Shown here: positions 1 through 64,000 of the stretch, piece by piece
Layout of the letters: the number at the start of each line of letters is the position of its first letter
How positions within the stretch are numbered: position 1 is the stretch's first letter
Source: Rhodospirillales bacterium
Lineage (GTDB): Bacteria > Pseudomonadota > Alphaproteobacteria > CACIAM-22H2
Assembly (NCBI GenBank): GCA_016794005.1
Contig: JAEUKY010000383.1
Coordinates: forward strand, 370-64,369
DNA length: 64,000 bases
Direction of reading: 5' to 3'
Made by a program: the position numbers and the translations under genes
The notes under the pieces: generated by a model
Told to the model about the DNA's origin: nothing
What the model saw: the letters and a program-made list of their open reading frames with translations, nothing else
Database searches by the model: none

Positions 1-3
1 CGG

Positions 4-1053
4 TTACAGCATCCGGCTCGAGTCCAATTCAACAAACCTGCGCGCGACTTCCTCTGGAAGTGTGCCAAGCAGTGTTGGGTTGGCACGGATGAGAACGCGC
101 TCTCCATTGATGTCGCCGAGAATCAGGCCAGCCTCTTGGCATCTGGCCTTGAATGTCGTGACGTCCGACTTCGGCTGCAGCCAGATGCAGTTTGTTGGAA
201 AATCTCCGGCGGGTATGGCCTCAGGTCCGTCGGCGGAAGAGATCCCACGCATGAACAAATCGCGCCATTCGAGACTGCGACGCCAGTCCGGTTCGAGCCG
301 TCCGATTTCCGCCAGTACGACTGCGGCGATCGGCCAGAGCTGGGGCAATGCGCCGCCAAGGCGGCGGCGATCGTGCTCGATGCCGTCGAGCAGGCCGACC
401 GGTCCTGCAAGGACGGCGCCGAAGGGCAGGCCGAACATCTTCCAGAGAGACATGTAGACCGTGTCGTAGTCAGCGGAGAACTCCGCCATCGTCTTGCCGG
501 CAACGGCCGCAGCGATGGGCAGCCGTGCGCCGTCCAGATGAAGGCCGATCTTGAGCTGGCGGGCGGTCGCGATCGTGTCGGCAAGCAGATCGGCCGGAAA
601 AGCTTCGTTCCGCCGGCGGCGCACCGGTGTTTCAATGCAGATCGCACCGAGCGACTGGGCGACTTTGCCGGTCTTGGCGCTTGCTGCGGCGGCGCGTACC
701 GCGTCACCCGAAAAGCCGGATCCTTGGGATTTGGAGGCAATGGCGGTCAGGCCCATGACGGAGGCGAGCGAATCGCCTGTATCGTTCATCACGTGACTGT
801 CGGGATGCATGAGCACACGGCGCGCGCGGGCGCCGCAGAGGCGGTCGAGTCCGATCATGTTCGCGAGCGTCCCGGTCGGAAAGAGAACGGCCCGTTCCTT
901 GCCGAGTAGCTTCGCAAGTGCGGCTTCGCATTCGCGGATGAGCGGCCCTTCGCCGTAGCTGTCGGGTGCCGCGACGCGGTCGAGGGCCGCTGACAGGCGC
1001 GGTGCGAAGCTCATGTCGGCGTATGCGCCGTCGACTTCCAGATGGATTGCCAT
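4..1053 (-). CDS. PLP-dependent threonine-aldolase-like (beta-eliminating lyase family) enzyme
   Basis: Trimmed from ORF 4..1611 to the internal ATG (MAIHLEVDG...). GTLANM motif and SLWKMFGLPFG PLP-lysine region. The discarded N-terminal 186 aa are Arg/Gly/Pro-rich and overlap the next gene. Confidence 0.7.
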   Translation of the reverse strand: MAIHLEVDGAYADMSFAPRLSAALDRVAAPDSYGEGPLIRECEAALAKLLGKERAVLFPTGTLANMIGLDRLCGARARRVLMHPDSHVMNDTGDSLASVMGLTAIASKSQGSGFSGDAVRAAAASAKTGKVAQSLGAICIETPVRRRRNEAFPADLLADTIATARQLKIGLHLDGARLPIAAAVAGKTMAEFSADYDTVYMSLWKMFGLPFGAVLAGPVGLLDGIEHDRRRLGGALPQLWPIAAVVLAEIGRLEPDWRRSLEWRDLFMRGISSADGPEAIPAGDFPTNCIWLQPKSDVTTFKARCQEAGLILGDINGERVLIRANPTLLGTLPEEVARRFVELDSSRML

Positions 1054-1064
1054 TCGCTGCTCCC

Positions 1065-2576
1065 TCAGAGGCCCGGCCGCTTTCCTGCAGACAGCGCCAC
1101 GGCTTCCGCCGCAAGGCGCTTGCGATCTGGCTTGTTGGTTGCCGCCAGCGGAATCTCGTCCCTGAACGAGACAAAGCGGGGATGGGCGAAGGCCGGCCCG
1201 TTCGCCAGCGCGAAAGCTTTCACATCGGCCTCGGTTGTGGCCGTGCCGGGCGTGCGGACCAGAAAGGCGAAGGGGAGGGTTCCCTTTATGTCGTCGGGTA
1301 CCGGCACCACGCAGGCCTGGTGGACTCCGGGCATCCGTTCCAGCAACCGCTCGACCTCGCCCGGCCAGACATTCTCCCCGCCGACGACGAACATGTCGTC
1401 CGCGCGCCCGACGAAATAGAAAAAGCCGTTCGCGTCCCGCCGGAAGATGTCGCCCGACCGGTACCAGCCGTCGCGCAGGACCTCGGCGGTCTTCGCGGGC
1501 AGGTTCTTGTAGCCCTCCATCATCATCGGGTTGCGCATGTAAAGGACGCCCTCGTCGGGTCCGGGGCCCTCGCGCAGTTCGACCTCGCTGCCCGGGACCG
1601 GATAGCCGCAAGCCAAAGGCGGGCGCGGGATGCCTGCGGGATGGATGCCGAACGGTGCCGGCCCCGCTTCGGTCGTGCCGTAGCTGTTGTTGATCAGCGC
1701 CGTGGTGAAAATCGACTGGACCTTGTCAATCAGCGCCTGTGTGAGCGGCGCCGAGCCCATCGTGACGTTGGTCACCGAAGAGAAATCCAGACCGCCGATC
1801 AGGTCGCGCTCGCGCGCGACGAGCGCCAGCATCGTCGGCACCGAGGTCAGCCAAGTAACCGCGAACCGTTCGATCGCCCGGGCATAGAGCTTGGCATCGA
1901 ATGCCGGCAACAGGACGATGCTCGAGCCAGCAGCAAGGGCACCCTTGATACTGATTGTCGCGTTCATGTGGAACATCGGCGCACCCACGACATAGCGGTG
2001 GTGCGAACGGTCGCCATAAAGCTTGGCCGAGGTCTCCAGCGACCAGCGCTGCGAATCGTGCGACAGCAGCACGCCCTTGGGCATTCCTGTCGATCCCGAC
2101 GTGTAGAGGATCATCGCAAGTTCGCGCGGACCGGGCTCGACCGTGTCGAAAGGACCGGGATTCCGAAGTGCGGCATAGCTCCCGTCATCGAAGCCGAAGC
2201 CGGGCAGGCCGGCCGGCCGCAGCGCGGCGCGCTCTCGGTCGTAGAAGACCGCACGCAGGCCGGAATCGGAAACGATGTGGTCGACCGTCTCGCGTGCGAG
2301 CTTGAACGAGATCGGAACGGCGACCATGCCCGCCCGCATGATGCCGAAATAGGCGTAGAGCAGCTCGAGCCGGTTCAGCGACATGATCCCGATGGCATCG
2401 CCGCGCGCGAAACCCTGTGCCACGAGCCCGCGCGCCACGGCATCGCACTCTCGATCGAGCGCGGCATAGGTTGCCTCGCGCGGCGCGTTCCAGTCGGAAA
2501 GATCGATCAGCGCCGTCTTATCGGGCGAGACCGAAGCGTCGAAGCAGCGGCCGAGATTGCGGGATGGTATGGGCAT
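1065..2576 (-). CDS. AMP-dependent acyl-CoA synthetase/ligase
   Basis: Trimmed from ORF 1065..2891 to MPIPSRNLG. AMP-binding signature YTSGSTGMPKGV, YGTTE and GWYRSGD motifs. Confidence 0.85.
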   Translation of the reverse strand: MPIPSRNLGRCFDASVSPDKTALIDLSDWNAPREATYAALDRECDAVARGLVAQGFARGDAIGIMSLNRLELLYAYFGIMRAGMVAVPISFKLARETVDHIVSDSGLRAVFYDRERAALRPAGLPGFGFDDGSYAALRNPGPFDTVEPGPRELAMILYTSGSTGMPKGVLLSHDSQRWSLETSAKLYGDRSHHRYVVGAPMFHMNATISIKGALAAGSSIVLLPAFDAKLYARAIERFAVTWLTSVPTMLALVARERDLIGGLDFSSVTNVTMGSAPLTQALIDKVQSIFTTALINNSYGTTEAGPAPFGIHPAGIPRPPLACGYPVPGSEVELREGPGPDEGVLYMRNPMMMEGYKNLPAKTAEVLRDGWYRSGDIFRRDANGFFYFVGRADDMFVVGGENVWPGEVERLLERMPGVHQACVVPVPDDIKGTLPFAFLVRTPGTATTEADVKAFALANGPAFAHPRFVSFRDEIPLAATNKPDRKRLAAEAVALSAGKRPGL

Positions 2577-2587
2577 CGTGTTCTCCG

Positions 2588-4063
2588 TTATGCGCCGGCG
2601 GCCATGCGCCCGGCTATCCGCCCGCCGACAAAACTTTCGGCGATATTGCCGCCCGACATGTAGAGATGTCCGAACACGCTGCCCAGCTCGCCTGCGACAT
2701 AGAGATTCGGGACCGGACTGCCAAACGCGTCGAGGACACGCTGTTGTGGATCGTGCGCAAGTCCGCCCTGCGTGTTCGAGACGATCGGCCAGACAGCGGC
2801 TGCCGAGAATGGCGGCGTGGTGATCGGCACCATGCTGCCGGGCGGCCGGCCAAAGGCGTCGTCCCGGCCGGCGGCACATGCCTCGTTCCATGCGGCGACC
2901 GTCCGTTCGAGTGCGGCCGGATCGATGTCGAACTTCGCGGCGACTTCCGGGAGCGTGTCGGCTTGCGTCAGGATGCGGGCATCAAATTCGCGCGGCGTGC
3001 TGTCGCGATATGTCGCGGCTACGCCGGCGTCGTTCCAGGTCGGCGCGCTCAGCGGATAGCGCTCGCGGCCCTTGGCATCGACCAGCATCAGGGAGGGGAC
3101 GCGCGGGAAACACTGGCGGATCGGGTCGAAATGCTCGAGCGCGCGATGCCCGGTATCTTGCATGTAGGGATCGTACTCGTTCATGAAGCGCCGCCCATCG
3201 CGGTCGACAAGGATCCACGTCATCGCGATGTCCTCGCGCAGGCCGTCGGCCGGGTTCCAGTCGGGCAACCGCTTGACGCGCACGCCGAACGGATAGGCCG
3301 GATCAGGATGCCGGAAGCCGTAAGACCCGTGGAAGTGCCACATGTGCCAGAGTTTCGCGCCGGCGGCCTGCCCCATGCGGATGCCGTCGCCGGTGTTGAA
3401 CGCGACGGCGGCCGACAGGACGGGCTTCAGCACCCAGTGCTGGAGCTGTAGGGCCGGATCGGCTTCGAAACCGCCGCACGCGAGAATCACGCGGCGTGCT
3501 GGGATCGGCATTCCGCCGGCGACGATGCCGGCGGCAGCACCATCGGCAAGAACGAGTCGCTCGGCGGGCGTGCCGAGCCGCACCTCGATGCCGCGGCGTT
3601 CGACGTTGCGGCGTACGACTTCGAAAATGCGCGCGCCGGCCGGTGACCCGCGGACGTCCGGGTAGCTCCGGGCGGGATCGAAGCCGGGGAAATCCTCGAC
3701 ATAGGCAAATCCGAATGTCCGGTAGCCGGGCAACGGGTAATTCGCCGGCGAGGGGCGCACGTCGAGCTTCGCACCGACTGGTTCACACAGGGTGCGCGCG
3801 AACTCGGCAAGCCAGGCCATACCCTTCGCAAGCTCGGCGAGAACGGGCTCCGGCGTGGTCCCAGCGTTGGTGGCGATGAGATAAGCCAACGCCTCGTCCG
3901 CGTCTGCAGCAATGCGCAGGCCGCCGGCCGAGCAGACCGAGATGCCGCCAGGAACCTTGCCCTTCTCGACGATCAGCACGCGTGCGCCGGCATCGTGGGC
4001 GGCAATCGCCGCCACGCCGCCGGCAAAGCCGTAGCCCACGACGATGACGTCGTACTGGGTCAA
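2588..4063 (-). CDS. FAD-dependent oxidoreductase (fumarate-reductase/KstD-like FAD_binding_2 flavoprotein)
   Basis: Trimmed from ORF 2588..4951. TTG at 4063 is the only plausible start: LTQYDVIVVGYGFAGG puts the Rossmann GxGxxG 8 aa in. It overlaps the stop of the upstream gene (TTGA). C-terminal NLYVAGE motif. Confidence 0.75.
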   Translation of the reverse strand: MTQYDVIVVGYGFAGGVAAIAAHDAGARVLIVEKGKVPGGISVCSAGGLRIAADADEALAYLIATNAGTTPEPVLAELAKGMAWLAEFARTLCEPVGAKLDVRPSPANYPLPGYRTFGFAYVEDFPGFDPARSYPDVRGSPAGARIFEVVRRNVERRGIEVRLGTPAERLVLADGAAAGIVAGGMPIPARRVILACGGFEADPALQLQHWVLKPVLSAAVAFNTGDGIRMGQAAGAKLWHMWHFHGSYGFRHPDPAYPFGVRVKRLPDWNPADGLREDIAMTWILVDRDGRRFMNEYDPYMQDTGHRALEHFDPIRQCFPRVPSLMLVDAKGRERYPLSAPTWNDAGVAATYRDSTPREFDARILTQADTLPEVAAKFDIDPAALERTVAAWNEACAAGRDDAFGRPPGSMVPITTPPFSAAAVWPIVSNTQGGLAHDPQQRVLDAFGSPVPNLYVAGELGSVFGHLYMSGGNIAESFVGGRIAGRMAAGA

Positions 4064-4815
4064 GTGCCGAGCGCTCGCAGGCCCGCGACCAGCTCGCCGA
4101 CCATCGTCGCCAGCACCGACCGGCCCTTTTCGGCGGTCGCCGCGCGCGGATCGCCGCGTACGCCCGAAACGCTGTGGTCGGGACCGGCGGCAGGATTGTC
4201 GCGGAAGATCGCCGGGACGTAGAAGACCGTATTGGGCTCGTTCAGCATGTTGCCGTAATCCTCGACCGCCCGGTCGAGATGCACGCGCTCGGGTGCGATC
4301 GCCATGACCACCGACGTTTCCATCTCGTCGGCATGCCCGCCCAGCTTCTGGCGCATCAGGCCGCGACTGGCGCTTCCCAGCACACGGATATTGGCGACGG
4401 GGATGCGCACGCCCTTTTTCTCGAGTGTTTCGCGCACGACGACGGTGACCGGCCCCTCGGTCGACACGCCGGTGTTCACGATGGCAATGCGTCGCGCCTT
4501 GTGCCGGATCAGCCCGTCGATAATGTCGTGCAGGACGGCGGCGAAGGTTTCCGGTCGCAGATGCTGGCTGCCGGGATAGCCGACGAAGGCGGGGTAGTAG
4601 CCGAAATCGACGACGGGCGCGACCAGAACGGGAAGCTCCTTCGCAACGCCATCGCACAGCGCCCGGGCGACGAGATAGTCGGTCTGCATGGGCAGATGCG
4701 GTCCGTGCTCCTTCGCGCGCGCACCAATGGGGATCAGGACGGTCGCGTGCTCGATCCGGGCGGCGACTTCCGGCCATGTCAGGTCTTCGATCCAGGCGCC
4801 GGGCGTGACGGTCAT
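4060..4815 (-). CDS. creatininase-family amidohydrolase
   Basis: Trimmed from ORF 4060..5742 to MTVTPGAW. LIPIGARAKEHGPHLPMQTD and GGHADEMETS motifs are typical of the creatinine amidohydrolase family. ATGA overlap with the upstream gene. Confidence 0.8.
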   Translation of the reverse strand: MTVTPGAWIEDLTWPEVAARIEHATVLIPIGARAKEHGPHLPMQTDYLVARALCDGVAKELPVLVAPVVDFGYYPAFVGYPGSQHLRPETFAAVLHDIIDGLIRHKARRIAIVNTGVSTEGPVTVVVRETLEKKGVRIPVANIRVLGSASRGLMRQKLGGHADEMETSVVMAIAPERVHLDRAVEDYGNMLNEPNTVFYVPAIFRDNPAAGPDHSVSGVRGDPRAATAEKGRSVLATMVGELVAGLRALGT

Positions 4816-5903
4816 AGGTAAAGCTCCAGAAAGCGGCGAATGTCGGGTGCCCAGATATGCTGGGCGGTGCTCTCGAACAGATGGCCTTCCCAGGGCAGGA
4901 AGCCGTAGGGCGGATAGATCTTCGACCACACGACGCGCCCGTTGCCGGCAAGCGATGCCGCCAGTTCCCCGGTCGGCCGGATGCTGTAGTCGTTCTCGGC
5001 CTGGATCAGGAAGAGCGGCATCTTCACGCGCGATGCGGCGGCAAGCATCAGTTCGCGCAGCTTCGGCGTATTGTCCCAGTTCATCGCCGCACCGGCGAAG
5101 TCGATCGCGCAGGTGAAACGGTCGGTCTTCGACGCGGCGAGCAGCGTGTTGGTCCCGCCGAACGACGAGCCCATCACGCCGATATGATCGGCACGGATCT
5201 CCGGCATGGCGGCAACACAGTCGAGTGCGGCCAGCACATCCGAGCTTTCGCGGTCGAGCCGGGTGGAGACCTGCTCGTCGTACTCGGGCGTGCCGAACGG
5301 GGCGCTGGCTTCCTCGCGCCAGCCGGGGCCGGGCGAATTCCCGTAGCCGCGCCGGTGCGGCAGGAAGGACGCGATCCCCCACGACATCAGCAGGGCCGCA
5401 CCTTCGGGCCGGCTCACGTCCAGCGTACCCTGCTGGATGCCGCTGCCATGGTTGCGGATCAGGCAGGGGAACGGGCCGCCGCCGGGCGGAAGATAGAGAT
5501 AGCCCGCAAGCTCGCGCCCGTCGGACATGAACTTCACCTCGCGCGGCACGATGGGCAGGCCGTGCAGTTCGACCGGCCGGATGCCGCTTGTAAGCGGCGC
5601 GTCGTCCTCGACGACGACCACGCGGTCGAACGCGTCGATGTTCGTCCCCATTTCCTTGCGGACTGCCTCGAACGCCGGGCTTGCCGCGCGCGCGGCAAGA
5701 TCGGCGGCATGGCTGGCCTTGTCCGGAAAATCGCATTCCCACGTCACGTCCGGCACGCGGCCGGTGCTGCCTTCGGCGCGCACGAAGACGCGCCCGGAAC
5801 GCAGGCCGATGGACAAGCGAACCGCGCAGGCGCGCCGGCGTGTCGCGAGGACGGCTTCGGCCCGTCCGGGTTTGGCGAAGTAGTGCGTGCGTTCGATCAG
5901 CAT
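4812..5903 (-). CDS. alpha/beta hydrolase (dienelactone-hydrolase-like) with N-terminal NIPSNAP/Dabb-like domain
   Basis: Trimmed from ORF 4812..6080 to MLIERTHYF. A ~100-aa ferredoxin-like N-terminus, then a hydrolase fold with the GSSFGG nucleophile elbow. Confidence 0.65.
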   Translation of the reverse strand: MLIERTHYFAKPGRAEAVLATRRRACAVRLSIGLRSGRVFVRAEGSTGRVPDVTWECDFPDKASHAADLAARAASPAFEAVRKEMGTNIDAFDRVVVVEDDAPLTSGIRPVELHGLPIVPREVKFMSDGRELAGYLYLPPGGGPFPCLIRNHGSGIQQGTLDVSRPEGAALLMSWGIASFLPHRRGYGNSPGPGWREEASAPFGTPEYDEQVSTRLDRESSDVLAALDCVAAMPEIRADHIGVMGSSFGGTNTLLAASKTDRFTCAIDFAGAAMNWDNTPKLRELMLAAASRVKMPLFLIQAENDYSIRPTGELAASLAGNGRVVWSKIYPPYGFLPWEGHLFESTAQHIWAPDIRRFLELYL

Positions 5904-5913
5904 CGGGTTTCCG

Positions 5914-6848
5914 TCAGTTCGGGAAATGGCAGCGGACGAGGTGGTTTGCGCGGCGCTCGGCAAGCATGGCGTCTTCGACGCGGCAGCGTGCCTGCGCCTT
6001 GGGGCAACGCGGATGGAAGTGGCACCCGGTCGGCCGGTCCCGCGCGCTCGGAATCTCGCCGGCAAGCGGCGGCGGTGCAACGGAATCCGCTGTCGGCTCG
6101 GGCACGGCGGCGATCAGCGCCTGGGTATAGGGATGGGCGGGCCGCTCGAAGATGTCGGCTTCGCTGCCAAGCTCGACGATGCGGCCCAGATACATCACGG
6201 CAACCCGGTCGCCGACATGCCGGACGGCGCCAAGATTGTGCGAGATGAACAGCATGCTGAGCCCGAACCGCGCGCGCAGGTCGCGCAGCAGGTTGAGCAC
6301 CTGGGCCTGGACCGACACGTCGAGCGCCGACGTCGCCTCGTCGCAGACGACGATGCGCGGATTGGAGGCGAGCGCGCGCGCGATCGCGATGCGCTGGCGC
6401 TGCCCGCCCGAGAAGGCGTGGGGGTAGCGCTCGCCCGCATCCGCCGGCATGCCGACGATCGACAGCATCTCGTCCACGCGCCCGGCGCGAGCATCGGCTT
6501 CGACGCCGGCGGCACGCATCGGCTCGGCGACGATGTCGCGCACGCGCATGCGGGGATTGAGCGAGGAAACCGGATCCTGGAAGACGGCCTGGATCTGGCG
6601 GCGCAGCGGCCGCATGCGGGATTCCTCGAGGTCCGTCACGTCCTGCCCCGCGATCTCGATGCGGCCGGTGGTCGCAGGCAGGAGCTTCAAGATCATGCGG
6701 GCAAGCGTGCTCTTGCCGCAGCCGGATTCCCCGACCACGCCCAGTGTCTCCCCCTCGGCCAGCGTGAAGCTGACGTCCTCGACGGCAACAAGCGGCCGCA
6801 CGCCGCTGCCGAACGTGCGGCCGAGGCCGCTGACCTTGAGCACGTCGC

Positions 6849-6852
<4 letters not shown>
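5914..6852 (-). CDS. peptide/opine-type ABC transporter ATP-binding protein (DppF/OppF-like)
   Basis: Trimmed from ORF 5914..8769 to GTG (VSDVLKV). Walker A GESGCGKST, signature FSGGQRQR, Walker B VVCDEATSALD. GTGA overlap with the upstream ATPase. Confidence 0.85.
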
Positions 6853-7844
<992 letters not shown>

Positions 7845-8717
7845 CTAGCGCCCCTGCAGCTTGGGATCGAGCGCGTCGCGCAGCCCGTCGCCCAGCAGGT
7901 TGAACCCGATGATCGTCGTGCCGAGCGCCAGACTGCCGAACAAGGCGAGGTAGGGGTCGGTGCGCAGTGCGGGCAGGCCGTCGCGGATCATGCCGCCCCA
8001 GCTTGCCTGCGGCTCCTGGATGCCGAGGCCGAGGAAAGAGAGCGTGGCCTCCGCCATGATGATGAAACCCACGCCGACCGACGCACGCACCAGCAGCGGT
8101 GCCGCGATGTTCGGCAGGAGATGGCGCCAGAAGATCATCGCAGTCGAGGTGCCGGCCACGATTGCGGCATCGATGTAGAGCTCTTCGCGGATCACCAGCA
8201 CGAACGAACGCGTCAGACGCGTGATGCCGGGCCACCAGACGAGGGCCAGGGAGACGACGACAGTGAGCGTGCCGGTTCCCATGACGGACGCGACGAGGAT
8301 CGCGATGACGACCTCGGGGAAGGCGAGCATGATGTCGACGATGCGCATCAGGACCGAGTCCGTGCGTCCGCCGACATAGCCCGCGAGCATGCCGAGGGTC
8401 GTGCCAACGGCGAGCGTGATCGCGAGCACGGCGCCTGCGACGAGCAGCGAGGTCTGCGCGCCGGCGATCAGGCGGCTCAGGATGTCGCGTCCCAGCTTGT
8501 CCGTTCCAAGCAGGTTGGGGCTGCCGGGCACGGCCCAGGTGTTGAACAGGTCGGTCTCTTCCGGCGAATGCGGCGTCAGCAGCGGAGCCAGCAGTGCGAC
8601 CGCGACGACGAAAGCGACGATCGTGCCGCCGATGACCACGTTTCGCTGGCGGGCGAGCCGGCGCGTCAGCCGGCGCCAGTCGAGACCCTGGGCAGGCGCC
8701 GCAGCGGCCGGATTCAT
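7845..8717 (-). CDS. ABC transporter permease (DppC/OppC-like)
   Basis: Trimmed from ORF 7845..9467 to MNPAAAAP. Multi-TM binding-protein-dependent permease. ATGA overlap with the upstream permease. Confidence 0.85.
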   Translation of the reverse strand: MNPAAAAPAQGLDWRRLTRRLARQRNVVIGGTIVAFVVAVALLAPLLTPHSPEETDLFNTWAVPGSPNLLGTDKLGRDILSRLIAGAQTSLLVAGAVLAITLAVGTTLGMLAGYVGGRTDSVLMRIVDIMLAFPEVVIAILVASVMGTGTLTVVVSLALVWWPGITRLTRSFVLVIREELYIDAAIVAGTSTAMIFWRHLLPNIAAPLLVRASVGVGFIIMAEATLSFLGLGIQEPQASWGGMIRDGLPALRTDPYLALFGSLALGTTIIGFNLLGDGLRDALDPKLQGR

Positions 8718-9652
8718 GCCGGAACCATGCGCTGGCGGATGCGCGGATCGATGATCGCGTAGGCGACATCGACCAGCAGATTGATCAGCACGAAGAAGGC
8801 GGTGAACAGCATGACGATGGCCATCGCGACCGGATAGTCGCGCGCGAATACCGAATCGATCGCCATCCGGCCGAGCCCCGGAATGTTGAAGATCGTCTCG
8901 ACGACGAACGTGCCGCTGATGAGCCCGCCGAAGATGATCCCCATCGAGGTGAGCAGCGGGACCATGATGTTGCGCAACGCATGGCGCAGGATCACGACCG
9001 GTTCGCTCAGGCCCTTCGCCCGGGCCGTGCGGATGTAATCCTGCCCGAGCACTTCCAGCATGAAGGTGCGGGTGAGGCGGGCGATATAGGCCGCACTCGG
9101 GATCGTCAGGATCAGGACCGGCAGCACCGTCTGGTCGAGGCGGCCCCAGCCGGCGACCGGCAGAACGCCGAGCTTGATCGCGAACGCATAGACGAGAAAC
9201 GTCGCGACGGCGAAATTCGGGATCGACAGGCCGGCGACGAGCACGAGGATGATCGCCGTGTCGGTCGCCGTGTTGCGCCGGATTGCCGCGATCACGCCGG
9301 CAAGCGTGCCGACAGACGCGCCGAGGCCGAGTGCGGCCAGCGCAAGCAGCGGGCTGATCTTCAGCCCGTCCTGAAGCACCTCGACGACGGGGATCCGGAC
9401 ATATCGGTACGACATCCCGAAATCGCCGGTCAGGATCCCGCCCACATAGACGGCGAACTGCTTCCACATCGGCCGGTCGAGGCCGTACTCGGCGCGGAGC
9501 CGGGCGGCCATCTCCTCGTTCGAGGAGTGGTCGCCCAGCATCACCATGACGGGATCGCCCGGCAGCGCGTAGGTGGCAAGAAAGGTCGCGACCAGCACCA
9601 CCGCAAGCACGGGCACGATCATGACCAGCCGCCAGACGACGAACCGCAGCAT
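8714..9652 (-). CDS. ABC transporter permease (DppB/OppB-like)
   Basis: ORF as given. Hydrophobic 6-TM protein with a DppB-type N-terminus (MLRFVVWRL...). Confidence 0.9.
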   Translation of the reverse strand: MLRFVVWRLVMIVPVLAVVLVATFLATYALPGDPVMVMLGDHSSNEEMAARLRAEYGLDRPMWKQFAVYVGGILTGDFGMSYRYVRIPVVEVLQDGLKISPLLALAALGLGASVGTLAGVIAAIRRNTATDTAIILVLVAGLSIPNFAVATFLVYAFAIKLGVLPVAGWGRLDQTVLPVLILTIPSAAYIARLTRTFMLEVLGQDYIRTARAKGLSEPVVILRHALRNIMVPLLTSMGIIFGGLISGTFVVETIFNIPGLGRMAIDSVFARDYPVAMAIVMLFTAFFVLINLLVDVAYAIIDPRIRQRMVPA

Positions 9653-9667
9653 GTGCGGTTTACACCC

Positions 9668-11212
9668 TTACTTGATCTCCGTCGCTATGAAGCGGTCGAA
9701 TCCGAAGGGCGTGATGGAGGCGTTGGTCACGTTCGGCTTGATGAGCGCCACGTTTGCCGGCATGGGCAGCGGTGCCGCACCCATGTCTTCGATGTAGACC
9801 ATCTCGGCCTGCCGGTAGAGGGCGAAGCGCTTCTCGTTGTCGACCGTCCCGACGGCCTCGTCGATCAGCGCGTCGTACTTGGCGTTGCTCCAGCGTCCCC
9901 GGTTATAGGGGCTCTTCGAGTGCCACATCTGCTGGAGATAGTACATCGCGTCCGGATAACCCGACGTCCAGCCCCAGGGGAAGAATGCGATCTCGCCGGC
10001 GTTCATCCCGCGGATGAAGGTGGCACGCTCCGCGACGTTGACGTTGACCTGCATGCCAAGCGTGCGGTTGAGCTCGTTGGCATAGTAGGTGAGCTCGTCC
10101 TTGAAGACGGCCGTGCAGGTGATGTCGATCGGCGGCAACCCCCGGCCGCCCGGATATCCCGCCTCGGCAAGCAGCTTCTTGGCGCCTTCCGGATCGTATT
10201 TCGGCTTGGGCAGGTCGGCGAAGTAGCCGGCCACGCCGGGCGTCGTGACGCCGTGGAGCTGGAAGGCGGCGTTGTCGTAGAAGCCCCGGATCATCGCGTC
10301 GCGGTTGATCGCCATCGAGATCGCCTCGCGCACGCGCTTGTCCTTGAACGGCGCGTAGACGTTGGCGTTCATGCCGAGATAGCGCGACTGCGCGCGCGGC
10401 ACGACATGGCGCTCCTTCTGCTTGCTGGCGTCGCGCATCACGCGGCGCAGCGTGTTCTCCTGCACGTCGAGGAAGTCGAGTTCGCCCGCCTCGTACTGCG
10501 AGAGCGCCGTGTCGCCGCTGGGGATGACGAGGAAGCGGATGCCGTCGATCTTCGGTGAGCCGGCCCAGTACGCCTTGTTCGCCTCGATCTCGACATGCAC
10601 GCCGCGGCGCCATTCCTTGAACTTGTAGGGGCCGGTGCCGGCCGACACGGTGCGGACCCAGTCCGCGCCTTTTTCCGCGACGATGCCCGAATCCATGAAC
10701 CAGATCGGATAAATCGGGAACAGCACGTCGGGTTTTGTGAAGCGCACTTCGATCGTGTGGTCGTCGACGATCTTGATGCCGGAAAGTTCCTTGGTCGTCC
10801 CGGCCTTGACCTCGGCGACGCCCACGATGTTCGCGACATAGCCGGCACCCAAGCCCGCCTTGGTGTCGGGGGCGGCGAGCTGCTCCATCGTGTATTTCAC
10901 GTCCTTGGCCGTGAAGGCCCGGCCGCTGTGGAACTTGACGTTCTTGCGCAGATTGAAGCGGAATCCGTGCTCGCCCGGCAGGGCGGTCCAGGATTCGGCC
11001 AGCACGTTGATGATCTTGCCGTCCGGCGTGTAGTCCGTGAATCCTTCATAGACGTTGCGGATGACGCGGCCGGCGATGATCTCGGAATAGGTAATCGGAT
11101 CCATCATGGCCGGATCGCCGGTGACGTTGATCCGGAGCGTCTTCGCGTCGACCGGGGTGGTCAGTGCCAGGCCCGCCAGCATGACGGCAAACGCGCTGCT
11201 GATGTACTTCAT
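9668..11212 (-). CDS. ABC transporter substrate-binding protein, family 5 (DppA/OppA-like)
   Basis: ORF 9668..11266 trimmed to the third ATG. MKYISSAFAVMLAGLALTTPVDA is a signal peptide, and AAGGAGA lies 7 nt upstream. Confidence 0.85.
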   Translation of the reverse strand: MKYISSAFAVMLAGLALTTPVDAKTLRINVTGDPAMMDPITYSEIIAGRVIRNVYEGFTDYTPDGKIINVLAESWTALPGEHGFRFNLRKNVKFHSGRAFTAKDVKYTMEQLAAPDTKAGLGAGYVANIVGVAEVKAGTTKELSGIKIVDDHTIEVRFTKPDVLFPIYPIWFMDSGIVAEKGADWVRTVSAGTGPYKFKEWRRGVHVEIEANKAYWAGSPKIDGIRFLVIPSGDTALSQYEAGELDFLDVQENTLRRVMRDASKQKERHVVPRAQSRYLGMNANVYAPFKDKRVREAISMAINRDAMIRGFYDNAAFQLHGVTTPGVAGYFADLPKPKYDPEGAKKLLAEAGYPGGRGLPPIDITCTAVFKDELTYYANELNRTLGMQVNVNVAERATFIRGMNAGEIAFFPWGWTSGYPDAMYYLQQMWHSKSPYNRGRWSNAKYDALIDEAVGTVDNEKRFALYRQAEMVYIEDMGAAPLPMPANVALIKPNVTNASITPFGFDRFIATEIK

Positions 11213-11309
11213 CGCCATTCTCCTTGCGCGTCCGGCACGGGGGCGCCGGAAACTCGTTAGGCGCAAATACTGCGTCCTATTGTGCGGTGCGTCAACGCGC
11301 TCCTGAAGG

Positions 11310-12323
11310 TTACGGCGCGACGATCACCTTGCCGAAAACACCCCGTTCGTCGAGGAGCCGCATTGCGTCGCCGGTGCGCTCCAGGGGGAAGCGTTCGGGG
11401 TGGAGGACAGGCGTCAGGCTCCCGTCCTTGACCATCGCCAGGAGGGCGAGCACGTCGGTGCGGGCCCAGCCGTTCGAGCCCACGATATTGAGCTCGAACG
11501 TCCAGATGAAGCGGATATCTTCGGGCGGGTCGTAGCCGGCCGTGGCACCGCACGTCAGCATGCGGCCGTCGCGGCGCAGCACGCGCAGCGCCTTGGTCCA
11601 TGTCTCGCCGCCGGTGAAATTGACGACCACGTCGATGCCGCCTTCGTCGCGCCGGGACGTCCGCGCGCGGCCGAAAAGCCGGTGGCACTCCGCTACCCAA
11701 TCCACCGTCGCATAGTTGATCGCGACATCGGCGCCCAGGGCGCGCAGGCGGTCGAGCTTCTCCTTGCTGGACGCGCACGCGACCACGCGTGCACCGGCGC
11801 GGCGGGCCAGCTGCACGCAGCAGGTTCCCACACCGCCCGAAGCGCCCAGGATCAGGATGGTCTCGCCGGCGCGCAGTTTTCCGCGCTCCAGCACCATGCG
11901 ATGCGCGGTGCCGTAGGCGGTAGGCAGCGCTGCTGCCTCGGCATAGCCGATTGCCGGATCGAGCGGGATGCACATGTGCGCCGGAACGCGGACCAGTTCC
12001 GCAAGGCCGCCATCGAAGGTCTCGCCCATGAATCCGCGCCCGACACGGTCAATCGGATCCACCAGAACCCGGTCGCCCGGATGCAGGCCGGTAACCGCAC
12101 TTCCGACCGCTTCGATGTCGCCGGACGCGTCGATCCCCATGATGAGCGGGAAGGGGATCTTGATTCCGGGCATGCCCTTGCGCGTGAAGACGTCGTGGTA
12201 GTTGAGCGCGCAGGCGCGTACGCGCACGATCACGTCGCTGGGACCGGGCTGCGGATTGCGGTAGTTGGCCTCGAGTGTAAGTTTCTCGAGGCCGCCATGT
12301 TCGCGGATGACGACGGCGCGCAT
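11310..12323 (-). CDS. zinc-type alcohol dehydrogenase / quinone oxidoreductase (MDR superfamily)
   Basis: ORF as given. MDR N-terminus and GASGGVG nucleotide-binding motif. AAGGAGAG SD upstream. Confidence 0.85.
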   Translation of the reverse strand: MRAVVIREHGGLEKLTLEANYRNPQPGPSDVIVRVRACALNYHDVFTRKGMPGIKIPFPLIMGIDASGDIEAVGSAVTGLHPGDRVLVDPIDRVGRGFMGETFDGGLAELVRVPAHMCIPLDPAIGYAEAAALPTAYGTAHRMVLERGKLRAGETILILGASGGVGTCCVQLARRAGARVVACASSKEKLDRLRALGADVAINYATVDWVAECHRLFGRARTSRRDEGGIDVVVNFTGGETWTKALRVLRRDGRMLTCGATAGYDPPEDIRFIWTFELNIVGSNGWARTDVLALLAMVKDGSLTPVLHPERFPLERTGDAMRLLDERGVFGKVIVAP

Positions 12324-12336
12324 CGACTCTCCTTAT

Positions 12337-12972
12337 CTATGGACCGGTCAGAACCAGCTTGCCACGCGGTGTCTCCAGTTCGACAAGGAAACCGGCCGTG
12401 AGCGCGCGCTCGACGCGGACCGGAATGCCCAGCGCGCCGTAGATCGCCTCCAGCCGTTCGAGGTCCGGATGGAGGGCGACGAAGTCCAGCAGCCGCAGGC
12501 CGCGCGGCGTCGAGCTGGACGGGTGGGGCGACTTGCCCCAGTCGATCGCGAACGGGACAGAGTCGCCAAAAGCCTCGTCGCCGAAATAGAGGATCGACCA
12601 GTCGAGCCGCACACCGTCGGCCCGCGTGCGTCCCATCGAGACCGGTCCGCGGATCGGAATGCCGGCCGATTCGGCCGCAAGGCGCATCGCCGCGAGATCG
12701 TCGCTGCGCACCGAGAAAGCGGTCAGTCCCGGTCGTGGCTGGGCCGCGATGCGGGCACCGCGCGTTCCGGCAAGATCCTGGGCGGGATCGGGCGCGATGA
12801 TCTCGAAATAGAGGCCGTCGCCGAGCGACAGCAGGCTGTTGCGCGTGCCGAAACCCGCATGCACGCCGCCGCGCGCCGGCTTCACGCCGGAAAGAACCGT
12901 GAAGAGCCGCTCCCCGGCTTCGAGATCGGGCGCGCCCCAGAGAATGTGATCGAGTTCCACTTTCATCGGCAT
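12337..12972 (-). CDS. VOC/glyoxalase-like domain protein
   Basis: ORF as given. LDHILWGAPDLEAG...GTRNSLLSLGDGLYFEII resembles the Glyoxalase-like (VOC) family. The start could be the third codon (ATG at 12966). Confidence 0.6.
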   Translation of the reverse strand: MPMKVELDHILWGAPDLEAGERLFTVLSGVKPARGGVHAGFGTRNSLLSLGDGLYFEIIAPDPAQDLAGTRGARIAAQPRPGLTAFSVRSDDLAAMRLAAESAGIPIRGPVSMGRTRADGVRLDWSILYFGDEAFGDSVPFAIDWGKSPHPSSSTPRGLRLLDFVALHPDLERLEAIYGALGIPVRVERALTAGFLVELETPRGKLVLTGP

Positions 12973-12978
12973 TCTCCT

Positions 12979-13404
12979 TCACCTCCTGTTGAGGTAGACG
13001 CCGCGCCCGCTTGCGACGAGCAAGCCGGCTTCGTCATGGATGCGTGCCTCGGCTGTGCACAGCGTACGACCAAGTTTGATTGCCGCAGCCTTGGCCAGTA
13101 GAGGGCCAGGCATGGCCGGGCGATGATAGTCGACACGCATGTCGACAGTCGGCACGCCATGGCCAAGGTGTGCCGCGATCGCATAGTCGCCGGCAATATC
13201 GATGAGAGCGGCGAGTATTCCTCCGTGTGTATATCCGATCCCGGCGACAGAAACGAACTCGGATCGCCACGGCATCAGTAGCTCGACGCCATCTTTCGAC
13301 AGGGCTTGGAGGCGCACGCCAAGCCACTGGTGGAACGGAGAGAGCTGCACCAGCTCGTCGAGCTTCTCAAATTCCATCGAAGGATTGTTGGTCGGGACGC
13401 TCAT
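12979..13404 (-). CDS. PaaI-family hotdog-fold thioesterase
   Basis: ORF 12979..13530 trimmed to MSVPTNNPSMEFEKL. HGGILAALIDIAG motif and a typical ~140-aa length. Start codon uncertain. Confidence 0.7.
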   Translation of the reverse strand: MSVPTNNPSMEFEKLDELVQLSPFHQWLGVRLQALSKDGVELLMPWRSEFVSVAGIGYTHGGILAALIDIAGDYAIAAHLGHGVPTVDMRVDYHRPAMPGPLLAKAAAIKLGRTLCTAEARIHDEAGLLVASGRGVYLNRR

Positions 13405-13880
13405 CCGTGATGCCTGACGATCTGGCACTATTCGTGACGTCATATCATGATTGCGCCAAGGATGTTTTGTTCGATCACTTGCTGTGGAGCATCGGTGCTT
13501 TCTTGATTGGCGGACGTTTGTGCAGAACATTCCGAACGGCCTTGAATCTTTTTCAAACGATCTGCGGACTCACTTCGCACCGAGCTCGTACCGACCCTCC
13601 ATGAATGCTTCGACGGCCTCTACCTAGTTTCGAAAGCACCAAGTCGCAAAGTGCCAACGATCAAGACAGACAACGGAATCATTCGAAAGTCGCACCAATT
13701 CCGTCGCAGGTACAAGTTCGAGAAGCCGAACCTTAGGCTAAGGGGTATAGTTCCCTTGGCTCAACGACTTCTTGAGTTTGGGACGAAGGGAATGTTGATC
13801 CGATAGTCAGCTTTGCCCAACTATCGCATGGCCGGTAAGCCTCTATGTCCGACAGGGTAAAGGCGAGCTATGCATTCAGC

Positions 13881-14054
13881 GTGCCCTAATTGCCGTTGGG
13901 CTCCGCTCCTCTCCTGTCGTTGCCGAAAATTATGGGAGCCGATATTGAATTCATTGAACAATTGGAAATCTGGGACACTAGGGGTTGCAGGTACGAATCC
14001 TCTCGCTCCGACCATCAATGAAGCCCGCCGCCGGGAAACCGGTCGGCGGGCTTC
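13881..14054 (+). repeat. copy A of the tRNA-Pro 3'-half-containing repeat element (most diverged)
   Basis: Leader homologous to copies B and C. tRNA-like part 13970-14014: cugggac..gcagg uacgaau ccucu cgcuccg a cca. GC-rich hairpin at 14020-14054. Confidence 0.75.
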
Positions 14055-14180
14055 CGCATCTCCTGTCGTCGATACGCGCCGCCTATCGAAACAATAGGCA
14101 GGCGATATTTCCGCCAACCGACGTCCCGTCGCATCGTGCGCTGTCTTCGGATTCACCCCCGGACAGGACGAGCGCCAAAA

Positions 14181-14759
14181 ATGGTCGATGAACGATCGGA
14201 CATTCGCAACCGCAACAGCGATCGCTGGCCGGCACTGCTGGCTGCCGGGCAGGCCGGCGATGCGCGCGCGTATAGGCTCTTTCTCGCCGAAGCCAGCGGC
14301 TTCCTGCGCAGCATCATTTTGCGGACCGGAATCCTGCCGCATTCGGCGGACGATGTCGTCCAGGAAGCCCTGATCACGATTCACGCGATCCGCCATACTT
14401 ACGATCCGCGGCGGCCGATCAAGCCTTGGTTGACCGCGATCGCACGCCGCCGGGCGGTCGACTGGCGCCGCAAGTCCAGTTCGACTGTGGCGCGCGAGAT
14501 CGCGTTCGATCCGGAAATCGTCGCCGCCGCACCCGACCCGCAATCCGGCACGGCAATTGCCCGAATCGACGCGCGCGCGATCGTCAACCGGGCGCTGCAA
14601 TCGCTTTCGCCCGGACAGCGGCGTGCGATCGAACTTCTGAAGCTCAAGGAAATGGAGCTGAAGGAAGCATCCCGGACGACCGGACAATCGACCGGCGCCC
14701 TCAAGATCGCCGTCCATCGGGCAATCCAAAGCATGCGCGCCCGGTTCGCAGCCGCGTAG
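14181..14759 (+). CDS. ECF-type RNA polymerase sigma-70 family factor
   Basis: ORF 14136..14759 trimmed to MVDERSD. Region 2 (DDVVQEALITIH...PWLTAIARRRAVDWRR) and region 4 (LSPGQRRAIELLKLKEMELKEASRTTG). Confidence 0.85.
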   Translation: MVDERSDIRNRNSDRWPALLAAGQAGDARAYRLFLAEASGFLRSIILRTGILPHSADDVVQEALITIHAIRHTYDPRRPIKPWLTAIARRRAVDWRRKSSSTVAREIAFDPEIVAAAPDPQSGTAIARIDARAIVNRALQSLSPGQRRAIELLKLKEMELKEASRTTGQSTGALKIAVHRAIQSMRARFAAA

Positions 14760-14789
14760 TTAGGCCGCCTCGGCAAAAGGATATCTGAG

Positions 14790-16061
14790 ATGACTGTCAA
14801 GAAATCAGCCCAACATCGTCCGCGCGTGGTGATCGTCGGTGGTGGTTTCGCCGGCCTTTCGGCCGCGCGTGAACTCTCTGCCAGCCCAGTCGACATCGTG
14901 CTGATCGACAAGCGCAATTATCACCTGTTCCAGCCGCTGCTCTATCAGGTCGCAACCGCTGGGTTGTCGCCGGCTGAGATCGCGGCACCAATCCGCGCGA
15001 TCCTGTCACACCAGCCGAACGTGACGGTGCTGATGTCCAAAGTTGCCGGGGTGAACACCGTCGCACGTGAGGTCCTTACCGACACCGGCCGCGTCGGCTA
15101 CGACCATCTCGTGTTGGCGACGGGCGCCCGCCACGCCTATTTCGGGCGCGACGACTGGGCGCCGTATGCGCCGGGCCTCAAGAAGATCGAGGATGCGACC
15201 GCGATCCGCCGACGCGTGCTGGTCGCGTTCGAGCGGGCGGAGGCAAGTGACGATCCGATCGAGCGTCAGGCCCTGCTGACCTTCGTCGTCATCGGTGGCG
15301 GACCGACCGGCGTCGAAATGGCCGGTGCCATCGCCGAACTGGCGCGCACGGCGCTCGCCGCCGATTTCAGACGGATCGAGCCCGGTACGGCGCGCGTGAT
15401 GCTTGTCGAAGCCGGCACTCGCGTACTGGCGACCTTTCCCGAGCAACTGTCGCAAAAGGCGAAACAGTCGCTCGAGCAGCTCGGCGTCACCGTCCTGACG
15501 GGAAAGCCGGTCGAGGTTTGCGATTCCGAAGGCGTCGTGATCGCCGGGACGCGAATCCGTGCTTCGACGCTGATCTGGGCGGCCGGCGTGGCCGCCTCGC
15601 CGGCCGCCAAGTGGATCAACGCCGAGAAAGACCGGGCCGGGCGCGCAATCGTCGGCCCCGACCTTACGGTTCCGGGACATCCCGAGATCTTCGCCATCGG
15701 CGATACGGCCATGGTGCGCGACGCCGACGGCAAGATCGTGCCGGGGATCGCCCCGGCTGCAAAGCAGCAGGGTGTCTATGCCGCGCGCGTGATCGCGGCG
15801 AAGGTCGCCGGCCGACCGATGCCGCCTGCGTTCCGCTACCGCCATCTCGGCAGCATGGCGACAATCGGCCGCAAGTCGGCGGTCGTCGATTTTGGCTGGA
15901 TGCGGCTGTCGGGCTTTCTTGCCTGGCTGCTCTGGGGGCTCGCCCACGTCTATTTCCTGATCGGCTTTCGTAGCCGCGTCGTCGTGGCGCTAAACTGGAT
16001 ATGGGCCTACGTGACGTTCCAGCGAGGGGCCCGCCTGATCACCGGCGGCGAGGGCAGCTAG
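14790..16061 (+). CDS. ndh: type II NADH:quinone oxidoreductase (NDH-2)
   Basis: ORF as given. Two Rossmann motifs (VVIVGGGFAGL, VVIGGGPTGVE) and IFAIGD. Confidence 0.85.
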   Translation: MTVKKSAQHRPRVVIVGGGFAGLSAARELSASPVDIVLIDKRNYHLFQPLLYQVATAGLSPAEIAAPIRAILSHQPNVTVLMSKVAGVNTVAREVLTDTGRVGYDHLVLATGARHAYFGRDDWAPYAPGLKKIEDATAIRRRVLVAFERAEASDDPIERQALLTFVVIGGGPTGVEMAGAIAELARTALAADFRRIEPGTARVMLVEAGTRVLATFPEQLSQKAKQSLEQLGVTVLTGKPVEVCDSEGVVIAGTRIRASTLIWAAGVAASPAAKWINAEKDRAGRAIVGPDLTVPGHPEIFAIGDTAMVRDADGKIVPGIAPAAKQQGVYAARVIAAKVAGRPMPPAFRYRHLGSMATIGRKSAVVDFGWMRLSGFLAWLLWGLAHVYFLIGFRSRVVVALNWIWAYVTFQRGARLITGGEGS

Positions 16062-16939
16062 GCCATCCAGTCGAAGCCGACCGCTTCCCGCACGAAGGCG
16101 CCGACCGCCGGCGAATGCGGACGGCCGCGAACTGTTACCAGATTGATCGTCCGGGAGATCTGCGGCTCGATCAGTTCGCGCGTCACTAGGCCGTCGATAC
16201 TGACGGCGAATTCCGGAATCGACGTCACGCCCAGGCCGGCCTTGACCATCGACTGGATCCAGTCGTCGCGCTCGCTTCGATAGGGCCGTTCGATCTTGAC
16301 GTCGTTTGACCGGTAAAGCTCGCGGATATGGTCGCCATACTCGCAGTTGGCGCGGAAGAGATAGCGCTCCCCGTCCATGTCGCTGAGGCGGATCTTGCGT
16401 TTCCCTTCGAACCGGTGGCCCGGCGCGCAGGCGATCAGGAACCGCTCGTCGAACAGGCGCATGACGTGGAAGCGCACGTCGGTGATGCCGCCGGGCAGGC
16501 CGTAGATCGCCACGTCGAGTTCCCCGGCAGCTAGCATCTCCTCGAGAAACTGGCCTTTGGCATCGCGGAGATTGATCTCGATGCCCGGGTACCGCTCGCG
16601 GAACCCCTTCATCAGGCCCAGCAGCCTTGCCGGGCCGAGCGTGCACATTATCCCGACGCTTAGCTGCCCGCCGCCGAGCTTGCCGAATTCCCGGGCGCGG
16701 ACCTTGGCGGCTTCGGACTGGGCGAGTACTTCGATGAGGTGCGGCTGCATCATCCGCCCGAGCTCTGTGAGGTGCGTATTCGTCCGTTCGCGATGGAACA
16801 GCGGCCCGCCGAGCTCATCCTCGAGGTTCTTGATGGCGCGCGTCAAGGCCGGCTGCGACACGTTGCAGCGCTCGGCCGCGCGCGTGAAGTTCAGCAACTC
16901 GCTGACGGCGAGAAAATAGCGGACCTGATGCATTTCCAT
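16058..16939 (-). CDS. LysR-family transcriptional regulator
   Basis: Trimmed from ORF 16058..17578 to MEMHQVRYFLAVSELLNFTRAAERCNVSQPALTRAIKNLE (wHTH). Divergent from the DoxX/bdhA genes. Confidence 0.9.
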   Translation of the reverse strand: MEMHQVRYFLAVSELLNFTRAAERCNVSQPALTRAIKNLEDELGGPLFHRERTNTHLTELGRMMQPHLIEVLAQSEAAKVRAREFGKLGGGQLSVGIMCTLGPARLLGLMKGFRERYPGIEINLRDAKGQFLEEMLAAGELDVAIYGLPGGITDVRFHVMRLFDERFLIACAPGHRFEGKRKIRLSDMDGERYLFRANCEYGDHIRELYRSNDVKIERPYRSERDDWIQSMVKAGLGVTSIPEFAVSIDGLVTRELIEPQISRTINLVTVRGRPHSPAVGAFVREAVGFDWMA

Positions 16940-17059
16940 GGCCGACCCAAATACACCCGAACGCCATAGTCGTGGCGCATCGTTTCGATAGGCAGTCGGC
17001 ATTTCCGCGAAGAGACCGGCGCTGCCACATTCCCGCCATCCCAACCGAAGGAGGGAACG

Positions 17060-17545
17060 GTGAATCAGATGGCATCCAAAAGCACGGGGCGCAAGTCCAT
17101 TTCCAAGCTCGTCTCGTTCGGCCTGGCCGGCTGGATCGCGTACGTGTTTGTCTGGTACCTGCAGTACAAGTTCGGCGGTGCGGAAGGCAGCGTCTGGCTG
17201 TTCACGATCCTGACCGACTGGTTGGGCCTTTCCGGCCACGAGATGGCGATGCGCATCGGCACGGGGATCGCCGAGCTTGTTACCGCCCTGCTGGTGCTTG
17301 CCGGTGCGACCCGCGTTGTCGGGGCAGCGATGTCTCTCGGAATCATGTCGGGCGCCATCTTCTTCCACCTCGCCACGCCACTCGGCATCGACCCCTATCA
17401 CGATGGCGGCGTGCTCTTCGCCGAGGCCTGCCTGACCTGGCTTGCCGCTGCGGCAATCCTGTGGATCGAGCGCGAGGCCGCCTTGAGCCTGGCTTCGCGC
17501 CTGCCTGTCGTCGGCCATATCGCGCAGCAGCTGCAGCGCGCCTGA
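17060..17545 (+). CDS. DoxX-family membrane protein
   Basis: ORF as given, GTG start with GAAGGAGGG upstream. Four hydrophobic segments. Confidence 0.65.
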   Translation: MNQMASKSTGRKSISKLVSFGLAGWIAYVFVWYLQYKFGGAEGSVWLFTILTDWLGLSGHEMAMRIGTGIAELVTALLVLAGATRVVGAAMSLGIMSGAIFFHLATPLGIDPYHDGGVLFAEACLTWLAAAAILWIEREAALSLASRLPVVGHIAQQLQRA

Positions 17546-17580
17546 ACCCCATTTCGCAAACCAACGGACGGAGAACACGA

Positions 17581-18411
<831 letters not shown>

Positions 18412-18435
18412 ACGCGGGCGAGGGGGAGAGCGACG

Positions 18436-19497
18436 ATGGACGACGGAATCGCAGCGCGTGGCCGCCCTATGGCAGCCTCGATGCAGGAAACCAAGACGAT
18501 CAATCTCGCCCTTCAGGGCGGCGGCGCGCACGGCGCCTTTGCCTGGGGTGTGCTCGACCGCCTGCTCGAGGACGAGCGGATCGCCTTCGAGGGGATCAGC
18601 GCAACCAGTGCTGGCGCCATGAACGCCACGGTGCTGGCTTCGGGCCTCGCGTCCGGTGGCCGCGACAGTGCACGGGCGGCCCTTGCGACGTTCTGGCGTA
18701 AGATCAGCGAAGCGGCGGCACTGGGCCCACTGCAACCGACCTGGTACGACCGGATGACGGGTAACCGGTCGATGGATTCGAATCCGGCCTTCGTCCTGTT
18801 CGACATGATGAGCCGACTGCTGTCGCCCTACCAGTTCAACCCGCTCAACAACAATCCGCTGCGCGACGTGCTGGAAACGGTGGTCGATTTCGATCTCGTG
18901 CGCCAGCAGACCGCCATCAAGCTTTTCCTGTGCGCCACGAACGTGCGCACCGGCAAGGTGAAGATCTTCGAGAACCGCGAGATCACGTCTTCCGCCGTGC
19001 TCGCCTCGGGCTGCCTGCCGTTCATGTTCCAGGCCGTCGAGGTCGACGGCGAGGCCTATTGGGACGGCGGTTATATGGGCAATCCGGCGATCTTCCCGCT
19101 GATCTACGGATGCAAGTCGACCGACGTCGCGATCGTCCATCTTAATCCGATCGAGCGCAGCGAAGTGCCGAAGACGGCGGGTGATATCCTCAACCGCCTC
19201 AACGAGATCAGTTTCAACTCCTCGTTGATGCGCGAGATGCGCGCGATCGCATTCGTCACGAAGTTGATCGAGACCGATCAGCTCAAAAGCGGCAATCTAC
19301 GCAAGGTCCTGATCCACGGCATCGAGGCCGAGGAGCGCATGAAAGGATTCGGCGTCGCAAGCAAGCTCAACGCCGACTGGGAGTTCCTGCGGGAACTCCA
19401 CGTGCTTGGTCGACGGGTTGCCCAGACCTGGATCGAGGACAAGTTCGACACGCTTGGCCGCCGCTCGACGATCGACATCCACCAAAAATATCTCTGA
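18436..19497 (+). CDS. patatin-like phospholipase family protein (PatD-like)
   Basis: ORF as given. GGGAHG oxyanion motif and GxSxG-type ATSAG serine. The DGG aspartate motif is present (YWDGGY). Confidence 0.85.
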   Translation: MDDGIAARGRPMAASMQETKTINLALQGGGAHGAFAWGVLDRLLEDERIAFEGISATSAGAMNATVLASGLASGGRDSARAALATFWRKISEAAALGPLQPTWYDRMTGNRSMDSNPAFVLFDMMSRLLSPYQFNPLNNNPLRDVLETVVDFDLVRQQTAIKLFLCATNVRTGKVKIFENREITSSAVLASGCLPFMFQAVEVDGEAYWDGGYMGNPAIFPLIYGCKSTDVAIVHLNPIERSEVPKTAGDILNRLNEISFNSSLMREMRAIAFVTKLIETDQLKSGNLRKVLIHGIEAEERMKGFGVASKLNADWEFLRELHVLGRRVAQTWIEDKFDTLGRRSTIDIHQKYL

Positions 19498-19511
19498 ATC
19501 CGGAGCCCGAC

Positions 19512-20282
19512 ATGAACCGCATGCAGATCCTTCGCCTTCCGTCGATGCCGGCTGCTTCGCCGAGCTATCCGCACGGTCCCTATCGCTTCACGAACCGGGA
19601 ATATTTCATCGTCGCCTACAAAAGCGATCCTGCAGCCGTGCGCGCGGCCGTGCCCGAGCCGCTGGTGCCGGACGCAGAAGCGATCGTCTACTACGAGTGG
19701 ATCCGCATGCCGGACAGTTCGGGCTTCGGCGACTATACCGAGAGCGGCGTGGTGATTCCGTGCACCTGGCAGGGAACGCCGTGCAATTTCGTGTCGCAGA
19801 TGTATCTCGACGACGACCCGCCGATCGCGGCAGGGCGCGAGATCTGGGGATTCCCGAAGAAATACGCGCACCCCAAGCTCGAGGTCGCGACCGATACGCT
19901 GACCGGCACGCTCGACTATGCCGGACAGCGCGTCGCGATAGGCACGATGGCATACAAGCACGACGGCTTCGCACGCGACCACGAGCGGACGTCGGCTGCA
20001 CTGGCCAAGATGCAGGTCAATCTCAAGATCATCCCGCATGTCGACGGCACGCCGGCAATCGCCCAGCTTGTCGCGTACAAACTGACCGACGTGACGGTGA
20101 AGGGGTCGTGGACGGGACCGGCCCGACTCCATCTGGTGCCGCATGTGAACGCGCCGGTCGCCGACCTTCCGGTGCGCGAGATCGTCGGCGGCCGGCATTT
20201 CGTGGCGGATCTCACGTTGCCGTACGGCAATGTAATCCACGACTATCTTGCCGAGAACGCCATGGCCGTCGCCGCCCAATGA
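19512..20282 (+). CDS. adc: acetoacetate decarboxylase
   Basis: ORF as given. ADC-family N-terminus (PSYPHGPYRFTNREYFIVAY) and the REIWGFPKK lysine region. Confidence 0.85.
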   Translation: MNRMQILRLPSMPAASPSYPHGPYRFTNREYFIVAYKSDPAAVRAAVPEPLVPDAEAIVYYEWIRMPDSSGFGDYTESGVVIPCTWQGTPCNFVSQMYLDDDPPIAAGREIWGFPKKYAHPKLEVATDTLTGTLDYAGQRVAIGTMAYKHDGFARDHERTSAALAKMQVNLKIIPHVDGTPAIAQLVAYKLTDVTVKGSWTGPARLHLVPHVNAPVADLPVREIVGGRHFVADLTLPYGNVIHDYLAENAMAVAAQ

Positions 20283-21640
20283 GCATTTCGTCCGCCGTTT
20301 CGCTGCTGACACATCTCCTTCCGGCCCGGATCGAGGATCGGGCCCTGCCCGAACGCGTCCGGAAGGAGATTGTCGCCGAGCAGCATCGCGGCGACATCCT
20401 CGTCAGCATCGTCCAGCTCGGGCTCTGCGCGGTCTTCCTGACGCTCTATGCGGTTTCCCGCAAGACGCATCCGGCAGACGCACCGTTTGTGCCCGTGCCG
20501 TGGGCGCTTGGTTTCTATACGACATTCGCGCTCGCCAAATTCGCGCTCGCCTGGCGCGCGCGGCTTTCCGATGCGGTGCAGGTCGCATCGATCGTCATCG
20601 ATATGGCGCTCCTGCTCGGGCTCATCTGGAGCTTCCATATCCAGTACGCACAGGTTGCGGCCTTCTACCTGAAGGCGCCGACCCTGCTGTACGTCTTCAT
20701 CTTCATCGCCTTGCGGGCGTTGCGCTTCGACGCCCGCTTCGTCCTGTTAGCGGGCGGCGTGGCCGCACTCGGATGGCTGGGACTCGTCGTCTATGCCGTC
20801 GCGAGCAATCCCGACGGCATGCCGGTCACGCACGATTTCGTCGTCTACATGACGTCCGCGACAATTCTGTGGGGAGCCGAGATCGACAAGATGGTTTCCA
20901 TCCTGCTGGTCACCGGACTCATCGCCGTCGCCATCACGCGTGCCCGTCGGATGCTGATGCGCGCGGTGGCCGAGGACGTCGCCGCACGCGACCTCAAGCG
21001 CTTCTTCGCGCCGGAAATCGCCAGCCGCATCACGATGGCGGAGCATGGGCTGCGCCCGGGAGAAGGAGAGATCCGCATGGCGGCGACCCTATTCGTCGAT
21101 CTGCGCGGTTTCACCGATCTGTCGCGCAAACTCGACGCCAGCGCGCTGATTCGGCTTTTGGCGGACTATCAGGGCCTGCTCGTCCCGATCATCCAGGCTC
21201 ACGGTGGCAGCATCGACAAGTTCATGGGGGACGGAATCATGGCGAGCTTCGGCGCCGTGCGGCCGTCGTCAACCTTCGCCGCCGATGCAGTCCGCGCGGT
21301 CGACGATTTGATGACAACTGCCGCGGTGTGGATCGCCGACCTGCGCGCACGGGGGCTTCCGGCAACCGGTGTAGGCGCCGCGCTTGCAAGCGGCGATGTC
21401 CTTTTCGGCTGCGTGGGGGACGAGTCGCGCCTCGAGTATACGGTCATCGGCGAGGCAGTGAATCTTGCAGCGAAACTCGAGAAGCATACGAAGGCCGAGC
21501 GGGTCCAGGCACTTGCAACGGGCGAGTTGATGGATCTAGCGCTTGCGCAGGGCTATGTGCGCGCCGGTCCGCCTGCCGAACGGCGGAATTCGAGTGTGGC
21601 CGGCGTCGAGGGCAAGCTGGAGATCGTTGTCCTCGCGTAA
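20279..21640 (+). CDS. membrane-anchored class III adenylate/guanylate cyclase
   Basis: Trimmed from ORF 19406..21640. ATG overlaps the adc stop (ATGA). About 6 TM segments, then a cyclase domain ([11 protein letters not shown]...[12 protein letters not shown]...[15 protein letters not shown]). Confidence 0.85.
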
Positions 21641-21695
21641 CTTCAGGCGGCTTGCGGACGAATTTGACAGAGGGTTCTTCCCACGGAGATGTACG

Positions 21696-23378
21696 ATGGC
21701 GCGCTTCGCAAACATGTCGATTTCCCGGAAGATTCTGCTGGCTGTGCTCGTGCCGGGGGCGCTTGCCACGGCAATGGCAGCATGGGCGGCGAACGGGCTC
21801 GCCGAGGCCGTGTCGGCGGCGCGTCTGATCAATCGGGCTGCCTTGAATGTCGAGAGCACGGGCTATATCGGGGCGAGCACGATCAGCCTTGCCCGCAATG
21901 TCGAGGCGCTGGGGCTCGACCTGCCGGGCGGTCGACGCGGCGAGCTGGCGGGTGCGGCGGCGAAGGATCTCGACGTGATCCGGGAAAACCTGTCCGAGCT
22001 TGAGCCGCATCTGGCGGATCAGGGTGCACGCCAGGCGATGGTGGCGGCCCGGCGCGCGCTCGATACCTATCGCCCGATCGCGGAAAATGTCGTCCGGCTG
22101 TCAAACCAGGGAAATCGCGTTGACGCCGGGCATACGGCAATCGGCGGCGCGCCGCTGGTACTGGATGCGATCCTTGCCTTGACGGATCTCTACGATCGCA
22201 ATGCCCGCCAGGCGGATCGGGCGACTGCCGAGGTCGTCGCGATACTCGACCGATTGGTGATCTGGCTTCCTCTTGTGGCGATCGCGGTGGGCTTTGTTGG
22301 CATTGGTCTCGGTCTCGGCATCGGTCGATGGGGAATCGTGCACCCCCTGGATCGCGTTGTGGCAAGCATGCGCCGGATCCAGAAAGGCGACTTCGACGAC
22401 GAAGTCCCACTCGTGGGTCGGCGCGACGAGATAGGTGTCGTGGCGACCGCCCTGTCGGCGTTTCGCGTCGAACTGATGGAAGCGGACCGGGCTCGCTCCG
22501 CCCAGCAAGCCGAGCGGATTGCTGCGGAGAATGCGCGCCGTCAAGCATTGGCCTCGATGGCGAATGCGGTATCGGCCGCCACCGCGGATGCCACCCGGCA
22601 AGCCGCGACACGCACGTCCGTGATGGTCGATCTTGCGGACGAGATGGGCCGTGACGCAACGACGACGGCGAACAATTCGACGGCTGTCGCGGAAGCGGCC
22701 GAGAACGCACTGCGGAATACCGAAACTGTCGCTGCGGCAACGCACGAACTGTCGGCTTCGATCGACGAGATCAACCAACAGGTCGCGCGTACGGCGGACG
22801 TCACGCGCAGCGCCGTTCGAAATGGCGAGGCGACGCGCCGGACGGTCGAGAAGCTTGCGCAGTCCGTTGCGGAAATCCGCACATTCACCAAGCTGATCGC
22901 CGATATCGCCGGCCAGACAAACCTGTTGGCGCTCAATGCAACGATCGAAGCCGCCCGCGCCGGGGAGGCTGGGAAGGGCTTCGCGGTGGTTGCCGGCGAG
23001 GTCAAGAGTCTCGCCAACCAGACCGCCCGCGCGACCGACGACATTGCCCGCCAGATCGGCGCGGTCGAGGCGGCGACATCCGAGGCCTTAGTCGCAATAC
23101 GCACGATCGAGACGACAATCGGCAACATCGACCAGATCACCGGCGGGATCGTCGATTCTCTCAACTCCCAGGGGGCCGCTACCCGCGAGATTTCGCAGAA
23201 TGTCGAGGAGGTCGCGATTGCCGCACGGGATGTGACACGGCGGATCGCGGAGGTTGCGAAAAGTGCGACGCGTGTCGGTGCCGCGACTGGCAAACTGGGC
23301 ACAACCGCGCGAGAAGTCGCAGAGCGGACGGCTTCGCTTGAAGTTTCCGTGACGGACGCCCTGCAGGTTGCCAGCTAG
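21696..23378 (+). CDS. methyl-accepting chemotaxis protein
   Basis: Trimmed from ORF 21543..23378 to MARFANMS (ACGGAGA SD). Two TM segments, HAMP, and the highly conserved signalling hairpin ([30 protein letters not shown]). Confidence 0.9.
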
Positions 23379-23602
23379 CCGTACGGGACTTGCCGTCAAC
23401 GTCGAGTGCTGTCGTCTCGGGTCAATGCGTGTGAAATCCAGCGAATAGCAGGTGCGGCGATCTCATGTTCATTTGTTCAAGTTCTCTCGGGCACGGCACT
23501 GCGTTCAAGAAGAAGATCGACAAGAAAGCCCGTCGAGCGCCGTTTCCGTGCAACTATCCGCCGGCCTGAGCCCGGCTGCTTCGTCGAATGGAGATGTGCC
23601 CA

Positions 23603-24124
23603 ATGCCTCTTACCGGAAAGCCCGTCGCCGGTTCTATCTTCCCGCCCGTCGCCGTCGCGCGCCTTGGCGGCGGAGAGCTCGCACCGGCCGCGATGCCGGG
23701 CTGGCGTCTCGTGATCGTCTATCGTGGCCGCCATTGTCCGTTGTGCAAGCCGTATCTCGGCACGCTCGACCGGCTCGTCGGCGAGTTTGCGGCCGGCGGG
23801 ATCGCCGTCGTCGCGATTTCGGCCGACCCCGAAGAGAAAGCGGAAGCCGACCGGACCGAGTTCGGCTGGCGGTTCCCGATCGGCTACGGACTTACGATCG
23901 AGCAGGCGCGCGAACTCGGACTCTATGTCTCCGAACCGCGCTCGCCCCAGGAGACCGATCGGCCTTTCGCCGAGCCGGGCCTGTTCCTGATCAACCCGCA
24001 GGGGCAGATCCAGATCGTCGACATCTCCAATGCGCCGTTCGCCCGGCCGGACCTGGCCGCGATCGCGCGCGGCGCCAAACGAATCCAGGAAGTCAATTAC
24101 CCGATCCGCGGCACGCTCGCGTGA
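23603..24124 (+). CDS. AhpC/TSA (redoxin) family protein
   Basis: ORF 23588..24124. Preferred start is the third ATG (GGAG 9 nt upstream). CPLC active-site motif. Confidence 0.65.
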   Translation: MPLTGKPVAGSIFPPVAVARLGGGELAPAAMPGWRLVIVYRGRHCPLCKPYLGTLDRLVGEFAAGGIAVVAISADPEEKAEADRTEFGWRFPIGYGLTIEQARELGLYVSEPRSPQETDRPFAEPGLFLINPQGQIQIVDISNAPFARPDLAAIARGAKRIQEVNYPIRGTLA

Positions 24125-24825
24125 GCGCCCCGGACGGCATCACGTCCGGTCGTCTGGCCGTGCGCGCCTGCGTGTTCGATGCGTATGGGACGCTGTTCGA
24201 CTTCGGTTCGGCCGCCGCGTCGTGCGCGGACGTGCTCGGCGACAAGGCCGGTCCGCTGACTGCCCTTTGGCGCGAAAAGCAGCTCCAATACACGTGGCTA
24301 CGCGGCTTGCAGGATCGGCATGCGGATTTCTGGACCGTTACGGGAGATGCGCTCGACTTCGCCCTCGAATCTCTCGGTCTCCACACGCCGGAAATCCGTT
24401 CGCGACTCATGTCGTTGTACCGGACACTGCGATGCTTCGACGAGGTTCCCGCCGTCCTCAGGAATCTCAAGGCTGGCGGATTTGCAACGGCGATCCTTTC
24501 CAACGGCAGTGCGGGCATGCTTGCCGACGCGGTCCGGGCATCCGGCCTCGAGGCCGTATTTGATCAGGTGCTGTCGGTGGATGCGGTCGGTGTGTTCAAG
24601 CCGCATCCGCGCGTGTACCGACATGCCGTCGACGAACTTGGGGTTCCGGCGGAGGCCATCGCATTCGTCTCGTCGAACGCCTGGGACGCGCACGCTGCCG
24701 CGGCTTTTGGCATGCAGGCGGTATGGTGCAATCGATATGCCCAGAAAGCCGAACGGCTTCCGGGGGTGCCGCGGTTCCAGATTCGGAGCCTCGACGCTTT
24801 GGCGGACCGTTTGCAGCTTGCGTGA
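24121..24825 (+). CDS. haloacid dehalogenase, type II (HAD superfamily)
   Basis: Within ORF 23452..24825. GTG at 24121 overlaps the redoxin stop (GTGA); the alternative GTG is at 24160. Motifs DAYGTLFD, SNG, and the C-terminal WDAHAAAAFG. Confidence 0.8.
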   Translation: MSAPDGITSGRLAVRACVFDAYGTLFDFGSAAASCADVLGDKAGPLTALWREKQLQYTWLRGLQDRHADFWTVTGDALDFALESLGLHTPEIRSRLMSLYRTLRCFDEVPAVLRNLKAGGFATAILSNGSAGMLADAVRASGLEAVFDQVLSVDAVGVFKPHPRVYRHAVDELGVPAEAIAFVSSNAWDAHAAAAFGMQAVWCNRYAQKAERLPGVPRFQIRSLDALADRLQLA

Positions 24826-25182
24826 AGCCAATCCCAGGCATTCGTAACCGAAGGCACCTTCGCCCGCAGACGCTGGGCTGCTGCCAACGCCGCGCGCTCG
24901 CCGTGCAGAAGCTGGCTTAAGATTAGCGCGTGGCGGCTGCGTGTTAGCCAGAACGGTCGCTGCGGCATAACGCCATCTAGCAACTCCGCGGGACCCCAAG
25001 CGCATTTGCCGCCCAGCCGTGCAAGCGCGTCGTAACGTGACTGACTCACACGGTCTCTCTGTGCTTGAAAGCAATGGCCGTGTGCGAGCATCCGTTGCGG
25101 CACTCTGCTAGGCGATCGGACACTTGATCGCTTGACGCGGTCCGGCTCGGCAGACCATCCGATGTCCGACCGTTTCCCGCCT

Positions 25183-26163
25183 TCAGTTGCGCTGCCCGAA
25201 CGAAGCCGCATAGGCTGGCTGACGAGCCGTGAAAAGCGGGTCGTTCGTTGGCCCTGCCACCCCATCGGCAAGGTTAAGCGGGTCGAAAATTCGCTCGTCG
25301 CACGTTTCGTTTTTCTCGAGCGCCGTTATCGCAAGGCGGCCAAGCCGGGTCGTCGGGCGCTGGTCTTCGTCCGGCCATTGCTGGGTAGCATTGGTGGCCT
25401 CGTCCCCCGGGCGGCCGAAAACGACGATCATGTCGAAAGCGGCGGTGCTGGCGCCTATCCGCGCCTTCATGTCGTCGACGAGGAAGTCGGCGGGTTTGCC
25501 TCTGGCCTCGTCGTCTGTCAGCCCGACCTCGCCGCCGACCGGCACCATCTTGAATTTCACCAGTCGAGTGACGCCCGCAGCATTGGTCAAGGTATAGCCA
25601 TGGATGCCCCAATAGCTGACACCGACCCAAGACCCCGGTACCGGCTTGCCGGCAAGATAGCGGCCTTGCGCCGTGGTTTCCGGATTGGCATCGGTGAAAG
25701 CCTTGATCTTGTCTGCATCGGGACGGCCATCGGCACCCGGCAGGCGCGCTTGCAGGAAGGCCAGCATCTGATCCGGCGACTTCACGAAATTTATCGGTGC
25801 GTTCACCATCACAAACTCGGTTTCGGCACTGCCGCCGTTGTCGATCCGGAAGGAGAGTCCGCGATTGACCGCCTTTGTCGCATCGGCAACTTTCGGATTG
25901 CCGCCGCCGACCGACAGCCGCGCGAGGACCCGCGAGGTCTTGGCGAATATGGCGGATTTGCTTAGTCCGACAGCCTCCGCCGCAGGCGTGAAAGTGCCCG
26001 TGAAACACTGGCCCTTAGCCCCGCTGGGCCGCGCCTTCTGATTTCCGGCGAGTGTGCGCTGCAATTCGGCGATCTTGCCTGGATCGGCCGATTGGGCAAA
26101 GGCAGGCGCACCCGTGACCGCGACTGTCAACGAAAGTGCAATGGTAGCGATCGAACGCTTCAT
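25183..26163 (-). CDS. secreted catalase-related haem protein (SrpA-like)
   Basis: ORF as given. Signal peptide ending AFAQ. Catalase-core-like PSGAKGQCFTGTFTP and the proximal-Tyr region ARQPAYAAS. Confidence 0.7.
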   Translation of the reverse strand: MKRSIATIALSLTVAVTGAPAFAQSADPGKIAELQRTLAGNQKARPSGAKGQCFTGTFTPAAEAVGLSKSAIFAKTSRVLARLSVGGGNPKVADATKAVNRGLSFRIDNGGSAETEFVMVNAPINFVKSPDQMLAFLQARLPGADGRPDADKIKAFTDANPETTAQGRYLAGKPVPGSWVGVSYWGIHGYTLTNAAGVTRLVKFKMVPVGGEVGLTDDEARGKPADFLVDDMKARIGASTAAFDMIVVFGRPGDEATNATQQWPDEDQRPTTRLGRLAITALEKNETCDERIFDPLNLADGVAGPTNDPLFTARQPAYAASFGQRN

Positions 26164-26429
26164 GGCGACCCCATTCGATAAACGAGGAGTTTGTTGTCGC
26201 CATCGGTTCGCATGCTGTGGTGTGCGGGTTACGGTTGCGTGGTCTACTTTTCACCACTAACTCTTGGATGTTCTGTCCCGACTATGGGGCAGGATCATTT
26301 CCGCTCCGGCTGTCTAAGTCGGCTTGATTCACAAACGCTCCATCAAGCATATCGGTTCCACATCGTCCGGCTGCTGAATTGACGATTTTATAAGTGCATT
26401 TTGCGCTGTTGGGACAATGCGCCCGCCCT

Positions 26430-26775
26430 TTGGAACCACTAGTCATCGTTCGCAATGGCATCTTCTCTCCGGTCTTGCCCGCGTTTGTGCTCGGCAACTT
26501 CGCGCATGTCGTGCGCAGCGATCTGAGCTTTCCAAAATAGGTCTATTCAGCGATGTCGATCTACCTGTAGTTCGCCATCGGGCTGAAGGGCGGGGGGCAT
26601 CCCTTCCCGCATCCTCGTGCAACTCGGTAAGCTCGATGCAGCCAACGCGCCGGCGATCGCGGCGCATTCCGGCTCTGTATCCGCCGTCACGTTCATTGCC
26701 ACCACCGCCTACGTCCACTCGGTGGGGGGCGGTCACTGTCACGCTGGAACTGGCGGTCGATCACAGGAATGGTGA
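26430..26775 (+). pseudogene. decayed N-terminal fragment of an SbtA-like (DUF897) sodium/bicarbonate transporter family permease
   Basis: One frame reads ...FSPVLPAFVLGNFAHVVRSDLSFPK*VYSAMSIYL*FAIGLKGGG, with in-frame TAG at 26538 and 26568. After a shift and an apparent internal deletion it reads VQLGKLDAANAPAIAAHSGSVSAVTFIATTAY. It stops far short of the ~320-aa family length. Confidence 0.6.
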
Positions 26776-26844
26776 TCCCTTGGTCGGCACGCGCACATTT
26801 CTTTGTCGATATAGCGACATGGCGGGGTAGGGACGAACTCGAAA

Positions 26845-27036
26845 ATCGGGGAGCTTCAATGCCCTTGGTTTCCACTCCTTTCCCTTCGTTTCCGGAAATT
26901 ATGGAAACTGCCATTGATATCATTTAATAACTGGAAATCTGGGGGACTGGGGGTCGCAGGTTCGAATCCTGTCGCTCCGACCAAATCGACTAGATAAAAC
27001 AAGGCCCTGGCGAGTGATCGCCGGGGCCTTTCGTTT
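26845..27036 (+). repeat. copy B of the tRNA-Pro 3'-half-containing repeat element
   Basis: Leader 26845-26938. tRNA-like part 26939-26983: cuggggg acugg ggguc gcagg uucgaau ccugu cgcuccg a cca. Terminator hairpin 27001-27030. Confidence 0.85.
27001..27036 (+). terminator. intrinsic-terminator-like hairpin closing repeat copy B
   Basis: 13-bp stem aaggcccuggcga/ucgccggggccuu (one G.U), loop guga, followed by ucguuu. Confidence 0.6.
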
Positions 27037-27049
27037 GGAAACTGAGGAC

Positions 27050-27095
27050 GGGAAATTGACTGGGGGGCGTAGGTTCGAGCCCTGCGGCTCCGACA
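27050..27095 (+). repeat. decayed partial copy (B2) of the tRNA-Pro-like 3' module
   Basis: gggaaattgactggggggcgtaggttcgagccctgcggctccgaca aligns with ctggaaatctgggggactgggggtcgcaggttcgaatcctgtcgctccgacca of copy B, with about 10 substitutions or indels. Confidence 0.6.
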
Positions 27096-27114
27096 ACATC
27101 TCTCCTGGGAGCCA

Positions 27115-28599
27115 TTACTTCCGCGCGGGGGATCGCGCTCGCCACTCCCGCCAGAACGGCCAGACGAAACATGCGGCCGCGACGAGCAGCAGGCCGAGCG
27201 AGCCCGGACGGGTCACGAGTGGCCACATGGAACCGTCTGAAATCATAAGAGCCGAGCGCAGCTTCGCTTCTGCCATCGGTGCAAGCACGAACCCGATCAC
27301 AAACGGGGCAAGCGGGAAGCGCGCCAGCTCCATCGCCAGCCCGACGAGCCCGAACAGCAGCATGATCCATACGTCCGAAACCTGTCCGTCGACCGCGAAG
27401 GCGCCGACGATGCAGAACACGACGACGATCGGGAACAGGATCGCACGGGGAACAAGCATCAGCCGAGCGAAGACGAGCACGCCGGCAGTCATCAGAACGT
27501 ACATCGCGACATGCGCGACGAGATGTGTGGCCATGATCGTGTTGACGATCTCGGGATTCGTCGAAAACAGCAGCGGGCCCGGTCGCAGGTTGTGCATGAC
27601 TAGGGCCGCAAGCAAGATCGCGTCCGCGATCCCGCCTGGAATCCCGAGAGCCAGAAGGGGGATCAGGGAGCCGCCGGTCGTCGCGTTGTTGGCGCTCTCG
27701 GCGGCGACGATCGCCTCTTCGCTGCCGGTGCCGAACTCCTCGGGTGTTTTCGAAACGTTTTTTGCGACCGTGTAGGCGACGATCGACGAGACGGCCGAAC
27801 CAACGCCAGGGTGGATTCCGATCCATACCCCGATCAGCGACGAGCGCAGCATGTTCCAGCCGTGCACGACATAGTCGCCGAGCCGCAGGAAAACGCCGCG
27901 CATCGACGCTCGGATATGCTCGTTTCCTTGTTCGATATGCATTGTGTCGGCAACGAGCTGGGACATCGCGAACAAGCCGATGACAACGGGTAGGAGCTGG
28001 AAGCCGTTGGTCAGTGCTTCGATACCGAAGGTCAGGCGAACAATGCCGGAAGTCTGGTCGACGCCCGGCATGGCGACGAGCACACCGAGCAGTGCAGAGA
28101 TCATTCCTTTAAGGAATGAACCGCGGCTGAGGGAGGAAATGAGCACGAGTGCTGTAAGCACGAGCGCAAAGTTTTCCCACGGGCCCAGCAGCACGGCGAG
28201 ATCGGCGACAGGCCGAGTCAGCAGAACGAGGAAGAGCCAGCCTACAAATCCGCCGACGATCGAACCGGCATTGCCTAGACCGAGAGCCCGCCCGGGAAAG
28301 CCTTTCTTTGCGAGTGGGTAGCCGTCGAGCGTGGTCATGACCGCGTTCGGTTCACCGGGAATGCGCATCAGCGTCGCGGTCACGAGCCCGCCCGAGATGC
28401 CGCCCACGAACATAGAAATCAGCAGCACGATCGCGTTGGTTGGTGCCATCGAGTAGGTGAAGGGCAGAGTCAATGCCATCAGCATGCCGGCGGTGATGCC
28501 TGGCATGACCCCGACGGCGATGCCGATCGTCACGCCGACCATCATGATCAGGAACGGCAGTGGCGTGGCGAGATTGAGGAACGCGTCCGCGAGCGTCAT
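27115..28599 (-). CDS. tctA: tripartite tricarboxylate transporter, large permease TctA
   Basis: ORF as given. Long polytopic protein with TctA-family motifs (GVMPGITAGM..., ESANNATTGGSLIPLLALGIPG). Confidence 0.9.
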   Translation of the reverse strand: MTLADAFLNLATPLPFLIMMVGVTIGIAVGVMPGITAGMLMALTLPFTYSMAPTNAIVLLISMFVGGISGGLVTATLMRIPGEPNAVMTTLDGYPLAKKGFPGRALGLGNAGSIVGGFVGWLFLVLLTRPVADLAVLLGPWENFALVLTALVLISSLSRGSFLKGMISALLGVLVAMPGVDQTSGIVRLTFGIEALTNGFQLLPVVIGLFAMSQLVADTMHIEQGNEHIRASMRGVFLRLGDYVVHGWNMLRSSLIGVWIGIHPGVGSAVSSIVAYTVAKNVSKTPEEFGTGSEEAIVAAESANNATTGGSLIPLLALGIPGGIADAILLAALVMHNLRPGPLLFSTNPEIVNTIMATHLVAHVAMYVLMTAGVLVFARLMLVPRAILFPIVVVFCIVGAFAVDGQVSDVWIMLLFGLVGLAMELARFPLAPFVIGFVLAPMAEAKLRSALMISDGSMWPLVTRPGSLGLLLVAAACFVWPFWREWRARSPARK

Positions 28600-29108
28600 G
28601 GAAGTGCGACCAGCAGGACCTTGCGGAAGACGTACTCGATCGAGACTGTCGCTGCCGCCGCAGTGCCGACGACCCAGTAGGCCAACGGGCGACGCATGCG
28701 CGCCATCGCAAGCCCGAGGACGGCGAGAAATGCGAATGTCGAAATAAAGAACGGGATGTTCAGCCAGATCGCGGCAACATAGGCCGCGGTTGCAGCGAAC
28801 GCGAACGCTGCAAGCCCCGGCCGGAGAGGATAGTCAACCTCATCGGCCGTTGCATCCAGCCCCCCGATGAGGGATTGCGCCGCCTGCCCAATATGCAATC
28901 CCAGAAGTGCACGCACGAGAAGAGCCAGACCCAGTGAGAGCAACGCAGCGGAAGCAGCCATGGGGACCGCGCCAGGCCCCAGTGGATCGTAGACTGCCGG
29001 CGGTTCACGCCAGCCGGCGACGAACGCGACGCCTGCGACAACGATCACGGCGACCGCCGCAAGCGCGTCGGTTCGCCGCTCGCCCTCCGGCTTGTTTCCG
29101 TCGGCCAA
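28596..29108 (-). CDS. tctB: tripartite tricarboxylate transporter, small subunit TctB
   Basis: ORF as given. About 170 aa, 4 TM. 4-nt overlap with tctA. Confidence 0.75.
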   Translation of the reverse strand: MADGNKPEGERRTDALAAVAVIVVAGVAFVAGWREPPAVYDPLGPGAVPMAASAALLSLGLALLVRALLGLHIGQAAQSLIGGLDATADEVDYPLRPGLAAFAFAATAAYVAAIWLNIPFFISTFAFLAVLGLAMARMRRPLAYWVVGTAAAATVSIEYVFRKVLLVALP

Positions 29109-29120
29109 GCCCTTCGCGCC

Positions 29121-30071
29121 TCAGCGCGCCGGTGCGGCGGTCTTCGCGACGGGTTCGATCATCTTGAACACGTCGTCGAGACGTTTCGCGAACGCGGCGC
29201 CGCGCATGAACTGCGCCGTCTGCGCCTGCTTCTGGAAGAACTCCTTCATGTCGGGCGAGCCGTTCGCTTTCTCGAGTGCGTCCGCCATGCCGTCGATCGC
29301 CTCGCGCGACGTTCCCTTGGGGGCGAACCAGAAATTCTCGGCGCAGTAGTCGAAACCGAGACCGAGTTCGCGCGCGGTCGGGATGCCGGGTTCGAGAGCC
29401 AGCCGCTCCGGCCCCGAGTAGGCGAGAGCCCGGATGCCGTTTGCCTTGTACGTCTGGTACTCGGAGCTCGACAGGACCGTCAGCTGCGTGTGGCCGCCCA
29501 TGATCGCCGCGAAATTCTCGCCGCCGCCGCCGATCTGCGCGTAGCGGAACTTCGCGCCGGGGAAACCCTGCTCCATGAACAGCGCCATCATGTGGTTGAG
29601 TGCGCCGATATTGACGCCGGCGACGATCGTGTTCGGCTGCGCCTTCGCCGTGTCGAGCAGGTCCTTGAGCGTCGTGAACTTCGAATCCGCACGTACGATC
29701 GGGTGGAAGCAGAAGCCGCCCGTCAGCGCGACGGGCTCGAAGTTGCGGTATGAAACTCCACGCGCTGGATCGACGACTTCGCCCGACAGGAGGGCGAGAT
29801 GGATGGCGAGGAACGTGTGGCCATCGGGCTGAGCCGTCATTACCTGTCGCGCACCGACAGAAAAATGGCCGCCGACATTCTGGATCGCGACCGGCTGCGA
29901 GACGATCTTGCGTTCATCCAGTACCTTCTGGAGCGTGCGTGCGAGGATGTCCGTCGTGCCGCCGGGCCCGAACGGCACGACGATGCGGATCGGCTTTTCT
30001 GGCCAGGCCGCCATCGCCGGTGCCGCGGCGACAAAGGCGGCGACGATCGCGGTGGCGATTCGGAGCAGCAT
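29121..30071 (-). CDS. tctC: tripartite tricarboxylate transporter substrate-binding protein TctC (Bug family)
   Basis: ORF 29121..30224 trimmed to MLLRIATAIVAAFVAAAPAMA (signal peptide) with GGGGGGAAG SD. The WPEKPIRIVVPFGPGGTTD motif is typical of the Bug/TctC family. Confidence 0.85.
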   Translation of the reverse strand: MLLRIATAIVAAFVAAAPAMAAWPEKPIRIVVPFGPGGTTDILARTLQKVLDERKIVSQPVAIQNVGGHFSVGARQVMTAQPDGHTFLAIHLALLSGEVVDPARGVSYRNFEPVALTGGFCFHPIVRADSKFTTLKDLLDTAKAQPNTIVAGVNIGALNHMMALFMEQGFPGAKFRYAQIGGGGENFAAIMGGHTQLTVLSSSEYQTYKANGIRALAYSGPERLALEPGIPTARELGLGFDYCAENFWFAPKGTSREAIDGMADALEKANGSPDMKEFFQKQAQTAQFMRGAAFAKRLDDVFKMIEPVAKTAAPAR

Positions 30072-30127
30072 CGGACTTCCCCCCTTTATGGATTTGATGG
30101 TGAGTATTGGGTTTCGGCGGCAGTCGG

Positions 30128-31537
30128 TCAAGCAAGCCGCGATACGCGGCCGATCGCATCGAGCTTCGCGTCGGCGAGATATCCATACCTGTTGACCCAG
30201 ATCTGCCCGCCGGAAGCGTTCCACGCGATCCGGCAGCGTTCCTCGAAATCGGCAACCGGCCCATAGCCGTGCGCCAACGCGTAGACCGGAACGCGGCCGG
30301 CCGCGTGGCGGGCAGCCTCGATCTTCGCGGTTTGCGCCATGGCGCCGACGGGATGCATTTCCTCCGGTTCCGGATAGCGCCAGTCGGCAAGCCGTGCCGG
30401 CCCCGGCCCGTCGCCAATGCCGAACAGGCGCGCGATGCCACGGCCAAGATTGGGGTCGCTCGCCAGATTCGGGTTCGCCGCCGCGATGGTGTCAGCCCAG
30501 GCTCGAACCATCATCGGCCAGTGCATGGTGTAGAGCTTGACCGACACGCCGTCGCAAACCCCGTCGAGCGCGTCGAAATCCAGTCCGCTGAGATGCGTCC
30601 ACGGCGGCGGAAAGGCGTTTGGAACCAGCTTCATGTGGCCCGCACCGGCGTCGTCGAGCGCCTCGCGGAACGTCCGGATGATCTCGTTCGAAAGTACTGC
30701 CTTGAACCTCAGCCATGCGGCAAGTCCCGGCGTGTCGCCGAAAAGCATTTCGACCGGAAGCTTGCCGCTCGCCCACGCAGCGAGATCGCCGGCGGTGAGG
30801 CCGCCCAGAAGGTGCGTGCGAAGTTCTGCCGCCGCAGCCCGCATCGCGCCGAAGTCGAACTCCAGTCGCGCCGCCGCTGCTTCGGCGTGCGTGCCGAAAT
30901 CGAAAAAGGCGCCGTCGAGCGAATAAGGCGGATATTCGGGCCAGTCGACGCGCAGCCCGTCGATCTCCGGATAGGTTCCGACGAGGTCGCGGACAAGTGC
31001 ACGCGCGTAGGCGCGGATATGAGGGCTCGCGAGTGACGCGTTGTTGTCGACGCGGACGGCCGGCGACGAGCCGTCCGGCAAGCGCGGCCGGTCGTCCTCC
31101 TCCGGTCCACCGAACTGGACGCGGTAACCAGGCGGGATGGCCGCCTGTATCTGGAGATAGACCTCAAGGCCACGTGCCTTCGCGGCGCGGATGCTGTCCG
31201 CGATGACGGGTCCCTGCGCGGCCGTCAGCTCGTCGGCAGAAGGCGGCCGATAGCGCAGTCCTTTGTAGAGTGCGGCGTCCGGCACGAAGCTCGGCGAGGT
31301 TCGAACGAAAAGTTCGCGACGGCCCCAGAGCGGACGATCCAGCAGGCGGACCTTTCCGGCACCGGCGTCGGCCGGCGGCTCGCGCGACCCGGTTCCATCT
31401 GGTGCCGGCATCATCACATAAGGGGACGTCGCGATCGCAGTTGCGCCGGCCCGGTCGACGAGATTGTCGAGCGCCGCTTCGACGCCTTCGTTCTGAAAGA
31501 ACTCGGGGAAAATCGTGATACCGACGAAGCGTGTCAT
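30128..31537 (-). CDS. hypothetical protein (family not recognised; possibly TIM-barrel glycosidase-like)
   Basis: ORF 30128..31582 trimmed to MTRFVGITIF, whose ATG overlaps the sulfatase stop (ATGA). Ordinary, non-repetitive amino-acid composition. I could not assign a family. Confidence 0.55.
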   Translation of the reverse strand: MTRFVGITIFPEFFQNEGVEAALDNLVDRAGATAIATSPYVMMPAPDGTGSREPPADAGAGKVRLLDRPLWGRRELFVRTSPSFVPDAALYKGLRYRPPSADELTAAQGPVIADSIRAAKARGLEVYLQIQAAIPPGYRVQFGGPEEDDRPRLPDGSSPAVRVDNNASLASPHIRAYARALVRDLVGTYPEIDGLRVDWPEYPPYSLDGAFFDFGTHAEAAAARLEFDFGAMRAAAAELRTHLLGGLTAGDLAAWASGKLPVEMLFGDTPGLAAWLRFKAVLSNEIIRTFREALDDAGAGHMKLVPNAFPPPWTHLSGLDFDALDGVCDGVSVKLYTMHWPMMVRAWADTIAAANPNLASDPNLGRGIARLFGIGDGPGPARLADWRYPEPEEMHPVGAMAQTAKIEAARHAAGRVPVYALAHGYGPVADFEERCRIAWNASGGQIWVNRYGYLADAKLDAIGRVSRLA

Positions 31538-33021
31538 GCCTGTTCCTTGTCCAGCCTGTTCTGTTCGGGTTTCAGATCCCACCGATGGTGATCAGCCGGC
31601 CGGACGCTGCGCGCCCAGGCGCCGATGACGTCCTTGTCAGCCCGGCGTGCGCGCATACGCGCATCGACGGCGACGGGATCCCAGTCGGCGAGCAGGCGGC
31701 GTTCGAGGTCGTCGCGGATCGTGCGATGGGTGGCGCTTTCAGCGAGATCCCGCATTTCGTTCGGATCGGCGACGAGATCGAAGAGTTGCGGCCTATGGCC
31801 GTGATAGTAAATGAGCTTCCATCCATTTTTCCGGATCATGCGCTGTCGCACGGCATCTCCGCCGGTCCACAGCGGAATCTCATCCGTGCAGTACTCCGAG
31901 AAGGTTTCGTCGACCCACCTGGCGGCGGGATCGCGCGCCACGCCAAGGAAGCTGTGCCCCTGTCCGTTCGGCAGCGGCGTGCAGGCCATCGCGTCGAGCA
32001 TCGTTGCGGTCACGTCTATCAAATTGACCACCTGCCGTCGGCGCTGTCCGGCTGGAATGCTATTCGGCCAACGCAGGATGAGCGGCACCGCTACGGATTC
32101 CTCGTAGAACGTGTGCTTCCACCAGAGCCCGCGTTCGCCCAGCTGGTCGCCGTGGTCGGAGCTGTAGACCACGAGTGTATCGTTGGCGAGACCGAGCCGC
32201 TCGAGCCGATCGAGGATCTGGCCGATCAGAATATCGAGACGCGTCACCAGCCCGTAATAGGCGGTTCGGGCACGCAGCTCCTCGGCCGGATCCGGGTTGG
32301 CGATCCCACGATCCTTGCGCCACCACGCAAGCCACGGATGTTCGTCTTGCGGCACGGGCAGCTTCGCTGGCCGGACTTTGCCCTCGTACGGGAGATAGTC
32401 TTCGCGCCACGCGACATAGGGCGGATGCGGCAGAATGAATCCTACACTCAGGCAGAAGGGGGCTTCGTCGCCGTTGCGCCTGCGGGTGGCGATCGCGTCG
32501 AGCTCGTCGAGGGCCGCCGCCGCCGCGTCGATGTCCTTCAGCTGGTAGGCACTCTGCCCGATGCCCGAGGCCGTCAGGCTCGCGCGGAACGGATCATTGG
32601 CGTTTTCGAGAACGCCCATACCGTGGCGCGCGACGCCGGCCCAGTTCGGGCTGTGGTCGCCGACCGTGCGGTCGGCAAAGCCGTGCATCTGGTCCGGCCC
32701 CATCGCGTGCAGACGCCCGACGAGAACCGGCCTATATCCGGCGGCACCCATCGCGTGCGGCCATGTCGCGCGATCCGAGGCGAGGAAATCGTCGTTCGTC
32801 CAGCAGTCCTGTGCCGAGGGATGGCGTGCGGTCAGCATCGACATGCGGCTGGGAACGCAGATCGGGGACGGGCAATAAGCGTTGTCGAAGATAACGCCAC
32901 CCGCTGCGAGCCCGTCGAGGGCAGGCGTGCGAACGACCGGATCGCCATAGCATCCGGCGACCGACCTTGCATGCTGGTCGGAGAACAGGAAGAGCAGGTT
33001 CGGGCGTTTCACACGAGTCAT
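31534..33021 (-). CDS. sulfatase (Cys-type, formylglycine-dependent)
   Basis: ORF as given. N-terminal PNLLFLFSDQH and the C-x-P-S-R motif (CVPSRMSMLT). Confidence 0.9.
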   Translation of the reverse strand: MTRVKRPNLLFLFSDQHARSVAGCYGDPVVRTPALDGLAAGGVIFDNAYCPSPICVPSRMSMLTARHPSAQDCWTNDDFLASDRATWPHAMGAAGYRPVLVGRLHAMGPDQMHGFADRTVGDHSPNWAGVARHGMGVLENANDPFRASLTASGIGQSAYQLKDIDAAAAALDELDAIATRRRNGDEAPFCLSVGFILPHPPYVAWREDYLPYEGKVRPAKLPVPQDEHPWLAWWRKDRGIANPDPAEELRARTAYYGLVTRLDILIGQILDRLERLGLANDTLVVYSSDHGDQLGERGLWWKHTFYEESVAVPLILRWPNSIPAGQRRRQVVNLIDVTATMLDAMACTPLPNGQGHSFLGVARDPAARWVDETFSEYCTDEIPLWTGGDAVRQRMIRKNGWKLIYYHGHRPQLFDLVADPNEMRDLAESATHRTIRDDLERRLLADWDPVAVDARMRARRADKDVIGAWARSVRPADHHRWDLKPEQNRLDKEQA

Positions 33022-34136
33022 CGCTGACCAGCCGGGCCAAGCGGTTTCAGGAACGACATGTCAAGCGAGATGCCGAGGCCCACCTCGACGGGTAACTCGC
33101 TTTTACCCAGCCGCGGCTTCGATAGGGTTCCGGCAGCCATCGCGAAGAATGCCGGGCTTTCGTCGTACTGATGCTCGAGGATCGTGAAGCCCGGCAGTCC
33201 TGCGCAAAGATGCAGGCTCGCCACATGCGAGACCGGCCCCGTCGGATTGTGCGGCGCTACCTGCACACCACTTTCGGCGGCGTAGGCGGCGATCCGCCGG
33301 AATTCCGAAAGGCCTCCGGCGTACTTAACGTCGGGCATTAGCACGTCGTAGAGGTTAGCGTCGATATAAGGGCGGAAGCTCTCTAAGCCAGTTCCCGTCT
33401 CGCATCCAGCCAGCATGGCGCCGGCGGCGTTCGCGTGCGCCTTCAACCGGCTCAACGCGGCATATGATGCCGGTACTTCCGGTATGGGACATTCGAACCA
33501 GTCAAGGCCGAGCGCCGAGAGCGCATCGATCGCCCGCTTCGCACCCGCCTCGTCGAACCGCCAGTGGCAATCGACATAGAGCTTGCGCGACGGACCGATC
33601 TCGTCGCGCACGGCCCTCGTACGCGCGACGCCGACGGTGATCTCTGCGGGGCCACCGGGATTCACCTCGTCGAACGGCGCTATCTTGACTGTATCGTAGC
33701 CGTCGGCGACGGCCTTGCGGGCACTCGCCGCGAAGGATTGCGGGCTCCGGTCGACCGTTCGCCGGTTGATGTTCGCGTAGATCGCCACCTCGGACCGGTC
33801 GGCGTTCCCAAGTATCGCATGGAGCGGGACGCCTGCGCGGCGAGCAGCGATGTCCCAAAGCGCCTGATCGATAGCGCTGACGATTGCGGCGCCGGGCTTG
33901 TCGTCGTGTGACACACCGGAATTGGCAAGCGGCCGATCGACGGGAAGGGCGGGGCGACCGACCAGCGCGTTGCCGATCCGCGCGGCGGCCAGCGAAAGGC
34001 CGGCTTCTTGTCCGGAAAGCGTGGCCTCGCCCCAACCTTCGATTCCATCGGCGTCGACGACGCGCAGGAAAACCCAGATGGTCTTCGGACTGATGGTTGC
34101 GGCGAACGCGTCAACGCTCCGGATCGCCGCGCTCAT
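33018..34136 (-). CDS. enolase-superfamily enzyme (mandelate racemase/muconate lactonizing family; sugar-acid dehydratase or cycloisomerase)
   Basis: Trimmed from ORF 33018..34742 to MSAAIRSVDAF. GWGEATL, AIDQALWDIAA, VDCHWRF and FECP motifs. ATGA overlap with the sulfatase start. Confidence 0.8.
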   Translation of the reverse strand: MSAAIRSVDAFAATISPKTIWVFLRVVDADGIEGWGEATLSGQEAGLSLAAARIGNALVGRPALPVDRPLANSGVSHDDKPGAAIVSAIDQALWDIAARRAGVPLHAILGNADRSEVAIYANINRRTVDRSPQSFAASARKAVADGYDTVKIAPFDEVNPGGPAEITVGVARTRAVRDEIGPSRKLYVDCHWRFDEAGAKRAIDALSALGLDWFECPIPEVPASYAALSRLKAHANAAGAMLAGCETGTGLESFRPYIDANLYDVLMPDVKYAGGLSEFRRIAAYAAESGVQVAPHNPTGPVSHVASLHLCAGLPGFTILEHQYDESPAFFAMAAGTLSKPRLGKSELPVEVGLGISLDMSFLKPLGPAGQR

Positions 34137-34268
34137 TCGTGGTTCCTCGCCATCGACCGGCCGATGTTCCGTCAGATCGCATCGGCTCTCGTCCGAAAAC
34201 AATGGCACACGACGCCCTGTGCGAGTCAATAATTGTGCCGATGCGGCAGTGGACCGCTGGAGAGCGAC

Positions 34269-35441
34269 ATGGTGGCTCGTGGATCGGTGACGTTCAGGGG
34301 GTTCGTTCGGGCGGATGGTTCCGTCGGTACGCGCAACCACGTTCTTGTCGTCTCGATACTCGGGCTGACGAACCGGATCGCCGAGCGAATCACGCAATGC
34401 GTCCCGGGCGCGCTGTTGGTTACGACTCCTTATGGTCGCGGCCACTATGGTGTCGACAAGGTTATCCATCGCGACCAACTGGTCGGTCTCTGTCTCAATC
34501 CGAATGTCGGGGGCGTCTTGGTGATCGGCGCCGACCGCAAGATGGTCGATGACATCGCCACAGCCGCTGCCCGCGGAGGGCGACCCGTCCGGAGCGTGGC
34601 GCTGGACGATGTGCATGAAGACGCGCTCGAGGCGACAGCGCGCGGCGTCCGGGCCGCCGGCGAACTCGTCCACGCCTCGTCGCGCGTGCGTCGAACCGAG
34701 CAGCCGGCATCCGCCCTGTTTCTCGGTGTCGAATGTGGCCATTCCGACGCGACATCGGGCATCGTCGCGAATCCTGTTGCGGGTAACTGCGTCGATCGTA
34801 TCGTCGATGCCGGCGGGACGGCGGTCGTCGGGGAAACCGTCGAATGGCTAGGTGCAGAGCACATCGTCTCCCGGCGTGCCGTGAACGCTGCAGTCGCCGA
34901 CGCGATCGTCGCAGCTGTGCTGCGACGAGAAGCCGAAGTGTCGGCTGGCGGCCACGACCTGACCGGCAACAATCCGGGCGCGGAGAACATCCGCGGCGGT
35001 CTGTCGTCGATCGAGGAGAAGTCGCTCGGTGCGATCGCCAAGACCGGAACGAAGCCGATTCAGGGCGTCCTCCGGGTCGCCGAGCAGCCGAAGCGGAACG
35101 GACTTTTCCTGATGGACGGGCCAAGCTTTTCGCCGGAATCCCTGTCCGGATTTGCGGCATCGGGAGCGCAGATCATGCTTTTCACGACGGGGGCGGGGAA
35201 CAGCTTCTGCAATTCTATCGCGCCGACTGTGAAGCTGTCGGGGCGGCCGGACACCGTGGCGCGGCTCAAGGACCAGATCGATTTCGACGCCAGCCCGGTC
35301 TTCGAGGGACGCGAGGATATCGAGGCCGCTGGCGGCCGGCTTTTCGATCTCGTGCTGGAGATCGCGTCCGGTGCCGCGACCTGGGGCGAGGTCCATGGCG
35401 AAGGCGCCGAGGCGCTCTACCGTGCGAACGGCTCGATGTAG
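34269..35441 (+). CDS. UxaA-family hydro-lyase, catalytic (large) piece
   Basis: ORF 34233..35441 trimmed to MVARGSVTFRGF. Resembles the altronate/galactarate dehydratase C-terminal domain (TRNHVLVV..., GVECGHSDATSG, FTTGAGN). Confidence 0.75.
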   Translation: MVARGSVTFRGFVRADGSVGTRNHVLVVSILGLTNRIAERITQCVPGALLVTTPYGRGHYGVDKVIHRDQLVGLCLNPNVGGVLVIGADRKMVDDIATAAARGGRPVRSVALDDVHEDALEATARGVRAAGELVHASSRVRRTEQPASALFLGVECGHSDATSGIVANPVAGNCVDRIVDAGGTAVVGETVEWLGAEHIVSRRAVNAAVADAIVAAVLRREAEVSAGGHDLTGNNPGAENIRGGLSSIEEKSLGAIAKTGTKPIQGVLRVAEQPKRNGLFLMDGPSFSPESLSGFAASGAQIMLFTTGAGNSFCNSIAPTVKLSGRPDTVARLKDQIDFDASPVFEGREDIEAAGGRLFDLVLEIASGAATWGEVHGEGAEALYRANGSM

Positions 35442-35450
35442 GGGGAAGGA

Positions 35451-35750
35451 ATGGCCGGTTGGAACGCATTGGCCGTCGATCCGCGCGACAATGTCGCTGT
35501 ACTGCTGCGCGACGTCGCTGCTGGCGACGAAGTTCGGATTCGCATCGGTGCGGCGGACGAGCGGCTGGTTGCGGCGGAGGCCGTTCCGCTCGGCCACAAG
35601 ATCGCTCGTCGGCAGATCGAGAACGGGGCGCAAATCGTGAAGTACGGCGAAGTCATCGCCAGCGCCACGACCGGAATTTCGGCCGGACAGCACGTGCATG
35701 TGCACAATGTCGCCAGCAACCGCGCAAAGGTCCGTCAGACCAACCCGTGA
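35451..35750 (+). CDS. UxaA-family SAF-domain (small) piece
   Basis: ORF as given. DNVAVLLRDVAAGDEV...PLGHKIARRQIENGAQIVKYGEVIA matches the N-terminal SAF domain of fused UxaA/GarD. Confidence 0.7.
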   Translation: MAGWNALAVDPRDNVAVLLRDVAAGDEVRIRIGAADERLVAAEAVPLGHKIARRQIENGAQIVKYGEVIASATTGISAGQHVHVHNVASNRAKVRQTNP

Positions 35751-36712
35751 TGGTCCACGAGCTTGCCGGATGGCCGGCCTGCTTTAAGTACCGTCGCCCC
35801 CCGGATCCCCGGGAAGCGTTCCGCGCAGACCTTGCGAAGTTCGCCGAGCAGGCGTCGACAGGCCGGCGACAGCACGCCGCTGCGGCGTAGCGTGAGGCCG
35901 ACCGGGCGGTCCCAATCAAGCCAGCCGATACCTGCCGGCACGACGCCGGCGCACTCGCGACCCGGCGCCATGGTGACCGATGGAAGAAATCCGAGGCAGT
36001 CGGTCTCGAGGATCATCGCGCGCATGAAGGCCAGCGCATTCGTTTCAACGGCGAGGCGAGGGGCGGAAAGCCCGTGCGAATTCAGCGCGATCTCGAGGTG
36101 TTGGCGCGTCACGATCGTCGTCGCCGGCAGCACCCAGCGATAGCGCTCGATTTCCTTTTTCGAAGGATTGCGGCGGTCGAGAAGCGGGTGGCCAGGGCGG
36201 CAGGCGACCACGACGCGGTCGACAAACAGGGTTTCCTGCACGAGATCGGATTCGTCGGGCTGGTCGACCAGATTTGAGATCACGACGTCGATCTCGCCCG
36301 CGCGCAGCCATTCGAACAGGCGGTCGTGTAGGCCGCCGATTACGGTGAGTTTCAGGTCGTTGCGGCCTTTGAGCAGGCGCGCGGTGGCGATCGGCAGGAC
36401 GCTCGCGATGACGCTGGGGGCCGAACCGATCACGATGCGGCCTTCCCGGCCCTCACGGATCGCGCCTACCGCGCGCTCCGCCTCGCTGACCTCGACGGCG
36501 ATCGTGCGCGCGTGCTGCGCGAATTCGCGCCCGAACTCCGTCGCCAGTACGCCGCGCGGCGTGCGTTCGAAAAGCTTGACGCCGAGATAGGCCTCGAGCC
36601 GGCGGAGGCTCTTGCTGAGCGCGGGCTGCGAGATGCCGAGCGACTTGGCCGCCCGGACGAGACTGCGGTGCTCGACCAGTGCCACGACGTGCCGGAGTTG
36701 CTGCAACTGCAT
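35735..36712 (-). CDS. LysR-family transcriptional regulator
   Basis: ORF as given. MQLQQLRHVVALVEHRSLVRAAKSLGISQPALSKSLRRLE. Divergent from the second TTT operon. Confidence 0.9.
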   Translation of the reverse strand: MQLQQLRHVVALVEHRSLVRAAKSLGISQPALSKSLRRLEAYLGVKLFERTPRGVLATEFGREFAQHARTIAVEVSEAERAVGAIREGREGRIVIGSAPSVIASVLPIATARLLKGRNDLKLTVIGGLHDRLFEWLRAGEIDVVISNLVDQPDESDLVQETLFVDRVVVACRPGHPLLDRRNPSKKEIERYRWVLPATTIVTRQHLEIALNSHGLSAPRLAVETNALAFMRAMILETDCLGFLPSVTMAPGRECAGVVPAGIGWLDWDRPVGLTLRRSGVLSPACRRLLGELRKVCAERFPGIRGATVLKAGRPSGKLVDHHGLV

Positions 36713-36864
36713 AGGTATACCCGAATGTTATGGATTGGAGACCAGATGGTAGTTGTTCCATCCGGAAGGAAGTGTCAAGTTTTTGGGTAATCCGGACCGT
36801 AGCGGCACAACGCGCGGCCGGCGGAGGAGACGCGAACTTGAGCGATCAAGACGATTCCGGCGGC

Positions 36865-37338
36865 ATGGCGAAAAGAGATGTCGTCTTCGCGGTATCGATG
36901 ATCGCCGCCGCCGGACTCACCATCTGGGGCCTGCGCAATCAACCCAAGGCGCCGTACGATCCGGTCGGTGCCGCGGCTGTGCCGTTCTGGACCGCAATAA
37001 TCGTACTGGCGCTTGCCGTACTGCTGCTCGCCAGAGTGCTGCTGAAGCATTCCACGCGCGGAAACGCCATCTCCATGTTCACCATGTCCGAGGCTGTCGA
37101 CGACGGCTACGCCGTACGCCCGTGGCTTTCAGTGCATGCGATCGTGCTTTCGTTCGCCTACACGGCCGCCATTCCGATCGCCGGATTCATGTACGCGTCG
37201 ATCGGGTTCATGCTGCTCCTCGGCTGGCTGCTCAGCGACAGGACGCCCCGCGCTATAGCTCTTGTCGTGATCGTCGCTCTCGTCGGCGCCGTCGGTCTCG
37301 ATCAGGGTTTCCGCACGCTCCTGATCGATTTGCCGTAG
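36865..37338 (+). CDS. tctB: tripartite tricarboxylate transporter TctB
   Basis: ORF 36730..37338 trimmed to MAKRDVVFAV. About 157 aa, 4 TM. Confidence 0.7.
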   Translation: MAKRDVVFAVSMIAAAGLTIWGLRNQPKAPYDPVGAAAVPFWTAIIVLALAVLLLARVLLKHSTRGNAISMFTMSEAVDDGYAVRPWLSVHAIVLSFAYTAAIPIAGFMYASIGFMLLLGWLLSDRTPRAIALVVIVALVGAVGLDQGFRTLLIDLP

Positions 37339-37348
37339 GGCCACCGGA

Positions 37349-38839
37349 ATGGATCTGACCCAAGGCTTCCTCCATCTTCTGACGCCCGGGCCGTTCGGGC
37401 TGCTGATGCTCGGCACGCTGCTCGGCATCATCGTCGGAGCGCTTCCAGGATTGACCGGCGGCGCGCTGCTGGCGCTTTCGCTGCCGTTCACCTACCGGAT
37501 GCCGAGCGTCGACGGCGTGATCCTGATGACAGCAATGTATGTGGGCGGGATCTCGGGTGGTCTCATTACGGCGACGCTTATGCGTATCCCAGGCGAGCCG
37601 TCGGCCGTCGTAACGACGCTCGACGGATTTCCGATGGCCCGCGCAGGACAACCGGGCCGCGCACTCGGCCTCGGGATTTCCGCGTCGCTGATCGGCGGAG
37701 CCCTGTCGTGGGTAGCGCTCGTCACGCTGTCGCCGACAATGGCGCGGCTAGCACTCGTGTTTGGCCCATTCGAGAATTTCGCACTCGTCCTCATGGCGCT
37801 CGTGCTGATCGCCGCCCTCAGCCAGGGCTCGGTCGTCAAAGGGTTGCTATCCGGCCTGTTCGGAATGCTCGTGTCCTTTCCTGGTATCGATGAAACTTCC
37901 GGGCAGAAGCGCCTGACCTTCGGCGTCACCGAGCTCGACGGCGGATTCAGCAGCCTTGCGGTTATCCTCGGCGTCTTCGCGATCAGCCAGGTCCTCGCCG
38001 ACGCCATGCACGCCAACCAGCGCTTCGAGAGGCTGGATGCGAATGTGAAGGGGATTTTTCTGTCTCCGCGTGAGTATGTGCATCAGGCCTGGAACATCAT
38101 CCGCTCGGCGGTCATCGGCGTGTGGATCGGCATCCTGCCGGGGGTGGGTGCGAGCATCAGCTCGATTGTCGCCTATTCGACGGCAAAGAACATGTCGAAG
38201 ACGCCGGAGAAGTTCGGAACAGGCTTTGCCGACGGAATCGTTGCTGCGGAAACTGCAAACAACGCAAACACGGGCGGCGCGCTGATTCCGATGATCACGC
38301 TGGGAATTCCAGGAAGCCCCGCCGCGTCGATCCTGCTCGCGGCCCTATTGATGCACAACATCCAGCCGGGGCCGACCCTATTCACGAACTCGCCCGAGGT
38401 CGTCAGCGCTCTGATGGCGACGCATCTGTTCTCGCACATCGTAATGTACGTGATGATGGTGGCGGGCTGCATGATGATCGCGCGCCTCATGTACATCCAG
38501 CGCGCCTACATCCTGCCGATCATCATCGTGCTCTGCGTGGTCGGCGCGCTCGCCGAGAACGGCCGCATGTTCGACATCTGGACGATGATCGGATTCGGCG
38601 TGATCGGCTTCGCACTCGAGATGGCCGCCGTTCCACTCGGTCCGTTCGTCATTGGGCTCATTCTTGCGCCGCTGGCCGAAGGCCAGCTGCGCGCCGGTCT
38701 TATGGCGTCGAACGGCTCGCTCCTGCCGCTGATCGAGCGACCGGTGACCCTAAGCTTCCTGCTGGTTTCCCTTCTGATGTTCGTCTGGCCGTTCTGGCGC
38801 GACCGGCGCCGGAGCCGGCGGACAGCGGCAATCGTCTGA
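37349..38839 (+). CDS. tctA: tripartite tricarboxylate transporter TctA
   Basis: ORF as given. Clear paralogue of 27115..28599 (same motifs, ETANNANTGGALIPMITLGIPG). Confidence 0.9.
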   Translation: MDLTQGFLHLLTPGPFGLLMLGTLLGIIVGALPGLTGGALLALSLPFTYRMPSVDGVILMTAMYVGGISGGLITATLMRIPGEPSAVVTTLDGFPMARAGQPGRALGLGISASLIGGALSWVALVTLSPTMARLALVFGPFENFALVLMALVLIAALSQGSVVKGLLSGLFGMLVSFPGIDETSGQKRLTFGVTELDGGFSSLAVILGVFAISQVLADAMHANQRFERLDANVKGIFLSPREYVHQAWNIIRSAVIGVWIGILPGVGASISSIVAYSTAKNMSKTPEKFGTGFADGIVAAETANNANTGGALIPMITLGIPGSPAASILLAALLMHNIQPGPTLFTNSPEVVSALMATHLFSHIVMYVMMVAGCMMIARLMYIQRAYILPIIIVLCVVGALAENGRMFDIWTMIGFGVIGFALEMAAVPLGPFVIGLILAPLAEGQLRAGLMASNGSLLPLIERPVTLSFLLVSLLMFVWPFWRDRRRSRRTAAIV

Positions 38840-38864
38840 AAATCCCATCCACGGAGGACCTCCC

Positions 38865-39809
38865 ATGCGTCGCAGAGAGTTTGTCGCCGGCACCCTCGCC
38901 GCAACGATGGCCGCACCGGCGCTCGCGCAGTCCTATCCGGACAAGCCGATCCGGATCATCGTCCCGAATCCGCCGGGCGGCAGTGCGGATTACATCGCTC
39001 GGTTCTTCCAGGCGCCGTTGCAGCGCGTCCTCGGCCAACCGCTCGCCGTCGCGAACGTGGTTGGTGCAGGCACGGCCGTCGGAAACCGACAGGTGCGGGA
39101 TTCTGCACCTGACGGGCACACGGTCCTCGCCGTCCATCAGGCGCTGCTGACCGCCGCGACGCTGAAGGTCATGGATTTTGGCCCCGAGGCGTTCGCGCAG
39201 GTAGCACAGGTCGCGACCGAGTACGTCGCCGTCATTGTCAACCGCAAGGCGCCCTATCAGGACCTTCCGTCGTTCCTTGCCGCGGCGAAGAGCGGCGAGT
39301 TGAAGGCCGGTGTCCAGATCGGCGCCATCAATCACTTCCTCTTCCTCTCGCTGGGCGATGCGACTGGCGTCAAGTTCCGCTACGTCAACACCGGTGGTGG
39401 CGGACCGACGCGCACGGCGCTGGCAGGCGGCCATGTCGACTGCGCCTTCCTGACGGTGAACGAGGCCAAGCCGCTGGTCGACTCCGGCGACCTGACGATC
39501 GCCGGCATCTTCGCGCCGCAGCGCCTGCCCAGCTGGCCAAACCTGAAGACGGCTCGCGAGCAGGGAACGAACCTGCTTTTGAATCTGAACTACTGGTGGT
39601 GGATGCCCAAGGCGACGCCGCGCGATCGCGTGGATCGCTTTGCCGAGGCGTTGCGCGCATCGATGTCCGATAGCGAAGTCGTCCAGAAGTTCGCGGAGTT
39701 CAACATGAGCCCCGCGTTCCTGAAAGGACCAGAGCTCGAAGCCGAGATTGCCCGGCAGTACGAGGCGATGAAGAAGCTTGCGGAACGCAACAACGTCACT
39801 GCCGGTTGA
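38865..39809 (+). CDS. tctC: tripartite tricarboxylate transporter substrate-binding protein TctC (Bug family)
   Basis: ORF as given. Tat-like signal MRRREFVAGTLAATMAAPALA, then YPDKPIRIIVPNPPGGSAD. Confidence 0.85.
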   Translation: MRRREFVAGTLAATMAAPALAQSYPDKPIRIIVPNPPGGSADYIARFFQAPLQRVLGQPLAVANVVGAGTAVGNRQVRDSAPDGHTVLAVHQALLTAATLKVMDFGPEAFAQVAQVATEYVAVIVNRKAPYQDLPSFLAAAKSGELKAGVQIGAINHFLFLSLGDATGVKFRYVNTGGGGPTRTALAGGHVDCAFLTVNEAKPLVDSGDLTIAGIFAPQRLPSWPNLKTAREQGTNLLLNLNYWWWMPKATPRDRVDRFAEALRASMSDSEVVQKFAEFNMSPAFLKGPELEAEIARQYEAMKKLAERNNVTAG

Positions 39810-39837
39810 TCCGGAAAAACAGAGCAGGGAGAATCAG

Positions 39838-41196
39838 ATGGCAGACAAGGATCCTGGCCGCCGCGATGTCTTCGCCGGTGCGGCTGCACTGGGGGCTCTC
39901 GGGACTCTCTCCTGGGTTCCCCGGACTCGCGCCCAGACGCCGAAGGTGGGCCCGTTCACGATCGTCATCAACAACTCGCCGTGGTTCGACGGCTTCCGCG
40001 GCGCCGTCGAAGCTTACGAGAAGGAGTCCGGAAACAAGGTCAATCTCGACGTCAACCCGTTCGGCGGAAGTCTCGAGAAGCAGCGCGCCTCGGTCCGCGC
40101 GCGCGACGGCCTCTTCGATCTGCTGATCATGAACGGCCTCTACTATCAGGAAATGTACCATGGGGGATTCCTGACGCCGATCAGCGACATCGATCCGTCG
40201 TTCAAGCTCGATCCCCAGATGATCCGGTACGACAACACCGTATACTGGGACGAGGCAACCAAGACCCACGATCCGAAGGGCAAGCTGATGTCGGTGCCGG
40301 TCAACGGCAACATCCCGCTGCTCCTCTATCGGGCCGACCTCTACGAGCAGAACAAACTCAAGGTTCCCGAGACGTGGGACGAACTCCTCGACAACGCGAA
40401 GAAGCTCCACAACCCGCCGCGCATCTACGGGATCGTCCAGCGCGGGGCGCGCGGGTCTCCGAACGACATCTCGTACGACTGGTGGCCCTATCTGTACAGC
40501 CACGGCGGCAAGCTTTTCCGCGACGAGCCGAAGAGCGACTACACCGTCACGATCAACAGTCCGGAAGGCAAGGCCGCCCTAGATTTCTACATCCGCATGG
40601 CGAAGGAAGCGGGGCATCCGCAGACGGGTGGGCTCGCGCAAGCGCAGATCATCCAGAATCTGGCGACGGGGCGGGCGGCACATGCCCTGCTCGTGATCGC
40701 CGCATGGTCGCAGCTTGACGATCCGACAAAGTCGGCGGTCGTAGGCAAGATCAACGCTGCTCGCGTGCCCGGATCGGCCAAGGGCAAGCCGGCGCCCGTT
40801 CTGGGCCACTGGCTTGCGGGCGTTCCGAAGAACGTGCCGAAGGAACGGCAGCAGGCTGCATTGACCTTCCTCAACTGGTTCCAGACGCGGGATGCCCAGA
40901 TGAGGTACATGGCCGCCGGTGCGCCACCGGTCCGGCAGGACGTCCTTTCCGACCAGAATCTCTGGAAGGACCCGAAGAATCGCTGGATGCCGGCGATGGC
41001 GCAGAGCTCGGACTTCGTCCAGCTTATGTGGAGTGTGCCCGAGGGGGCGCAGATCGGTGACGTACTCGAGCTGCGGCTCAACCAGGCCGTCATCGGCGAA
41101 CTGACGAGCGACAAGGCGCTCAACATGATCGCGGACGAGACGCACGCGATCATGCAACGCGCCGGCTACAAGACCGGCAAGATCGCGCCGCTCTGA
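39838..41196 (+). CDS. ABC sugar/oligosaccharide substrate-binding protein (family 1, CUT1-like)
   Basis: ORF 39778..41196 trimmed to MADKDPGRRDVFAGAAALGAL (Tat signal) with AGGGAGAA SD. Confidence 0.8.
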   Translation: MADKDPGRRDVFAGAAALGALGTLSWVPRTRAQTPKVGPFTIVINNSPWFDGFRGAVEAYEKESGNKVNLDVNPFGGSLEKQRASVRARDGLFDLLIMNGLYYQEMYHGGFLTPISDIDPSFKLDPQMIRYDNTVYWDEATKTHDPKGKLMSVPVNGNIPLLLYRADLYEQNKLKVPETWDELLDNAKKLHNPPRIYGIVQRGARGSPNDISYDWWPYLYSHGGKLFRDEPKSDYTVTINSPEGKAALDFYIRMAKEAGHPQTGGLAQAQIIQNLATGRAAHALLVIAAWSQLDDPTKSAVVGKINAARVPGSAKGKPAPVLGHWLAGVPKNVPKERQQAALTFLNWFQTRDAQMRYMAAGAPPVRQDVLSDQNLWKDPKNRWMPAMAQSSDFVQLMWSVPEGAQIGDVLELRLNQAVIGELTSDKALNMIADETHAIMQRAGYKTGKIAPL

Positions 41197-41205
41197 CGAA
41201 AGTGC

Positions 41206-41238
41206 GGGACGGCGAGGGGCAATGCCCCTCGCCGTCCC
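41206..41238 (+). promoter_or_regulatory. intercistronic perfect 15-bp GC-rich stem-loop between the binding-protein and permease genes
   Basis: gggacggcgaggggc-aat-gcccctcgccgtccc. No U tract follows. Confidence 0.7.
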
Positions 41239-41251
41239 GCCGGGATCTGAA

Positions 41252-42142
41252 ATGGCCAGCCGAGACATCAAGACCGACCGAACATGGCGCGCGATCGCGC
41301 TGTCGCCCACGATCGCGATATTCGTGCTGATGTCCGTGCTGCCGGTACTGAACCTGCTGGCGATGAGCGTTAACGAAATCAGCTGGGTTGCCGGGCATTC
41401 GGTCTGGAAGTACGTGGGTGACGCGCATTACGGCCGCCTCGCCGCCGACGCACTTCTGCACAAGGGTGCGGTCAATACGATGGTGTTTGCCGTAGGGGGC
41501 GTCACGGTGCAGGTCGTGCTCGGCTTCCTGCTGGCCTGGGTGGTCAGTCGGATGACTCGCTCGCGGCTGATCTACCGCACGATCTTCATCCTGCCGATCC
41601 TGGTGCCAGGCATCCTGATCGGCGCCATCTGGAAGCTGATGCTGAATTACGATTTCGGCCTGCTGAACGGCGCACTGGAGGTGTTCGGCGTCAATCCGAT
41701 CGACTGGCTGGGTACGCCGTCGTTGGCGTTGCCGGCCGTGATCGTCGTCGATATCTGGCACTGGACGCCGTTCTGCTTCCTGCTACTGCTCGCGGGTTTC
41801 GAATCGCTGCCGCAGGACGTGCAGGAGGCCGCGCGCGTCGACGGGGCAGGTACGTGGAACGAACTGCGATTTGTGCTGATCCCGATGATGATGCCGGTCA
41901 TCGTCGTGACGTTCCTTTTCCGCTTCGTGACCTCGCTGAAGGTGTTCGATGAAATCTACCTGTTGACTGCCGGCGGACCCGGTTCGGCGACAGAAGTCAT
42001 CAGCTACACGATCTACCGCACCTTCTTCGCGCAGGACCGGATGGGCTACGGCTCGGCGATGTCTGTCGCCGTCCTGTTCGGCATCGCGCTGCTGATCGTT
42101 GTTGCCCTGTCGGCCGCCCATCGCCAGCGGGGGAGCACATGA
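41252..42142 (+). CDS. ABC sugar transporter permease (MalF/UgpA-like)
   Basis: ORF 41222..42142. The first ATG lies in the loop of the 41206-41238 hairpin, so the second ATG (MASRDIKT) is preferred. 6-TM permease with an EAA-type loop. Confidence 0.8.
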   Translation: MASRDIKTDRTWRAIALSPTIAIFVLMSVLPVLNLLAMSVNEISWVAGHSVWKYVGDAHYGRLAADALLHKGAVNTMVFAVGGVTVQVVLGFLLAWVVSRMTRSRLIYRTIFILPILVPGILIGAIWKLMLNYDFGLLNGALEVFGVNPIDWLGTPSLALPAVIVVDIWHWTPFCFLLLLAGFESLPQDVQEAARVDGAGTWNELRFVLIPMMMPVIVVTFLFRFVTSLKVFDEIYLLTAGGPGSATEVISYTIYRTFFAQDRMGYGSAMSVAVLFGIALLIVVALSAAHRQRGST

Positions 42143-42969
42143 TCCCGACTTCGCGCAACGCATCGCTCGTTTTCCACCTGTTCCTGATCGGCGTGGCGTT
42201 GTTCGTGCTCGTGCCGTTCGTATGGATCGTTGCGGCCGGCTTCAAGACGCAGATCTCGCTTCTCCAGGGTGAAGTGTTCTTCACGCCAACGCTCGCCAGT
42301 TTCCGGGAAGTGCTGTTCTCGAAGACGACGGAGTTTCTCGCGAACACGACAAACAGCTTCATCGTCGCAACCGCGAGCACGCTGGTGATCCTCGTCGCCG
42401 CCACTCTCGGCGGCTATGCGATCGAACGCATGAACGTACCGCGCTGGCTGGTCCATACGCTGCTCGGCTGGGCCGTCGTGTTCCACATGGTTCCGCCGAT
42501 CACTCTGGTCGCAGCCTGGTTCCCGATCTATCGCGAGCTCGGGCTCGACAACACGTATATCGGTCTCACGCTCGGGCACGTCGCCGTCCATCTGCCGATG
42601 GCGCTCTGGCTGATGACGAATTTCGTGCGTGACGTTCCGATCGAGCTCGAAGAGGCTGCCCGCATCGACGGCTGCTCGACGCCGTTCCTGATCTGGCGGA
42701 TCGTCGTGCCGCTCGTCGCACCCGGGCTCGCGGCGACGGCGATCCTGATGTTCATCTTCAGCTGGAACGAGTTCGCCGTAGCGCTGAACCTGACGGCGAA
42801 ACAGACGGCGACCATCCCGGTGGCAATCGCGAAATTCGCCCAAGGTTATGAGATCAAGTACGGCGAAATGGCGGCGACGGCTGCACTCGCCCTGGTGCCC
42901 GCGCTTGCATTCCTTCTGTTCGGGCAGCGCTACATCGTGAAGGGACTGACGACGGGGGCCGTGAAGTAG
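42139..42969 (+). CDS. ABC sugar transporter permease (MalG/UgpE-like)
   Basis: ORF as given. ATGA overlap. EAA motif (LEEAARIDGCSTPFLIWRIVVPL). Confidence 0.9.
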   Translation: MIPTSRNASLVFHLFLIGVALFVLVPFVWIVAAGFKTQISLLQGEVFFTPTLASFREVLFSKTTEFLANTTNSFIVATASTLVILVAATLGGYAIERMNVPRWLVHTLLGWAVVFHMVPPITLVAAWFPIYRELGLDNTYIGLTLGHVAVHLPMALWLMTNFVRDVPIELEEAARIDGCSTPFLIWRIVVPLVAPGLAATAILMFIFSWNEFAVALNLTAKQTATIPVAIAKFAQGYEIKYGEMAATAALALVPALAFLLFGQRYIVKGLTTGAVK

Positions 42970-42971
42970 GG

Positions 42972-44162
42972 ATGCCGACGATCTACGGACAGAAACTGAC
43001 ACGCCGCGAGTTCGAACGTCGCGTGGGCGCCATGCGGCAGATCGCGGGCATCGAATTGGTGACGCTTGCCGACGGTTCCGAGCGCGGTGTGCGCGCCTTG
43101 GAGTTCCGGACAGGGGCTGGGCTCGATTTCTCGATCCTGATTGACCGGACGATGGATATCGGCCGGTTTGATTATCGCGGGGTTCCGTTCGCCTGGCAGT
43201 CGGGTACGGGATTCCGGAATCCGGCCTACATGGATCCGATGGGCGACGGCGGTAACGGCTTCATGCGCGGCTTCTCCGGCCTGCTGTGCACGTGCGGCTT
43301 CGACCATGTACGCCAGCCGGACAAAGGCGACGCCGACCACTACGATCTGCCGCTGCGCAAGGAGATCGCTTATCCGATGCACGGCCGCGGCGCTTTCCAG
43401 CCGGCGCGCCTCGATGGCTATGGCGAGATCTGGGACGGCGACGAGTGCACGCTGTGGTGCGAAGGCACGGTCGGGCAGGTGCAGGTCATGGGCGAGAACC
43501 TGACGTTCGTCCGGCGGGTAGAGGTCCGGGTCGGCATGGTGGATGTCCGCGTCGTCGATACCGTGACGAACCGGGGCTTTTCGCGCACGCCACACATGCT
43601 TCTCTATCACATCAATGTCGGCTGGCCGCTGCTCGAAGAAGGTGCACGGTTCGTGGCGCCCGTGCGCGGAACCTTCGCCGCCAACATTCCGCGTGAAAGC
43701 CAGCAGACCGGGTGGCGGACGCAGTCGGACCCGATGAAGCGCTTCATCCAGCAGGTCTTCGACCATGATGCTGTCGCGGATCGGAACGGCCGGATACCGG
43801 CCGCTCTGGTCAACGACCGGATCGGCCTCGGCTTCCTCGTCGATTACGACGCGCGACAGTTCCGCTGCCTCCAGCAATGGCAGGCGTTCGGCGAGGGTGT
43901 CTTCGGCTTCGGCATCGAACCTGCGACAGCCCATTGGGGAAACCGGGCGGACGCTGCCCGGCGCGACGAGATCGTCTGGCTTGAGTACGGCGAGTCACGC
44001 AGCTACGCGACGACACTTTCGGTGCTCCACGGAGCCGCCGACATCGCCGCTCTCGATGCGCGCGTCGAGAGCATCCATCCCGTATCGACCGACGAATTCC
44101 CGCAGCGGACCGACCAGCCGCCGGGTGGTCCCTTCGTCTCGACGCTTCCGAGGATCCGATGA
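42972..44162 (+). CDS. aldose-1-epimerase-like protein (DUF4432-type)
   Basis: ORF as given. The assignment is from remembered family resemblance only (beta-sandwich mutarotase-like proteins in sugar clusters). Confidence 0.5.
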   Translation: MPTIYGQKLTRREFERRVGAMRQIAGIELVTLADGSERGVRALEFRTGAGLDFSILIDRTMDIGRFDYRGVPFAWQSGTGFRNPAYMDPMGDGGNGFMRGFSGLLCTCGFDHVRQPDKGDADHYDLPLRKEIAYPMHGRGAFQPARLDGYGEIWDGDECTLWCEGTVGQVQVMGENLTFVRRVEVRVGMVDVRVVDTVTNRGFSRTPHMLLYHINVGWPLLEEGARFVAPVRGTFAANIPRESQQTGWRTQSDPMKRFIQQVFDHDAVADRNGRIPAALVNDRIGLGFLVDYDARQFRCLQQWQAFGEGVFGFGIEPATAHWGNRADAARRDEIVWLEYGESRSYATTLSVLHGAADIAALDARVESIHPVSTDEFPQRTDQPPGGPFVSTLPRIR

Positions 44163-45631
44163 GTCAGAAGCCGTCCAACGTCCTGTTCATCCTGTCCGAC
44201 GAGCATACGCGCGACGTTTCCGGATGCTATGGCCACAAGATCGTCAAGACGCCGAACATCGACCGGCTTGCAGCACGCGGGACGAAATTCACATCCGCCT
44301 ACACGAACTGCCCGATCTGCGTGCCGGCGCGTGCATCCCTGCACACGGGCACCTACGTGGCGGAGAATGCGTGCTGGGACAACGCGCATCCGTACGACGG
44401 GACGATCCGCAGTTGGGCACATCGGTTGAAGTCTGCTGGGCATTTTTCGATGTCGATCGGCAAGCTGCATTTCCGCTCGACGAAGGACGACAACGGCTTC
44501 GACGAAGAGATCATTCCGCTGCATGTGGTCGACGGCGAGGGCGACCTGCTCGGCCTGATCCGGCGGCCCAAGGCGGCCACGCGCGGCGGCATGCCGGATC
44601 TGGCGAAGGCCGCAGGTTCCGGCGAATCGACATATGCGAAGTACGACCGGAATATCCGCGACGGCGCGATCGAGTGGCTGACGAAGCACGCGAAGGCCCA
44701 GGCGAAGCCCTGGTGCCTGTTCGTTTCGTTCGTGAAGCCGCATTTCCCGCTAATCGCACCGCCGGAGTTCTACAAGATGTATCCGCCTGAGAGCCTGCCG
44801 ATGCCGCGGCTCTACGGGCCGGACGACTATCCCAAGCACCCGTCGGTGGCCGCGCTGCGCAGCTGCATGAGCTACGACGATTTCTTCACGCCCGAGAAGG
44901 TGCGCGTGGCGCTGGCCGCCTATTACGGCATGGTGAGCTTCCTCGACGACAATATCGGCCGAGTGCTGGCCGCACTCGAGCAGGCGGGGCTCGCCGACAC
45001 GACGCGCGTCATCTACTCGACCGATCACGGCGACAATCTCGGGACCCGGCACATGTGGGGCAAGTCGATCCACTACGAGGAGTCTTCGGCCGTTCCGCTC
45101 ATCGTCGCCGGCCCCGGCGTCCCTGCCGGAAAGGCGTGCCCGACGCCGGTCACGCTCGTCGATGTCTATCCGACAATCATCGAGAGCGTCGGTCTCGTGC
45201 CGGACGCGGTCGAGAAGAAGCTGCCCGGGCGTTCGCTGGTTGATCTTGCCAACTTGCCGCCGGTGGATCGCGTGGCGTTTGGCGAGTATCACGCCGCCGG
45301 TTCGATCACGGCGATGTACATGGTGCGCAAGGGGCGCTGGAAATACATCCATCATGTCGGCTACCGAGCCGAGCTGTTCGATCTTGAAACCGATCCGGGC
45401 GAGACGAAGGACCTGGGCGAGAGCCCTGCATATCGGGAAACGCTCAAGATGATGGAAGCCGAACTGCGAAAGCTCGTCGATCCGGAGGCCGTGAACGCGC
45501 GCGCCTTCGCCGATCAGGAGGCGAAGATCGCCAAGTTCGGCGGTGTCGACGCGCTGATCAAGCGCGGCGACTTCGGATACTCGCCCGCCCCCGGCGAGAA
45601 GCCGGTCTTCGCGACCCGTATCGAGGCCTGA
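44159..45631 (+). CDS. sulfatase (Cys-type)
   Basis: ORF as given. NVLFILSDEH and C-x-P-x-R (CVPARASLHTG). ATGA overlap with the upstream gene. Confidence 0.9.
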   Translation: MSQKPSNVLFILSDEHTRDVSGCYGHKIVKTPNIDRLAARGTKFTSAYTNCPICVPARASLHTGTYVAENACWDNAHPYDGTIRSWAHRLKSAGHFSMSIGKLHFRSTKDDNGFDEEIIPLHVVDGEGDLLGLIRRPKAATRGGMPDLAKAAGSGESTYAKYDRNIRDGAIEWLTKHAKAQAKPWCLFVSFVKPHFPLIAPPEFYKMYPPESLPMPRLYGPDDYPKHPSVAALRSCMSYDDFFTPEKVRVALAAYYGMVSFLDDNIGRVLAALEQAGLADTTRVIYSTDHGDNLGTRHMWGKSIHYEESSAVPLIVAGPGVPAGKACPTPVTLVDVYPTIIESVGLVPDAVEKKLPGRSLVDLANLPPVDRVAFGEYHAAGSITAMYMVRKGRWKYIHHVGYRAELFDLETDPGETKDLGESPAYRETLKMMEAELRKLVDPEAVNARAFADQEAKIAKFGGVDALIKRGDFGYSPAPGEKPVFATRIEA

Positions 45632-45635
45632 CACG

Positions 45636-47165
45636 ATGTCCCGCAAACCGAACATCCTGCTCATCACGTCCGACCAGCAGCGCGGCGACTGCTATGGGTT
45701 CGAAGGGCGCAAGGTCCGCACGCCGCATCTCGACATGATGGCGGGCGAGGGGACGCGCTTCTCCGCCTGCATCACGCCGAACGTCGTCTGCCAGCCGTCG
45801 CGCGCCTCGATCCTGACAGGTCTGCTGCCACGCACGCACGGCGTCTGGGACAATGGCATCGATCTCGACGAGGAAGTCGGCAATGCCGGATTCGCTGGGA
45901 CATTCGCGAAGGCAGGGTACCAGACTGGATTCATCGGCAAGGCGCATTTCTCGACTTTTCACACGTTCAAGCCGACCGGACGGCCGGAGTGCCGGTCGAG
46001 TTCGCACGAGTATGGTGGCGACTGGTCAGGCCCATATATGGGGTTCCAGCATGTCGACATGATGATCGCCGGCCACAACATGTTTCTGCCGCAGAAGCCG
46101 CCGGAAGGTCTGCAGTACGAAGCCTGGTACCACAAGGGCGGGCGCGGTGAGGCGCTCAACAAGCTGTTCTCGACCAAGCTTCCGCCGGATGTCGGTGCGG
46201 CGCAGACATGGAATTCGGCACTTCCACCGGCTTTCCACAATTCGACGTGGATTGGCGACCGCACGATTGACTTCATGCGCGACAACAAGGACCGACCGTG
46301 GATCGCGTGGGCGTCGTTCCCCGATCCGCATCATCCGTTCGATGCGCCGGCGCCTTGGTGCTACATGCATCATCCTGACGACGTCGACCTGCCGGCACAT
46401 CGGACAAAAGACCTGGAGCGGCGGCCGTGGTGGCACAAGGCTAGCCTCGAGGGCATCCCGAAGCTCGACGATCCGGAATTGCGCGCCTTCCGTGCCAAGC
46501 AGTCGCGCACGCCGGTGCAGACCGACGAGCAGCTACGCCACCTGATCGCTAACTACTACGGGATGATCTCGCTGATTGACCACAATGTCGGCCGCATCCT
46601 GCTGGCGCTCGAACACTACGGCCTCGATCGCGACACGCTGGTCATCTACACGACTGATCACGGCGACTGGCTGGGCGATCACGGGCTGCTGCTCAAGGGG
46701 CCGATCCATTACGAAGGGCTGCTGCGGATCGGATTCATCGTGCGCGGGCCGGGCGTGCCAAAGGGCAAGGTCGTGCCGCATCCGATTTCGACGCTCGATC
46801 TCGCCTCGACCTTCTACGACTACGCGAATCTGTCGCCGAACCGAAACCTCCATTCGCGCAGTCTGCGTCCGCTGATCGAGGGCGAAGGGACGCGCGATTT
46901 CGCCTACAACGAATGGGATCTGCATCCGTCGCGCTGCGGCGTGGCGCTGAAGCTGCGCACGGTGCGCACACGCACGCACAAGCTGACGCTCGAACTCGAT
47001 TCCGGGGCCGGCGAACTCTATGACCTCGCGAACGATCCGACGGAGATGGACAACCGGTTCGGCGACCCTGCCGTGGCGGCGGCCCAGCGCGAGATGACGG
47101 ACATGATCCGCAGTCGGCCGGCTGATGTCCGGGATCCTTTGCCCCAGCCGGTCGGCATGGCCTGA
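45636..47165 (+). CDS. sulfatase (Cys-type)
   Basis: ORF as given. NILLITSDQQ and C-x-P-S-R (CQPSRASILTG). Confidence 0.9.
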   Translation: MSRKPNILLITSDQQRGDCYGFEGRKVRTPHLDMMAGEGTRFSACITPNVVCQPSRASILTGLLPRTHGVWDNGIDLDEEVGNAGFAGTFAKAGYQTGFIGKAHFSTFHTFKPTGRPECRSSSHEYGGDWSGPYMGFQHVDMMIAGHNMFLPQKPPEGLQYEAWYHKGGRGEALNKLFSTKLPPDVGAAQTWNSALPPAFHNSTWIGDRTIDFMRDNKDRPWIAWASFPDPHHPFDAPAPWCYMHHPDDVDLPAHRTKDLERRPWWHKASLEGIPKLDDPELRAFRAKQSRTPVQTDEQLRHLIANYYGMISLIDHNVGRILLALEHYGLDRDTLVIYTTDHGDWLGDHGLLLKGPIHYEGLLRIGFIVRGPGVPKGKVVPHPISTLDLASTFYDYANLSPNRNLHSRSLRPLIEGEGTRDFAYNEWDLHPSRCGVALKLRTVRTRTHKLTLELDSGAGELYDLANDPTEMDNRFGDPAVAAAQREMTDMIRSRPADVRDPLPQPVGMA

Positions 47166-47188
47166 GCGGGAGGGCCTAGCGAAAATGT

Positions 47189-47225
47189 TTGACCGTCTTG
47201 TCCAAATGTTTATACATTTGGACAA
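47189..47225 (+). promoter_or_regulatory. sigma70-like promoter (TTGACC-N16-TATACA) overlapped by a perfect 12-bp inverted repeat; candidate GntR operator
   Basis: TTGTCCAAATGT-TTAT-ACATTTGGACAA at 47198-47225, ending 18 nt upstream of the GntR start codon. Confidence 0.6.
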
Positions 47226-47243
47226 ATAATCGGGGATGCACCG

Positions 47244-48050
47244 ATGAACGATGCGACGGGTACGGGCCGGCAGATGGAAACGGCGAGGGCCACGGAAGGC
47301 CCGGGCGGTCCAGGTCCGGTCATCCTTTCGCCGTTCGTGCGCGTCGCGCGCATCCCGATGCATCATCAGATCCGCGAGGATCTCGTCCTCAATCTAAATT
47401 CCGGGCGTTTCCAGCCGGGCGCGGAACTTCCTGGCGAGGCGGCATTGTGTGCGCACTACGGTGCGAGCCGCGGCACGATCCGCCACGCGCTTGCCGACCT
47501 CGCGCGCGATGGGCTGATCGACCGCCAGGCGGGGCGAGGCTCGTTCCTGCGCCATCCCAAGATCGAGGGCAGCGTCGTCGGCTCCTATCGTCAATTCCGG
47601 ATCGAGGGGCCGCCGCTCGATGCTGGCGGCAGCGTGCTGTCGCTGACCCGCCGCAAGGCTGACGCCAATGTCGCGGAGATCCTGGGGCTTGGGGTCGACC
47701 GGGCGATCTACTTCCTGCGCCGGCTGCGTTTCGCCGCCGGCGTGCCCGTCACATTGCAGACCAGCTATCTGCCCGTGGCCCTGTGCCCGGACCTGCAGAA
47801 GCACAATCTCGACGAACGCCACTTGATTGACATCCTCCTGCAGGAGTACGGGGTCGCGATGGCACGTGCCGAGGAGCTGATCGAGCCAGCGATCGCCGAC
47901 GAGCACGACGCGAAACATCTAGGCATCAAGATAGGCGCGCCGGTCTTCCAAATAGAGCGTCGGACATATCTTGCCGACGGTCGCATCGGCGAATTCCGAC
48001 GCGCCGTGATGCGCGGCGATGTCTATCGTTACCGGCTGGACCTGCGATGA
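47244..48050 (+). CDS. GntR-family (HutC/UTRA subfamily) transcriptional regulator
   Basis: ORF as given. wHTH LPGEAALCAHYGASRGTIRHALADLARDGLIDRQAGRGSFL plus a C-terminal UTRA-like domain. The true start may be further downstream. Confidence 0.85.
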   Translation: MNDATGTGRQMETARATEGPGGPGPVILSPFVRVARIPMHHQIREDLVLNLNSGRFQPGAELPGEAALCAHYGASRGTIRHALADLARDGLIDRQAGRGSFLRHPKIEGSVVGSYRQFRIEGPPLDAGGSVLSLTRRKADANVAEILGLGVDRAIYFLRRLRFAAGVPVTLQTSYLPVALCPDLQKHNLDERHLIDILLQEYGVAMARAEELIEPAIADEHDAKHLGIKIGAPVFQIERRTYLADGRIGEFRRAVMRGDVYRYRLDLR

Positions 48051-50188
48051 GTGGCCTTGCGATCCGCACCGATTCGAGTGGCCGGTCGGGTTCTGCGGCG
48101 CTCGCCGGCCCAAATCCGGTCGTCGCTGGCATGGACGGCACGTGGACGGCGACGTTCCGCGCCGGGTCCACCGAGCTGCCTGCGGGAAGCGCCATCGCAT
48201 TCGTCCGCCGCTGGCCCAGCGACTGGGACATCTCGCAGTGTCATTCGCCCGGCCAGCCCGGCTACACCGTGCTTTCCTTCAGCTACCCGTGCCGCCATCG
48301 CTGGCGTACCCGCCGGTCGATCGAGTGGCATCCGTTCGACCACGTGTTCGAGATCGACCTGCTCGATGCGCTGCCACCCGGCGCGGAAGTGACGATGCGC
48401 TTCAACTCGCGCGCGCAGACCTTCATCGAGGAGGCCTCGCCGATGGCCGTGCGTGTGCGCGCTGGCGACGGCGAATGGACGGAAGTGGAGCAACTCGTCG
48501 TCGAAGTCGTGGGGGCCGCCGCGCATCGCGGCGTACTGATCGCGCCAAGCGACGCCGTTTGCGGCGAGGGCTTCGAGCTTGCCTACCGTGTCGAGGACGA
48601 GTGGGGGAATCCTGCTTCGCCGCCGGCCCGGCCGGCGATCGAGGGGGCGTCGGTCGAACCGTTGCCCGATCTGCCAGGCGTGTTGCGCTGGACTGCACGG
48701 ATCGACAAGGCCGGGATCGTGCGACTTGTCGCAGGCGGTGGGCTGCCCGCGATTTCAAATCCGATAAGCGTTCATCCGACCCCGCCCGCCCGCCGCATCC
48801 GTTGGGGCGATATCCACGCGCAGTGCCTGATCGGTTGCGGTGCGCGGACTATCGACGCGTTCTTCCGCCATGCGCGCGATTTCGCGCGGCTCGATTTTTC
48901 CAGCCATCAGGCGAACTGCTTCCTTGTCTCTGGCCCCGAATGGAAAGAGACCGAGGAGGTGACGGCGCGCCACGATGCGCCGGGTAAGTTCGTGGCCCTG
49001 CTCGGTCTCGAATGGTCGGCCGACACGGCCAATGGCGGCGACCGGAACCTCTATTTTCCCGGAGATACGGCCCAAATCACCCGCTGCAGCCACGAGTACG
49101 TGGACGACAAGTCGGACGTGTCGTCGGACTTGCCGCAGGCCGAGGACCTTCACGCCAAATACCGGGGAACGAACACGCTGATTGGGCTGCATGTCGGTGG
49201 ACGTACGACCGATCTGCGTCGGCACGAGCCGACGCTCGAACGCCTGATCGAAGTTCATTCGACACACGCGACGTCGGAGTGGTTCATTTTCGAGGCGCTT
49301 GACCGGGGATACCGGATGGGCGTGACGGCTGGCAGCGACGGCGTGGATGGTCGGCCGGGTGCAAGCCATCCAGGCCATCAGGCTGTCCGCAATGTGCGCG
49401 GCGGACTCGTCGCGGCACCTCTGACGGCGTTGTCCCGCGAAGGGCTATGGGAAGCGTTGATGGCGCGCAACTGCTACGCCACCAACGGCGAACGCATCCG
49501 CCTCGAGTTCACGGCCGACGGCAAGCCGATGGGCAGCGAGTACGATGCGCCGATTCCACCGGCGCTGTCGATCGCGATCGAGGGGACAGGCCCCTTGGAA
49601 TCCGTCGAGATTTTCCGTGGCTCGAAGCCGATCCATTCGATTCTTCTGCGCGAAGTTGGTTCGCTGCTGTCCGACCGCGTGCGCATCGCCTGGAAGGGGG
49701 CGACGGCGCCGGGGAATTTCTCACGGGCGCGCATGCGATGGGACGGCAGCGCGACGCTGTCGGCCGGATCCTTCGTGGATGCCGAAGGCTATGCCTTCGA
49801 TACGCCCGATGAAGGCCTGACACTCGTCGATAAGCGTCGCCTCGAATGGCGTTCGGCGACCGGCGGCGACTGGGATGGCGTGATCGCGCGCGTCTCGGCA
49901 CCGCTCGACGCGGTGCTGACGGTGCAGACGGCCCAGATATCGGCGACGGTGCCGGTCGGCTCGCTTGCCGACGGACCGACGCGTCTTGCCGACGACGTAC
50001 CGCTGCGCGAGCTCGAGATAAGCCGTCTGCCTGTCGACCTTGGCCCACAGTCTTGGATCGGACAGTTCCGCGACCCGGCCGGTCGCCCCGGATGGAACGC
50101 CTATTGGGTGCGAGTGCGCCAGTGGAACGGTGCGTTTGCCTGGTCGAGCCCGATCTTCGTGCGCCTGCCGGAAAAGGTGCCGCGATGA
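48047..50188 (+). CDS. DUF3604-like protein (function unknown)
   Basis: ORF as given, ATGA overlaps on both sides. WGDIHAQ, LGLEWS..GGDRN, HVGG, EVHS, GSDG..GRPGASHPG and YATNGERI resemble the DUF3604 pattern as I remember it. Confidence 0.55.
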   Translation: MSGLAIRTDSSGRSGSAALAGPNPVVAGMDGTWTATFRAGSTELPAGSAIAFVRRWPSDWDISQCHSPGQPGYTVLSFSYPCRHRWRTRRSIEWHPFDHVFEIDLLDALPPGAEVTMRFNSRAQTFIEEASPMAVRVRAGDGEWTEVEQLVVEVVGAAAHRGVLIAPSDAVCGEGFELAYRVEDEWGNPASPPARPAIEGASVEPLPDLPGVLRWTARIDKAGIVRLVAGGGLPAISNPISVHPTPPARRIRWGDIHAQCLIGCGARTIDAFFRHARDFARLDFSSHQANCFLVSGPEWKETEEVTARHDAPGKFVALLGLEWSADTANGGDRNLYFPGDTAQITRCSHEYVDDKSDVSSDLPQAEDLHAKYRGTNTLIGLHVGGRTTDLRRHEPTLERLIEVHSTHATSEWFIFEALDRGYRMGVTAGSDGVDGRPGASHPGHQAVRNVRGGLVAAPLTALSREGLWEALMARNCYATNGERIRLEFTADGKPMGSEYDAPIPPALSIAIEGTGPLESVEIFRGSKPIHSILLREVGSLLSDRVRIAWKGATAPGNFSRARMRWDGSATLSAGSFVDAEGYAFDTPDEGLTLVDKRRLEWRSATGGDWDGVIARVSAPLDAVLTVQTAQISATVPVGSLADGPTRLADDVPLRELEISRLPVDLGPQSWIGQFRDPAGRPGWNAYWVRVRQWNGAFAWSSPIFVRLPEKVPR

Positions 50189-50931
50189 TCGAGAACAACC
50201 TCGCGCTCGCGACGGCCGATGGCCAGATACCGGTTTTCGTGGTGTGCCCGGACGAGGGCGGACCGCATCCGGTCGTCCTGTTCTACATGGATGCGCTCGG
50301 AATCCGCGAGGAGCTGCGCGACATGGCGCGACGCTTCGCGTCCGCCGGCTATTACGTGATGCTGCCCAACCTTTTCTATCGTTGGGGCGGGCCTAGCTTC
50401 GATCCGAGGCCGTTGGCGCAGGGAATCCTCGATCCGAAGATGGTGGAACTAAACGGCGCGCTGAGCATGGCGATGACGGCACGGGATACCGGTGTGCTGC
50501 TCTCGCACGCTGCTTCAGACCCGGCCGCCCGGCTCCCGGCTGCCGCGGTCGGCTACTGCATGGGCGGGCGCCACGCGATCGGTGCGGCAGCCGCATATCC
50601 GGGGAAGGTACGCGCCTTCGCGTCGCTGCATGGCGGGCGACTGGTGAACGACACGCCGGACTCCCCGCATCTTTCCCTCGCGAAGACAGTGGCGGCGGAA
50701 GCCTATTTCGGCTGGGCTGACAACGATCCGACGGCACCGCCCGAACACATGCGCGCCGTCGAGGTCGCCCTTGCGGCGCGCGGCGGTCGTCATCGCATCG
50801 AGCTTCACTCGGGTGCAGAGCACGGATTCACGTTCCCCGAACGCTACTGCTACCACAAGACCGCGGCCGAACGAGTCTGGGCGCGGCTCTTCGCGCTGTT
50901 CGGCCGCAACCTGCACAAGAACGACGCTTAG
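50185..50931 (+). CDS. dienelactone hydrolase family protein
   Basis: Trimmed from ORF 49846..50931 to MIENNLALAT. DLH-like core (GYCMGG nucleophile region, HGF near the C-terminus). Confidence 0.8.
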   Translation: MIENNLALATADGQIPVFVVCPDEGGPHPVVLFYMDALGIREELRDMARRFASAGYYVMLPNLFYRWGGPSFDPRPLAQGILDPKMVELNGALSMAMTARDTGVLLSHAASDPAARLPAAAVGYCMGGRHAIGAAAAYPGKVRAFASLHGGRLVNDTPDSPHLSLAKTVAAEAYFGWADNDPTAPPEHMRAVEVALAARGGRHRIELHSGAEHGFTFPERYCYHKTAAERVWARLFALFGRNLHKNDA

Positions 50932-50947
50932 GGAAGGACGCACGAGG

Positions 50948-51922
50948 ATGACGACACGTTTCGCGATGATTGGCTGCGGTGGTTTCTCACGCCGTTACCA
51001 CGTGCCCACGCTGCTGGCCGATGCGGGCGTCAAGCTCGTCGGTATCTTCGATCCGGTCCCGGCGCAAGCGGTGACCGACCTTGCCGGCAAGACCGGCGCC
51101 AAACTTGTCCGGAGGATTGATGAGCTTCCGGACGCAGATGCGGTCTTGGTCACAACGCCTCACGCGCTGCATGCCGGACACGGCGAATACGCTCTCTCGC
51201 GCGGCTGGGCGACGCTCGTCGACAAGCCATTCGTGATGAAAACGGACGACGCGCGCCGACTGATCGTGACGGCTGCCTCGAAGAAATTGCTGAATGCCGT
51301 TGCCTTCAATCGACGGCTCGATGCCGGCTGCCGACGCGCACGCGAGATCATCCGTGCAGGCGGTATCGGAGCCGTGCAGTTCGTCCAGACAATCCAGCTC
51401 GGCTACGAGAAGGCCGGCTGGTTCCTCGACCCGGCGCTCGGTGGCGGCGGGGCCTATACCGGGCGCGGCACGCACATGGCCGATATCGTGCCGTGGCTGA
51501 TCGGCGCCAAGCCCACGCAGGTGCGCAGCCGCCTTCGCGCCGGTCCCGCCGGTCGTGCCGATCTCGGCGGCTTCATCGAGATCTCGTTCTCCGGAATCGA
51601 ATGCCAGATCTCCTGCATCGAGGAGGGCTGGCACATGTGGGACGAGGTCCGGATCTTTGGCGAGGACGGCATGATCGAGTTGCGCCGGCCGCTGAACATG
51701 CCGACCGGGTGGCACATGGTCTGGCAGAGCAAGCGCGGCTCGGCGCGCGAGGAATTGGCCGCCGCTCCGAACGAAGGCATGATCACGGCAGAGTTCCTCG
51801 CCGCAATACGAACCGGTTCGCCGGTTTCTTGCAGCTTTGCTGACGCGCTGACATCCGTGCAGATCGTCGAAGCGGCGTTCGAATCGGCCGCTTCCGGCTC
51901 CAAGACAATCTCGATCTCGTGA
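50948..51922 (+). CDS. Gfo/Idh/MocA-family oxidoreductase
   Basis: Trimmed from ORF 50771..51922 to [18 protein letters not shown] (Rossmann N-terminus). Confidence 0.8.
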
Positions 51923-51932
51923 CGGGCGGGCG

Positions 51933-52682
51933 ATGGCGGCTGCAATCGAAATCGGCGGACTGGCGAAAAATTTCGTGAACGATGCGGGGCCGCCCGTGCT
52001 CGGTGCGGTCGATCTGACGATCGCGGAGAACGAGTTCGTTGTGCTGCTCGGCCGATCCGGATGCGGCAAGACGACCCTGCTCAACATCGTCGCCGGCCTC
52101 GAACAACCAAGTGCGGGCATCGTGCGCGTCGATGGTGCGCCGGTAACGGGGCCAGGTGCGGGTAAGGGCATGGTCTTCCAGCAGGGAGCCCTGTTTCCTT
52201 GGCTCACCGCGCGGCGGAATATCGAGTTCGCGGCCGTCAATCGTGGTGTGGCATCCGAAGCGGCGGGAAAGCTCGCGGACGAGCTGCTAGCGCTCGTCGG
52301 GCTCGCGGGTTCGGAACACAAATTCCCGTTCGAGCTTTCCGGTGGCATGCAGCAGCGCGTGGCAATCGCACGCGCGCTGGCGCTCGATCCCAAGATCCTG
52401 CTGATGGACGAGCCGTTCGGCGCACTCGACGAGATCACCCGCAACGAGATGCAGGACGAGTTGCTCCGTGTCTGGGCGCAGCGACGCAAGACGGTAGTGT
52501 TCGTTACGCACTCTATCTGGGAAGGCTTGATCCTTGCCGATCGCGTGCTCGTCATGGCACCGCGGCCGGGCCGTTTCGTACTGGAGAGGCGCATCGACTT
52601 GCCGCGTCCGCGCCGGCGCAGCGATCCCACGCTCGTGGCGCTCTACGACGAGATCTGGACCTGCCTGCGGGGCGAACCGTGA
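51933..52682 (+). CDS. ABC transporter ATP-binding protein (NitT/TauT family)
   Basis: ORF as given. [28 protein letters not shown]. Confidence 0.9.
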
Positions 52683-53470
52683 GGAGCCGCCTCGCCGAAT
52701 GGCTGGTGCCGATCGGCGCGCTGGCGCTGTTCCTGGCGCTGTGGGAGTTCGCTGCGGCGGCCGGCTGGCTGCGCCCGATCCAGTTTCCGCCGCCGAGCAA
52801 GCTTGCGCGTACGGCCGTCACGCTTGCTTTCGACGGCTTCCCCGAAGGCATCACGCTGTGGGTGCATGCCGGTATCACGATCCAGCGCATCCTCGCCGGA
52901 CATATCCTCGCCGTGGCGCTTGCCGTCCCGCTTGGCCTACTGACCGGCAGCCGGCCGCTGCTCGACCAAATGACCGCACCTATCGTCGCCTTTTGCCGTT
53001 CGGTCGCCACGCTGAGCCTTCTGCCGCTGGCCATCGTCTGGTTCGGTACGGGTGAGGGAGCGAAGATCTTCCTTATCGGTTATGGCTGCTTCTGGGTCAT
53101 GTTTTCGTCGAGCATCGCAGCAGTCAAGCTCGTCGATCCGGTCCTGATCCGCGCCGCGCGCACGATGGACGCCGACGAGAAGACCATCTTCCGGCAGGTG
53201 ATCCTGCCCGCTTCGCTGCCGCGCCTGCTTTCGGGTGCACGCGTTGCGCTGGGCGTGGGCTTCATGGTGATCGTGGGCGCCGAGATGATCGGTACGATCC
53301 GTGGCCTTGGCTCGCTGATCATGGAGGCGCGCACTTTCTATCGGACCGACATCACGATGGTCGGCATGCTGTGCATCGGCGCATTCGGCCTTTGCGTCAT
53401 GTTCGCGCTCGCTCGGATCGAGGCATGGCTGGTCCCTTGGCAGGCGAAGCAGGAGGCGCAGCAGCAATGA
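52679..53470 (+). CDS. ABC transporter permease (NitT/TauT family)
   Basis: Within ORF 52199..53470. GTG overlaps the ATPase stop (GTGA). Polytopic, with an EAA-like loop ([21 protein letters not shown]). Confidence 0.8.
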
Positions 53471-54222
53471 AGTTCGCCGAGCGCTTTGCCGGCCTGATCG
53501 GCGTCGTCCTTTTCCTCGGGCTATGGGAGATCGCCGCACGCTTTGGCTGGCGCAATCCCGCGATCATGCCTGCCCCCAGCCAAGCCGTGTGGATGGCGCT
53601 CGCGACCATCCCGCCTTTGACGCTGATCGAACATGTCGCGATCAGCTTGTGGCGCATCCTGGCGGGGTTCGCGCTGGGCGCGTCGGCCGGAGTGGCGCTC
53701 GGGATCGCCGCCGGCTGGTATCGGCCGGTGGCGCTGATCAGCCGGCCGTTCGTCGAGATCCTTCGGCCGATCCCGCCGCTCGCCTGGATCCCGATCGCCA
53801 TCGTCTGGTTCGGTCTCGGCGAACCTTCCAAGATTTTCGTCATCTTCCTGGGAACGTTCTTTCCGGTCTTCACCAGTGCGACGCGCGGCATGGCCTCAAT
53901 CCATCCGTCGATCCTGCGCGCCGCGCGCACGATGGATGTCGATGGTGTGCGCCTGCTGGCCAAGGTTGCCGTCCCTGCCGCAATGCCCGACATCGCTACG
54001 GGGCTGCGTATCGGCTTCGGCCTAGGTTTCGGCGTTCTTGTCGCTGCCGAACTCATCGCGGCCGGACGCGGCATGGGTCATCTCGTCATGGAGGCGCGCC
54101 AGCTCGGGCAGCTGGGTATCTCCGTGTTCGGCATATTCCTGATCGGACTTGTCAATCTCGTCGCAGACCAGCAGCTCGCTGCAGCCATACGCCGGACCGT
54201 CGGGCGCTGGCACCGTTTCTGA
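53467..54222 (+). CDS. ABC transporter permease (NitT/TauT family)
   Basis: Within ORF 53371..54222, ATGA overlap. Paralogue of the preceding permease (LRAARTMDVDGVRLLAKVAVP). Confidence 0.85.
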   Translation: MKFAERFAGLIGVVLFLGLWEIAARFGWRNPAIMPAPSQAVWMALATIPPLTLIEHVAISLWRILAGFALGASAGVALGIAAGWYRPVALISRPFVEILRPIPPLAWIPIAIVWFGLGEPSKIFVIFLGTFFPVFTSATRGMASIHPSILRAARTMDVDGVRLLAKVAVPAAMPDIATGLRIGFGLGFGVLVAAELIAAGRGMGHLVMEARQLGQLGISVFGIFLIGLVNLVADQQLAAAIRRTVGRWHRF

Positions 54223-54246
54223 AAACAGTGAAAGAAGGAGGCTAAA

Positions 54247-55281
54247 ATGCGTCGTCGTACGTTCCTTTCGGCCACCGCAGCCGTCGCGCTGGCGCCTGCC
54301 ATCGTCCGCGCGCAGGCGCGGCCGGAAATCTCCAGGCTGGGGCTTGGTTTCGGCCTCGATCCGGTCTTCGCACCCCATATCGTCGCGATGCAGAAAGGCT
54401 GGTTGCGCGATGCCGGCTTCACCGAGATCACCACGCCGAGCTTCACCAGCGGCGCGCTTGCGGGCGAGGCGCTGATCGCAGGGCAAATCCACCTGTGGAC
54501 GCCGGGCAACCTGCCGCCGATCTCGATGGCAAATTCTGGCGTGCCGGCCGTCGTGCTCGGTACCAACTGCATCGCCGCCAAGGCCGAACAGCTGATCGTG
54601 CGCAACGACGCAAACGTGACCAAGCCCGAGGATCTCTACCGCATCAAGATCGGCTTGCTTGCCGGTTCGACGGCAAGCGCCACGCTGCACAACCTCGCCA
54701 AGCGCTATAGCCTCGACGAATCGAAGCTGCAGGTCGTCAACATGCCGCCTCCCGAGCAGCTTGCGGGCCTGACGAGCAACAACATCCAGGCGCTGCTGTG
54801 CTGGCAGCCCTGGGCGCATAACGCGCTGAAGCTCGGCAGTACCACGATGCTGCACTCGGGTACCAACAGCGGCTTCGCCGCCAACAAGGGTGCTGCGGCG
54901 GCTGTCTCGGCGACGCGTTCGATCTTCGTGTCGAGCGAGGAATTCGTGCGCAAGAACCCGAACGCAACACGCATCCTTATGGCCGTGCTCGTGCGCGGGC
55001 AAAAGTACGTTGCCGATCCGGCGAACCGGACGGAAGTGCTCGATCTCGTTTCGGCGCAAACCAAACAGGATCGTGCTCTCGTCGAAGCGATTTGGGGCGA
55101 CTACGCGTTCAACCCAGCATTCGACGACGGCTATGTTGCCGACATGGAATCGATGAGTGGATATCTCGTCGCGTCCGGCCGCCTCAAGTCGCCCAAGCAC
55201 CCGCTCGACTATACGTTCTCCGATCCGGTCGCTGCGGCAGATCCCGCTCTTGTGAGGCTGCCGGGCCGCTGGAAGGCCTAA
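54247..55281 (+). CDS. ABC substrate-binding protein (NMT1/SsuA/TauA-like)
   Basis: ORF as given. Tat signal MRRRTFLSATAAVALAPAIVRA. GAAGGAGG SD. Confidence 0.75.
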   Translation: MRRRTFLSATAAVALAPAIVRAQARPEISRLGLGFGLDPVFAPHIVAMQKGWLRDAGFTEITTPSFTSGALAGEALIAGQIHLWTPGNLPPISMANSGVPAVVLGTNCIAAKAEQLIVRNDANVTKPEDLYRIKIGLLAGSTASATLHNLAKRYSLDESKLQVVNMPPPEQLAGLTSNNIQALLCWQPWAHNALKLGSTTMLHSGTNSGFAANKGAAAAVSATRSIFVSSEEFVRKNPNATRILMAVLVRGQKYVADPANRTEVLDLVSAQTKQDRALVEAIWGDYAFNPAFDDGYVADMESMSGYLVASGRLKSPKHPLDYTFSDPVAAADPALVRLPGRWKA

Positions 55282-55283
55282 GA

Positions 55284-56309
55284 ATGGACCGCGTCGGGAT
55301 CGCGTTCGTCGGCACGGGCTTCATCGCCGACTATCATCTGGCAGGATTGAACGCGGTCCCGCGCGCGGACGTGCGTATGGTGGTCGGGCGCGACGCTGCA
55401 AAAGCGGCGGCGGTCGCAGCCCGTTTCGGCATACCGGAGTCAAACACGGATTTCGCTGCAACGCTCGAAAGGCGGGATATTCATGCGGTCGTTATCGCCA
55501 CGCCCGATGACATGCATGAGGAGATGGCCGCTCTGGCGGCGGCTGCCGGCAAGGCAATTTTGTTGCAAAAGCCGATGGCGGCTGACAGTGCGGCTTGCCG
55601 GCGCATTATTGCAGCCGCTAAGGTCGCGAAGATCGACCTGCAGATCAGTTTCATGCACCGGTATTTCGAGGAGTTCCGGATGGCGAAGGAACTCGTCGCC
55701 ACTGGTGCGATCGGCGACGTGACGAGCCTGCGCATCCGCAACGCCACGCCGGGGCCTGATTGGGCGGATTGGTTCTTTAAGAAGTCGCGCGTTGCCGGCG
55801 GCGTTGTGTTGCAACTCGGCGTACATGGCATCGATCTGCTGCTGCAGATGGGTGGCGCGGTAGCACAGGTGTCGGCAACGGCGGCGATCCTGAGACCGGA
55901 ACGGACGCTCGCTGACGGGCGCCGGGTGAAAGTCGAGAATCCAGACAGCGCTTGGGCGGTTTACTCGCTGGCGAACGGAACAGCAGCTTCGCACGAAATG
56001 TCAATGATCGAAGCAAAAGGCTGCGACCGGTTCCGATTCGAGATCTACGGGACCAAGGGTACGATCTGGCTGCGCAGCGAACTTGGTCCACTTGCCGTCA
56101 GCCGGAGCGGCCGCCCGGGATGGGAGATGCCTGAAGTTCCAATGTTGCCGTTCGGCAAGCGCCAGCATCAGGCATGGATCGACGGGATCGTCGGTGCGGC
56201 CTCGCCGGAGCGAACCGCGCAAGACGCGCTCGACGGTATCTTGATCGCCGAGGCGATCGGCCGGTCGAGTGTCTCGGGCGGGGCACGCGTCGCCGTGGAG
56301 GCGACATGA
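55284..56309 (+). CDS. Gfo/Idh/MocA-family oxidoreductase
   Basis: Trimmed from ORF 55092..56309 to MDRVGIAFVGTGFIADYH. Confidence 0.85.
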   Translation: MDRVGIAFVGTGFIADYHLAGLNAVPRADVRMVVGRDAAKAAAVAARFGIPESNTDFAATLERRDIHAVVIATPDDMHEEMAALAAAAGKAILLQKPMAADSAACRRIIAAAKVAKIDLQISFMHRYFEEFRMAKELVATGAIGDVTSLRIRNATPGPDWADWFFKKSRVAGGVVLQLGVHGIDLLLQMGGAVAQVSATAAILRPERTLADGRRVKVENPDSAWAVYSLANGTAASHEMSMIEAKGCDRFRFEIYGTKGTIWLRSELGPLAVSRSGRPGWEMPEVPMLPFGKRQHQAWIDGIVGAASPERTAQDALDGILIAEAIGRSSVSGGARVAVEAT

Positions 56310-57325
56310 TCCGGATCGCGATCCTCAGCTTCGCGCACTACCATGCGAATTTCTGGGTCGAGGCGTTCCAGTCACTCCCTGAAATCGAGGTCGTAGCGAT
56401 CTGGGACGACAACGTCGTGCGAGGTCGCGAGGCGGCCGGGCGCTTCAAGGTGCGGTTCGCCCCAGATCTCGACGCGGCGATTGACGCGGCCGACGCTGTT
56501 GCGATTTGCAGCGAGACGATCAATCACGCTCCGCTGATCGAACGAGCGCTCGCCGCCAAGCGGGCTGTGCTGTGCGAGAAGCCGCTCGCCGCCAACCTCG
56601 CCGAGGCCGCTCGCATCGAGAAGGCCGTGCGCGCTGCCGGCATGCCGTTCATGCAGAGCTTCCCCAAGCGGTTCGACCCTGTGTCGCACGAGCTCAAGCG
56701 TCTGGTCGATACAGGCGAACTCGGAAAGATCCGGCTAGTGCGCATCCGGCACGGGCACTTCTATGGGCTCGATCCCGATTTCCGCGAACGGTGGTACGTC
56801 GACCCGGCGTTGTCGGGTGGCGGCGCGCTGCTTGATGAAGGCGTACATGCTGCCGACCTGCTGTGCTGGCTGTTCGGCTTGCCGGCCGGCGTCACGGCGA
56901 ACGCTTCGTCGTCACTGGGCCTGAAGGTCGAGGATCAGGCAATCGCTATCTTCGACTACGTCGGCGGCATGCTGGCGGAGGTGACGTCGAGCTTCACTTT
57001 CGCGGCTGCTGACGCGTCGATCGAGATCTATGGATCAGAAGGGACGGCGATCGTCAGCGGCGTCGACCTTGCGTCGCGCGACATTACACCGTCGGGTCAT
57101 TTGAAGATATTCCATCGCACCCAGAGCGAGCGCGTATGGAATATTTCGCCTATCGTGCCACGCTTCAAGCTCGGCCAGTTCCACCACCAGAATGCCATCG
57201 CGTTTGCCGATTCTTTGCAACGGAAAGTGCAGCCACCGGTCACGTTGGATGATGGCCTGCGCTCGGTGAAGTTGATCTTTAGGGCCTATGAGGCCATCCG
57301 GAGTGGAGTCCGGACCCAAATTTGA
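56306..57325 (+). CDS. Gfo/Idh/MocA-family oxidoreductase
   Basis: Trimmed from ORF 56174..57325 to MIRIAILSFAHYHANF. ATGA overlap. Confidence 0.85.
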   Translation: MIRIAILSFAHYHANFWVEAFQSLPEIEVVAIWDDNVVRGREAAGRFKVRFAPDLDAAIDAADAVAICSETINHAPLIERALAAKRAVLCEKPLAANLAEAARIEKAVRAAGMPFMQSFPKRFDPVSHELKRLVDTGELGKIRLVRIRHGHFYGLDPDFRERWYVDPALSGGGALLDEGVHAADLLCWLFGLPAGVTANASSSLGLKVEDQAIAIFDYVGGMLAEVTSSFTFAAADASIEIYGSEGTAIVSGVDLASRDITPSGHLKIFHRTQSERVWNISPIVPRFKLGQFHHQNAIAFADSLQRKVQPPVTLDDGLRSVKLIFRAYEAIRSGVRTQI

Positions 57326-57333
57326 ACTGCCCG

Positions 57334-57520
57334 ATCGGAAGATACTCTCGGCCCTTAGTTTCCATTGGGTTCCCTTAATTGCCGAAAATTATGGAAACTG
57401 ACATTGAAATCATTGAGTTTCACAAAGTCTGGGGAACTGGGGGGCGCAGGTTCGAATCCTGTCGCTCCGACCAATTCGACTAACCAACAAGGCCCTGGCG
57501 AGCGATCACCAGGGCCTTTT
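57334..57520 (+). repeat. copy C of the tRNA-Pro 3'-half-containing repeat element (best preserved)
   Basis: Leader 57334-57428. tRNA-like part 57429-57473: cugggga acugg ggggc gcagg uucgaau ccugu cgcuccg a cca. Terminator hairpin 57489-57520. Confidence 0.85.
57489..57520 (+). terminator. intrinsic-terminator-like hairpin closing repeat copy C (could also serve the convergent crp/fnr gene)
   Basis: aaggcccugg...ccagggccuu stem followed by uu. It lies 56 nt beyond the stop of the minus-strand regulator gene. Confidence 0.6.
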
Positions 57521-57575
57521 CCTAGTGTCCCGGTAAAGTCCGACCATACGGAGCGACGGAATAGGTAGCGGAACG

Positions 57576-58265
57576 TTATTGCAGGCCGTCGACGCCCGCG
57601 AACGCCCGCAGCCTTGCTACATCCTCGATCTCTATTCGTCGACCAGCGGACCGGACGCCGACCGTCTCCAGTTGCCGGATCGACCGCGACCAGGATTCCG
57701 GCGTCATGCCGAGTTTCGCTGCAATGGATCGGAATTCCTGGTCCAGATTGAGTACGGCCGGGCCGGCGGCGGTTTGACGACACATCGTGCTGAGATGCGC
57801 CGCGACACGTTCGTGCGCCGAACGCAGCTTCAGGTCCTTGATCTGCTGAACGAGGATCCGCCAGTAGCGGGCGAGGTCGAAAGCCGCCGCACGCATCAGA
57901 TGCGGTTCCTGGTCGAGCGCGCGCCGCAAAGGACCCGCAGGGATCATGGCGATACGCGACGTTTCGAGTACGCGCGCCGACATGAGATACGGTGCTTCGA
58001 GCAAGATCGCCGGCAGGATGAAGGCGGAACCGGCGTGCATGATCTCGACGACGCACTCTTCACCATCCGATCTGGCCCCCACAAGGCCGCACCGGCCCTC
58101 CAGCAGCACATGGAGGAACTCTGCCTCTCCACCCTGCTCGAAGAGGAGAGCGCCCTTCGGAAGGGTCTGCACGAAAGCGCCGATCGCAAGCCGGTCGCAG
58201 ATCTCGGGCGGCACGTCGCGGAACATGGGGGTCCGGCCCAGTGTCGCTCGATCCGACGCCTTCAT
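57576..58265 (-). CDS. Crp/Fnr-family transcriptional regulator (no N-terminal Cys cluster; Dnr/NnrR-like)
   Basis: ORF as given. cNMP-binding-like barrel plus a C-terminal HTH (SIAAKLGMTPESWSRSIRQLE). Confidence 0.85.
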   Translation of the reverse strand: MKASDRATLGRTPMFRDVPPEICDRLAIGAFVQTLPKGALLFEQGGEAEFLHVLLEGRCGLVGARSDGEECVVEIMHAGSAFILPAILLEAPYLMSARVLETSRIAMIPAGPLRRALDQEPHLMRAAAFDLARYWRILVQQIKDLKLRSAHERVAAHLSTMCRQTAAGPAVLNLDQEFRSIAAKLGMTPESWSRSIRQLETVGVRSAGRRIEIEDVARLRAFAGVDGLQ

Positions 58266-58380
58266 CTGACGCTCCCTACGGTCGGTTGACGGTCGTCACC
58301 CGGCAAATTGACCGCGATCAGGTTGCCGGCTGGCGGATATCAAGAGACGATAAAGCTATTTCACATGACCTCCATCTGCC

Positions 58381-58394
58381 TTGACCTAGATCAA
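58381..58394. promoter_or_regulatory. FNR/FixK/Dnr-type box TTGAC-CTAG-ATCAA
   Basis: Perfect TTGA-N6-TCAA palindrome in the divergent crp / carbonic anhydrase intergenic region, 88 nt upstream of the carbonic anhydrase ATG. Confidence 0.65.
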
Positions 58395-58481
58395 CCGTCT
58401 GGCAGACGTCCGCCTGCATCGTCTTCGCTATCCACCCTGCGGAGTGACGAAATGTGCAGCGGATGCCGGCGCGGAGCCGCA

Positions 58482-59147
58482 ATGGAAGAACTTCTGTCGG
58501 GCTACCGCAGCTTCCGTACCGACTATTTCGAAACGAACCACACGCTCTTCGAGGAGCTTGCGATCAATGGCCAGTCCCCGCGCGTGCTGATCATTGCCTG
58601 CTCGGATTCTCGGACCGACCCGGCGATCATCACCGAGGCCGTTCCCGGCGATCTGTTCGTAATCCGGAATGTCGCGGCGCTGGTCCCGCCCTACGAGCCC
58701 GATGGACGGGCGCACGGTACGGCCTCTGCGCTCGAATTTGCAGTTCTCGGCCTGTCGGTCGAGCATGTCGTGGTGCTCGGCCATCGGCTGTGCGGCGGTA
58801 TACGTGCGCTCATGCAGGGCGCCCATCGCGACGGCCGGCGGTTCGACTTCCTCGCCGACTGGGTCGAGATTGCGGCTGAGGCGCGCGACTCGGCGCTCAG
58901 TGCCGTAACCGAAGTACCGATCGAGATGCGCGAGCGCCTGGTCGAGCAGCGGTCCATCTGCATCTCGGTGCGCAATCTGGTCACATATCCGTGGATCGCC
59001 GAGCGGATCGTGTCCGGCCACATCTCGATACACGGCTGGCACTTCGACATCGCAAGCGGGGGCATCGATACGCTCGATCCGGTGACGGGCATTTTCTCTC
59101 CTCTCGATGCCGGCATCGAGTCCGCTCGTGCGGGACGCGTCGCTTGA
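58482..59147 (+). CDS. beta-class carbonic anhydrase
   Basis: ORF 58308..59147 trimmed to MEELLSGYRSF (GGAG 5 nt upstream). Motifs CSDSR, GHRLCGG and the IHGWHFD C-terminal region. Confidence 0.85.
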   Translation: MEELLSGYRSFRTDYFETNHTLFEELAINGQSPRVLIIACSDSRTDPAIITEAVPGDLFVIRNVAALVPPYEPDGRAHGTASALEFAVLGLSVEHVVVLGHRLCGGIRALMQGAHRDGRRFDFLADWVEIAAEARDSALSAVTEVPIEMRERLVEQRSICISVRNLVTYPWIAERIVSGHISIHGWHFDIASGGIDTLDPVTGIFSPLDAGIESARAGRVA

Positions 59148-59237
59148 TATTCGTCAAGGCCATGTTTGATCTTGGCCACGCTGATCCGGTGCAAGGGTCA
59201 AGAAACGCGCGAATAGTCTGATCACCGTCTGGACAGA

Positions 59238-59251
59238 TTGACTTGAATCAA
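59238..59251. promoter_or_regulatory. FNR/FixK/Dnr-type box TTGAC-TTGA-ATCAA
   Basis: Perfect TTGA-N6-TCAA, ending 68 nt upstream of the proposed narK GTG start (59320). Confidence 0.65.
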
Positions 59252-59319
59252 GATGGCAGTGTCGGCATCGCGTGCATCGTCGTCCCTGTCAGTCGAACCT
59301 GATTCAGGGAGTGACGAAC

Positions 59320-62064
59320 GTGACCGACATCAAGCCGGCAGGTCAGCAGGCAGCCCTTTGGATGAGCACGATCGCCTTCACAGCGTGCTTTGCCGTCTGG
59401 ACCATCTTCGCGATCATCGGGATCCAAATCAAAAAGGATCTGGGCCTGTCAGATACGCAGTTCGGACTCCTCGTTGGCACGCCGATCCTGACCGGCTCGC
59501 TCATCCGCCTGCTTCTGGGCATCTGGTCCGACCAGTATGGCGGCCGCGTCGTTTACACGCTGACGATGCTGAGTGCGGCGGTCATGACGGCACTCCTTAC
59601 CTACGCCTATGATTATCTGACCTTCTTGCTTGCGGCACTCGGCGTGGGAATTGCCGGCGGATCGTTCTCGGTCGGCGTCGCCTATGTCGCCAAGTGGTAT
59701 CCGAAATCCCAACAAGGCACGGCGTTGGGAATATTCGGGGCCGGCAATGTCGGTGCGGCGGTCACCAAGTTCGTCGCTCCCACGATCATGGTCGCTTATG
59801 GCTGGAAGACAGTCGCGATCGTCTGGGCGATCGGACTTGCGGTCACTGCCATCGCCTTCTTCCTCACCACCAAGGATGATCCCGACCTCGCACGTCGGCG
59901 CCAGTCGGGCCAGAAGCCGGAGCCGCTCTCCGCGATGCTCGAGCCGCTCAAGAACATCCAGGTCTGGCGGTTTGCCGTCTACTACTTCTTCGTCTTCGGG
60001 GCCTTCGTGGCGCTTGCACTGTGGCTGCCGCGCTACCTGATCGGCGTCTACGGGCTCGACATCACGACGGCGGGCATGATTGGGGCCGCCTACTCGATCC
60101 CGGCCTCCGTTTTCCGCGCCTATGGCGGCCACCTTTCCGACAAGTACGGCGCACGCCGCATCATGTACTGGACCTTCGTGGTGTCGGTCGCCTGCACGTT
60201 CATCCTATCGTATCCGCCGACCCAGTACGTGATCGAAGGTATCGCCGGGCCTGTCGCGTTCTCGACGCGCATGGGTCTGATCGGCTTCATCGTCGTCGCC
60301 TTCGTGCTCGGCTTCTTCATGAGCCTCGGCAAGGCGGCGGTCTACAAGCACATACCGGTCTACTATCCGGAACGCGTGGGCGCCGTAGGCGGGGTTGTCG
60401 GCCTCGTCGGGGGCCTCGGCGGCTTCGTCCTGCCCATTGCGTTCGGCGCGCTCAACGATCTGACCGGCATCTGGCAGAGCTGCTTCTGGCTGCTGTTCGC
60501 GCTCGTCAGCGTGTCGCTGGTGTGGATGCACATCGCCGTGCGCCAGATGGAGCGGGAGGCTTCGGCGCGCGGCGTCGCCATCAGCACGCTTCCGGAACTG
60601 CCCGAGATGCAACTCATCCATGGCAAGGCCCAGGAAGGCGCGCTTTCCGGCACGGGCGCCATCGCCGACTGGCGCCCCGAAGACCGAGTTTTCTGGGAGG
60701 AGAAGGGTCGCGCGATCGCGCGCCGGAATCTCTGGATTTCGATCCCGGCGCTGCTGCTGTCGTTCGCCGTATGGATGGTCTGGTCGGTCGTCGTCGCCAA
60801 GCTGCCGACGGTCGGGTTCAGGTTCGACAACGAGCAGCTGTTCTGGCTGGCCGCGCTGCCGGGCCTCTCGGGCGCCACACTGCGGATCTTCTACAGCTTC
60901 ATGCCGGCGATCTTCGGCGGCCGGCTGTGGACGACGCTGTCGACCTGGTCGTTGCTGCTGCCTGCCGTCGGGATCGGCATGCTCGTGCAGAACCCGGCGA
61001 CACCCTACTGGATCTTCCTCGGCCTCGCTCTGCTGTGCGGATTCGGCGGCGGGAACTTCGCCTCGTCGATGGCGAACATCTCGTTCTTCTTCCCGAAGGC
61101 CGAGAAGGGGAACGCGCTTGCCCTCAACGCCGGGCTCGGGAACCTCGGGGTCAGTGTCGTCCAGTTCGTCGTCCCACTTGCCATCACGGTCGGCGTGTTT
61201 GGCGCGCTGGGCGGCGACCCGCAGAACTCGCTCCAGGGCGGTACGGCTTCTCCTCTCTGGCTGCAGAACGCCGGCTATGTCTTCGTGCCGTTCATCGTCG
61301 CCAGCGCCTTCGCGGCGTGGTTCGGCATGAACGACATCGCGACGATGAAGGCTTCGTTCGCCGACCAGGCCGTGATCTTCCGTCGCCGGCACAACTGGAT
61401 CATGTGCTGGCTCTACACGGGTACGTTCGGTTCGTTCATCGGCTTCTCGGCGGCATTTCCTCTGCTGTCGAAGATCCTGTTCCCCGACGTGAACACGCTC
61501 AAGTACGCGTTCCTCGGACCACTCGTCGGTGCCCTTTCTCGGGCGGCAGCCGGAACGCCGAGCGACCGGTTCGGCGGCGGGCGGGTGACGCTATGGGTCT
61601 TCGTCGCGATGAGCCTCGGTGTCCTCGGCGTTCTCTACGCGATCGGCATGAAGGGCGAGGCGATGGCCTTTCCGGTGTTCATGGGAAGCTTCCTCTTCCT
61701 GTTCGCCGCATCGGGTGTGGGCAACGCGTCCACGTTCCAGATGATCCCGGCTATCATGCGCCGGGAGGTTTCGCGCCTCGAACCTCACCTGTCTCCGGCG
61801 GATCGCATCCGCCAGTCGGATAAGGAAGCGGCCGCGATAATCGGCTTCACGTCGGCGATTGCGGCCTACGGCGCGTTCTTCATCCCGAAGAGCTTCGGCA
61901 CGTCCATCGCGATGACGGGCGGTGCCGAGCTGGCACTCGTCGGATTCCTGATCTTCTACCTGAGCTGCATCGCGATCACATGGGGCATCTATACGCGCCG
62001 CGATGGACTTCTCTACGACATCGAGCGTGCACCCCGCGCCGCCGCTTCCGGCACCGCCGCGTAA
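59320..62064 (+). CDS. narK: fused NarK1-NarK2 nitrate/nitrite transporter (two MFS domains)
   Basis: ORF 59272..62064 trimmed to GTG (VTDIKPAG) with AGGGAG 8 nt upstream. About 915 aa with two MFS halves joined by a hydrophilic linker (...MEREASARGVAISTLPELPEMQLIHGKAQEG...). Confidence 0.85.
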   Translation: MTDIKPAGQQAALWMSTIAFTACFAVWTIFAIIGIQIKKDLGLSDTQFGLLVGTPILTGSLIRLLLGIWSDQYGGRVVYTLTMLSAAVMTALLTYAYDYLTFLLAALGVGIAGGSFSVGVAYVAKWYPKSQQGTALGIFGAGNVGAAVTKFVAPTIMVAYGWKTVAIVWAIGLAVTAIAFFLTTKDDPDLARRRQSGQKPEPLSAMLEPLKNIQVWRFAVYYFFVFGAFVALALWLPRYLIGVYGLDITTAGMIGAAYSIPASVFRAYGGHLSDKYGARRIMYWTFVVSVACTFILSYPPTQYVIEGIAGPVAFSTRMGLIGFIVVAFVLGFFMSLGKAAVYKHIPVYYPERVGAVGGVVGLVGGLGGFVLPIAFGALNDLTGIWQSCFWLLFALVSVSLVWMHIAVRQMEREASARGVAISTLPELPEMQLIHGKAQEGALSGTGAIADWRPEDRVFWEEKGRAIARRNLWISIPALLLSFAVWMVWSVVVAKLPTVGFRFDNEQLFWLAALPGLSGATLRIFYSFMPAIFGGRLWTTLSTWSLLLPAVGIGMLVQNPATPYWIFLGLALLCGFGGGNFASSMANISFFFPKAEKGNALALNAGLGNLGVSVVQFVVPLAITVGVFGALGGDPQNSLQGGTASPLWLQNAGYVFVPFIVASAFAAWFGMNDIATMKASFADQAVIFRRRHNWIMCWLYTGTFGSFIGFSAAFPLLSKILFPDVNTLKYAFLGPLVGALSRAAAGTPSDRFGGGRVTLWVFVAMSLGVLGVLYAIGMKGEAMAFPVFMGSFLFLFAASGVGNASTFQMIPAIMRREVSRLEPHLSPADRIRQSDKEAAAIIGFTSAIAAYGAFFIPKSFGTSIAMTGGAELALVGFLIFYLSCIAITWGIYTRRDGLLYDIERAPRAAASGTAA

Positions 62065-62092
62065 TCCAGAAAATGACCCTGAGGACCCGACC

Positions 62093-64000
62093 ATGAGCCA
62101 GTTCCTTGACCGTCTCAACTTTCTTGCACGCAACGTCGAGAGCTTCTCCGGCGGGCATGGCACCGTCACCAACGAGAAGCGCGACTGGGAAGAGGGCTAT
62201 CGCAGCCGCTGGGCGCACGACAAGATCGTCCGCTCGACGCACGGCGTGAACTGCACGGGATCCTGCTCGTGGAAGATCTACGTCAAGGGCGGGATCGTGA
62301 CGTGGGAGACCCAGCAGACCGACTATCCGCGCACTCGCCCCGACATGCCGAACCACGAACCTCGCGGTTGCGCGCGCGGGGCTTCCTACTCCTGGTATCT
62401 CTACAGCGCGAACCGCGTGAAATATCCGCTGATTCGCGGTCGGCTGATCCGCATGTGGCGCGAGGCCAAGGCGCTGCACAAGGATCCGGTCGTCGCCTGG
62501 AAGTCGATCGTCAACGACCCGTCGAAGCGTTCGACGATCCACAAGAGCCGCGGAAAGGGCGGCTTCGTCCGCGCCAGTTGGGCGGAGGCGAACGAGATCG
62601 TAGCGGCGGCCAACGTGCACACGATCAAGCAGCACGGGCCGGACCGCATCATCGGCTTCTCGCCCATCCCGGCGATGTCGATGGTCTCCTATGCGGCGGG
62701 CTCGCGCTACCTCTCGCTGATCGGCGGCGTGTGCATGAGTTTCTACGACTGGTACTGCGATCTTCCGCCCGCCTCGCCGCAGACATGGGGCGAGCAGACA
62801 GACGTTCCGGAAAGCGCCGACTGGTACAATTCCGGCTACCTCATTCTTTGGGGGTCGAACGTTCCCCAGACACGCACGCCGGACGCTCACTTCTTCACCG
62901 AGGCCCGCTACAAGGGCGCCAAAGCCGTCGTCATCACGCCGGACTACAGTGAAGCGTCGAAGTTCGCCGACATCTGGCTGCATCCTAAGCAGGGGACAGA
63001 TGCGGCACTCGGCATGGCGTTCGGGCACGTCATCCTGAAGGAGTTCCACCTCGATCGGAAAGTTCCGTACTTCGAGGACTATGTCCGCCGCTATTCCGAC
63101 ATGCCGATGCTCGTCCGGCTGGTCGAGCAGGACGGGAAGCTGGTCGCCGACCGCTTCGTACGTTCGTCCGATTTCGCCGACGGTCTTGGAGAGACGAACA
63201 ATCCGGACTGGAAGCCCGTGGCCATCGACGAGGCGACGGGCGCGCCTTATGCACCGACCGGAACGATCGGCTTCCGCTGGGGCGAAAAGGGCAAGTGGAA
63301 CCTCGAAGGCCGCAATGCCGCTACGGGCAAGGAGACGTCGCCGGCCCTCAGCCTGATCGGATCGCGCGACTCGGTCGCAGCCGTCTCTTTCCCGTTCTTC
63401 GCGGCCGAAGATGCCCCCCGCTCGGCGCACTTCAAGGGTTCCGCGCACGCGCGGACGATCGTGCGCAACGTGCCGGCGCGCAAGCTGCGCCTCAAGGACG
63501 GCGAAACGCTGGTGGCGACCGTCTACGACCTGTTCATGGCGAACTACGGCATCGATCGCGGTCTTGGTGGCGATGCGGCGAGAAGCTACGACGACGACCA
63601 TCCCTACACGCCGGCATGGGCGGAGAAGATCTGCGGCGTGCCGCGCGACCGGATTGTTGCCGTCGCACGCGGCTTCGCCGACAACGCCGAGAAGACGAAG
63701 GGCCGTTCGATGGTCATCGTCGGCGCGGCGATGAACCACTGGTACCACGCCGACATGAACTACCGCGCGCTCATCAACATGCTCGTGATGTGCGGGTGCG
63801 TCGGGCAGCCGGGCGGCGGCTGGTCGCACTATGTCGGCCAGGAGAAGCTGCGCCCGCAATCGGGCTGGACGCCGCTGGCGTTCGCGCTGGACTGGCATCG
63901 TCCGCCGCGCCACATGAACTCGACGTCGTTCTTCTACGCGCACACCGACCAGTGGCGCTACGAGAAGCTCCGGCTGGACGAGATACTCTCGCCGCTGGCG
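62093..64000 (+). CDS. narG: respiratory nitrate reductase alpha subunit (5' part; runs off the window)
   Basis: Not in the ORF track because no stop lies in the window. ATG at 62093 with GAGGA SD. Translation MSQFLDRLNFLARN...HGVNCTGSCSWKIYVKGGIVTWETQQTDYP...EPRGCARGASYSWY is the canonical NarG N-terminus with the H-x3-C-x3-C FeS motif. Confidence 0.95.
   Translation, partial: MSQFLDRLNFLARNVESFSGGHGTVTNEKRDWEEGYRSRWAHDKIVRSTHGVNCTGSCSWKIYVKGGIVTWETQQTDYPRTRPDMPNHEPRGCARGASYSWYLYSANRVKYPLIRGRLIRMWREAKALHKDPVVAWKSIVNDPSKRSTIHKSRGKGGFVRASWAEANEIVAAANVHTIKQHGPDRIIGFSPIPAMSMVSYAAGSRYLSLIGGVCMSFYDWYCDLPPASPQTWGEQTDVPESADWYNSGYLILWGSNVPQTRTPDAHFFTEARYKGAKAVVITPDYSEASKFADIWLHPKQGTDAALGMAFGHVILKEFHLDRKVPYFEDYVRRYSDMPMLVRLVEQDGKLVADRFVRSSDFADGLGETNNPDWKPVAIDEATGAPYAPTGTIGFRWGEKGKWNLEGRNAATGKETSPALSLIGSRDSVAAVSFPFFAAEDAPRSAHFKGSAHARTIVRNVPARKLRLKDGETLVATVYDLFMANYGIDRGLGGDAARSYDDDHPYTPAWAEKICGVPRDRIVAVARGFADNAEKTKGRSMVIVGAAMNHWYHADMNYRALINMLVMCGCVGQPGGGWSHYVGQEKLRPQSGWTPLAFALDWHRPPRHMNSTSFFYAHTDQWRYEKLRLDEILSPLA

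Follow-up and report, generated by a model that had tools for sequence, protein, structure and literature searches.

The serial splicing of gene blocks into a tRNA gene is a known route of bacterial genome growth. Tyrosine integrases that act on tRNA-Pro genes cross over in the anticodon-loop region, and the attL and attR sites of the corresponding prophages and islands contain 45-50 nt of tRNA-Pro, from C32 to CCA, repeated at the far end of the provirus. In the tRNA-Pro proviruses L014, L024, L025 and L029, this far-end repeat is preceded by element DNA. Segments consisting of a T arm and a CCA-terminal tRNA stretch also occur outside tRNA genes in YrlA, a bacterial Y-RNA-like RNA, and in the tyrT-linked rtT repeats of Escherichia coli, which reiterate the tRNA 3' end plus the spacer preceding it. 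In integron attC arrays, co-oriented structured recombination sites separate varied, promoter-independent cargo units, and the recombinase is encoded outside the cassettes. The tandem ssrA islands of Dehalococcoides, some of them devoid of an integration module, are marked by several co-oriented repeats of the 3' end of the target gene within tens of kb, each repeat corresponding to a synteny break with extra conservation around it (PMC3146451). Cis-mobilizable elements (CIMEs) and site-specific accretion have been described for ICESt1-type elements: blocks lacking integration and transfer genes are flanked by att sites with conserved arms, and their tandem placement is expected if new elements enter a resident att site (PMC5704250).

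The whole 64,000-nt stretch of Rhodospirillales DNA analysed here (the window) carries three copies, A, B and C, of a repeat that combines a conserved 90-140-nt leader, the 45-nt 3' end of tRNA-Pro(GGG), from C32 to CCA, and a hairpin. We assign a probability of roughly 0.6 to the view that the copies are junctions in a tandem array of integrase-less islands, built by integration into a tRNA-Pro(GGG) gene, each copy being most likely an attachment-site junction of the attR-like or hybrid attP-like kind. The C32-to-CCA segment preceded by other DNA recalls the tRNA-Pro proviruses; unlike L028, in which the integrase gene adjoins the intact tRNA, the 64 kb of the window lack an intact tRNA, an integrase and any phage gene, and its arm is conserved over many copies and genomes with no match to a viral contig. 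The co-oriented repeats at synteny breaks resemble those of Dehalococcoides, where, however, the array begins at ssrA, many islands retain a serine-recombinase module and the repeat measures 20 bp (PMC3146451), whereas the present repeat combines 45 nt of tRNA with an arm of 90-140 nt and no recombinase occurs in the islands examined. The CIMEs, which the gene blocks of the window resemble in content and placement, are defined by a known parent ICE or IME and its integrase, while these blocks are only putatively mobile and have no known parent. The likeness to integrons is an analogy only, because the units are multi-gene blocks of 8-30 kb, the site combines a tRNA fragment with an arm and is no attC hairpin, and neither IntI nor attI was seen here. 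In contrast to YrlA and rtT, the window scores with no Rfam family, these included, and shows no acceptor-stem or D-arm mimic; unlike the rtT repeats, its copies lie 13-30 kb apart and not in one tRNA operon.

Anatomy of the copies and identity of the core

Direct reading and a repeat search agree on a single + strand family of three copies in the window, as the first-pass annotation had claimed. The spacings that it gave (12,969 nt from A to B and 30,490 nt from B to C) are correct, as is the 30-nt perfect block common to B (26955-26984) and C (57445-57474). The repeat search matched 13892-14023 (A), 26861-26992 (B) and 57351-57482 (C), with identities to copy B of 74% for A and 83% for C, the three copies being mutually 64-83% identical. 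The 25-mer GGTTCGAATCCTGTCGCTCCGACCA is found three times in the window at up to two mismatches, and none of 100 shuffles gave any match. The full extents are about 13842-14054 for A, 26793-27036 for B and about 57289-57520 for C; the leader, previously put at ~95 nt, is indeed conserved but longer, since homology reaches 5' to about 13842, 26793 and 57289. The features are as follows:

13842-13969, + strand: conserved leader of copy A, a putative recombination arm (nhmmer 13842-14063, E = 2.3e-55)
13970-14014, + strand: tRNA-Pro(GGG) 3' part of copy A, C32 to CCA (putative att core), decayed (38/45 against the L031 tRNA)
14020-14054, + strand: 'type-2' hairpin 3' of copy A (16-nt arms, 88% complementary)
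14136-26163: gene block 1, between copies A and B (Pfam)
26793-26938, + strand: conserved leader of copy B (nhmmer 26803-27041, E = 9.7e-71)
26939-26983, + strand: tRNA-Pro(GGG) 3' part of copy B, C32 to CCA (putative att core), essentially intact (44/45 against the L031 tRNA)
26984-27036, + strand: 'type-1' trailer of copy B, GC-rich hairpin (27003-27028) and T-rich tail (inverted repeat 27001-27013 / 27018-27030)
27037-27100, + strand: decayed second unit after copy B (nhmmer 27058-27100, E = 8e-5)
27115-57325: gene block 2, between copies B and C (Pfam)
57289-57428, + strand: conserved leader of copy C (nhmmer 57289-57527, E = 2.7e-63)
57429-57473, + strand: tRNA-Pro(GGG) 3' part of copy C, C32 to CCA (putative att core; 42/45 against the L031 tRNA)
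57474-57520, + strand: 'type-1' trailer of copy C, hairpin (57491-57516) and short T tail (inverted repeat 57489-57501 / 57506-57518)

Copy A is the most diverged, its leader sharing 64-75% identity with those of the other copies; the leader core starts with GCCC at 13883 in A and at 57351 in C. The leader of copy B contains 10-bp phased GTTTCC-type repeats (26868-26897) together with an inverted GGAAAC, and its core is 83-90% identical to the leaders of the related loci L001, L002 and L004. Over 190 nt, the complete element B shares 91% identity with L001, and a similarity to L037 is visible in the alignment of the sequence upstream of B.

The hairpins fall into two types. The type-2 hairpin of copy A, common to the same-junction copies in L036 and L037, shows no sequence relationship to the hairpins of B and C and is devoid of a T tail in this genome; its orthologues at copy L036b and in L037 possess the T tail and differ by paired changes in the upper stem. 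The type-1 trailer of B recurs in C (hairpins 91% identical in the repeat search), L001, L033, L036a and L036c. The inverted repeats of the window copies consist of the hairpin arms and of one pair explained by the decayed second copy, and nothing else; the hairpins that had been annotated as terminators stand as inverted repeats, but a simple terminator scan called none of the three. The decayed partial copy reported after B was recovered by nhmmer and comprises a leader remnant (TGGAAACTG) and a tRNA-like piece that lacks both leader and CCA and whose T arm resembles that of tRNA-Lys. This composite also occurs 3' of L036a and L036c, where the anticodon arm of tRNA-Lys(CUU) is still readable.

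The tRNA-Pro(GGG) 3'-half assignment of the first-pass annotation is upheld by the counts listed above, obtained with the ARAGORN-validated tRNA-Pro(GGG) of L031 as the reference. Neither the CGGAGCG acceptor strand nor a D arm occurs within 300 nt upstream of any window copy, and ARAGORN found no intact tRNA or tmRNA in the window, both as anticipated; no copy-bearing locus contains an intact tRNA-Pro. No Rfam family matched the window at the gathering score, the best hit being a 13.5-bit T-arm match (E = 4.3).

The same core is used by real proviruses. Among the 21 loci that a scan of IMG/VR with the 25-nt 3' end of tRNA-Pro returned, two pairs, L023/L025 and L028/L029, each delimit one provirus whose tRNA-Pro is intact on one side and reduced to a 3' fragment on the other. 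The tRNA of L028 lies 12 nt from the end of a PF00589 integrase gene. The tRNA identity of L014 and L024 starts at C32, as in the window copies, and proviruses L015, L018 and L026 begin with 50 nt identical to copy B from C32 onward. In the confirmed proviruses, the tRNA-Pro 3' segment from C32 serves as the attR repeat. The leader gave 0 matches in phage, plasmid and viral collections, so that no parent element is known.

Gene blocks and synteny junctions

Eight further copies in related Rhodospirillales contigs bring the family to 11. All copies of any one contig share the same strand and they are clustered: the window has three in 64 kb, L036 three in 21 kb, and a single 47.7-kb contig of the CAYQDN MAG bears both of its pattern matches.

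According to Pfam, block 1 contains genes for an ECF sigma factor, NDH-2, LysR, SDR, patatin, acetoacetate decarboxylase, MCP and HAD proteins and a catalase-like gene, and its synteny extends to L033, L035, L036 and L037. At its left edge, a copy is present in the window (A), L036 (L036b) and L037, all with the type-2 flank and each with a different upstream context; its right edge carries a copy in the window (B), L033 and L036 (L036c), all with the type-1 flank and differing downstream blocks. Block 2 comprises TctCBA, sulfatases, an MR/MLE enzyme, LysR, a second Tct set (TctBAC), ABC transporters, DUF4432, GntR, DUF3604 and three GFO/IDH/MocA genes. The synteny of its right part extends to L005, L006, L007, L010 and L011 and invariably stops at the GFO gene, the six genomes showing four different downstream contexts; at this junction, copy C of the window corresponds to a decayed remnant in L006 and to nothing in L005, L007, L010 and L011. 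Its left end, shared in syntenic order with L034 and the P0124 contig, invariably stops at TctA, and L034 has, at the place equivalent to B, an intact tRNA-Met gene adjoining isc/mnmA core genes. Wherever related genomes can be compared, the copy is located at the edge of a synteny block.

The homology between type-1 and type-2 flanks stops directly after ...CCGACCA, the tRNA 3' end, which points to an exchange within the core and not anywhere along the ~200 nt. After type-1 copies, further fragments, one of tRNA-Pro and one of tRNA-Lys(CUU), pile up; L002 and L004 look like products of a deletion that would have fused the first and second tRNA pieces. The composite of copy and decayed copy recurs whole in B, L033, L036a and L036c. 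Copies at the same position are not nearest relatives, the leaders of A and L036b being 70% identical as against 96% for L036b and L036c.

Between the window and L033, a strain 99.4% identical, a 5.6-kb stretch with 7 differences gives way to a more divergent one with 34 in 1.6 kb; the step is located between 26910 and 26993, an interval that contains the core. The two sequences form a mosaic of recombination tracts, including the element-free stretch 20428-21351, and because other tract edges exist besides the step at B, this step could result from ordinary homologous recombination. Pfam searches detected no integrase, excisionase, relaxase or phage gene in the window (about 40 ORFs), in agreement with the earlier report of no integrase; none occurs in the 21 kb of L036 or within ~4 kb of the copies in L001, L002 and L004, and the comparisons revealed no clean empty site flanked by conserved sequence on both sides.

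Origin of the copies

In the integration scheme, the attP of an integrative element would consist of an arm (the leader), the core (tRNA-Pro from the C32 of the anticodon loop to CCA) and a second arm. A tyrosine integrase would exchange strands inside the core, the tRNA 3' part of the element would complete the gene, and the old 3' part with its trailing hairpin or terminator would end up at the distal end of the island, with the element arm in front of it. Repeats of this event with related elements, or integration into any resident core, would leave co-oriented arm-core-flank copies with cargo between them. The recombinase, if still present, would act in trans from elsewhere in the genome, and the phased GTTTCC repeats are putative arm-type or accessory-protein binding sites of a leader that would bind a protein. 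The blocks, of about 12 kb and 30 kb, are limited to genes of catabolism, transport and regulation, without an integrase, and therefore behave like cis-mobilizable or decayed islands. The first-pass annotation had held that att scars fit poorly; the attR core of proviruses, the synteny junctions, the exact end of homology and the tRNA fragments now favour them. Against this reading count the lack of an integrase and of an intact tRNA-Pro at the copy loci, and cargo blocks that have the same ends and no backbone genes in common, an uncommon situation among related integrative elements. Another argument against it is that the leader is more conserved than dead scars should be: non-orthologous leaders are 75-96% identical, yet the four-fold sites of the genomes only 43-67%, a difference that requires continued use or recent spread.

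We infer that a recombinase made the junctions, and not homologous recombination between copies. The latter forms part of a rather unlikely explanation, in which the copies, dispersed repeats that are passive or spread by themselves, would represent a non-autonomous module of some 200-250 nt once derived from an att site, and homologous recombination between co-oriented copies would excise, re-insert and swap blocks with no dedicated integrase. The lack of an integrase in any array examined, the unrelated cargo blocks with identical ends, the window/L033 mosaic with its element-free tract and the whole recurrence of the composite would all fit, and the near-identity of same-genome paralogues such as L036b and L036c matches Campbell-type homologous integration or gene conversion. 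However, the flank homology that stops exactly at the tRNA 3' end speaks against such repeats, copies as divergent as those of the window are poor substrates for homologous recombination, the inventory of inverted repeats shows no transposon-like ends around these fuzzily bounded elements, and leader conservation is left unexplained.

Alphaproteobacteria are known to have multi-copy sRNA families whose neighbouring genes are not conserved, and the copies would be consistent with genes of a small structured RNA family of about 130-190 nt. In such an RNA, the 5' end of the leader would form a long stem with the former anticodon-stem and variable region, followed by the T arm, a single-stranded ...CGCUCCGACCA 3' end and its own terminator; the tRNA-like molecule might have its CCA end processed or possibly charged. 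Folds more stable than shuffles (z = -3.1, -2.9 and -2.3) agree with this proposal, as does a leader-core pairing of 12-13 bp, which reaches 13/13 in copy B (135 of 30,000 shuffles do so) and which the att model leaves unexplained. The hairpin 3' of most copies, with the type-2 form kept by paired changes between genomes, the conservation of leader and core far beyond that of four-fold sites, and the variable post-CCA sequence, suitable for a processed-off trailer, would also fit. We nevertheless regard this origin as improbable, and the structured RNA is no longer the live alternative of the first-pass annotation: there is no evidence that the copies are a new kind of RNA gene, they match no Rfam family, the acceptor 3' strand has no pairing partner, no sigma-70-type promoter was found at the copies, and no sequence upstream of the leader is common to all of them. 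Covariation gives no support (RNAalifold term +1.03; one compensatory pair out of 31), and across the 11 copies, changes in the 5' strand kept the long stem four times and broke it four times, while the GTTTCC/GGAAAC hairpin is mismatched in 9 of the 11. A leader confined to this genome had been expected to speak against an RNA; the leader is conserved elsewhere, and the RNA reading, having gained no support, is only weakened. It predicts neither the location at synteny breaks nor the tRNA-Lys fragments, and orthologous-position copies that are not mutual nearest relatives also argue against it. With the related genomes considered, the sequence comparisons favour the att reading, which explains much more. 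Three of the 11 copies have lost tRNA-like parts: L002 and L004 have neither T-arm 3' strand nor acceptor strand nor terminator, L036c is 8 nt short in the stem, and the leaders of all three are still 82-96% identical.

Anatomy of the copies and identity of their core

The three plus-strand copies claimed by the first-pass annotation are present where it had placed them, as read directly from the sequence, and a repeat search joins them into a single family (13892-14023, 26861-26992 and 57351-57482, at spacings of 12,969 and 30,490 nt), with identities of 83% between B and C and 74% between A and B. A 25-nt segment covering the T arm and the acceptor strand occurs three times at no more than two mismatches, and in none of 100 shuffles. 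Each copy is made of a leader (the arm), a core corresponding to the 3' half of tRNA-Pro(GGG) and a flank with a hairpin, and the copies delimit two blocks of genes:

About 13842-14054, plus strand: copy A, with a type-2 flank (hairpin of the A kind)
14136-26163: block 1, the genes between A and B
26793-27036, plus strand: copy B, with a type-1 flank (trailer of the B and C kind)
27058-27100: decayed partial copy behind B
27115-57325: block 2, the genes between B and C
About 57289-57520, plus strand: copy C, with a type-1 flank

The assignment of the core to tRNA-Pro(GGG) was borne out by comparison with an ARAGORN-validated gene of this type from the locus L031. Over the 45 nt from C32 to the CCA end, B, C and A agree with it at 44, 42 and 38 positions, respectively, and the matched parts comprise the anticodon loop with GGG, the variable loop, the T arm, the acceptor 3' strand, A73 and CCA. 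As had been anticipated, ARAGORN called no gene in the window, and neither the CGGAGCG strand nor a D-arm motif of a 5' half was found within 300 nt upstream of the copies; a complete tRNA-Pro cloverleaf, with its acceptor, D, anticodon and T arms, is not formed by the window copies. A search of the 64 kb against Rfam gave no match at gathering score, the tRNA model aligning with the T arm alone (13.5 bits for a gathering score of 29, E = 4.3). On these grounds a curated RNA family, an intact or split tRNA (negative with ARAGORN and Rfam, and devoid of an acceptor 5' strand) and a tmRNA, either standard or two-piece (no Rfam tmRNA match, and none called by ARAGORN, which detects permuted tmRNA genes), were discarded.

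Two elements of the original description had to be amended. The leader is real, but its homology, instead of being limited to about 95 nt, begins further 5' in a profile search, at about 13842, at 26803 and at 57289 (for B, at about 26793 by eye in the alignment); the same search recovered the decayed partial copy suspected behind B. An inverted repeat does stand behind all three copies, but none is called as a terminator by a simple scan, and the hairpin of A is unrelated to those of B and C. The leader contains GTTTCC-type repeats spaced at exactly 10 bp, behind which stands an inverted GGAAAC, an arrangement read from the sequence and clearest in L004, a copy from another genome.

In the alignment, the homology between type-1 and type-2 units runs to ...CCGACCA and nothing is shared beyond. 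Type-1 units are composite, the hairpin being followed by TGGAAAC, a leader remnant, and then by a second tRNA-Pro piece (GACTGGGGGTCGTAGGTTGG). In L036c, one of three copies on a related contig, this second piece precedes a readable anticodon arm and T arm of tRNA-Lys(CUU); the corresponding region behind the copy (L036 18893-18979), in which ARAGORN calls a 68-nt pseudo-tRNA 'tRNA-Lys(CTT)', is pieced together from a decayed part of tRNA-Pro and these two tRNA-Lys(CUU) arms. The T arm of the decayed copy of the window (27058-27100) resembles the tRNA-Lys piece of L036. In L002 and L004, which share a contig, the leader is joined to the second tRNA-Pro piece, and neither the 3' strand of the T arm nor the acceptor strand or terminator is present.

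A MITE or another non-autonomous transposon was rejected, no convincing terminal inverted repeats being found. Besides the hairpins, the sole end-to-end inverted match is CCTTGGTTTCCA / TGGAAACTGAGG in B, which does not occur in A or C, and it seems better explained as the leader remnant of a decayed second copy, since TGGAAACTG is identical to an internal motif of the leader. The boundaries of the element are too fuzzy for target duplications to be read. A mini-ORF, ATGGAAACTGCCATTGAAATCATTGAATAA (METAIEIIE*), is conserved in most copies (26897-26926, from 57417 onward, and elsewhere); its candidacy as a leader peptide was dismissed, the frame being open through the tRNA part in A and C, the ATG being lost in L037 and no Shine-Dalgarno sequence being present.

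Copies in other genomes and at block junctions

A leader-only pattern searched against the GTDB genomes gave four matches: one copy in a Tagaea MAG (L001), two copies on a single 47.7-kb contig of MAG GCA_964416335.1 (L002 and L004), and a Roseivirga match discarded as due to chance. Over 190 nt the L001 copy agrees with B at 91% of positions; its flanks show no synteny with the window. An nhmmer profile run on loci fetched via neighbouring proteins added copy B of a strain 99.4% identical to the window (L033), three co-oriented copies within 21 kb (L036) and one copy in L037. On multi-copy contigs, every copy lies on the same strand. Neither an integrase nor a tRNA-Pro gene was found in the L001, L002, L004, L033, L036 and L037 loci. 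Metagenome scans with the leader pattern and with a core-plus-trailer pattern gave no match, in a collection that evidently lacks even the near-identical L033 contig.

These co-oriented repeats bound blocks of genes that are variably present or differently placed, as seen from the breaks of synteny at A, B and C in comparison with the related loci L005-L011 and L033-L037. Block 1 shows synteny with L035, L036 and L037 from its ECF sigma gene to an MCP gene (14136 to about 23400, if not further). Its left edge is formed, depending on the genome, by copy A, L036b or the L037 copy, all with the same type-2 flank, in which the upper stem of the hairpin differs by paired changes, and the genes upstream of this edge differ in every genome. 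Its right edge is formed by copy B of the window, that of L033 or L036c, with a common type-1 flank, downstream of which stand TctA in the window and inositol-phosphatase and ABC genes in L036.

The right part of block 2, from sulfatase to GFO, is syntenic in L005, L006, L007, L010 and L011 and always stops at the GFO stop codon, beyond which four different contexts follow. This junction is occupied by copy C in the window and by a decayed remnant in L006, and carries no element in L005, L007, L010 and L011; there is no clean empty site at C, because the downstream flank differs as well in the element-free loci, as it does in L006. The L006 remnant (11044-11100), in which the first part of the leader runs straight into ...CTTCACCCGACCAAGT, directly follows the orthologous GFO gene and belongs to a stretch of about 200 nt missing from the closely related L010. 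At the left end of block 2, L034 carries an intact tRNA-Met(CAT) with its own terminator (11708-11782, minus strand) in place of copy B, between the mnmA/isc housekeeping genes and a TctA gene 85% identical to that of the window, so that in L034 block 2 borders directly on a tRNA gene. On the contig with P0124, flagellar genes follow at the same left end. Upstream of block 1 in L035, a locus of MAG GCA_964416335.1 devoid of a copy of the element, an apparent tRNA 5' half (about 540-600, minus strand), with a D arm GCTCAGCGGTAGAGC and UGU in the region of the anticodon loop, is not called by ARAGORN and looks like another tRNA fragment at this junction.

The core is 98-100% identical among the window, L036 and L037, and the leaders are 64-90% identical between genomes; at the four-fold sites of NDH-2, the window is 67% identical to L036 and 43% to L037. 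Copies that share a junction are not the ones most closely related to each other (70% between the leaders of A and L036b, 96% between those of L036b and L036c), a pattern which fits homogenisation, or turnover at the junctions, and not the vertical inheritance of a gene. L033 differs from the window at 7 positions in the 5.6 kb left of the CCA end and at 34 in the 1.6 kb to the right, the switch in divergence falling between 26910 and 26993, a stretch that includes the core of B. This switch can be taken as supportive only for an attachment site, owing to a divergent tract without any element, about 0.9 kb long (20428-21351), which accounts for 21 of the 36 differences on the left side of copy B. 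This stretch is an ORF without a Pfam match, annotated as a guanylate cyclase in the L033 gene calls, and looks like the product of recombination that has nothing to do with the element.

The core as an attachment site and the competing readings

The tRNA-Pro 3' half is a genuine att core. A scan of IMG/VR for the 25-nt tRNA-Pro 3' end gave 21 loci, and in several of them an intact tRNA-Pro gene borders a provirus. Two pairs of loci, L023/L025 and L028/L029, each represent both ends of one provirus: one end has the intact tRNA, and the opposite end has a 3' fragment behind phage DNA. A PF00589 integrase gene whose end lies 12 nt from the tRNA in L028 served as a positive control for the integrase search. 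In the provirus attR sites L014 and L024, the tRNA identity begins at C32 exactly as in the window copies, which is a canonical crossover sublocation, and the repeat ends at the 3' end of the tRNA, as an att site does. The proviruses L015, L018 and L026 open with a sequence identical to the core of B.

The copies are best read, with a probability of about 60%, as arm-core-flank junctions in a tandem array of integrase-free cargo islands on a tRNA-Pro(GGG) attachment core. The phenomenon as it stands belongs to a known class, its closest published parallels being the tandem ssrA islands of Dehalococcoides (PMC3146451) and the cis-mobilizable elements formed by accretion (PMC5704250). CIMEs are recognised by att flanks, by the lack of integration and transfer genes, and by their derivation from, and mobilization by, a related ICE or IME. 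Blocks 14136-26163 and 27115-57325 are flanked by att sites and lack such genes, and neither a parent ICE or IME nor any sign of mobilization was found: in phages, plasmids and viral contigs the tRNA part alone was matched, the leader patterns giving zero or chance matches. An intact tRNA-Pro gene at the end of an array was found neither in the window nor in any other locus with a copy; since the window takes up almost all of its 64,848-nt contig, the array may end on a different contig. Pfam detected no cognate tyrosine or serine recombinase, either in about 40 ORFs of the window and 10 in the surroundings of L001, L002 and L004 or in the precomputed matches of L036 and L037.

The degree of conservation of the leader and the succession of several gene blocks without backbone genes are odd for plain scars, and two rivals were kept for these reasons. 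The shuffling of a dispersed module by homologous recombination is the less improbable of the two, although unlikely, and accounts no better than an attachment site for one further feature, a pairing between leader and core. The 5' end of the leader (26861-26873, GCCCTTGGTTTCC) is complementary, G-U pairs counted, to GGGGACTGGGGGT of the tRNA-like part (26942-26954), which covers the former anticodon-stem and variable region; the 13/13 pairs of B are attained by 135 of 30,000 shuffles, and the same positions pair in C. This pairing, together with single-sequence folds somewhat better than those of shuffles (z of about -2.3 to -3.1), speaks for a family of tRNA-like small structured RNAs, which is nevertheless very doubtful, since covariation and a sigma-70-type promoter are wanting and the leader outlasts the tRNA-like parts in the copies that have lost them. 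RNAalifold on six copies gave a covariation term of +1.03, with one of 31 pairs compensatory; in 11 copies, changes in the 5' strand of the long stem preserve pairing four times and break it four times, a small sample of limited power, and mismatches affect the inner hairpin in 9 of the 11. A scan confined to the sigma-70 type called no promoter, and no strict terminator, at the three copies, despite their hairpins, and sigma-54, ECF-type and IHF motifs sought by eye in and upstream of the leader gave no convincing match. An attenuator of a downstream gene was also rejected, B and C facing the 3' ends of convergent genes.

A bolder extension, rather improbable, sees in the copies portable recombination sites, still live, that belong to an undescribed operon-block cassette system in Tagaea-like Rhodospirillales, or supposes that a tRNA-like transcript of the module takes part. 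A module of about 200-250 nt, composed of the phased-GTTTCC-repeat arm, the tRNA-Pro(GGG) half and a terminator, would delimit each multi-gene catabolic block of 8-30 kb, the blocks having no mobility genes of their own. Their shuffling, stacking and exchange between genomes would be the work of one recombinase with its gene elsewhere. Such a system would resemble an integron, but with whole operon blocks and a tRNA half as the crossover site.

If the tandem-array reading is true, the contig shows a free-living alphaproteobacterium assembling catabolic and transport capacity from blocks stacked at a proline-tRNA core, the joints of which can still be recognised as arm-core-hairpin units. Its unusual traits are an arm that is long and conserved from genome to genome, the succession of integrase-free blocks and the layered tRNA-Pro and tRNA-Lys fragments. 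The unit would be of modest practical use as a marker of island boundaries in genomes where integrase-based island finders see nothing, and would caution annotators against labelling such units as tRNA pseudogenes or new sRNAs.

Gene content of the blocks

The window makes up nearly the whole of its contig (64,848 nt, from a Rhodospirillales MAG), and its GC content is even save at the copies. According to Pfam, its approximately 40 ORFs encode exclusively catabolic enzymes, transporters (Opp, two TctABC sets, ABC and MFS), sulfatases and regulators, with no integrase, transposase, relaxase or phage gene among them. A 137-aa ORF upstream of B (26417-26830), checked as a possible integrase remnant, has no Pfam match, and an exact sequence look-up of the window TctA returned no record.

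Block 2 contains two sets of TctABC tricarboxylate-transporter genes in opposite orientation (27115-30224 and 36730-39809) and at least three sulfatase genes (31534-33021, 44159-45631 and 45636-47165), a gene content which suggests a region specialised for the use of sulfated substrates. Two direct repeats of 72-77% identity, 767 nt apart (53024-53175 and 53791-53942), are an ordinary tandem gene duplication, since both lie within neighbouring paralogous ABC permease genes.

What the first reader, a model, noticed from the sequence alone, without database searches (positions are those of the whole stretch)
26955..57474. 30.5-kb sulfatase-rich catabolic block bracketed by 30-nt perfect direct repeats, with no recombinase
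Copies B and C provide identical 30-nt direct repeats around 27115-57325. That block holds two TTT transporters, two ABC importers, three sulfatases, two sugar-acid-type dehydratases, three Gfo/Idh/MocA oxidoreductases, DUF3604- and DUF4432-like proteins, a dienelactone hydrolase, and LysR and GntR regulators. Direct repeats derived from a tRNA 3' end are the classical boundary of genomic islands. However, I find no integrase, excisionase, transposase or conjugation gene, and GC content looks like the flanks.

Mentally removing the block places the truncated SbtA-like bicarbonate permease next to the Crp/Fnr regulator and the beta-carbonic anhydrase, which is a plausible ancestral inorganic-carbon neighbourhood. 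The block could be an old, immobilised island. It could also be a segment mobilisable in trans by an integrase encoded elsewhere.
Basis: partly seen in the sequence, partly recalled or inferred. Interest (0 to 1): 0.65.

Follow-up and report, generated by a model that had tools for sequence, protein, structure and literature searches.

The report
tRNA-Pro-derived repeats bracketing a sulfatase block
The 30-base repeats are real, but each is only the core of a roughly 190-base unit (a conserved arm, the last 46 bases of a proline tRNA gene, and a hairpin) that looks like the scar of site-specific integration, and I found no recombinase, no foreign composition and no sign of recent movement.

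Summary
CGCAGGTTCGAATCCTGTCGCTCCGACCAA occurs at 26955-26984 and 57445-57474, and no shuffle reproduces it. It brackets a block of sulfatase, TTT-transporter, ABC-transporter, dehydratase and Gfo/Idh/MocA genes. No recombinase domain turned up in the ORFs scanned, and composition matches the flanks.

The repeats are not bare 30-mers. Each is the core of a 150-190-nt composite unit present three times on the + strand (A about 13.9 kb, B about 26.9 kb, C about 57.4 kb). A fourth, arm-less fragment, B', lies at 27058-27100.

Each unit has three parts:
- an arm of about 90-105 nt with no tRNA similarity, carrying phased GTTTCC repeats;
- the last 46 nt of a tRNA-Pro(GGG) gene, starting exactly at the anticodon loop;
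- a hairpin.

This is the anatomy of an attR-type junction of an anticodon-loop-targeting integrative element. My best reading (about 0.45) is a head-to-tail array of integrase-less segments, similar to cis-mobilizable elements.

Evidence against that reading: no intact tRNA or integrase in 64 kb, and native composition. In a relative, the block's two ends lie in the same order without repeats. No empty site was found. The proposed ancestral sbtA-crp-can neighbourhood is not seen in the closest relative.

The finding is ordinary to moderately interesting.

The parts
13861..14059 (+). Unit A: a diverged copy of the composite repeat. Arm, then the tRNA-Pro-like 3' part from 13970 (CTGGGAC...CCGACCAT) with a degenerate T-arm, then its own unrelated GC-rich hairpin.
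   Evidence: nhmmer E=1.4e-49. Alignments. Against B: arm 71%, core 85%, downstream about 49% (unrelated).
26850..26938 (+). Arm of unit B: no tRNA similarity. Carries three GTTTCC-type direct repeats at a 10-nt period, an inverted GGAAAC, the invariant AAATTATGG, and two tandem CATTGA(A/T)AT repeats.
   Evidence: Read directly from the sequence. Invariant columns across six copies from three genomes. No match in the plasmid or phage collections.
26939..26984 (+). Core of unit B: the last 46 nt of a tRNA-Pro(GGG) gene, running from anticodon loop CTGGGGG through the variable loop, T-arm and 3' acceptor strand to discriminator A and CCA. It contains the 30-nt perfect repeat at 26955-26984.
   Evidence: 93.5% identity over 46 nt to the Sphingomonas tRNA-Pro(GGG) gene called by ARAGORN. 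Alignment. Exact repeat.
26998..27045 (+). Hairpin (terminator-like) after unit B, plus TTTGGAAACT. Shared with the Tagaea copy (downstream segment 93%) and with C (downstream segment 71%; 91% over the 34-nt hairpin).
   Evidence: Repeat family D13, 91% between B and C. Folding z-score -3.5. Segment identities. It does not pass the simple terminator scan, because the T-run is too weak.
27058..27100 (+). B': an additional arm-less, diverged tRNA-Pro-like 3' fragment (ACTGG GGGGC GTAGG TTCGAGC CCTGC GGCTCCG A CAA). It ends 14 nt before the tctA stop.
   Evidence: nhmmer E=3.3e-4 against model positions 117-159. Alignment. Also present in the 99.4%-identical contig L017.
27115..57325 (.). The 30.2-kb catabolic block: tctCBA twice, three sulfatases, MR/MLE and GD_AH dehydratases, LysR, GntR, two ABC importers, DUF4432, a DUF3604-like protein, a dienelactone hydrolase and three Gfo/Idh/MocA genes.
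   Evidence: Pfam. Homologous stretches in relatives.
57340..57428 (+). Arm of unit C. It starts about 15-25 nt after the stop of the last Gfo/Idh/MocA gene.
57429..57474 (+). Core of unit C: tRNA-Pro(GGG) 3' part (anticodon loop CTGGGGA). It contains the 30-nt perfect repeat at 57445-57474.
   Evidence: core identity B against C is 44/46.
57486..57519 (+). Hairpin after unit C, lying between the convergent Gfo/Idh/MocA operon and crp.
   Evidence: Family D13. Folding.
14136..26163 (.). The A-B interval (12.8 kb), the neighbouring segment of the array: ECF sigma factor, NDH-2-like oxidoreductase, LysR, SDR, patatin, acetoacetate decarboxylase, cyclase, MCP, AhpC/TSA, HAD and a catalase-related protein. 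No recombinase domain found.
   Evidence: Pfam. Gene calls for L017.
26440..26790 (+). SbtA-like pseudogene remnant. Only the N-terminal third or so survives, with stops and frameshifts. It ends at the left edge of unit B.
   Evidence: Pfam Sbt_1 at 1e-7 on the ORF 26617-26775, matching profile positions 78-113 of 308. Three-frame translation.
57576..58265 (-). crp/fnr-family regulator (FtrB-like), the first gene to the right of unit C. Homology with relatives ends exactly at its stop codon.
   Evidence: Pfam and NCBIfam FtrB. BLAST against L008 and L009.

Best explanation
The two 30-nt repeats are the best-preserved cores of a composite repeat of about 150-190 nt. Each unit is the right-hand (attR-type) junction of an integrative element whose tyrosine recombinase crosses over in the anticodon loop of a tRNA-Pro(GGG) gene. 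The junction consists of an element-derived arm of about 100 nt with phased protein-binding-like repeats, fused at the anticodon loop to a displaced 46-nt tRNA 3' fragment and its downstream hairpin.

Three co-oriented units, plus an older arm-less fragment, within 44 kb suggest a head-to-tail array built by repeated site-specific recombination at the same site (accretion). The 12.8-kb A-B interval and the 30.2-kb sulfatase block B-C would be two of its segments.

Neither segment now carries an integrase, so the block behaves like a cis-mobilizable element. It is inert on its own. It could move only if a cognate integrase were supplied from elsewhere, or it could be deleted by RecA recombination between the 30-nt-perfect, roughly 170-nt repeats.

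Shown: the anatomy of the units, the tRNA-Pro(GGG) origin and the anticodon-loop boundary, the co-orientation, the absence of recombinase domains in the ORFs scanned, and the native composition.

Inferred: that the arm is an integrase/excisionase binding arm, that the array arose by site-specific integration, and that the block could still move.
For: 1. The tRNA-like part matches a genuine tRNA-Pro(GGG) gene from the anticodon loop to CCA. Similarity stops sharply on the 5' side of the loop. An anticodon-centred attP site is the commoner class in the Islander database (2083 of 3919 islands; PMC4383910). That paper also describes the displaced 3' fragment as the marker of an island end.
2. In all six copies from three genomes, conservation covers the arm and the core up to about 12 nt past the anticodon loop. 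What follows differs: the Azospirillum-like MAG copies have a decayed T-arm and a different downstream sequence. This is what a half-site made of arm plus crossover region would show.
3. The arm has three GTTTCC repeats at a 10-nt period, an inverted GGAAAC and two tandem CATTGAA repeats. This resembles arm-type or Xis-type site architecture; that comparison rests on my own knowledge.
4. RNA structure does not explain the arm's conservation. RNAalifold's covariation term is unfavourable and the MAG copies fold no better than shuffles (z about 0).
5. All copies in the window are on the + strand and clustered: three plus B' in 44 kb. The MAG has two co-oriented copies on one 47.7-kb contig.
6. 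B against the Tagaea copy is 91% identical over 190 nt while the flanks are unrelated. The unit therefore moves, or is moved, independently of its surroundings.
7. A truncated sbtA pseudogene ends at the left edge of unit B, so that edge is a recombination junction.
8. Integrase-less segments that retain att sites, and tandem accretion, are documented phenomena: CIMEs (PMC5704250) and partial-tRNA-separated arrays in tycheposon islands (bioRxiv 2020.12.28.424599).
Against: - The window has no intact tRNA gene, and the window covers all but 848 bp of its 64,848-bp contig. A further segment of at least 13.9 kb left of A would also have to lack both a tRNA and an integrase.
- No integrase, integrase pseudogene, excisionase or transfer gene was found in the ORFs scanned.
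- Composition is indistinguishable from the flanks.
- The block's two ends sit on one contig of a relative in the same order and orientation, without any repeat.
- The relatives closest on the crp side have no tRNA-Pro next to crp. The simple model predicts one if C were the original displaced 3' end.
- The two MAG copies share the same decayed tRNA part and part of the downstream sequence (148 nt, 92.6%), and B and C share the hairpin. Copies within a genome therefore look like copies of the whole unit, not independently displaced fragments.
- The arm has no match in the phage, plasmid or viral collections.
- No polymorphism was seen in the only near-identical contig, L017.
Confidence: 0.45

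Rival explanations
1. The unit is a low-copy, lineage-restricted intergenic repeat, possibly of old att origin, that is copied as a whole. The sulfatase block is ordinary, vertically inherited chromosomal DNA that happens to lie between two copies. Any role of the repeats is passive: they are substrates for RecA-dependent deletion, inversion or Campbell-type integration, and no site-specific recombinase is involved.
For: - Copies within a genome share arm, core and downstream sequence as one unit. B and C share the hairpin (91%). The two MAG copies share the same decayed tRNA part over a 148-nt match (92.6%).
- The left boundary is sharp and common to all six copies.
- No integrase and no intact tRNA in 64 kb.
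- Native composition.
- The block ends are linked in a relative without repeats.
- Operon-end synteny breaks are the rule among relatives even where no repeat is present.
Against: - No mechanism is known for copying a 190-nt unit without terminal inverted repeats or target duplications.
- Copy number is very low: one to three per genome sampled, and only chance hits in the metagenome and viral scans.
- Strict co-orientation and clustering are not expected from passive dispersal.
- 91% identity over 190 nt, in unrelated flanks, with a MAG assigned to the genus Tagaea points to mobility. How closely that MAG is related to the window's organism is not known.
Confidence: 0.3
2. Each unit is a small transcription unit, either a small RNA or a short leader. 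The phased GTTTCC repeats would be response-regulator-type activator sites, the invariant AAATTAT a -10 element, and the transcript would consist of an AU-rich 5' part, a G-rich stretch, a T-arm-derived hairpin and a terminator. The block would then simply lie between two paralogous small-RNA genes.
For: - Direct repeats at a 10-nt period upstream of an invariant A/T-rich hexamer.
- The window and Tagaea copies fold into a hairpin plus a terminator-like stem with z of -3.0 to -3.6.
- Paired changes preserve the terminator stem among B, C and Tagaea.
- An invariant ATG opens a conserved 8-9-codon ORF (METAIEIIE) in four of six copies; this was read from alignment A2.
Against: - No Rfam family reaches its gathering score, and only weak non-specific hits appear at E up to 10.
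- No sigma-70-like promoter or scan-positive terminator.
- RNAalifold's covariation term is unfavourable.
- The MAG copies keep the arm but have no terminator and no excess structure (z about 0).
- The exact tRNA-Pro 3' half from the anticodon loop to CCA is better explained by recombination than by small-RNA evolution.
Confidence: 0.1

Closest known systems
tDNA-integrated genomic islands with an anticodon-centred attP (Islander definition; Williams-type sublocation A)
   Same: A displaced 3' tDNA fragment starts in the anticodon loop and runs to CCA. The fragments are co-oriented. Element-specific sequence abuts the fragment. Multiple fragments in tandem suggest serial integration.
   Different: There is no intact tRNA gene at either end of the array within the contig and no integrase in any interval. 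Composition is not atypical. The sequence downstream of the fragment (the hairpin) is also repeated.
Cis-mobilizable elements (CIMEs) and tandem accretion, e.g. the ICESt1/ICESt3-related elements of Streptococcus thermophilus
   Same: A segment bounded by att-like direct repeats that lacks integration and transfer genes, and a tandem arrangement of several such segments.
   Different: No remnants of ICE or IME genes show a decay origin. No cognate ICE or integrase is known. The cargo looks native and is partly collinear with a relative's chromosome. Mobility is untested.
Tycheposon-containing islands of Prochlorococcus
   Same: Arrays of cargo modules for nutrient acquisition, separated by partial tRNA copies next to tRNA-linked hot spots, with degenerate partial tRNAs scattered in the island.
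   Different: Tycheposons carry their own tyrosine recombinase and replication module. None is present here. The lineage is different (Rhodospirillales-like alphaproteobacterium), and the intervals here are 12.8 and 30.2 kb.
ssrA-linked tandem genomic islands of Dehalococcoides (vinyl-chloride reductase islands)
   Same: Catabolic or respiratory cargo in tandem islands delimited by direct repeats of the 3' end of a small stable-RNA gene.
   Different: According to my reading of the abstract only (PMC3146451, listed), those islands sit at the intact single-copy ssrA gene. Neither an intact target gene nor an integrase is seen here.

Membership tests
tDNA-integrated genomic island (Islander criteria, PMC4383910) | An intact, regenerated tRNA or tmRNA gene at one end of the island | tested here: not met
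   ARAGORN finds no tRNA or tmRNA in the 64-kb window. The window is all but 848 bp of its contig.
tDNA-integrated genomic island (Islander criteria, PMC4383910) | A displaced fragment of the same tDNA at the other end, in the same orientation | tested here: met
   Four co-oriented tRNA-Pro(GGG) 3' fragments (A, B, B', C).; tRNA identity.
tDNA-integrated genomic island (Islander criteria, PMC4383910) | An integrase gene inside the island | tested here: not met
   Pfam scans of the ORFs called across 1-64000 give no Phage_integrase, recombinase, resolvase or transposase domain.
tDNA-integrated genomic island (Islander criteria, PMC4383910) | The crossover sublocation is one of the canonical ones (anticodon loop, or T loop/junction) | tested here: met
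   tRNA homology starts at C32 of the anticodon loop CTGGGGG in A, B, C and the Tagaea copy.
Cis-mobilizable element (CIME; PMC5704250) | [quoted passage not shown] | tested here: met
   No such domains in 27115-57325 or 14136-26163.
Cis-mobilizable element (CIME; PMC5704250) | Retains functional attL and attR sites | tested here: inconclusive
   Two att-like units flank the block (core 44/46 identical, arms about 70%). Their recombination competence cannot be judged from sequence.
Cis-mobilizable element (CIME; PMC5704250) | Derives from an ICE or IME by decay, and is mobilised by a related incoming element | not testable with these tools
   No ICE or IME remnants were seen. No cognate element was found in the viral, plasmid, phage, genome or metagenome searches with the arm.
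Tycheposon | Carries a tycheposon-type tyrosine recombinase plus a replication or packaging module next to the tRNA | tested here: not met
   None in the window.
Described small-RNA or cis-regulatory RNA family (Rfam 15) | Match at or above a family's gathering score | tested here: not met
   No matches at gathering score for the whole window. Only weak non-specific hits at E up to 10 around unit B.

The most novel reading that the evidence does not exclude
The 190-nt tRNA-Pro-derived unit would be the recombination site of a cassette-like system. A recombinase encoded elsewhere in the genome would join and shuffle large (10-30 kb) integrase-less catabolic modules head to tail, each module bringing one unit. 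This would be analogous in logic to integron cassettes or pdif modules, but at operon-cluster scale and with a tRNA-half-derived site. It would explain arrays without integrases, whole-unit copies, conservation of arm plus core across genera, and native-looking cargo.
Probability: 0.1. Interest if true: 0.75.

Novelty: new variant of a known kind. Interest (0 to 1): 0.35.

Why it matters
If the units are working recombination sites, a 30-kb module for uptake and desulfation of sulfated sugars or sugar acids, and its 12.8-kb neighbour, could be exchanged or lost as blocks without carrying their own recombinase. That would be one route by which catabolic repertoires are reshuffled in Rhodospirillales-like bacteria.

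If they are only scars, the locus is an ordinary decayed integration hot spot. Its main practical point is then that the 30-nt-perfect, roughly 170-nt direct repeats make the block prone to RecA-mediated deletion.

Tried and rejected
- **tRNA and Rfam searches.** ARAGORN finds no tRNA. Rfam gives nothing at gathering score and nothing meaningful with permissive filters around unit B.
- **Promoter and terminator scans.** Negative around B and C.
- **Structure.** RNAalifold on six copies gives no covariation support. Single-sequence folding shows structure only where the tRNA T-arm and the hairpin are present.
- **Pattern scans with the invariant arm motif.** Genome representatives gave three true loci in two MAGs plus chance hits. 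The viral scan gave none. The metagenome scan gave three hits that only match over 27-41 nt, so I treat them as chance.
- **BLAST of unit B against plasmids and phages.** Only the tRNA part matches.
- **Empty-site search through orthologues of crp, the last Gfo/Idh/MocA gene and tctA**. Relatives at 77-85% nt identity break synteny at almost every operon end, so neither an empty site nor a conserved site could be shown. The only near-identical contig has the same junction.
- **Direct repeat of the tRNA-Met 3' end.** This tRNA-Met abuts the block in relative L018. I searched the other end of the block in L019 and found none.
- **Compositional test.** Flat.
- **Permuted or split tRNA idea.** CGGAGCG occurs downstream of C, but the following sequence does not form a D-arm and the motif is absent after B, so I rejected it.
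- **Sigma-54, EcfG, FNR/FixK and CtrA motif readings of the arm.** I compared the arm by eye with consensus sequences recalled from memory. None fits.
- **Arm as the C-terminus of a conserved protein.** Rejected, because the reading frame is closed by a stop in the Tagaea copy.

Full report
**1. The observation**

The longest exact match between the two sites is the 30-mer CGCAGGTTCGAATCCTGTCGCTCCGACCAA, at 26955-26984 and 57445-57474. Allowing three mismatches adds a third, diverged copy at 13987-14015. None of 100 dinucleotide-preserving shuffles produced any match.

- two tctCBA sets;
- three sulfatases;
- one MR/MLE dehydratase and one galactarate/altronate dehydratase;
- LysR and GntR regulators;
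- two ABC importers;
- DUF4432, a DUF3604-like protein and a dienelactone hydrolase;
- three Gfo/Idh/MocA genes.

No recombinase, transposase, excisionase or conjugation domain was found in any ORF scanned across the window. GC content is 64.4% in the block against 63.7-66.1% elsewhere, and tetranucleotide usage does not separate the block from the rest. The truncated SbtA-like gene is real: Pfam Sbt_1 scores 1e-7 on 26617-26775, and the gene carries stops and frameshifts.

**2. What the repeats really are**

The 30-mers are the cores of a much longer repeat. The repeat finder reports a 132-nt family at 13892-14023, 26861-26992 and 57351-57482, plus a repeated hairpin at 26998-31 and 57486-519. 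A profile search finds exactly three full copies (A, B, C), all on the + strand, and one extra partial copy, B', at 27058-27100.

Each unit has three parts:
- **The arm.** About 90-105 nt with no tRNA similarity. It contains three GTTTCC-type direct repeats at a 10-nt period, an inverted GGAAAC, the invariant AAATTATGG, and two tandem CATTGAA repeats.
- **The core.** 46 nt beginning CTGGGGG.
- **A GC-rich hairpin.**

The best database match of the unit is a bona fide tRNA-Pro(GGG) gene in Sphingomonas, confirmed by ARAGORN. Similarity starts exactly at the anticodon loop and runs through the variable loop, T-arm, acceptor strand, discriminator and CCA. It stops sharply on the 5' side of the loop.

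Identity by segment:

| Pair | Arm | Core | Downstream |
|---|---|---|---|
| B vs C | 70% | 44/46 | 71% |
| A vs B | 71% | 85% | unrelated hairpin |

The window has no intact tRNA gene. The window covers all but 848 bp of its contig.

**3. Distribution**

I scanned one representative genome per species with the invariant arm motif. It gave three true loci:
- One is in a MAG assigned to Tagaea (Rhodospirillaceae). It is 91% identical to B over 190 nt, and its flanks are unrelated to the window.
- Two are co-oriented copies on one 47.7-kb contig of an Azospirillum-like MAG.

In the MAG copies, the arm and the core up to about 12 nt past the anticodon loop are 88-92% identical to B. The T-arm, however, is decayed and the downstream sequence differs. 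The two MAG copies share that decayed part with each other (148 nt, 92.6%).

Viral and metagenome scans, and BLAST against plasmids and phages, found nothing for the arm. None of the loci has an integrase or a tRNA within about 2-6 kb of the unit. Their neighbours are ordinary transport and catabolic genes.

**4. Comparative context of the block**

*The crp side.* The closest relative is L008, at 85% nt identity over crp-can-narK-narG. It loses homology exactly at the crp stop. It continues with DsbD_2, DUF2189 and ccoNOQP-fixGHI, with no unit, tRNA or sbtA. A second relative has a glycoside hydrolase and a sugar ABC system there.

*The right end of the block.* The right 11 kb (46308-57325) is conserved at 80-83% nt identity in three relatives. 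In each one homology ends at the stop of the last Gfo/Idh/MocA gene, each has different neighbours, and none has a unit.

*The tctA end.* This is likewise a breakpoint in every relative:
- L018 has tRNA-Met followed by mnmA-isc.
- L023 has MR/MLE followed by a 92-aa integrase fragment.
- L025 has an ABC system.
- A fourth contig has a Gfo/Idh/MocA gene 53 nt away.

*Linkage in a relative.* L018 and L019 come from the same 409-kb contig. There the tctA end and the Gfo/Idh/MocA end lie 54 kb apart, in the same order and orientation as in the window, where they are 30 kb apart.

*The near-identical contig.* L017 (99.4% identity) carries B, B' and the same junction.

Three conclusions follow. The block is an old linkage group of this lineage rather than compositionally foreign cargo. 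Its flanks differ in every genome sampled. The available relatives are too mosaic to show either an empty site or a conserved one.

**5. Interpretation**

A conserved element-type arm fused at the anticodon loop to a displaced tRNA 3' fragment is the anatomy of an attR-type junction of an anticodon-loop-targeting integrative element. The Islander paper describes the displaced fragment as the marker of an island end. It counts anticodon-centred attP sites as the commoner class, 2083 of 3919 (PMC4383910).

Several features fit repeated site-specific recombination at one site (accretion):
- Conservation covers arm plus crossover region across genera, whatever lies downstream.
- The fragments are co-oriented and clustered.
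- B' is a second, older fragment.
- The sbtA pseudogene ends at the edge of unit B.

The present intervals would then be integrase-less, CIME-like segments (definition in PMC5704250; partial-tRNA arrays in tycheposon islands).

RNA-level explanations are weak. There is no Rfam family, no covariation, and no structure in the MAG copies.

Several observations count against the integrative reading:
- The contig has no intact tRNA-Pro and no integrase, so at least three consecutive intervals would all lack one.
- Composition is native.
- No tRNA-Pro lies next to crp in relatives.
- Copies within a genome look like copies of the whole unit, including its downstream part.

For these reasons I put the integrative-scar/CIME-like array at about 0.45. 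A passive whole-unit repeat with RecA-type consequences gets about 0.30, and a small transcription unit about 0.10.

**6.

Three points need correcting:
- The boundary is a 190-nt composite unit in an array of three plus one, not a simple 30-nt direct repeat.
- The 'ancestral sbtA-crp-can neighbourhood' has no comparative support.
- There is no evidence of mobility.

**7. Novelty and interest**

tRNA-fragment-bounded islands, decayed integrase-less islands and tandem accretion are all well known. Three things are unusual here:
- No recombinase domain appears in any ORF scanned across a 57-kb array.
- The same arm is conserved in three genomes and has no match in the viral, phage or plasmid collections searched, or in the metagenome scan.
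- Whole units are repeated.

That makes this a variant of a known kind, of modest interest (0.35) unless the units prove to be active sites served by a recombinase acting in trans.

Noticed in passing
window 26440-26790 (+): SbtA-like bicarbonate-transporter pseudogene. Only about the first third survives, with in-frame stops and a frameshift, and it is cut off at the left edge of repeat unit B. About 280 nt of apparently non-coding DNA (26164-26440) precedes it, and local GC dips to about 61.5%.
   Followed up: partly
window 30128-31582 (-): A 484-aa ORF with no Pfam or NCBIfam hit, sitting between tctC and a sulfatase. A domain-less protein of 469-470 aa sits just upstream of tctC in relatives (L018 and the P0244 contig). 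It is a conserved unknown of this TTT-transporter/sulfatase operon.
   Followed up: partly
alignment A2; window 26900-26927, 57390-57480, 13931-14020: The invariant ATG inside AAATTATGGAAAC opens a tiny ORF. It reads METAIEIIE-stop in the Tagaea and both MAG copies and METAIDII-stop in B, but reads through to about 30 codons in A and C. Six of 12 substitutions fall on third codon positions, which is too few to judge. I saw no clear Shine-Dalgarno sequence.
   Followed up: partly
L018 11708-11782 (-): In a relative (77% nt identity), the tctA end of the homologous catabolic region lies about 230 nt from the 3' end of an intact tRNA-Met gene, next to mnmA and the isc operon. The same block end therefore abuts a tRNA 3' end in two genomes, but a different tRNA in each. 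No tRNA-Met fragment was found in the 10 kb beyond the other end (L019).
   Followed up: partly
L023 13122-13400 (-): A 92-aa Phage_integrase fragment lies about 1.6 kb beyond the tctCBA-MR/MLE module in another relative, near the contig end. No tRNA or repeat unit is nearby.
   Followed up: partly
window 14136-14759 (+): An ECF-type sigma factor gene starts 77 nt after unit A and its hairpin. No anti-sigma factor domain was found in the next gene, which is an NDH-2-like oxidoreductase.
   Followed up: no
window 59272-62064 (+): A 930-aa MFS protein, apparently a fused NarK-NarK nitrate/nitrite transporter, sits upstream of narG (62003 onward). It is preceded by a beta-carbonic anhydrase (58308-59147) and a divergent FtrB-like Crp/Fnr regulator. 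The relative L009 lacks the carbonic anhydrase between crp and narK.
   Followed up: partly
window 48047-50188 (+): The 713-aa 'DUF3604-like' protein matches Pfam DUF3604 only weakly (33 bits, about 50 residues). It also gives a sub-threshold hit to the CehA/McbA metallohydrolase domain (NCBIfam, 34 bits against a cut-off of 80). It is conserved next to GntR and the dienelactone hydrolase in all relatives examined.
   Followed up: no
window 35451-35750 (+): A 99-aa ORF immediately after the GD_AH dehydratase gene. It aligns at the DNA level (about 70%) with a 99-aa SAF-domain (faint hit) gene that lies two genes from the dehydratase in relative L025, so it may be a separate small subunit of the altronate/galactarate dehydratase.
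   Followed up: no
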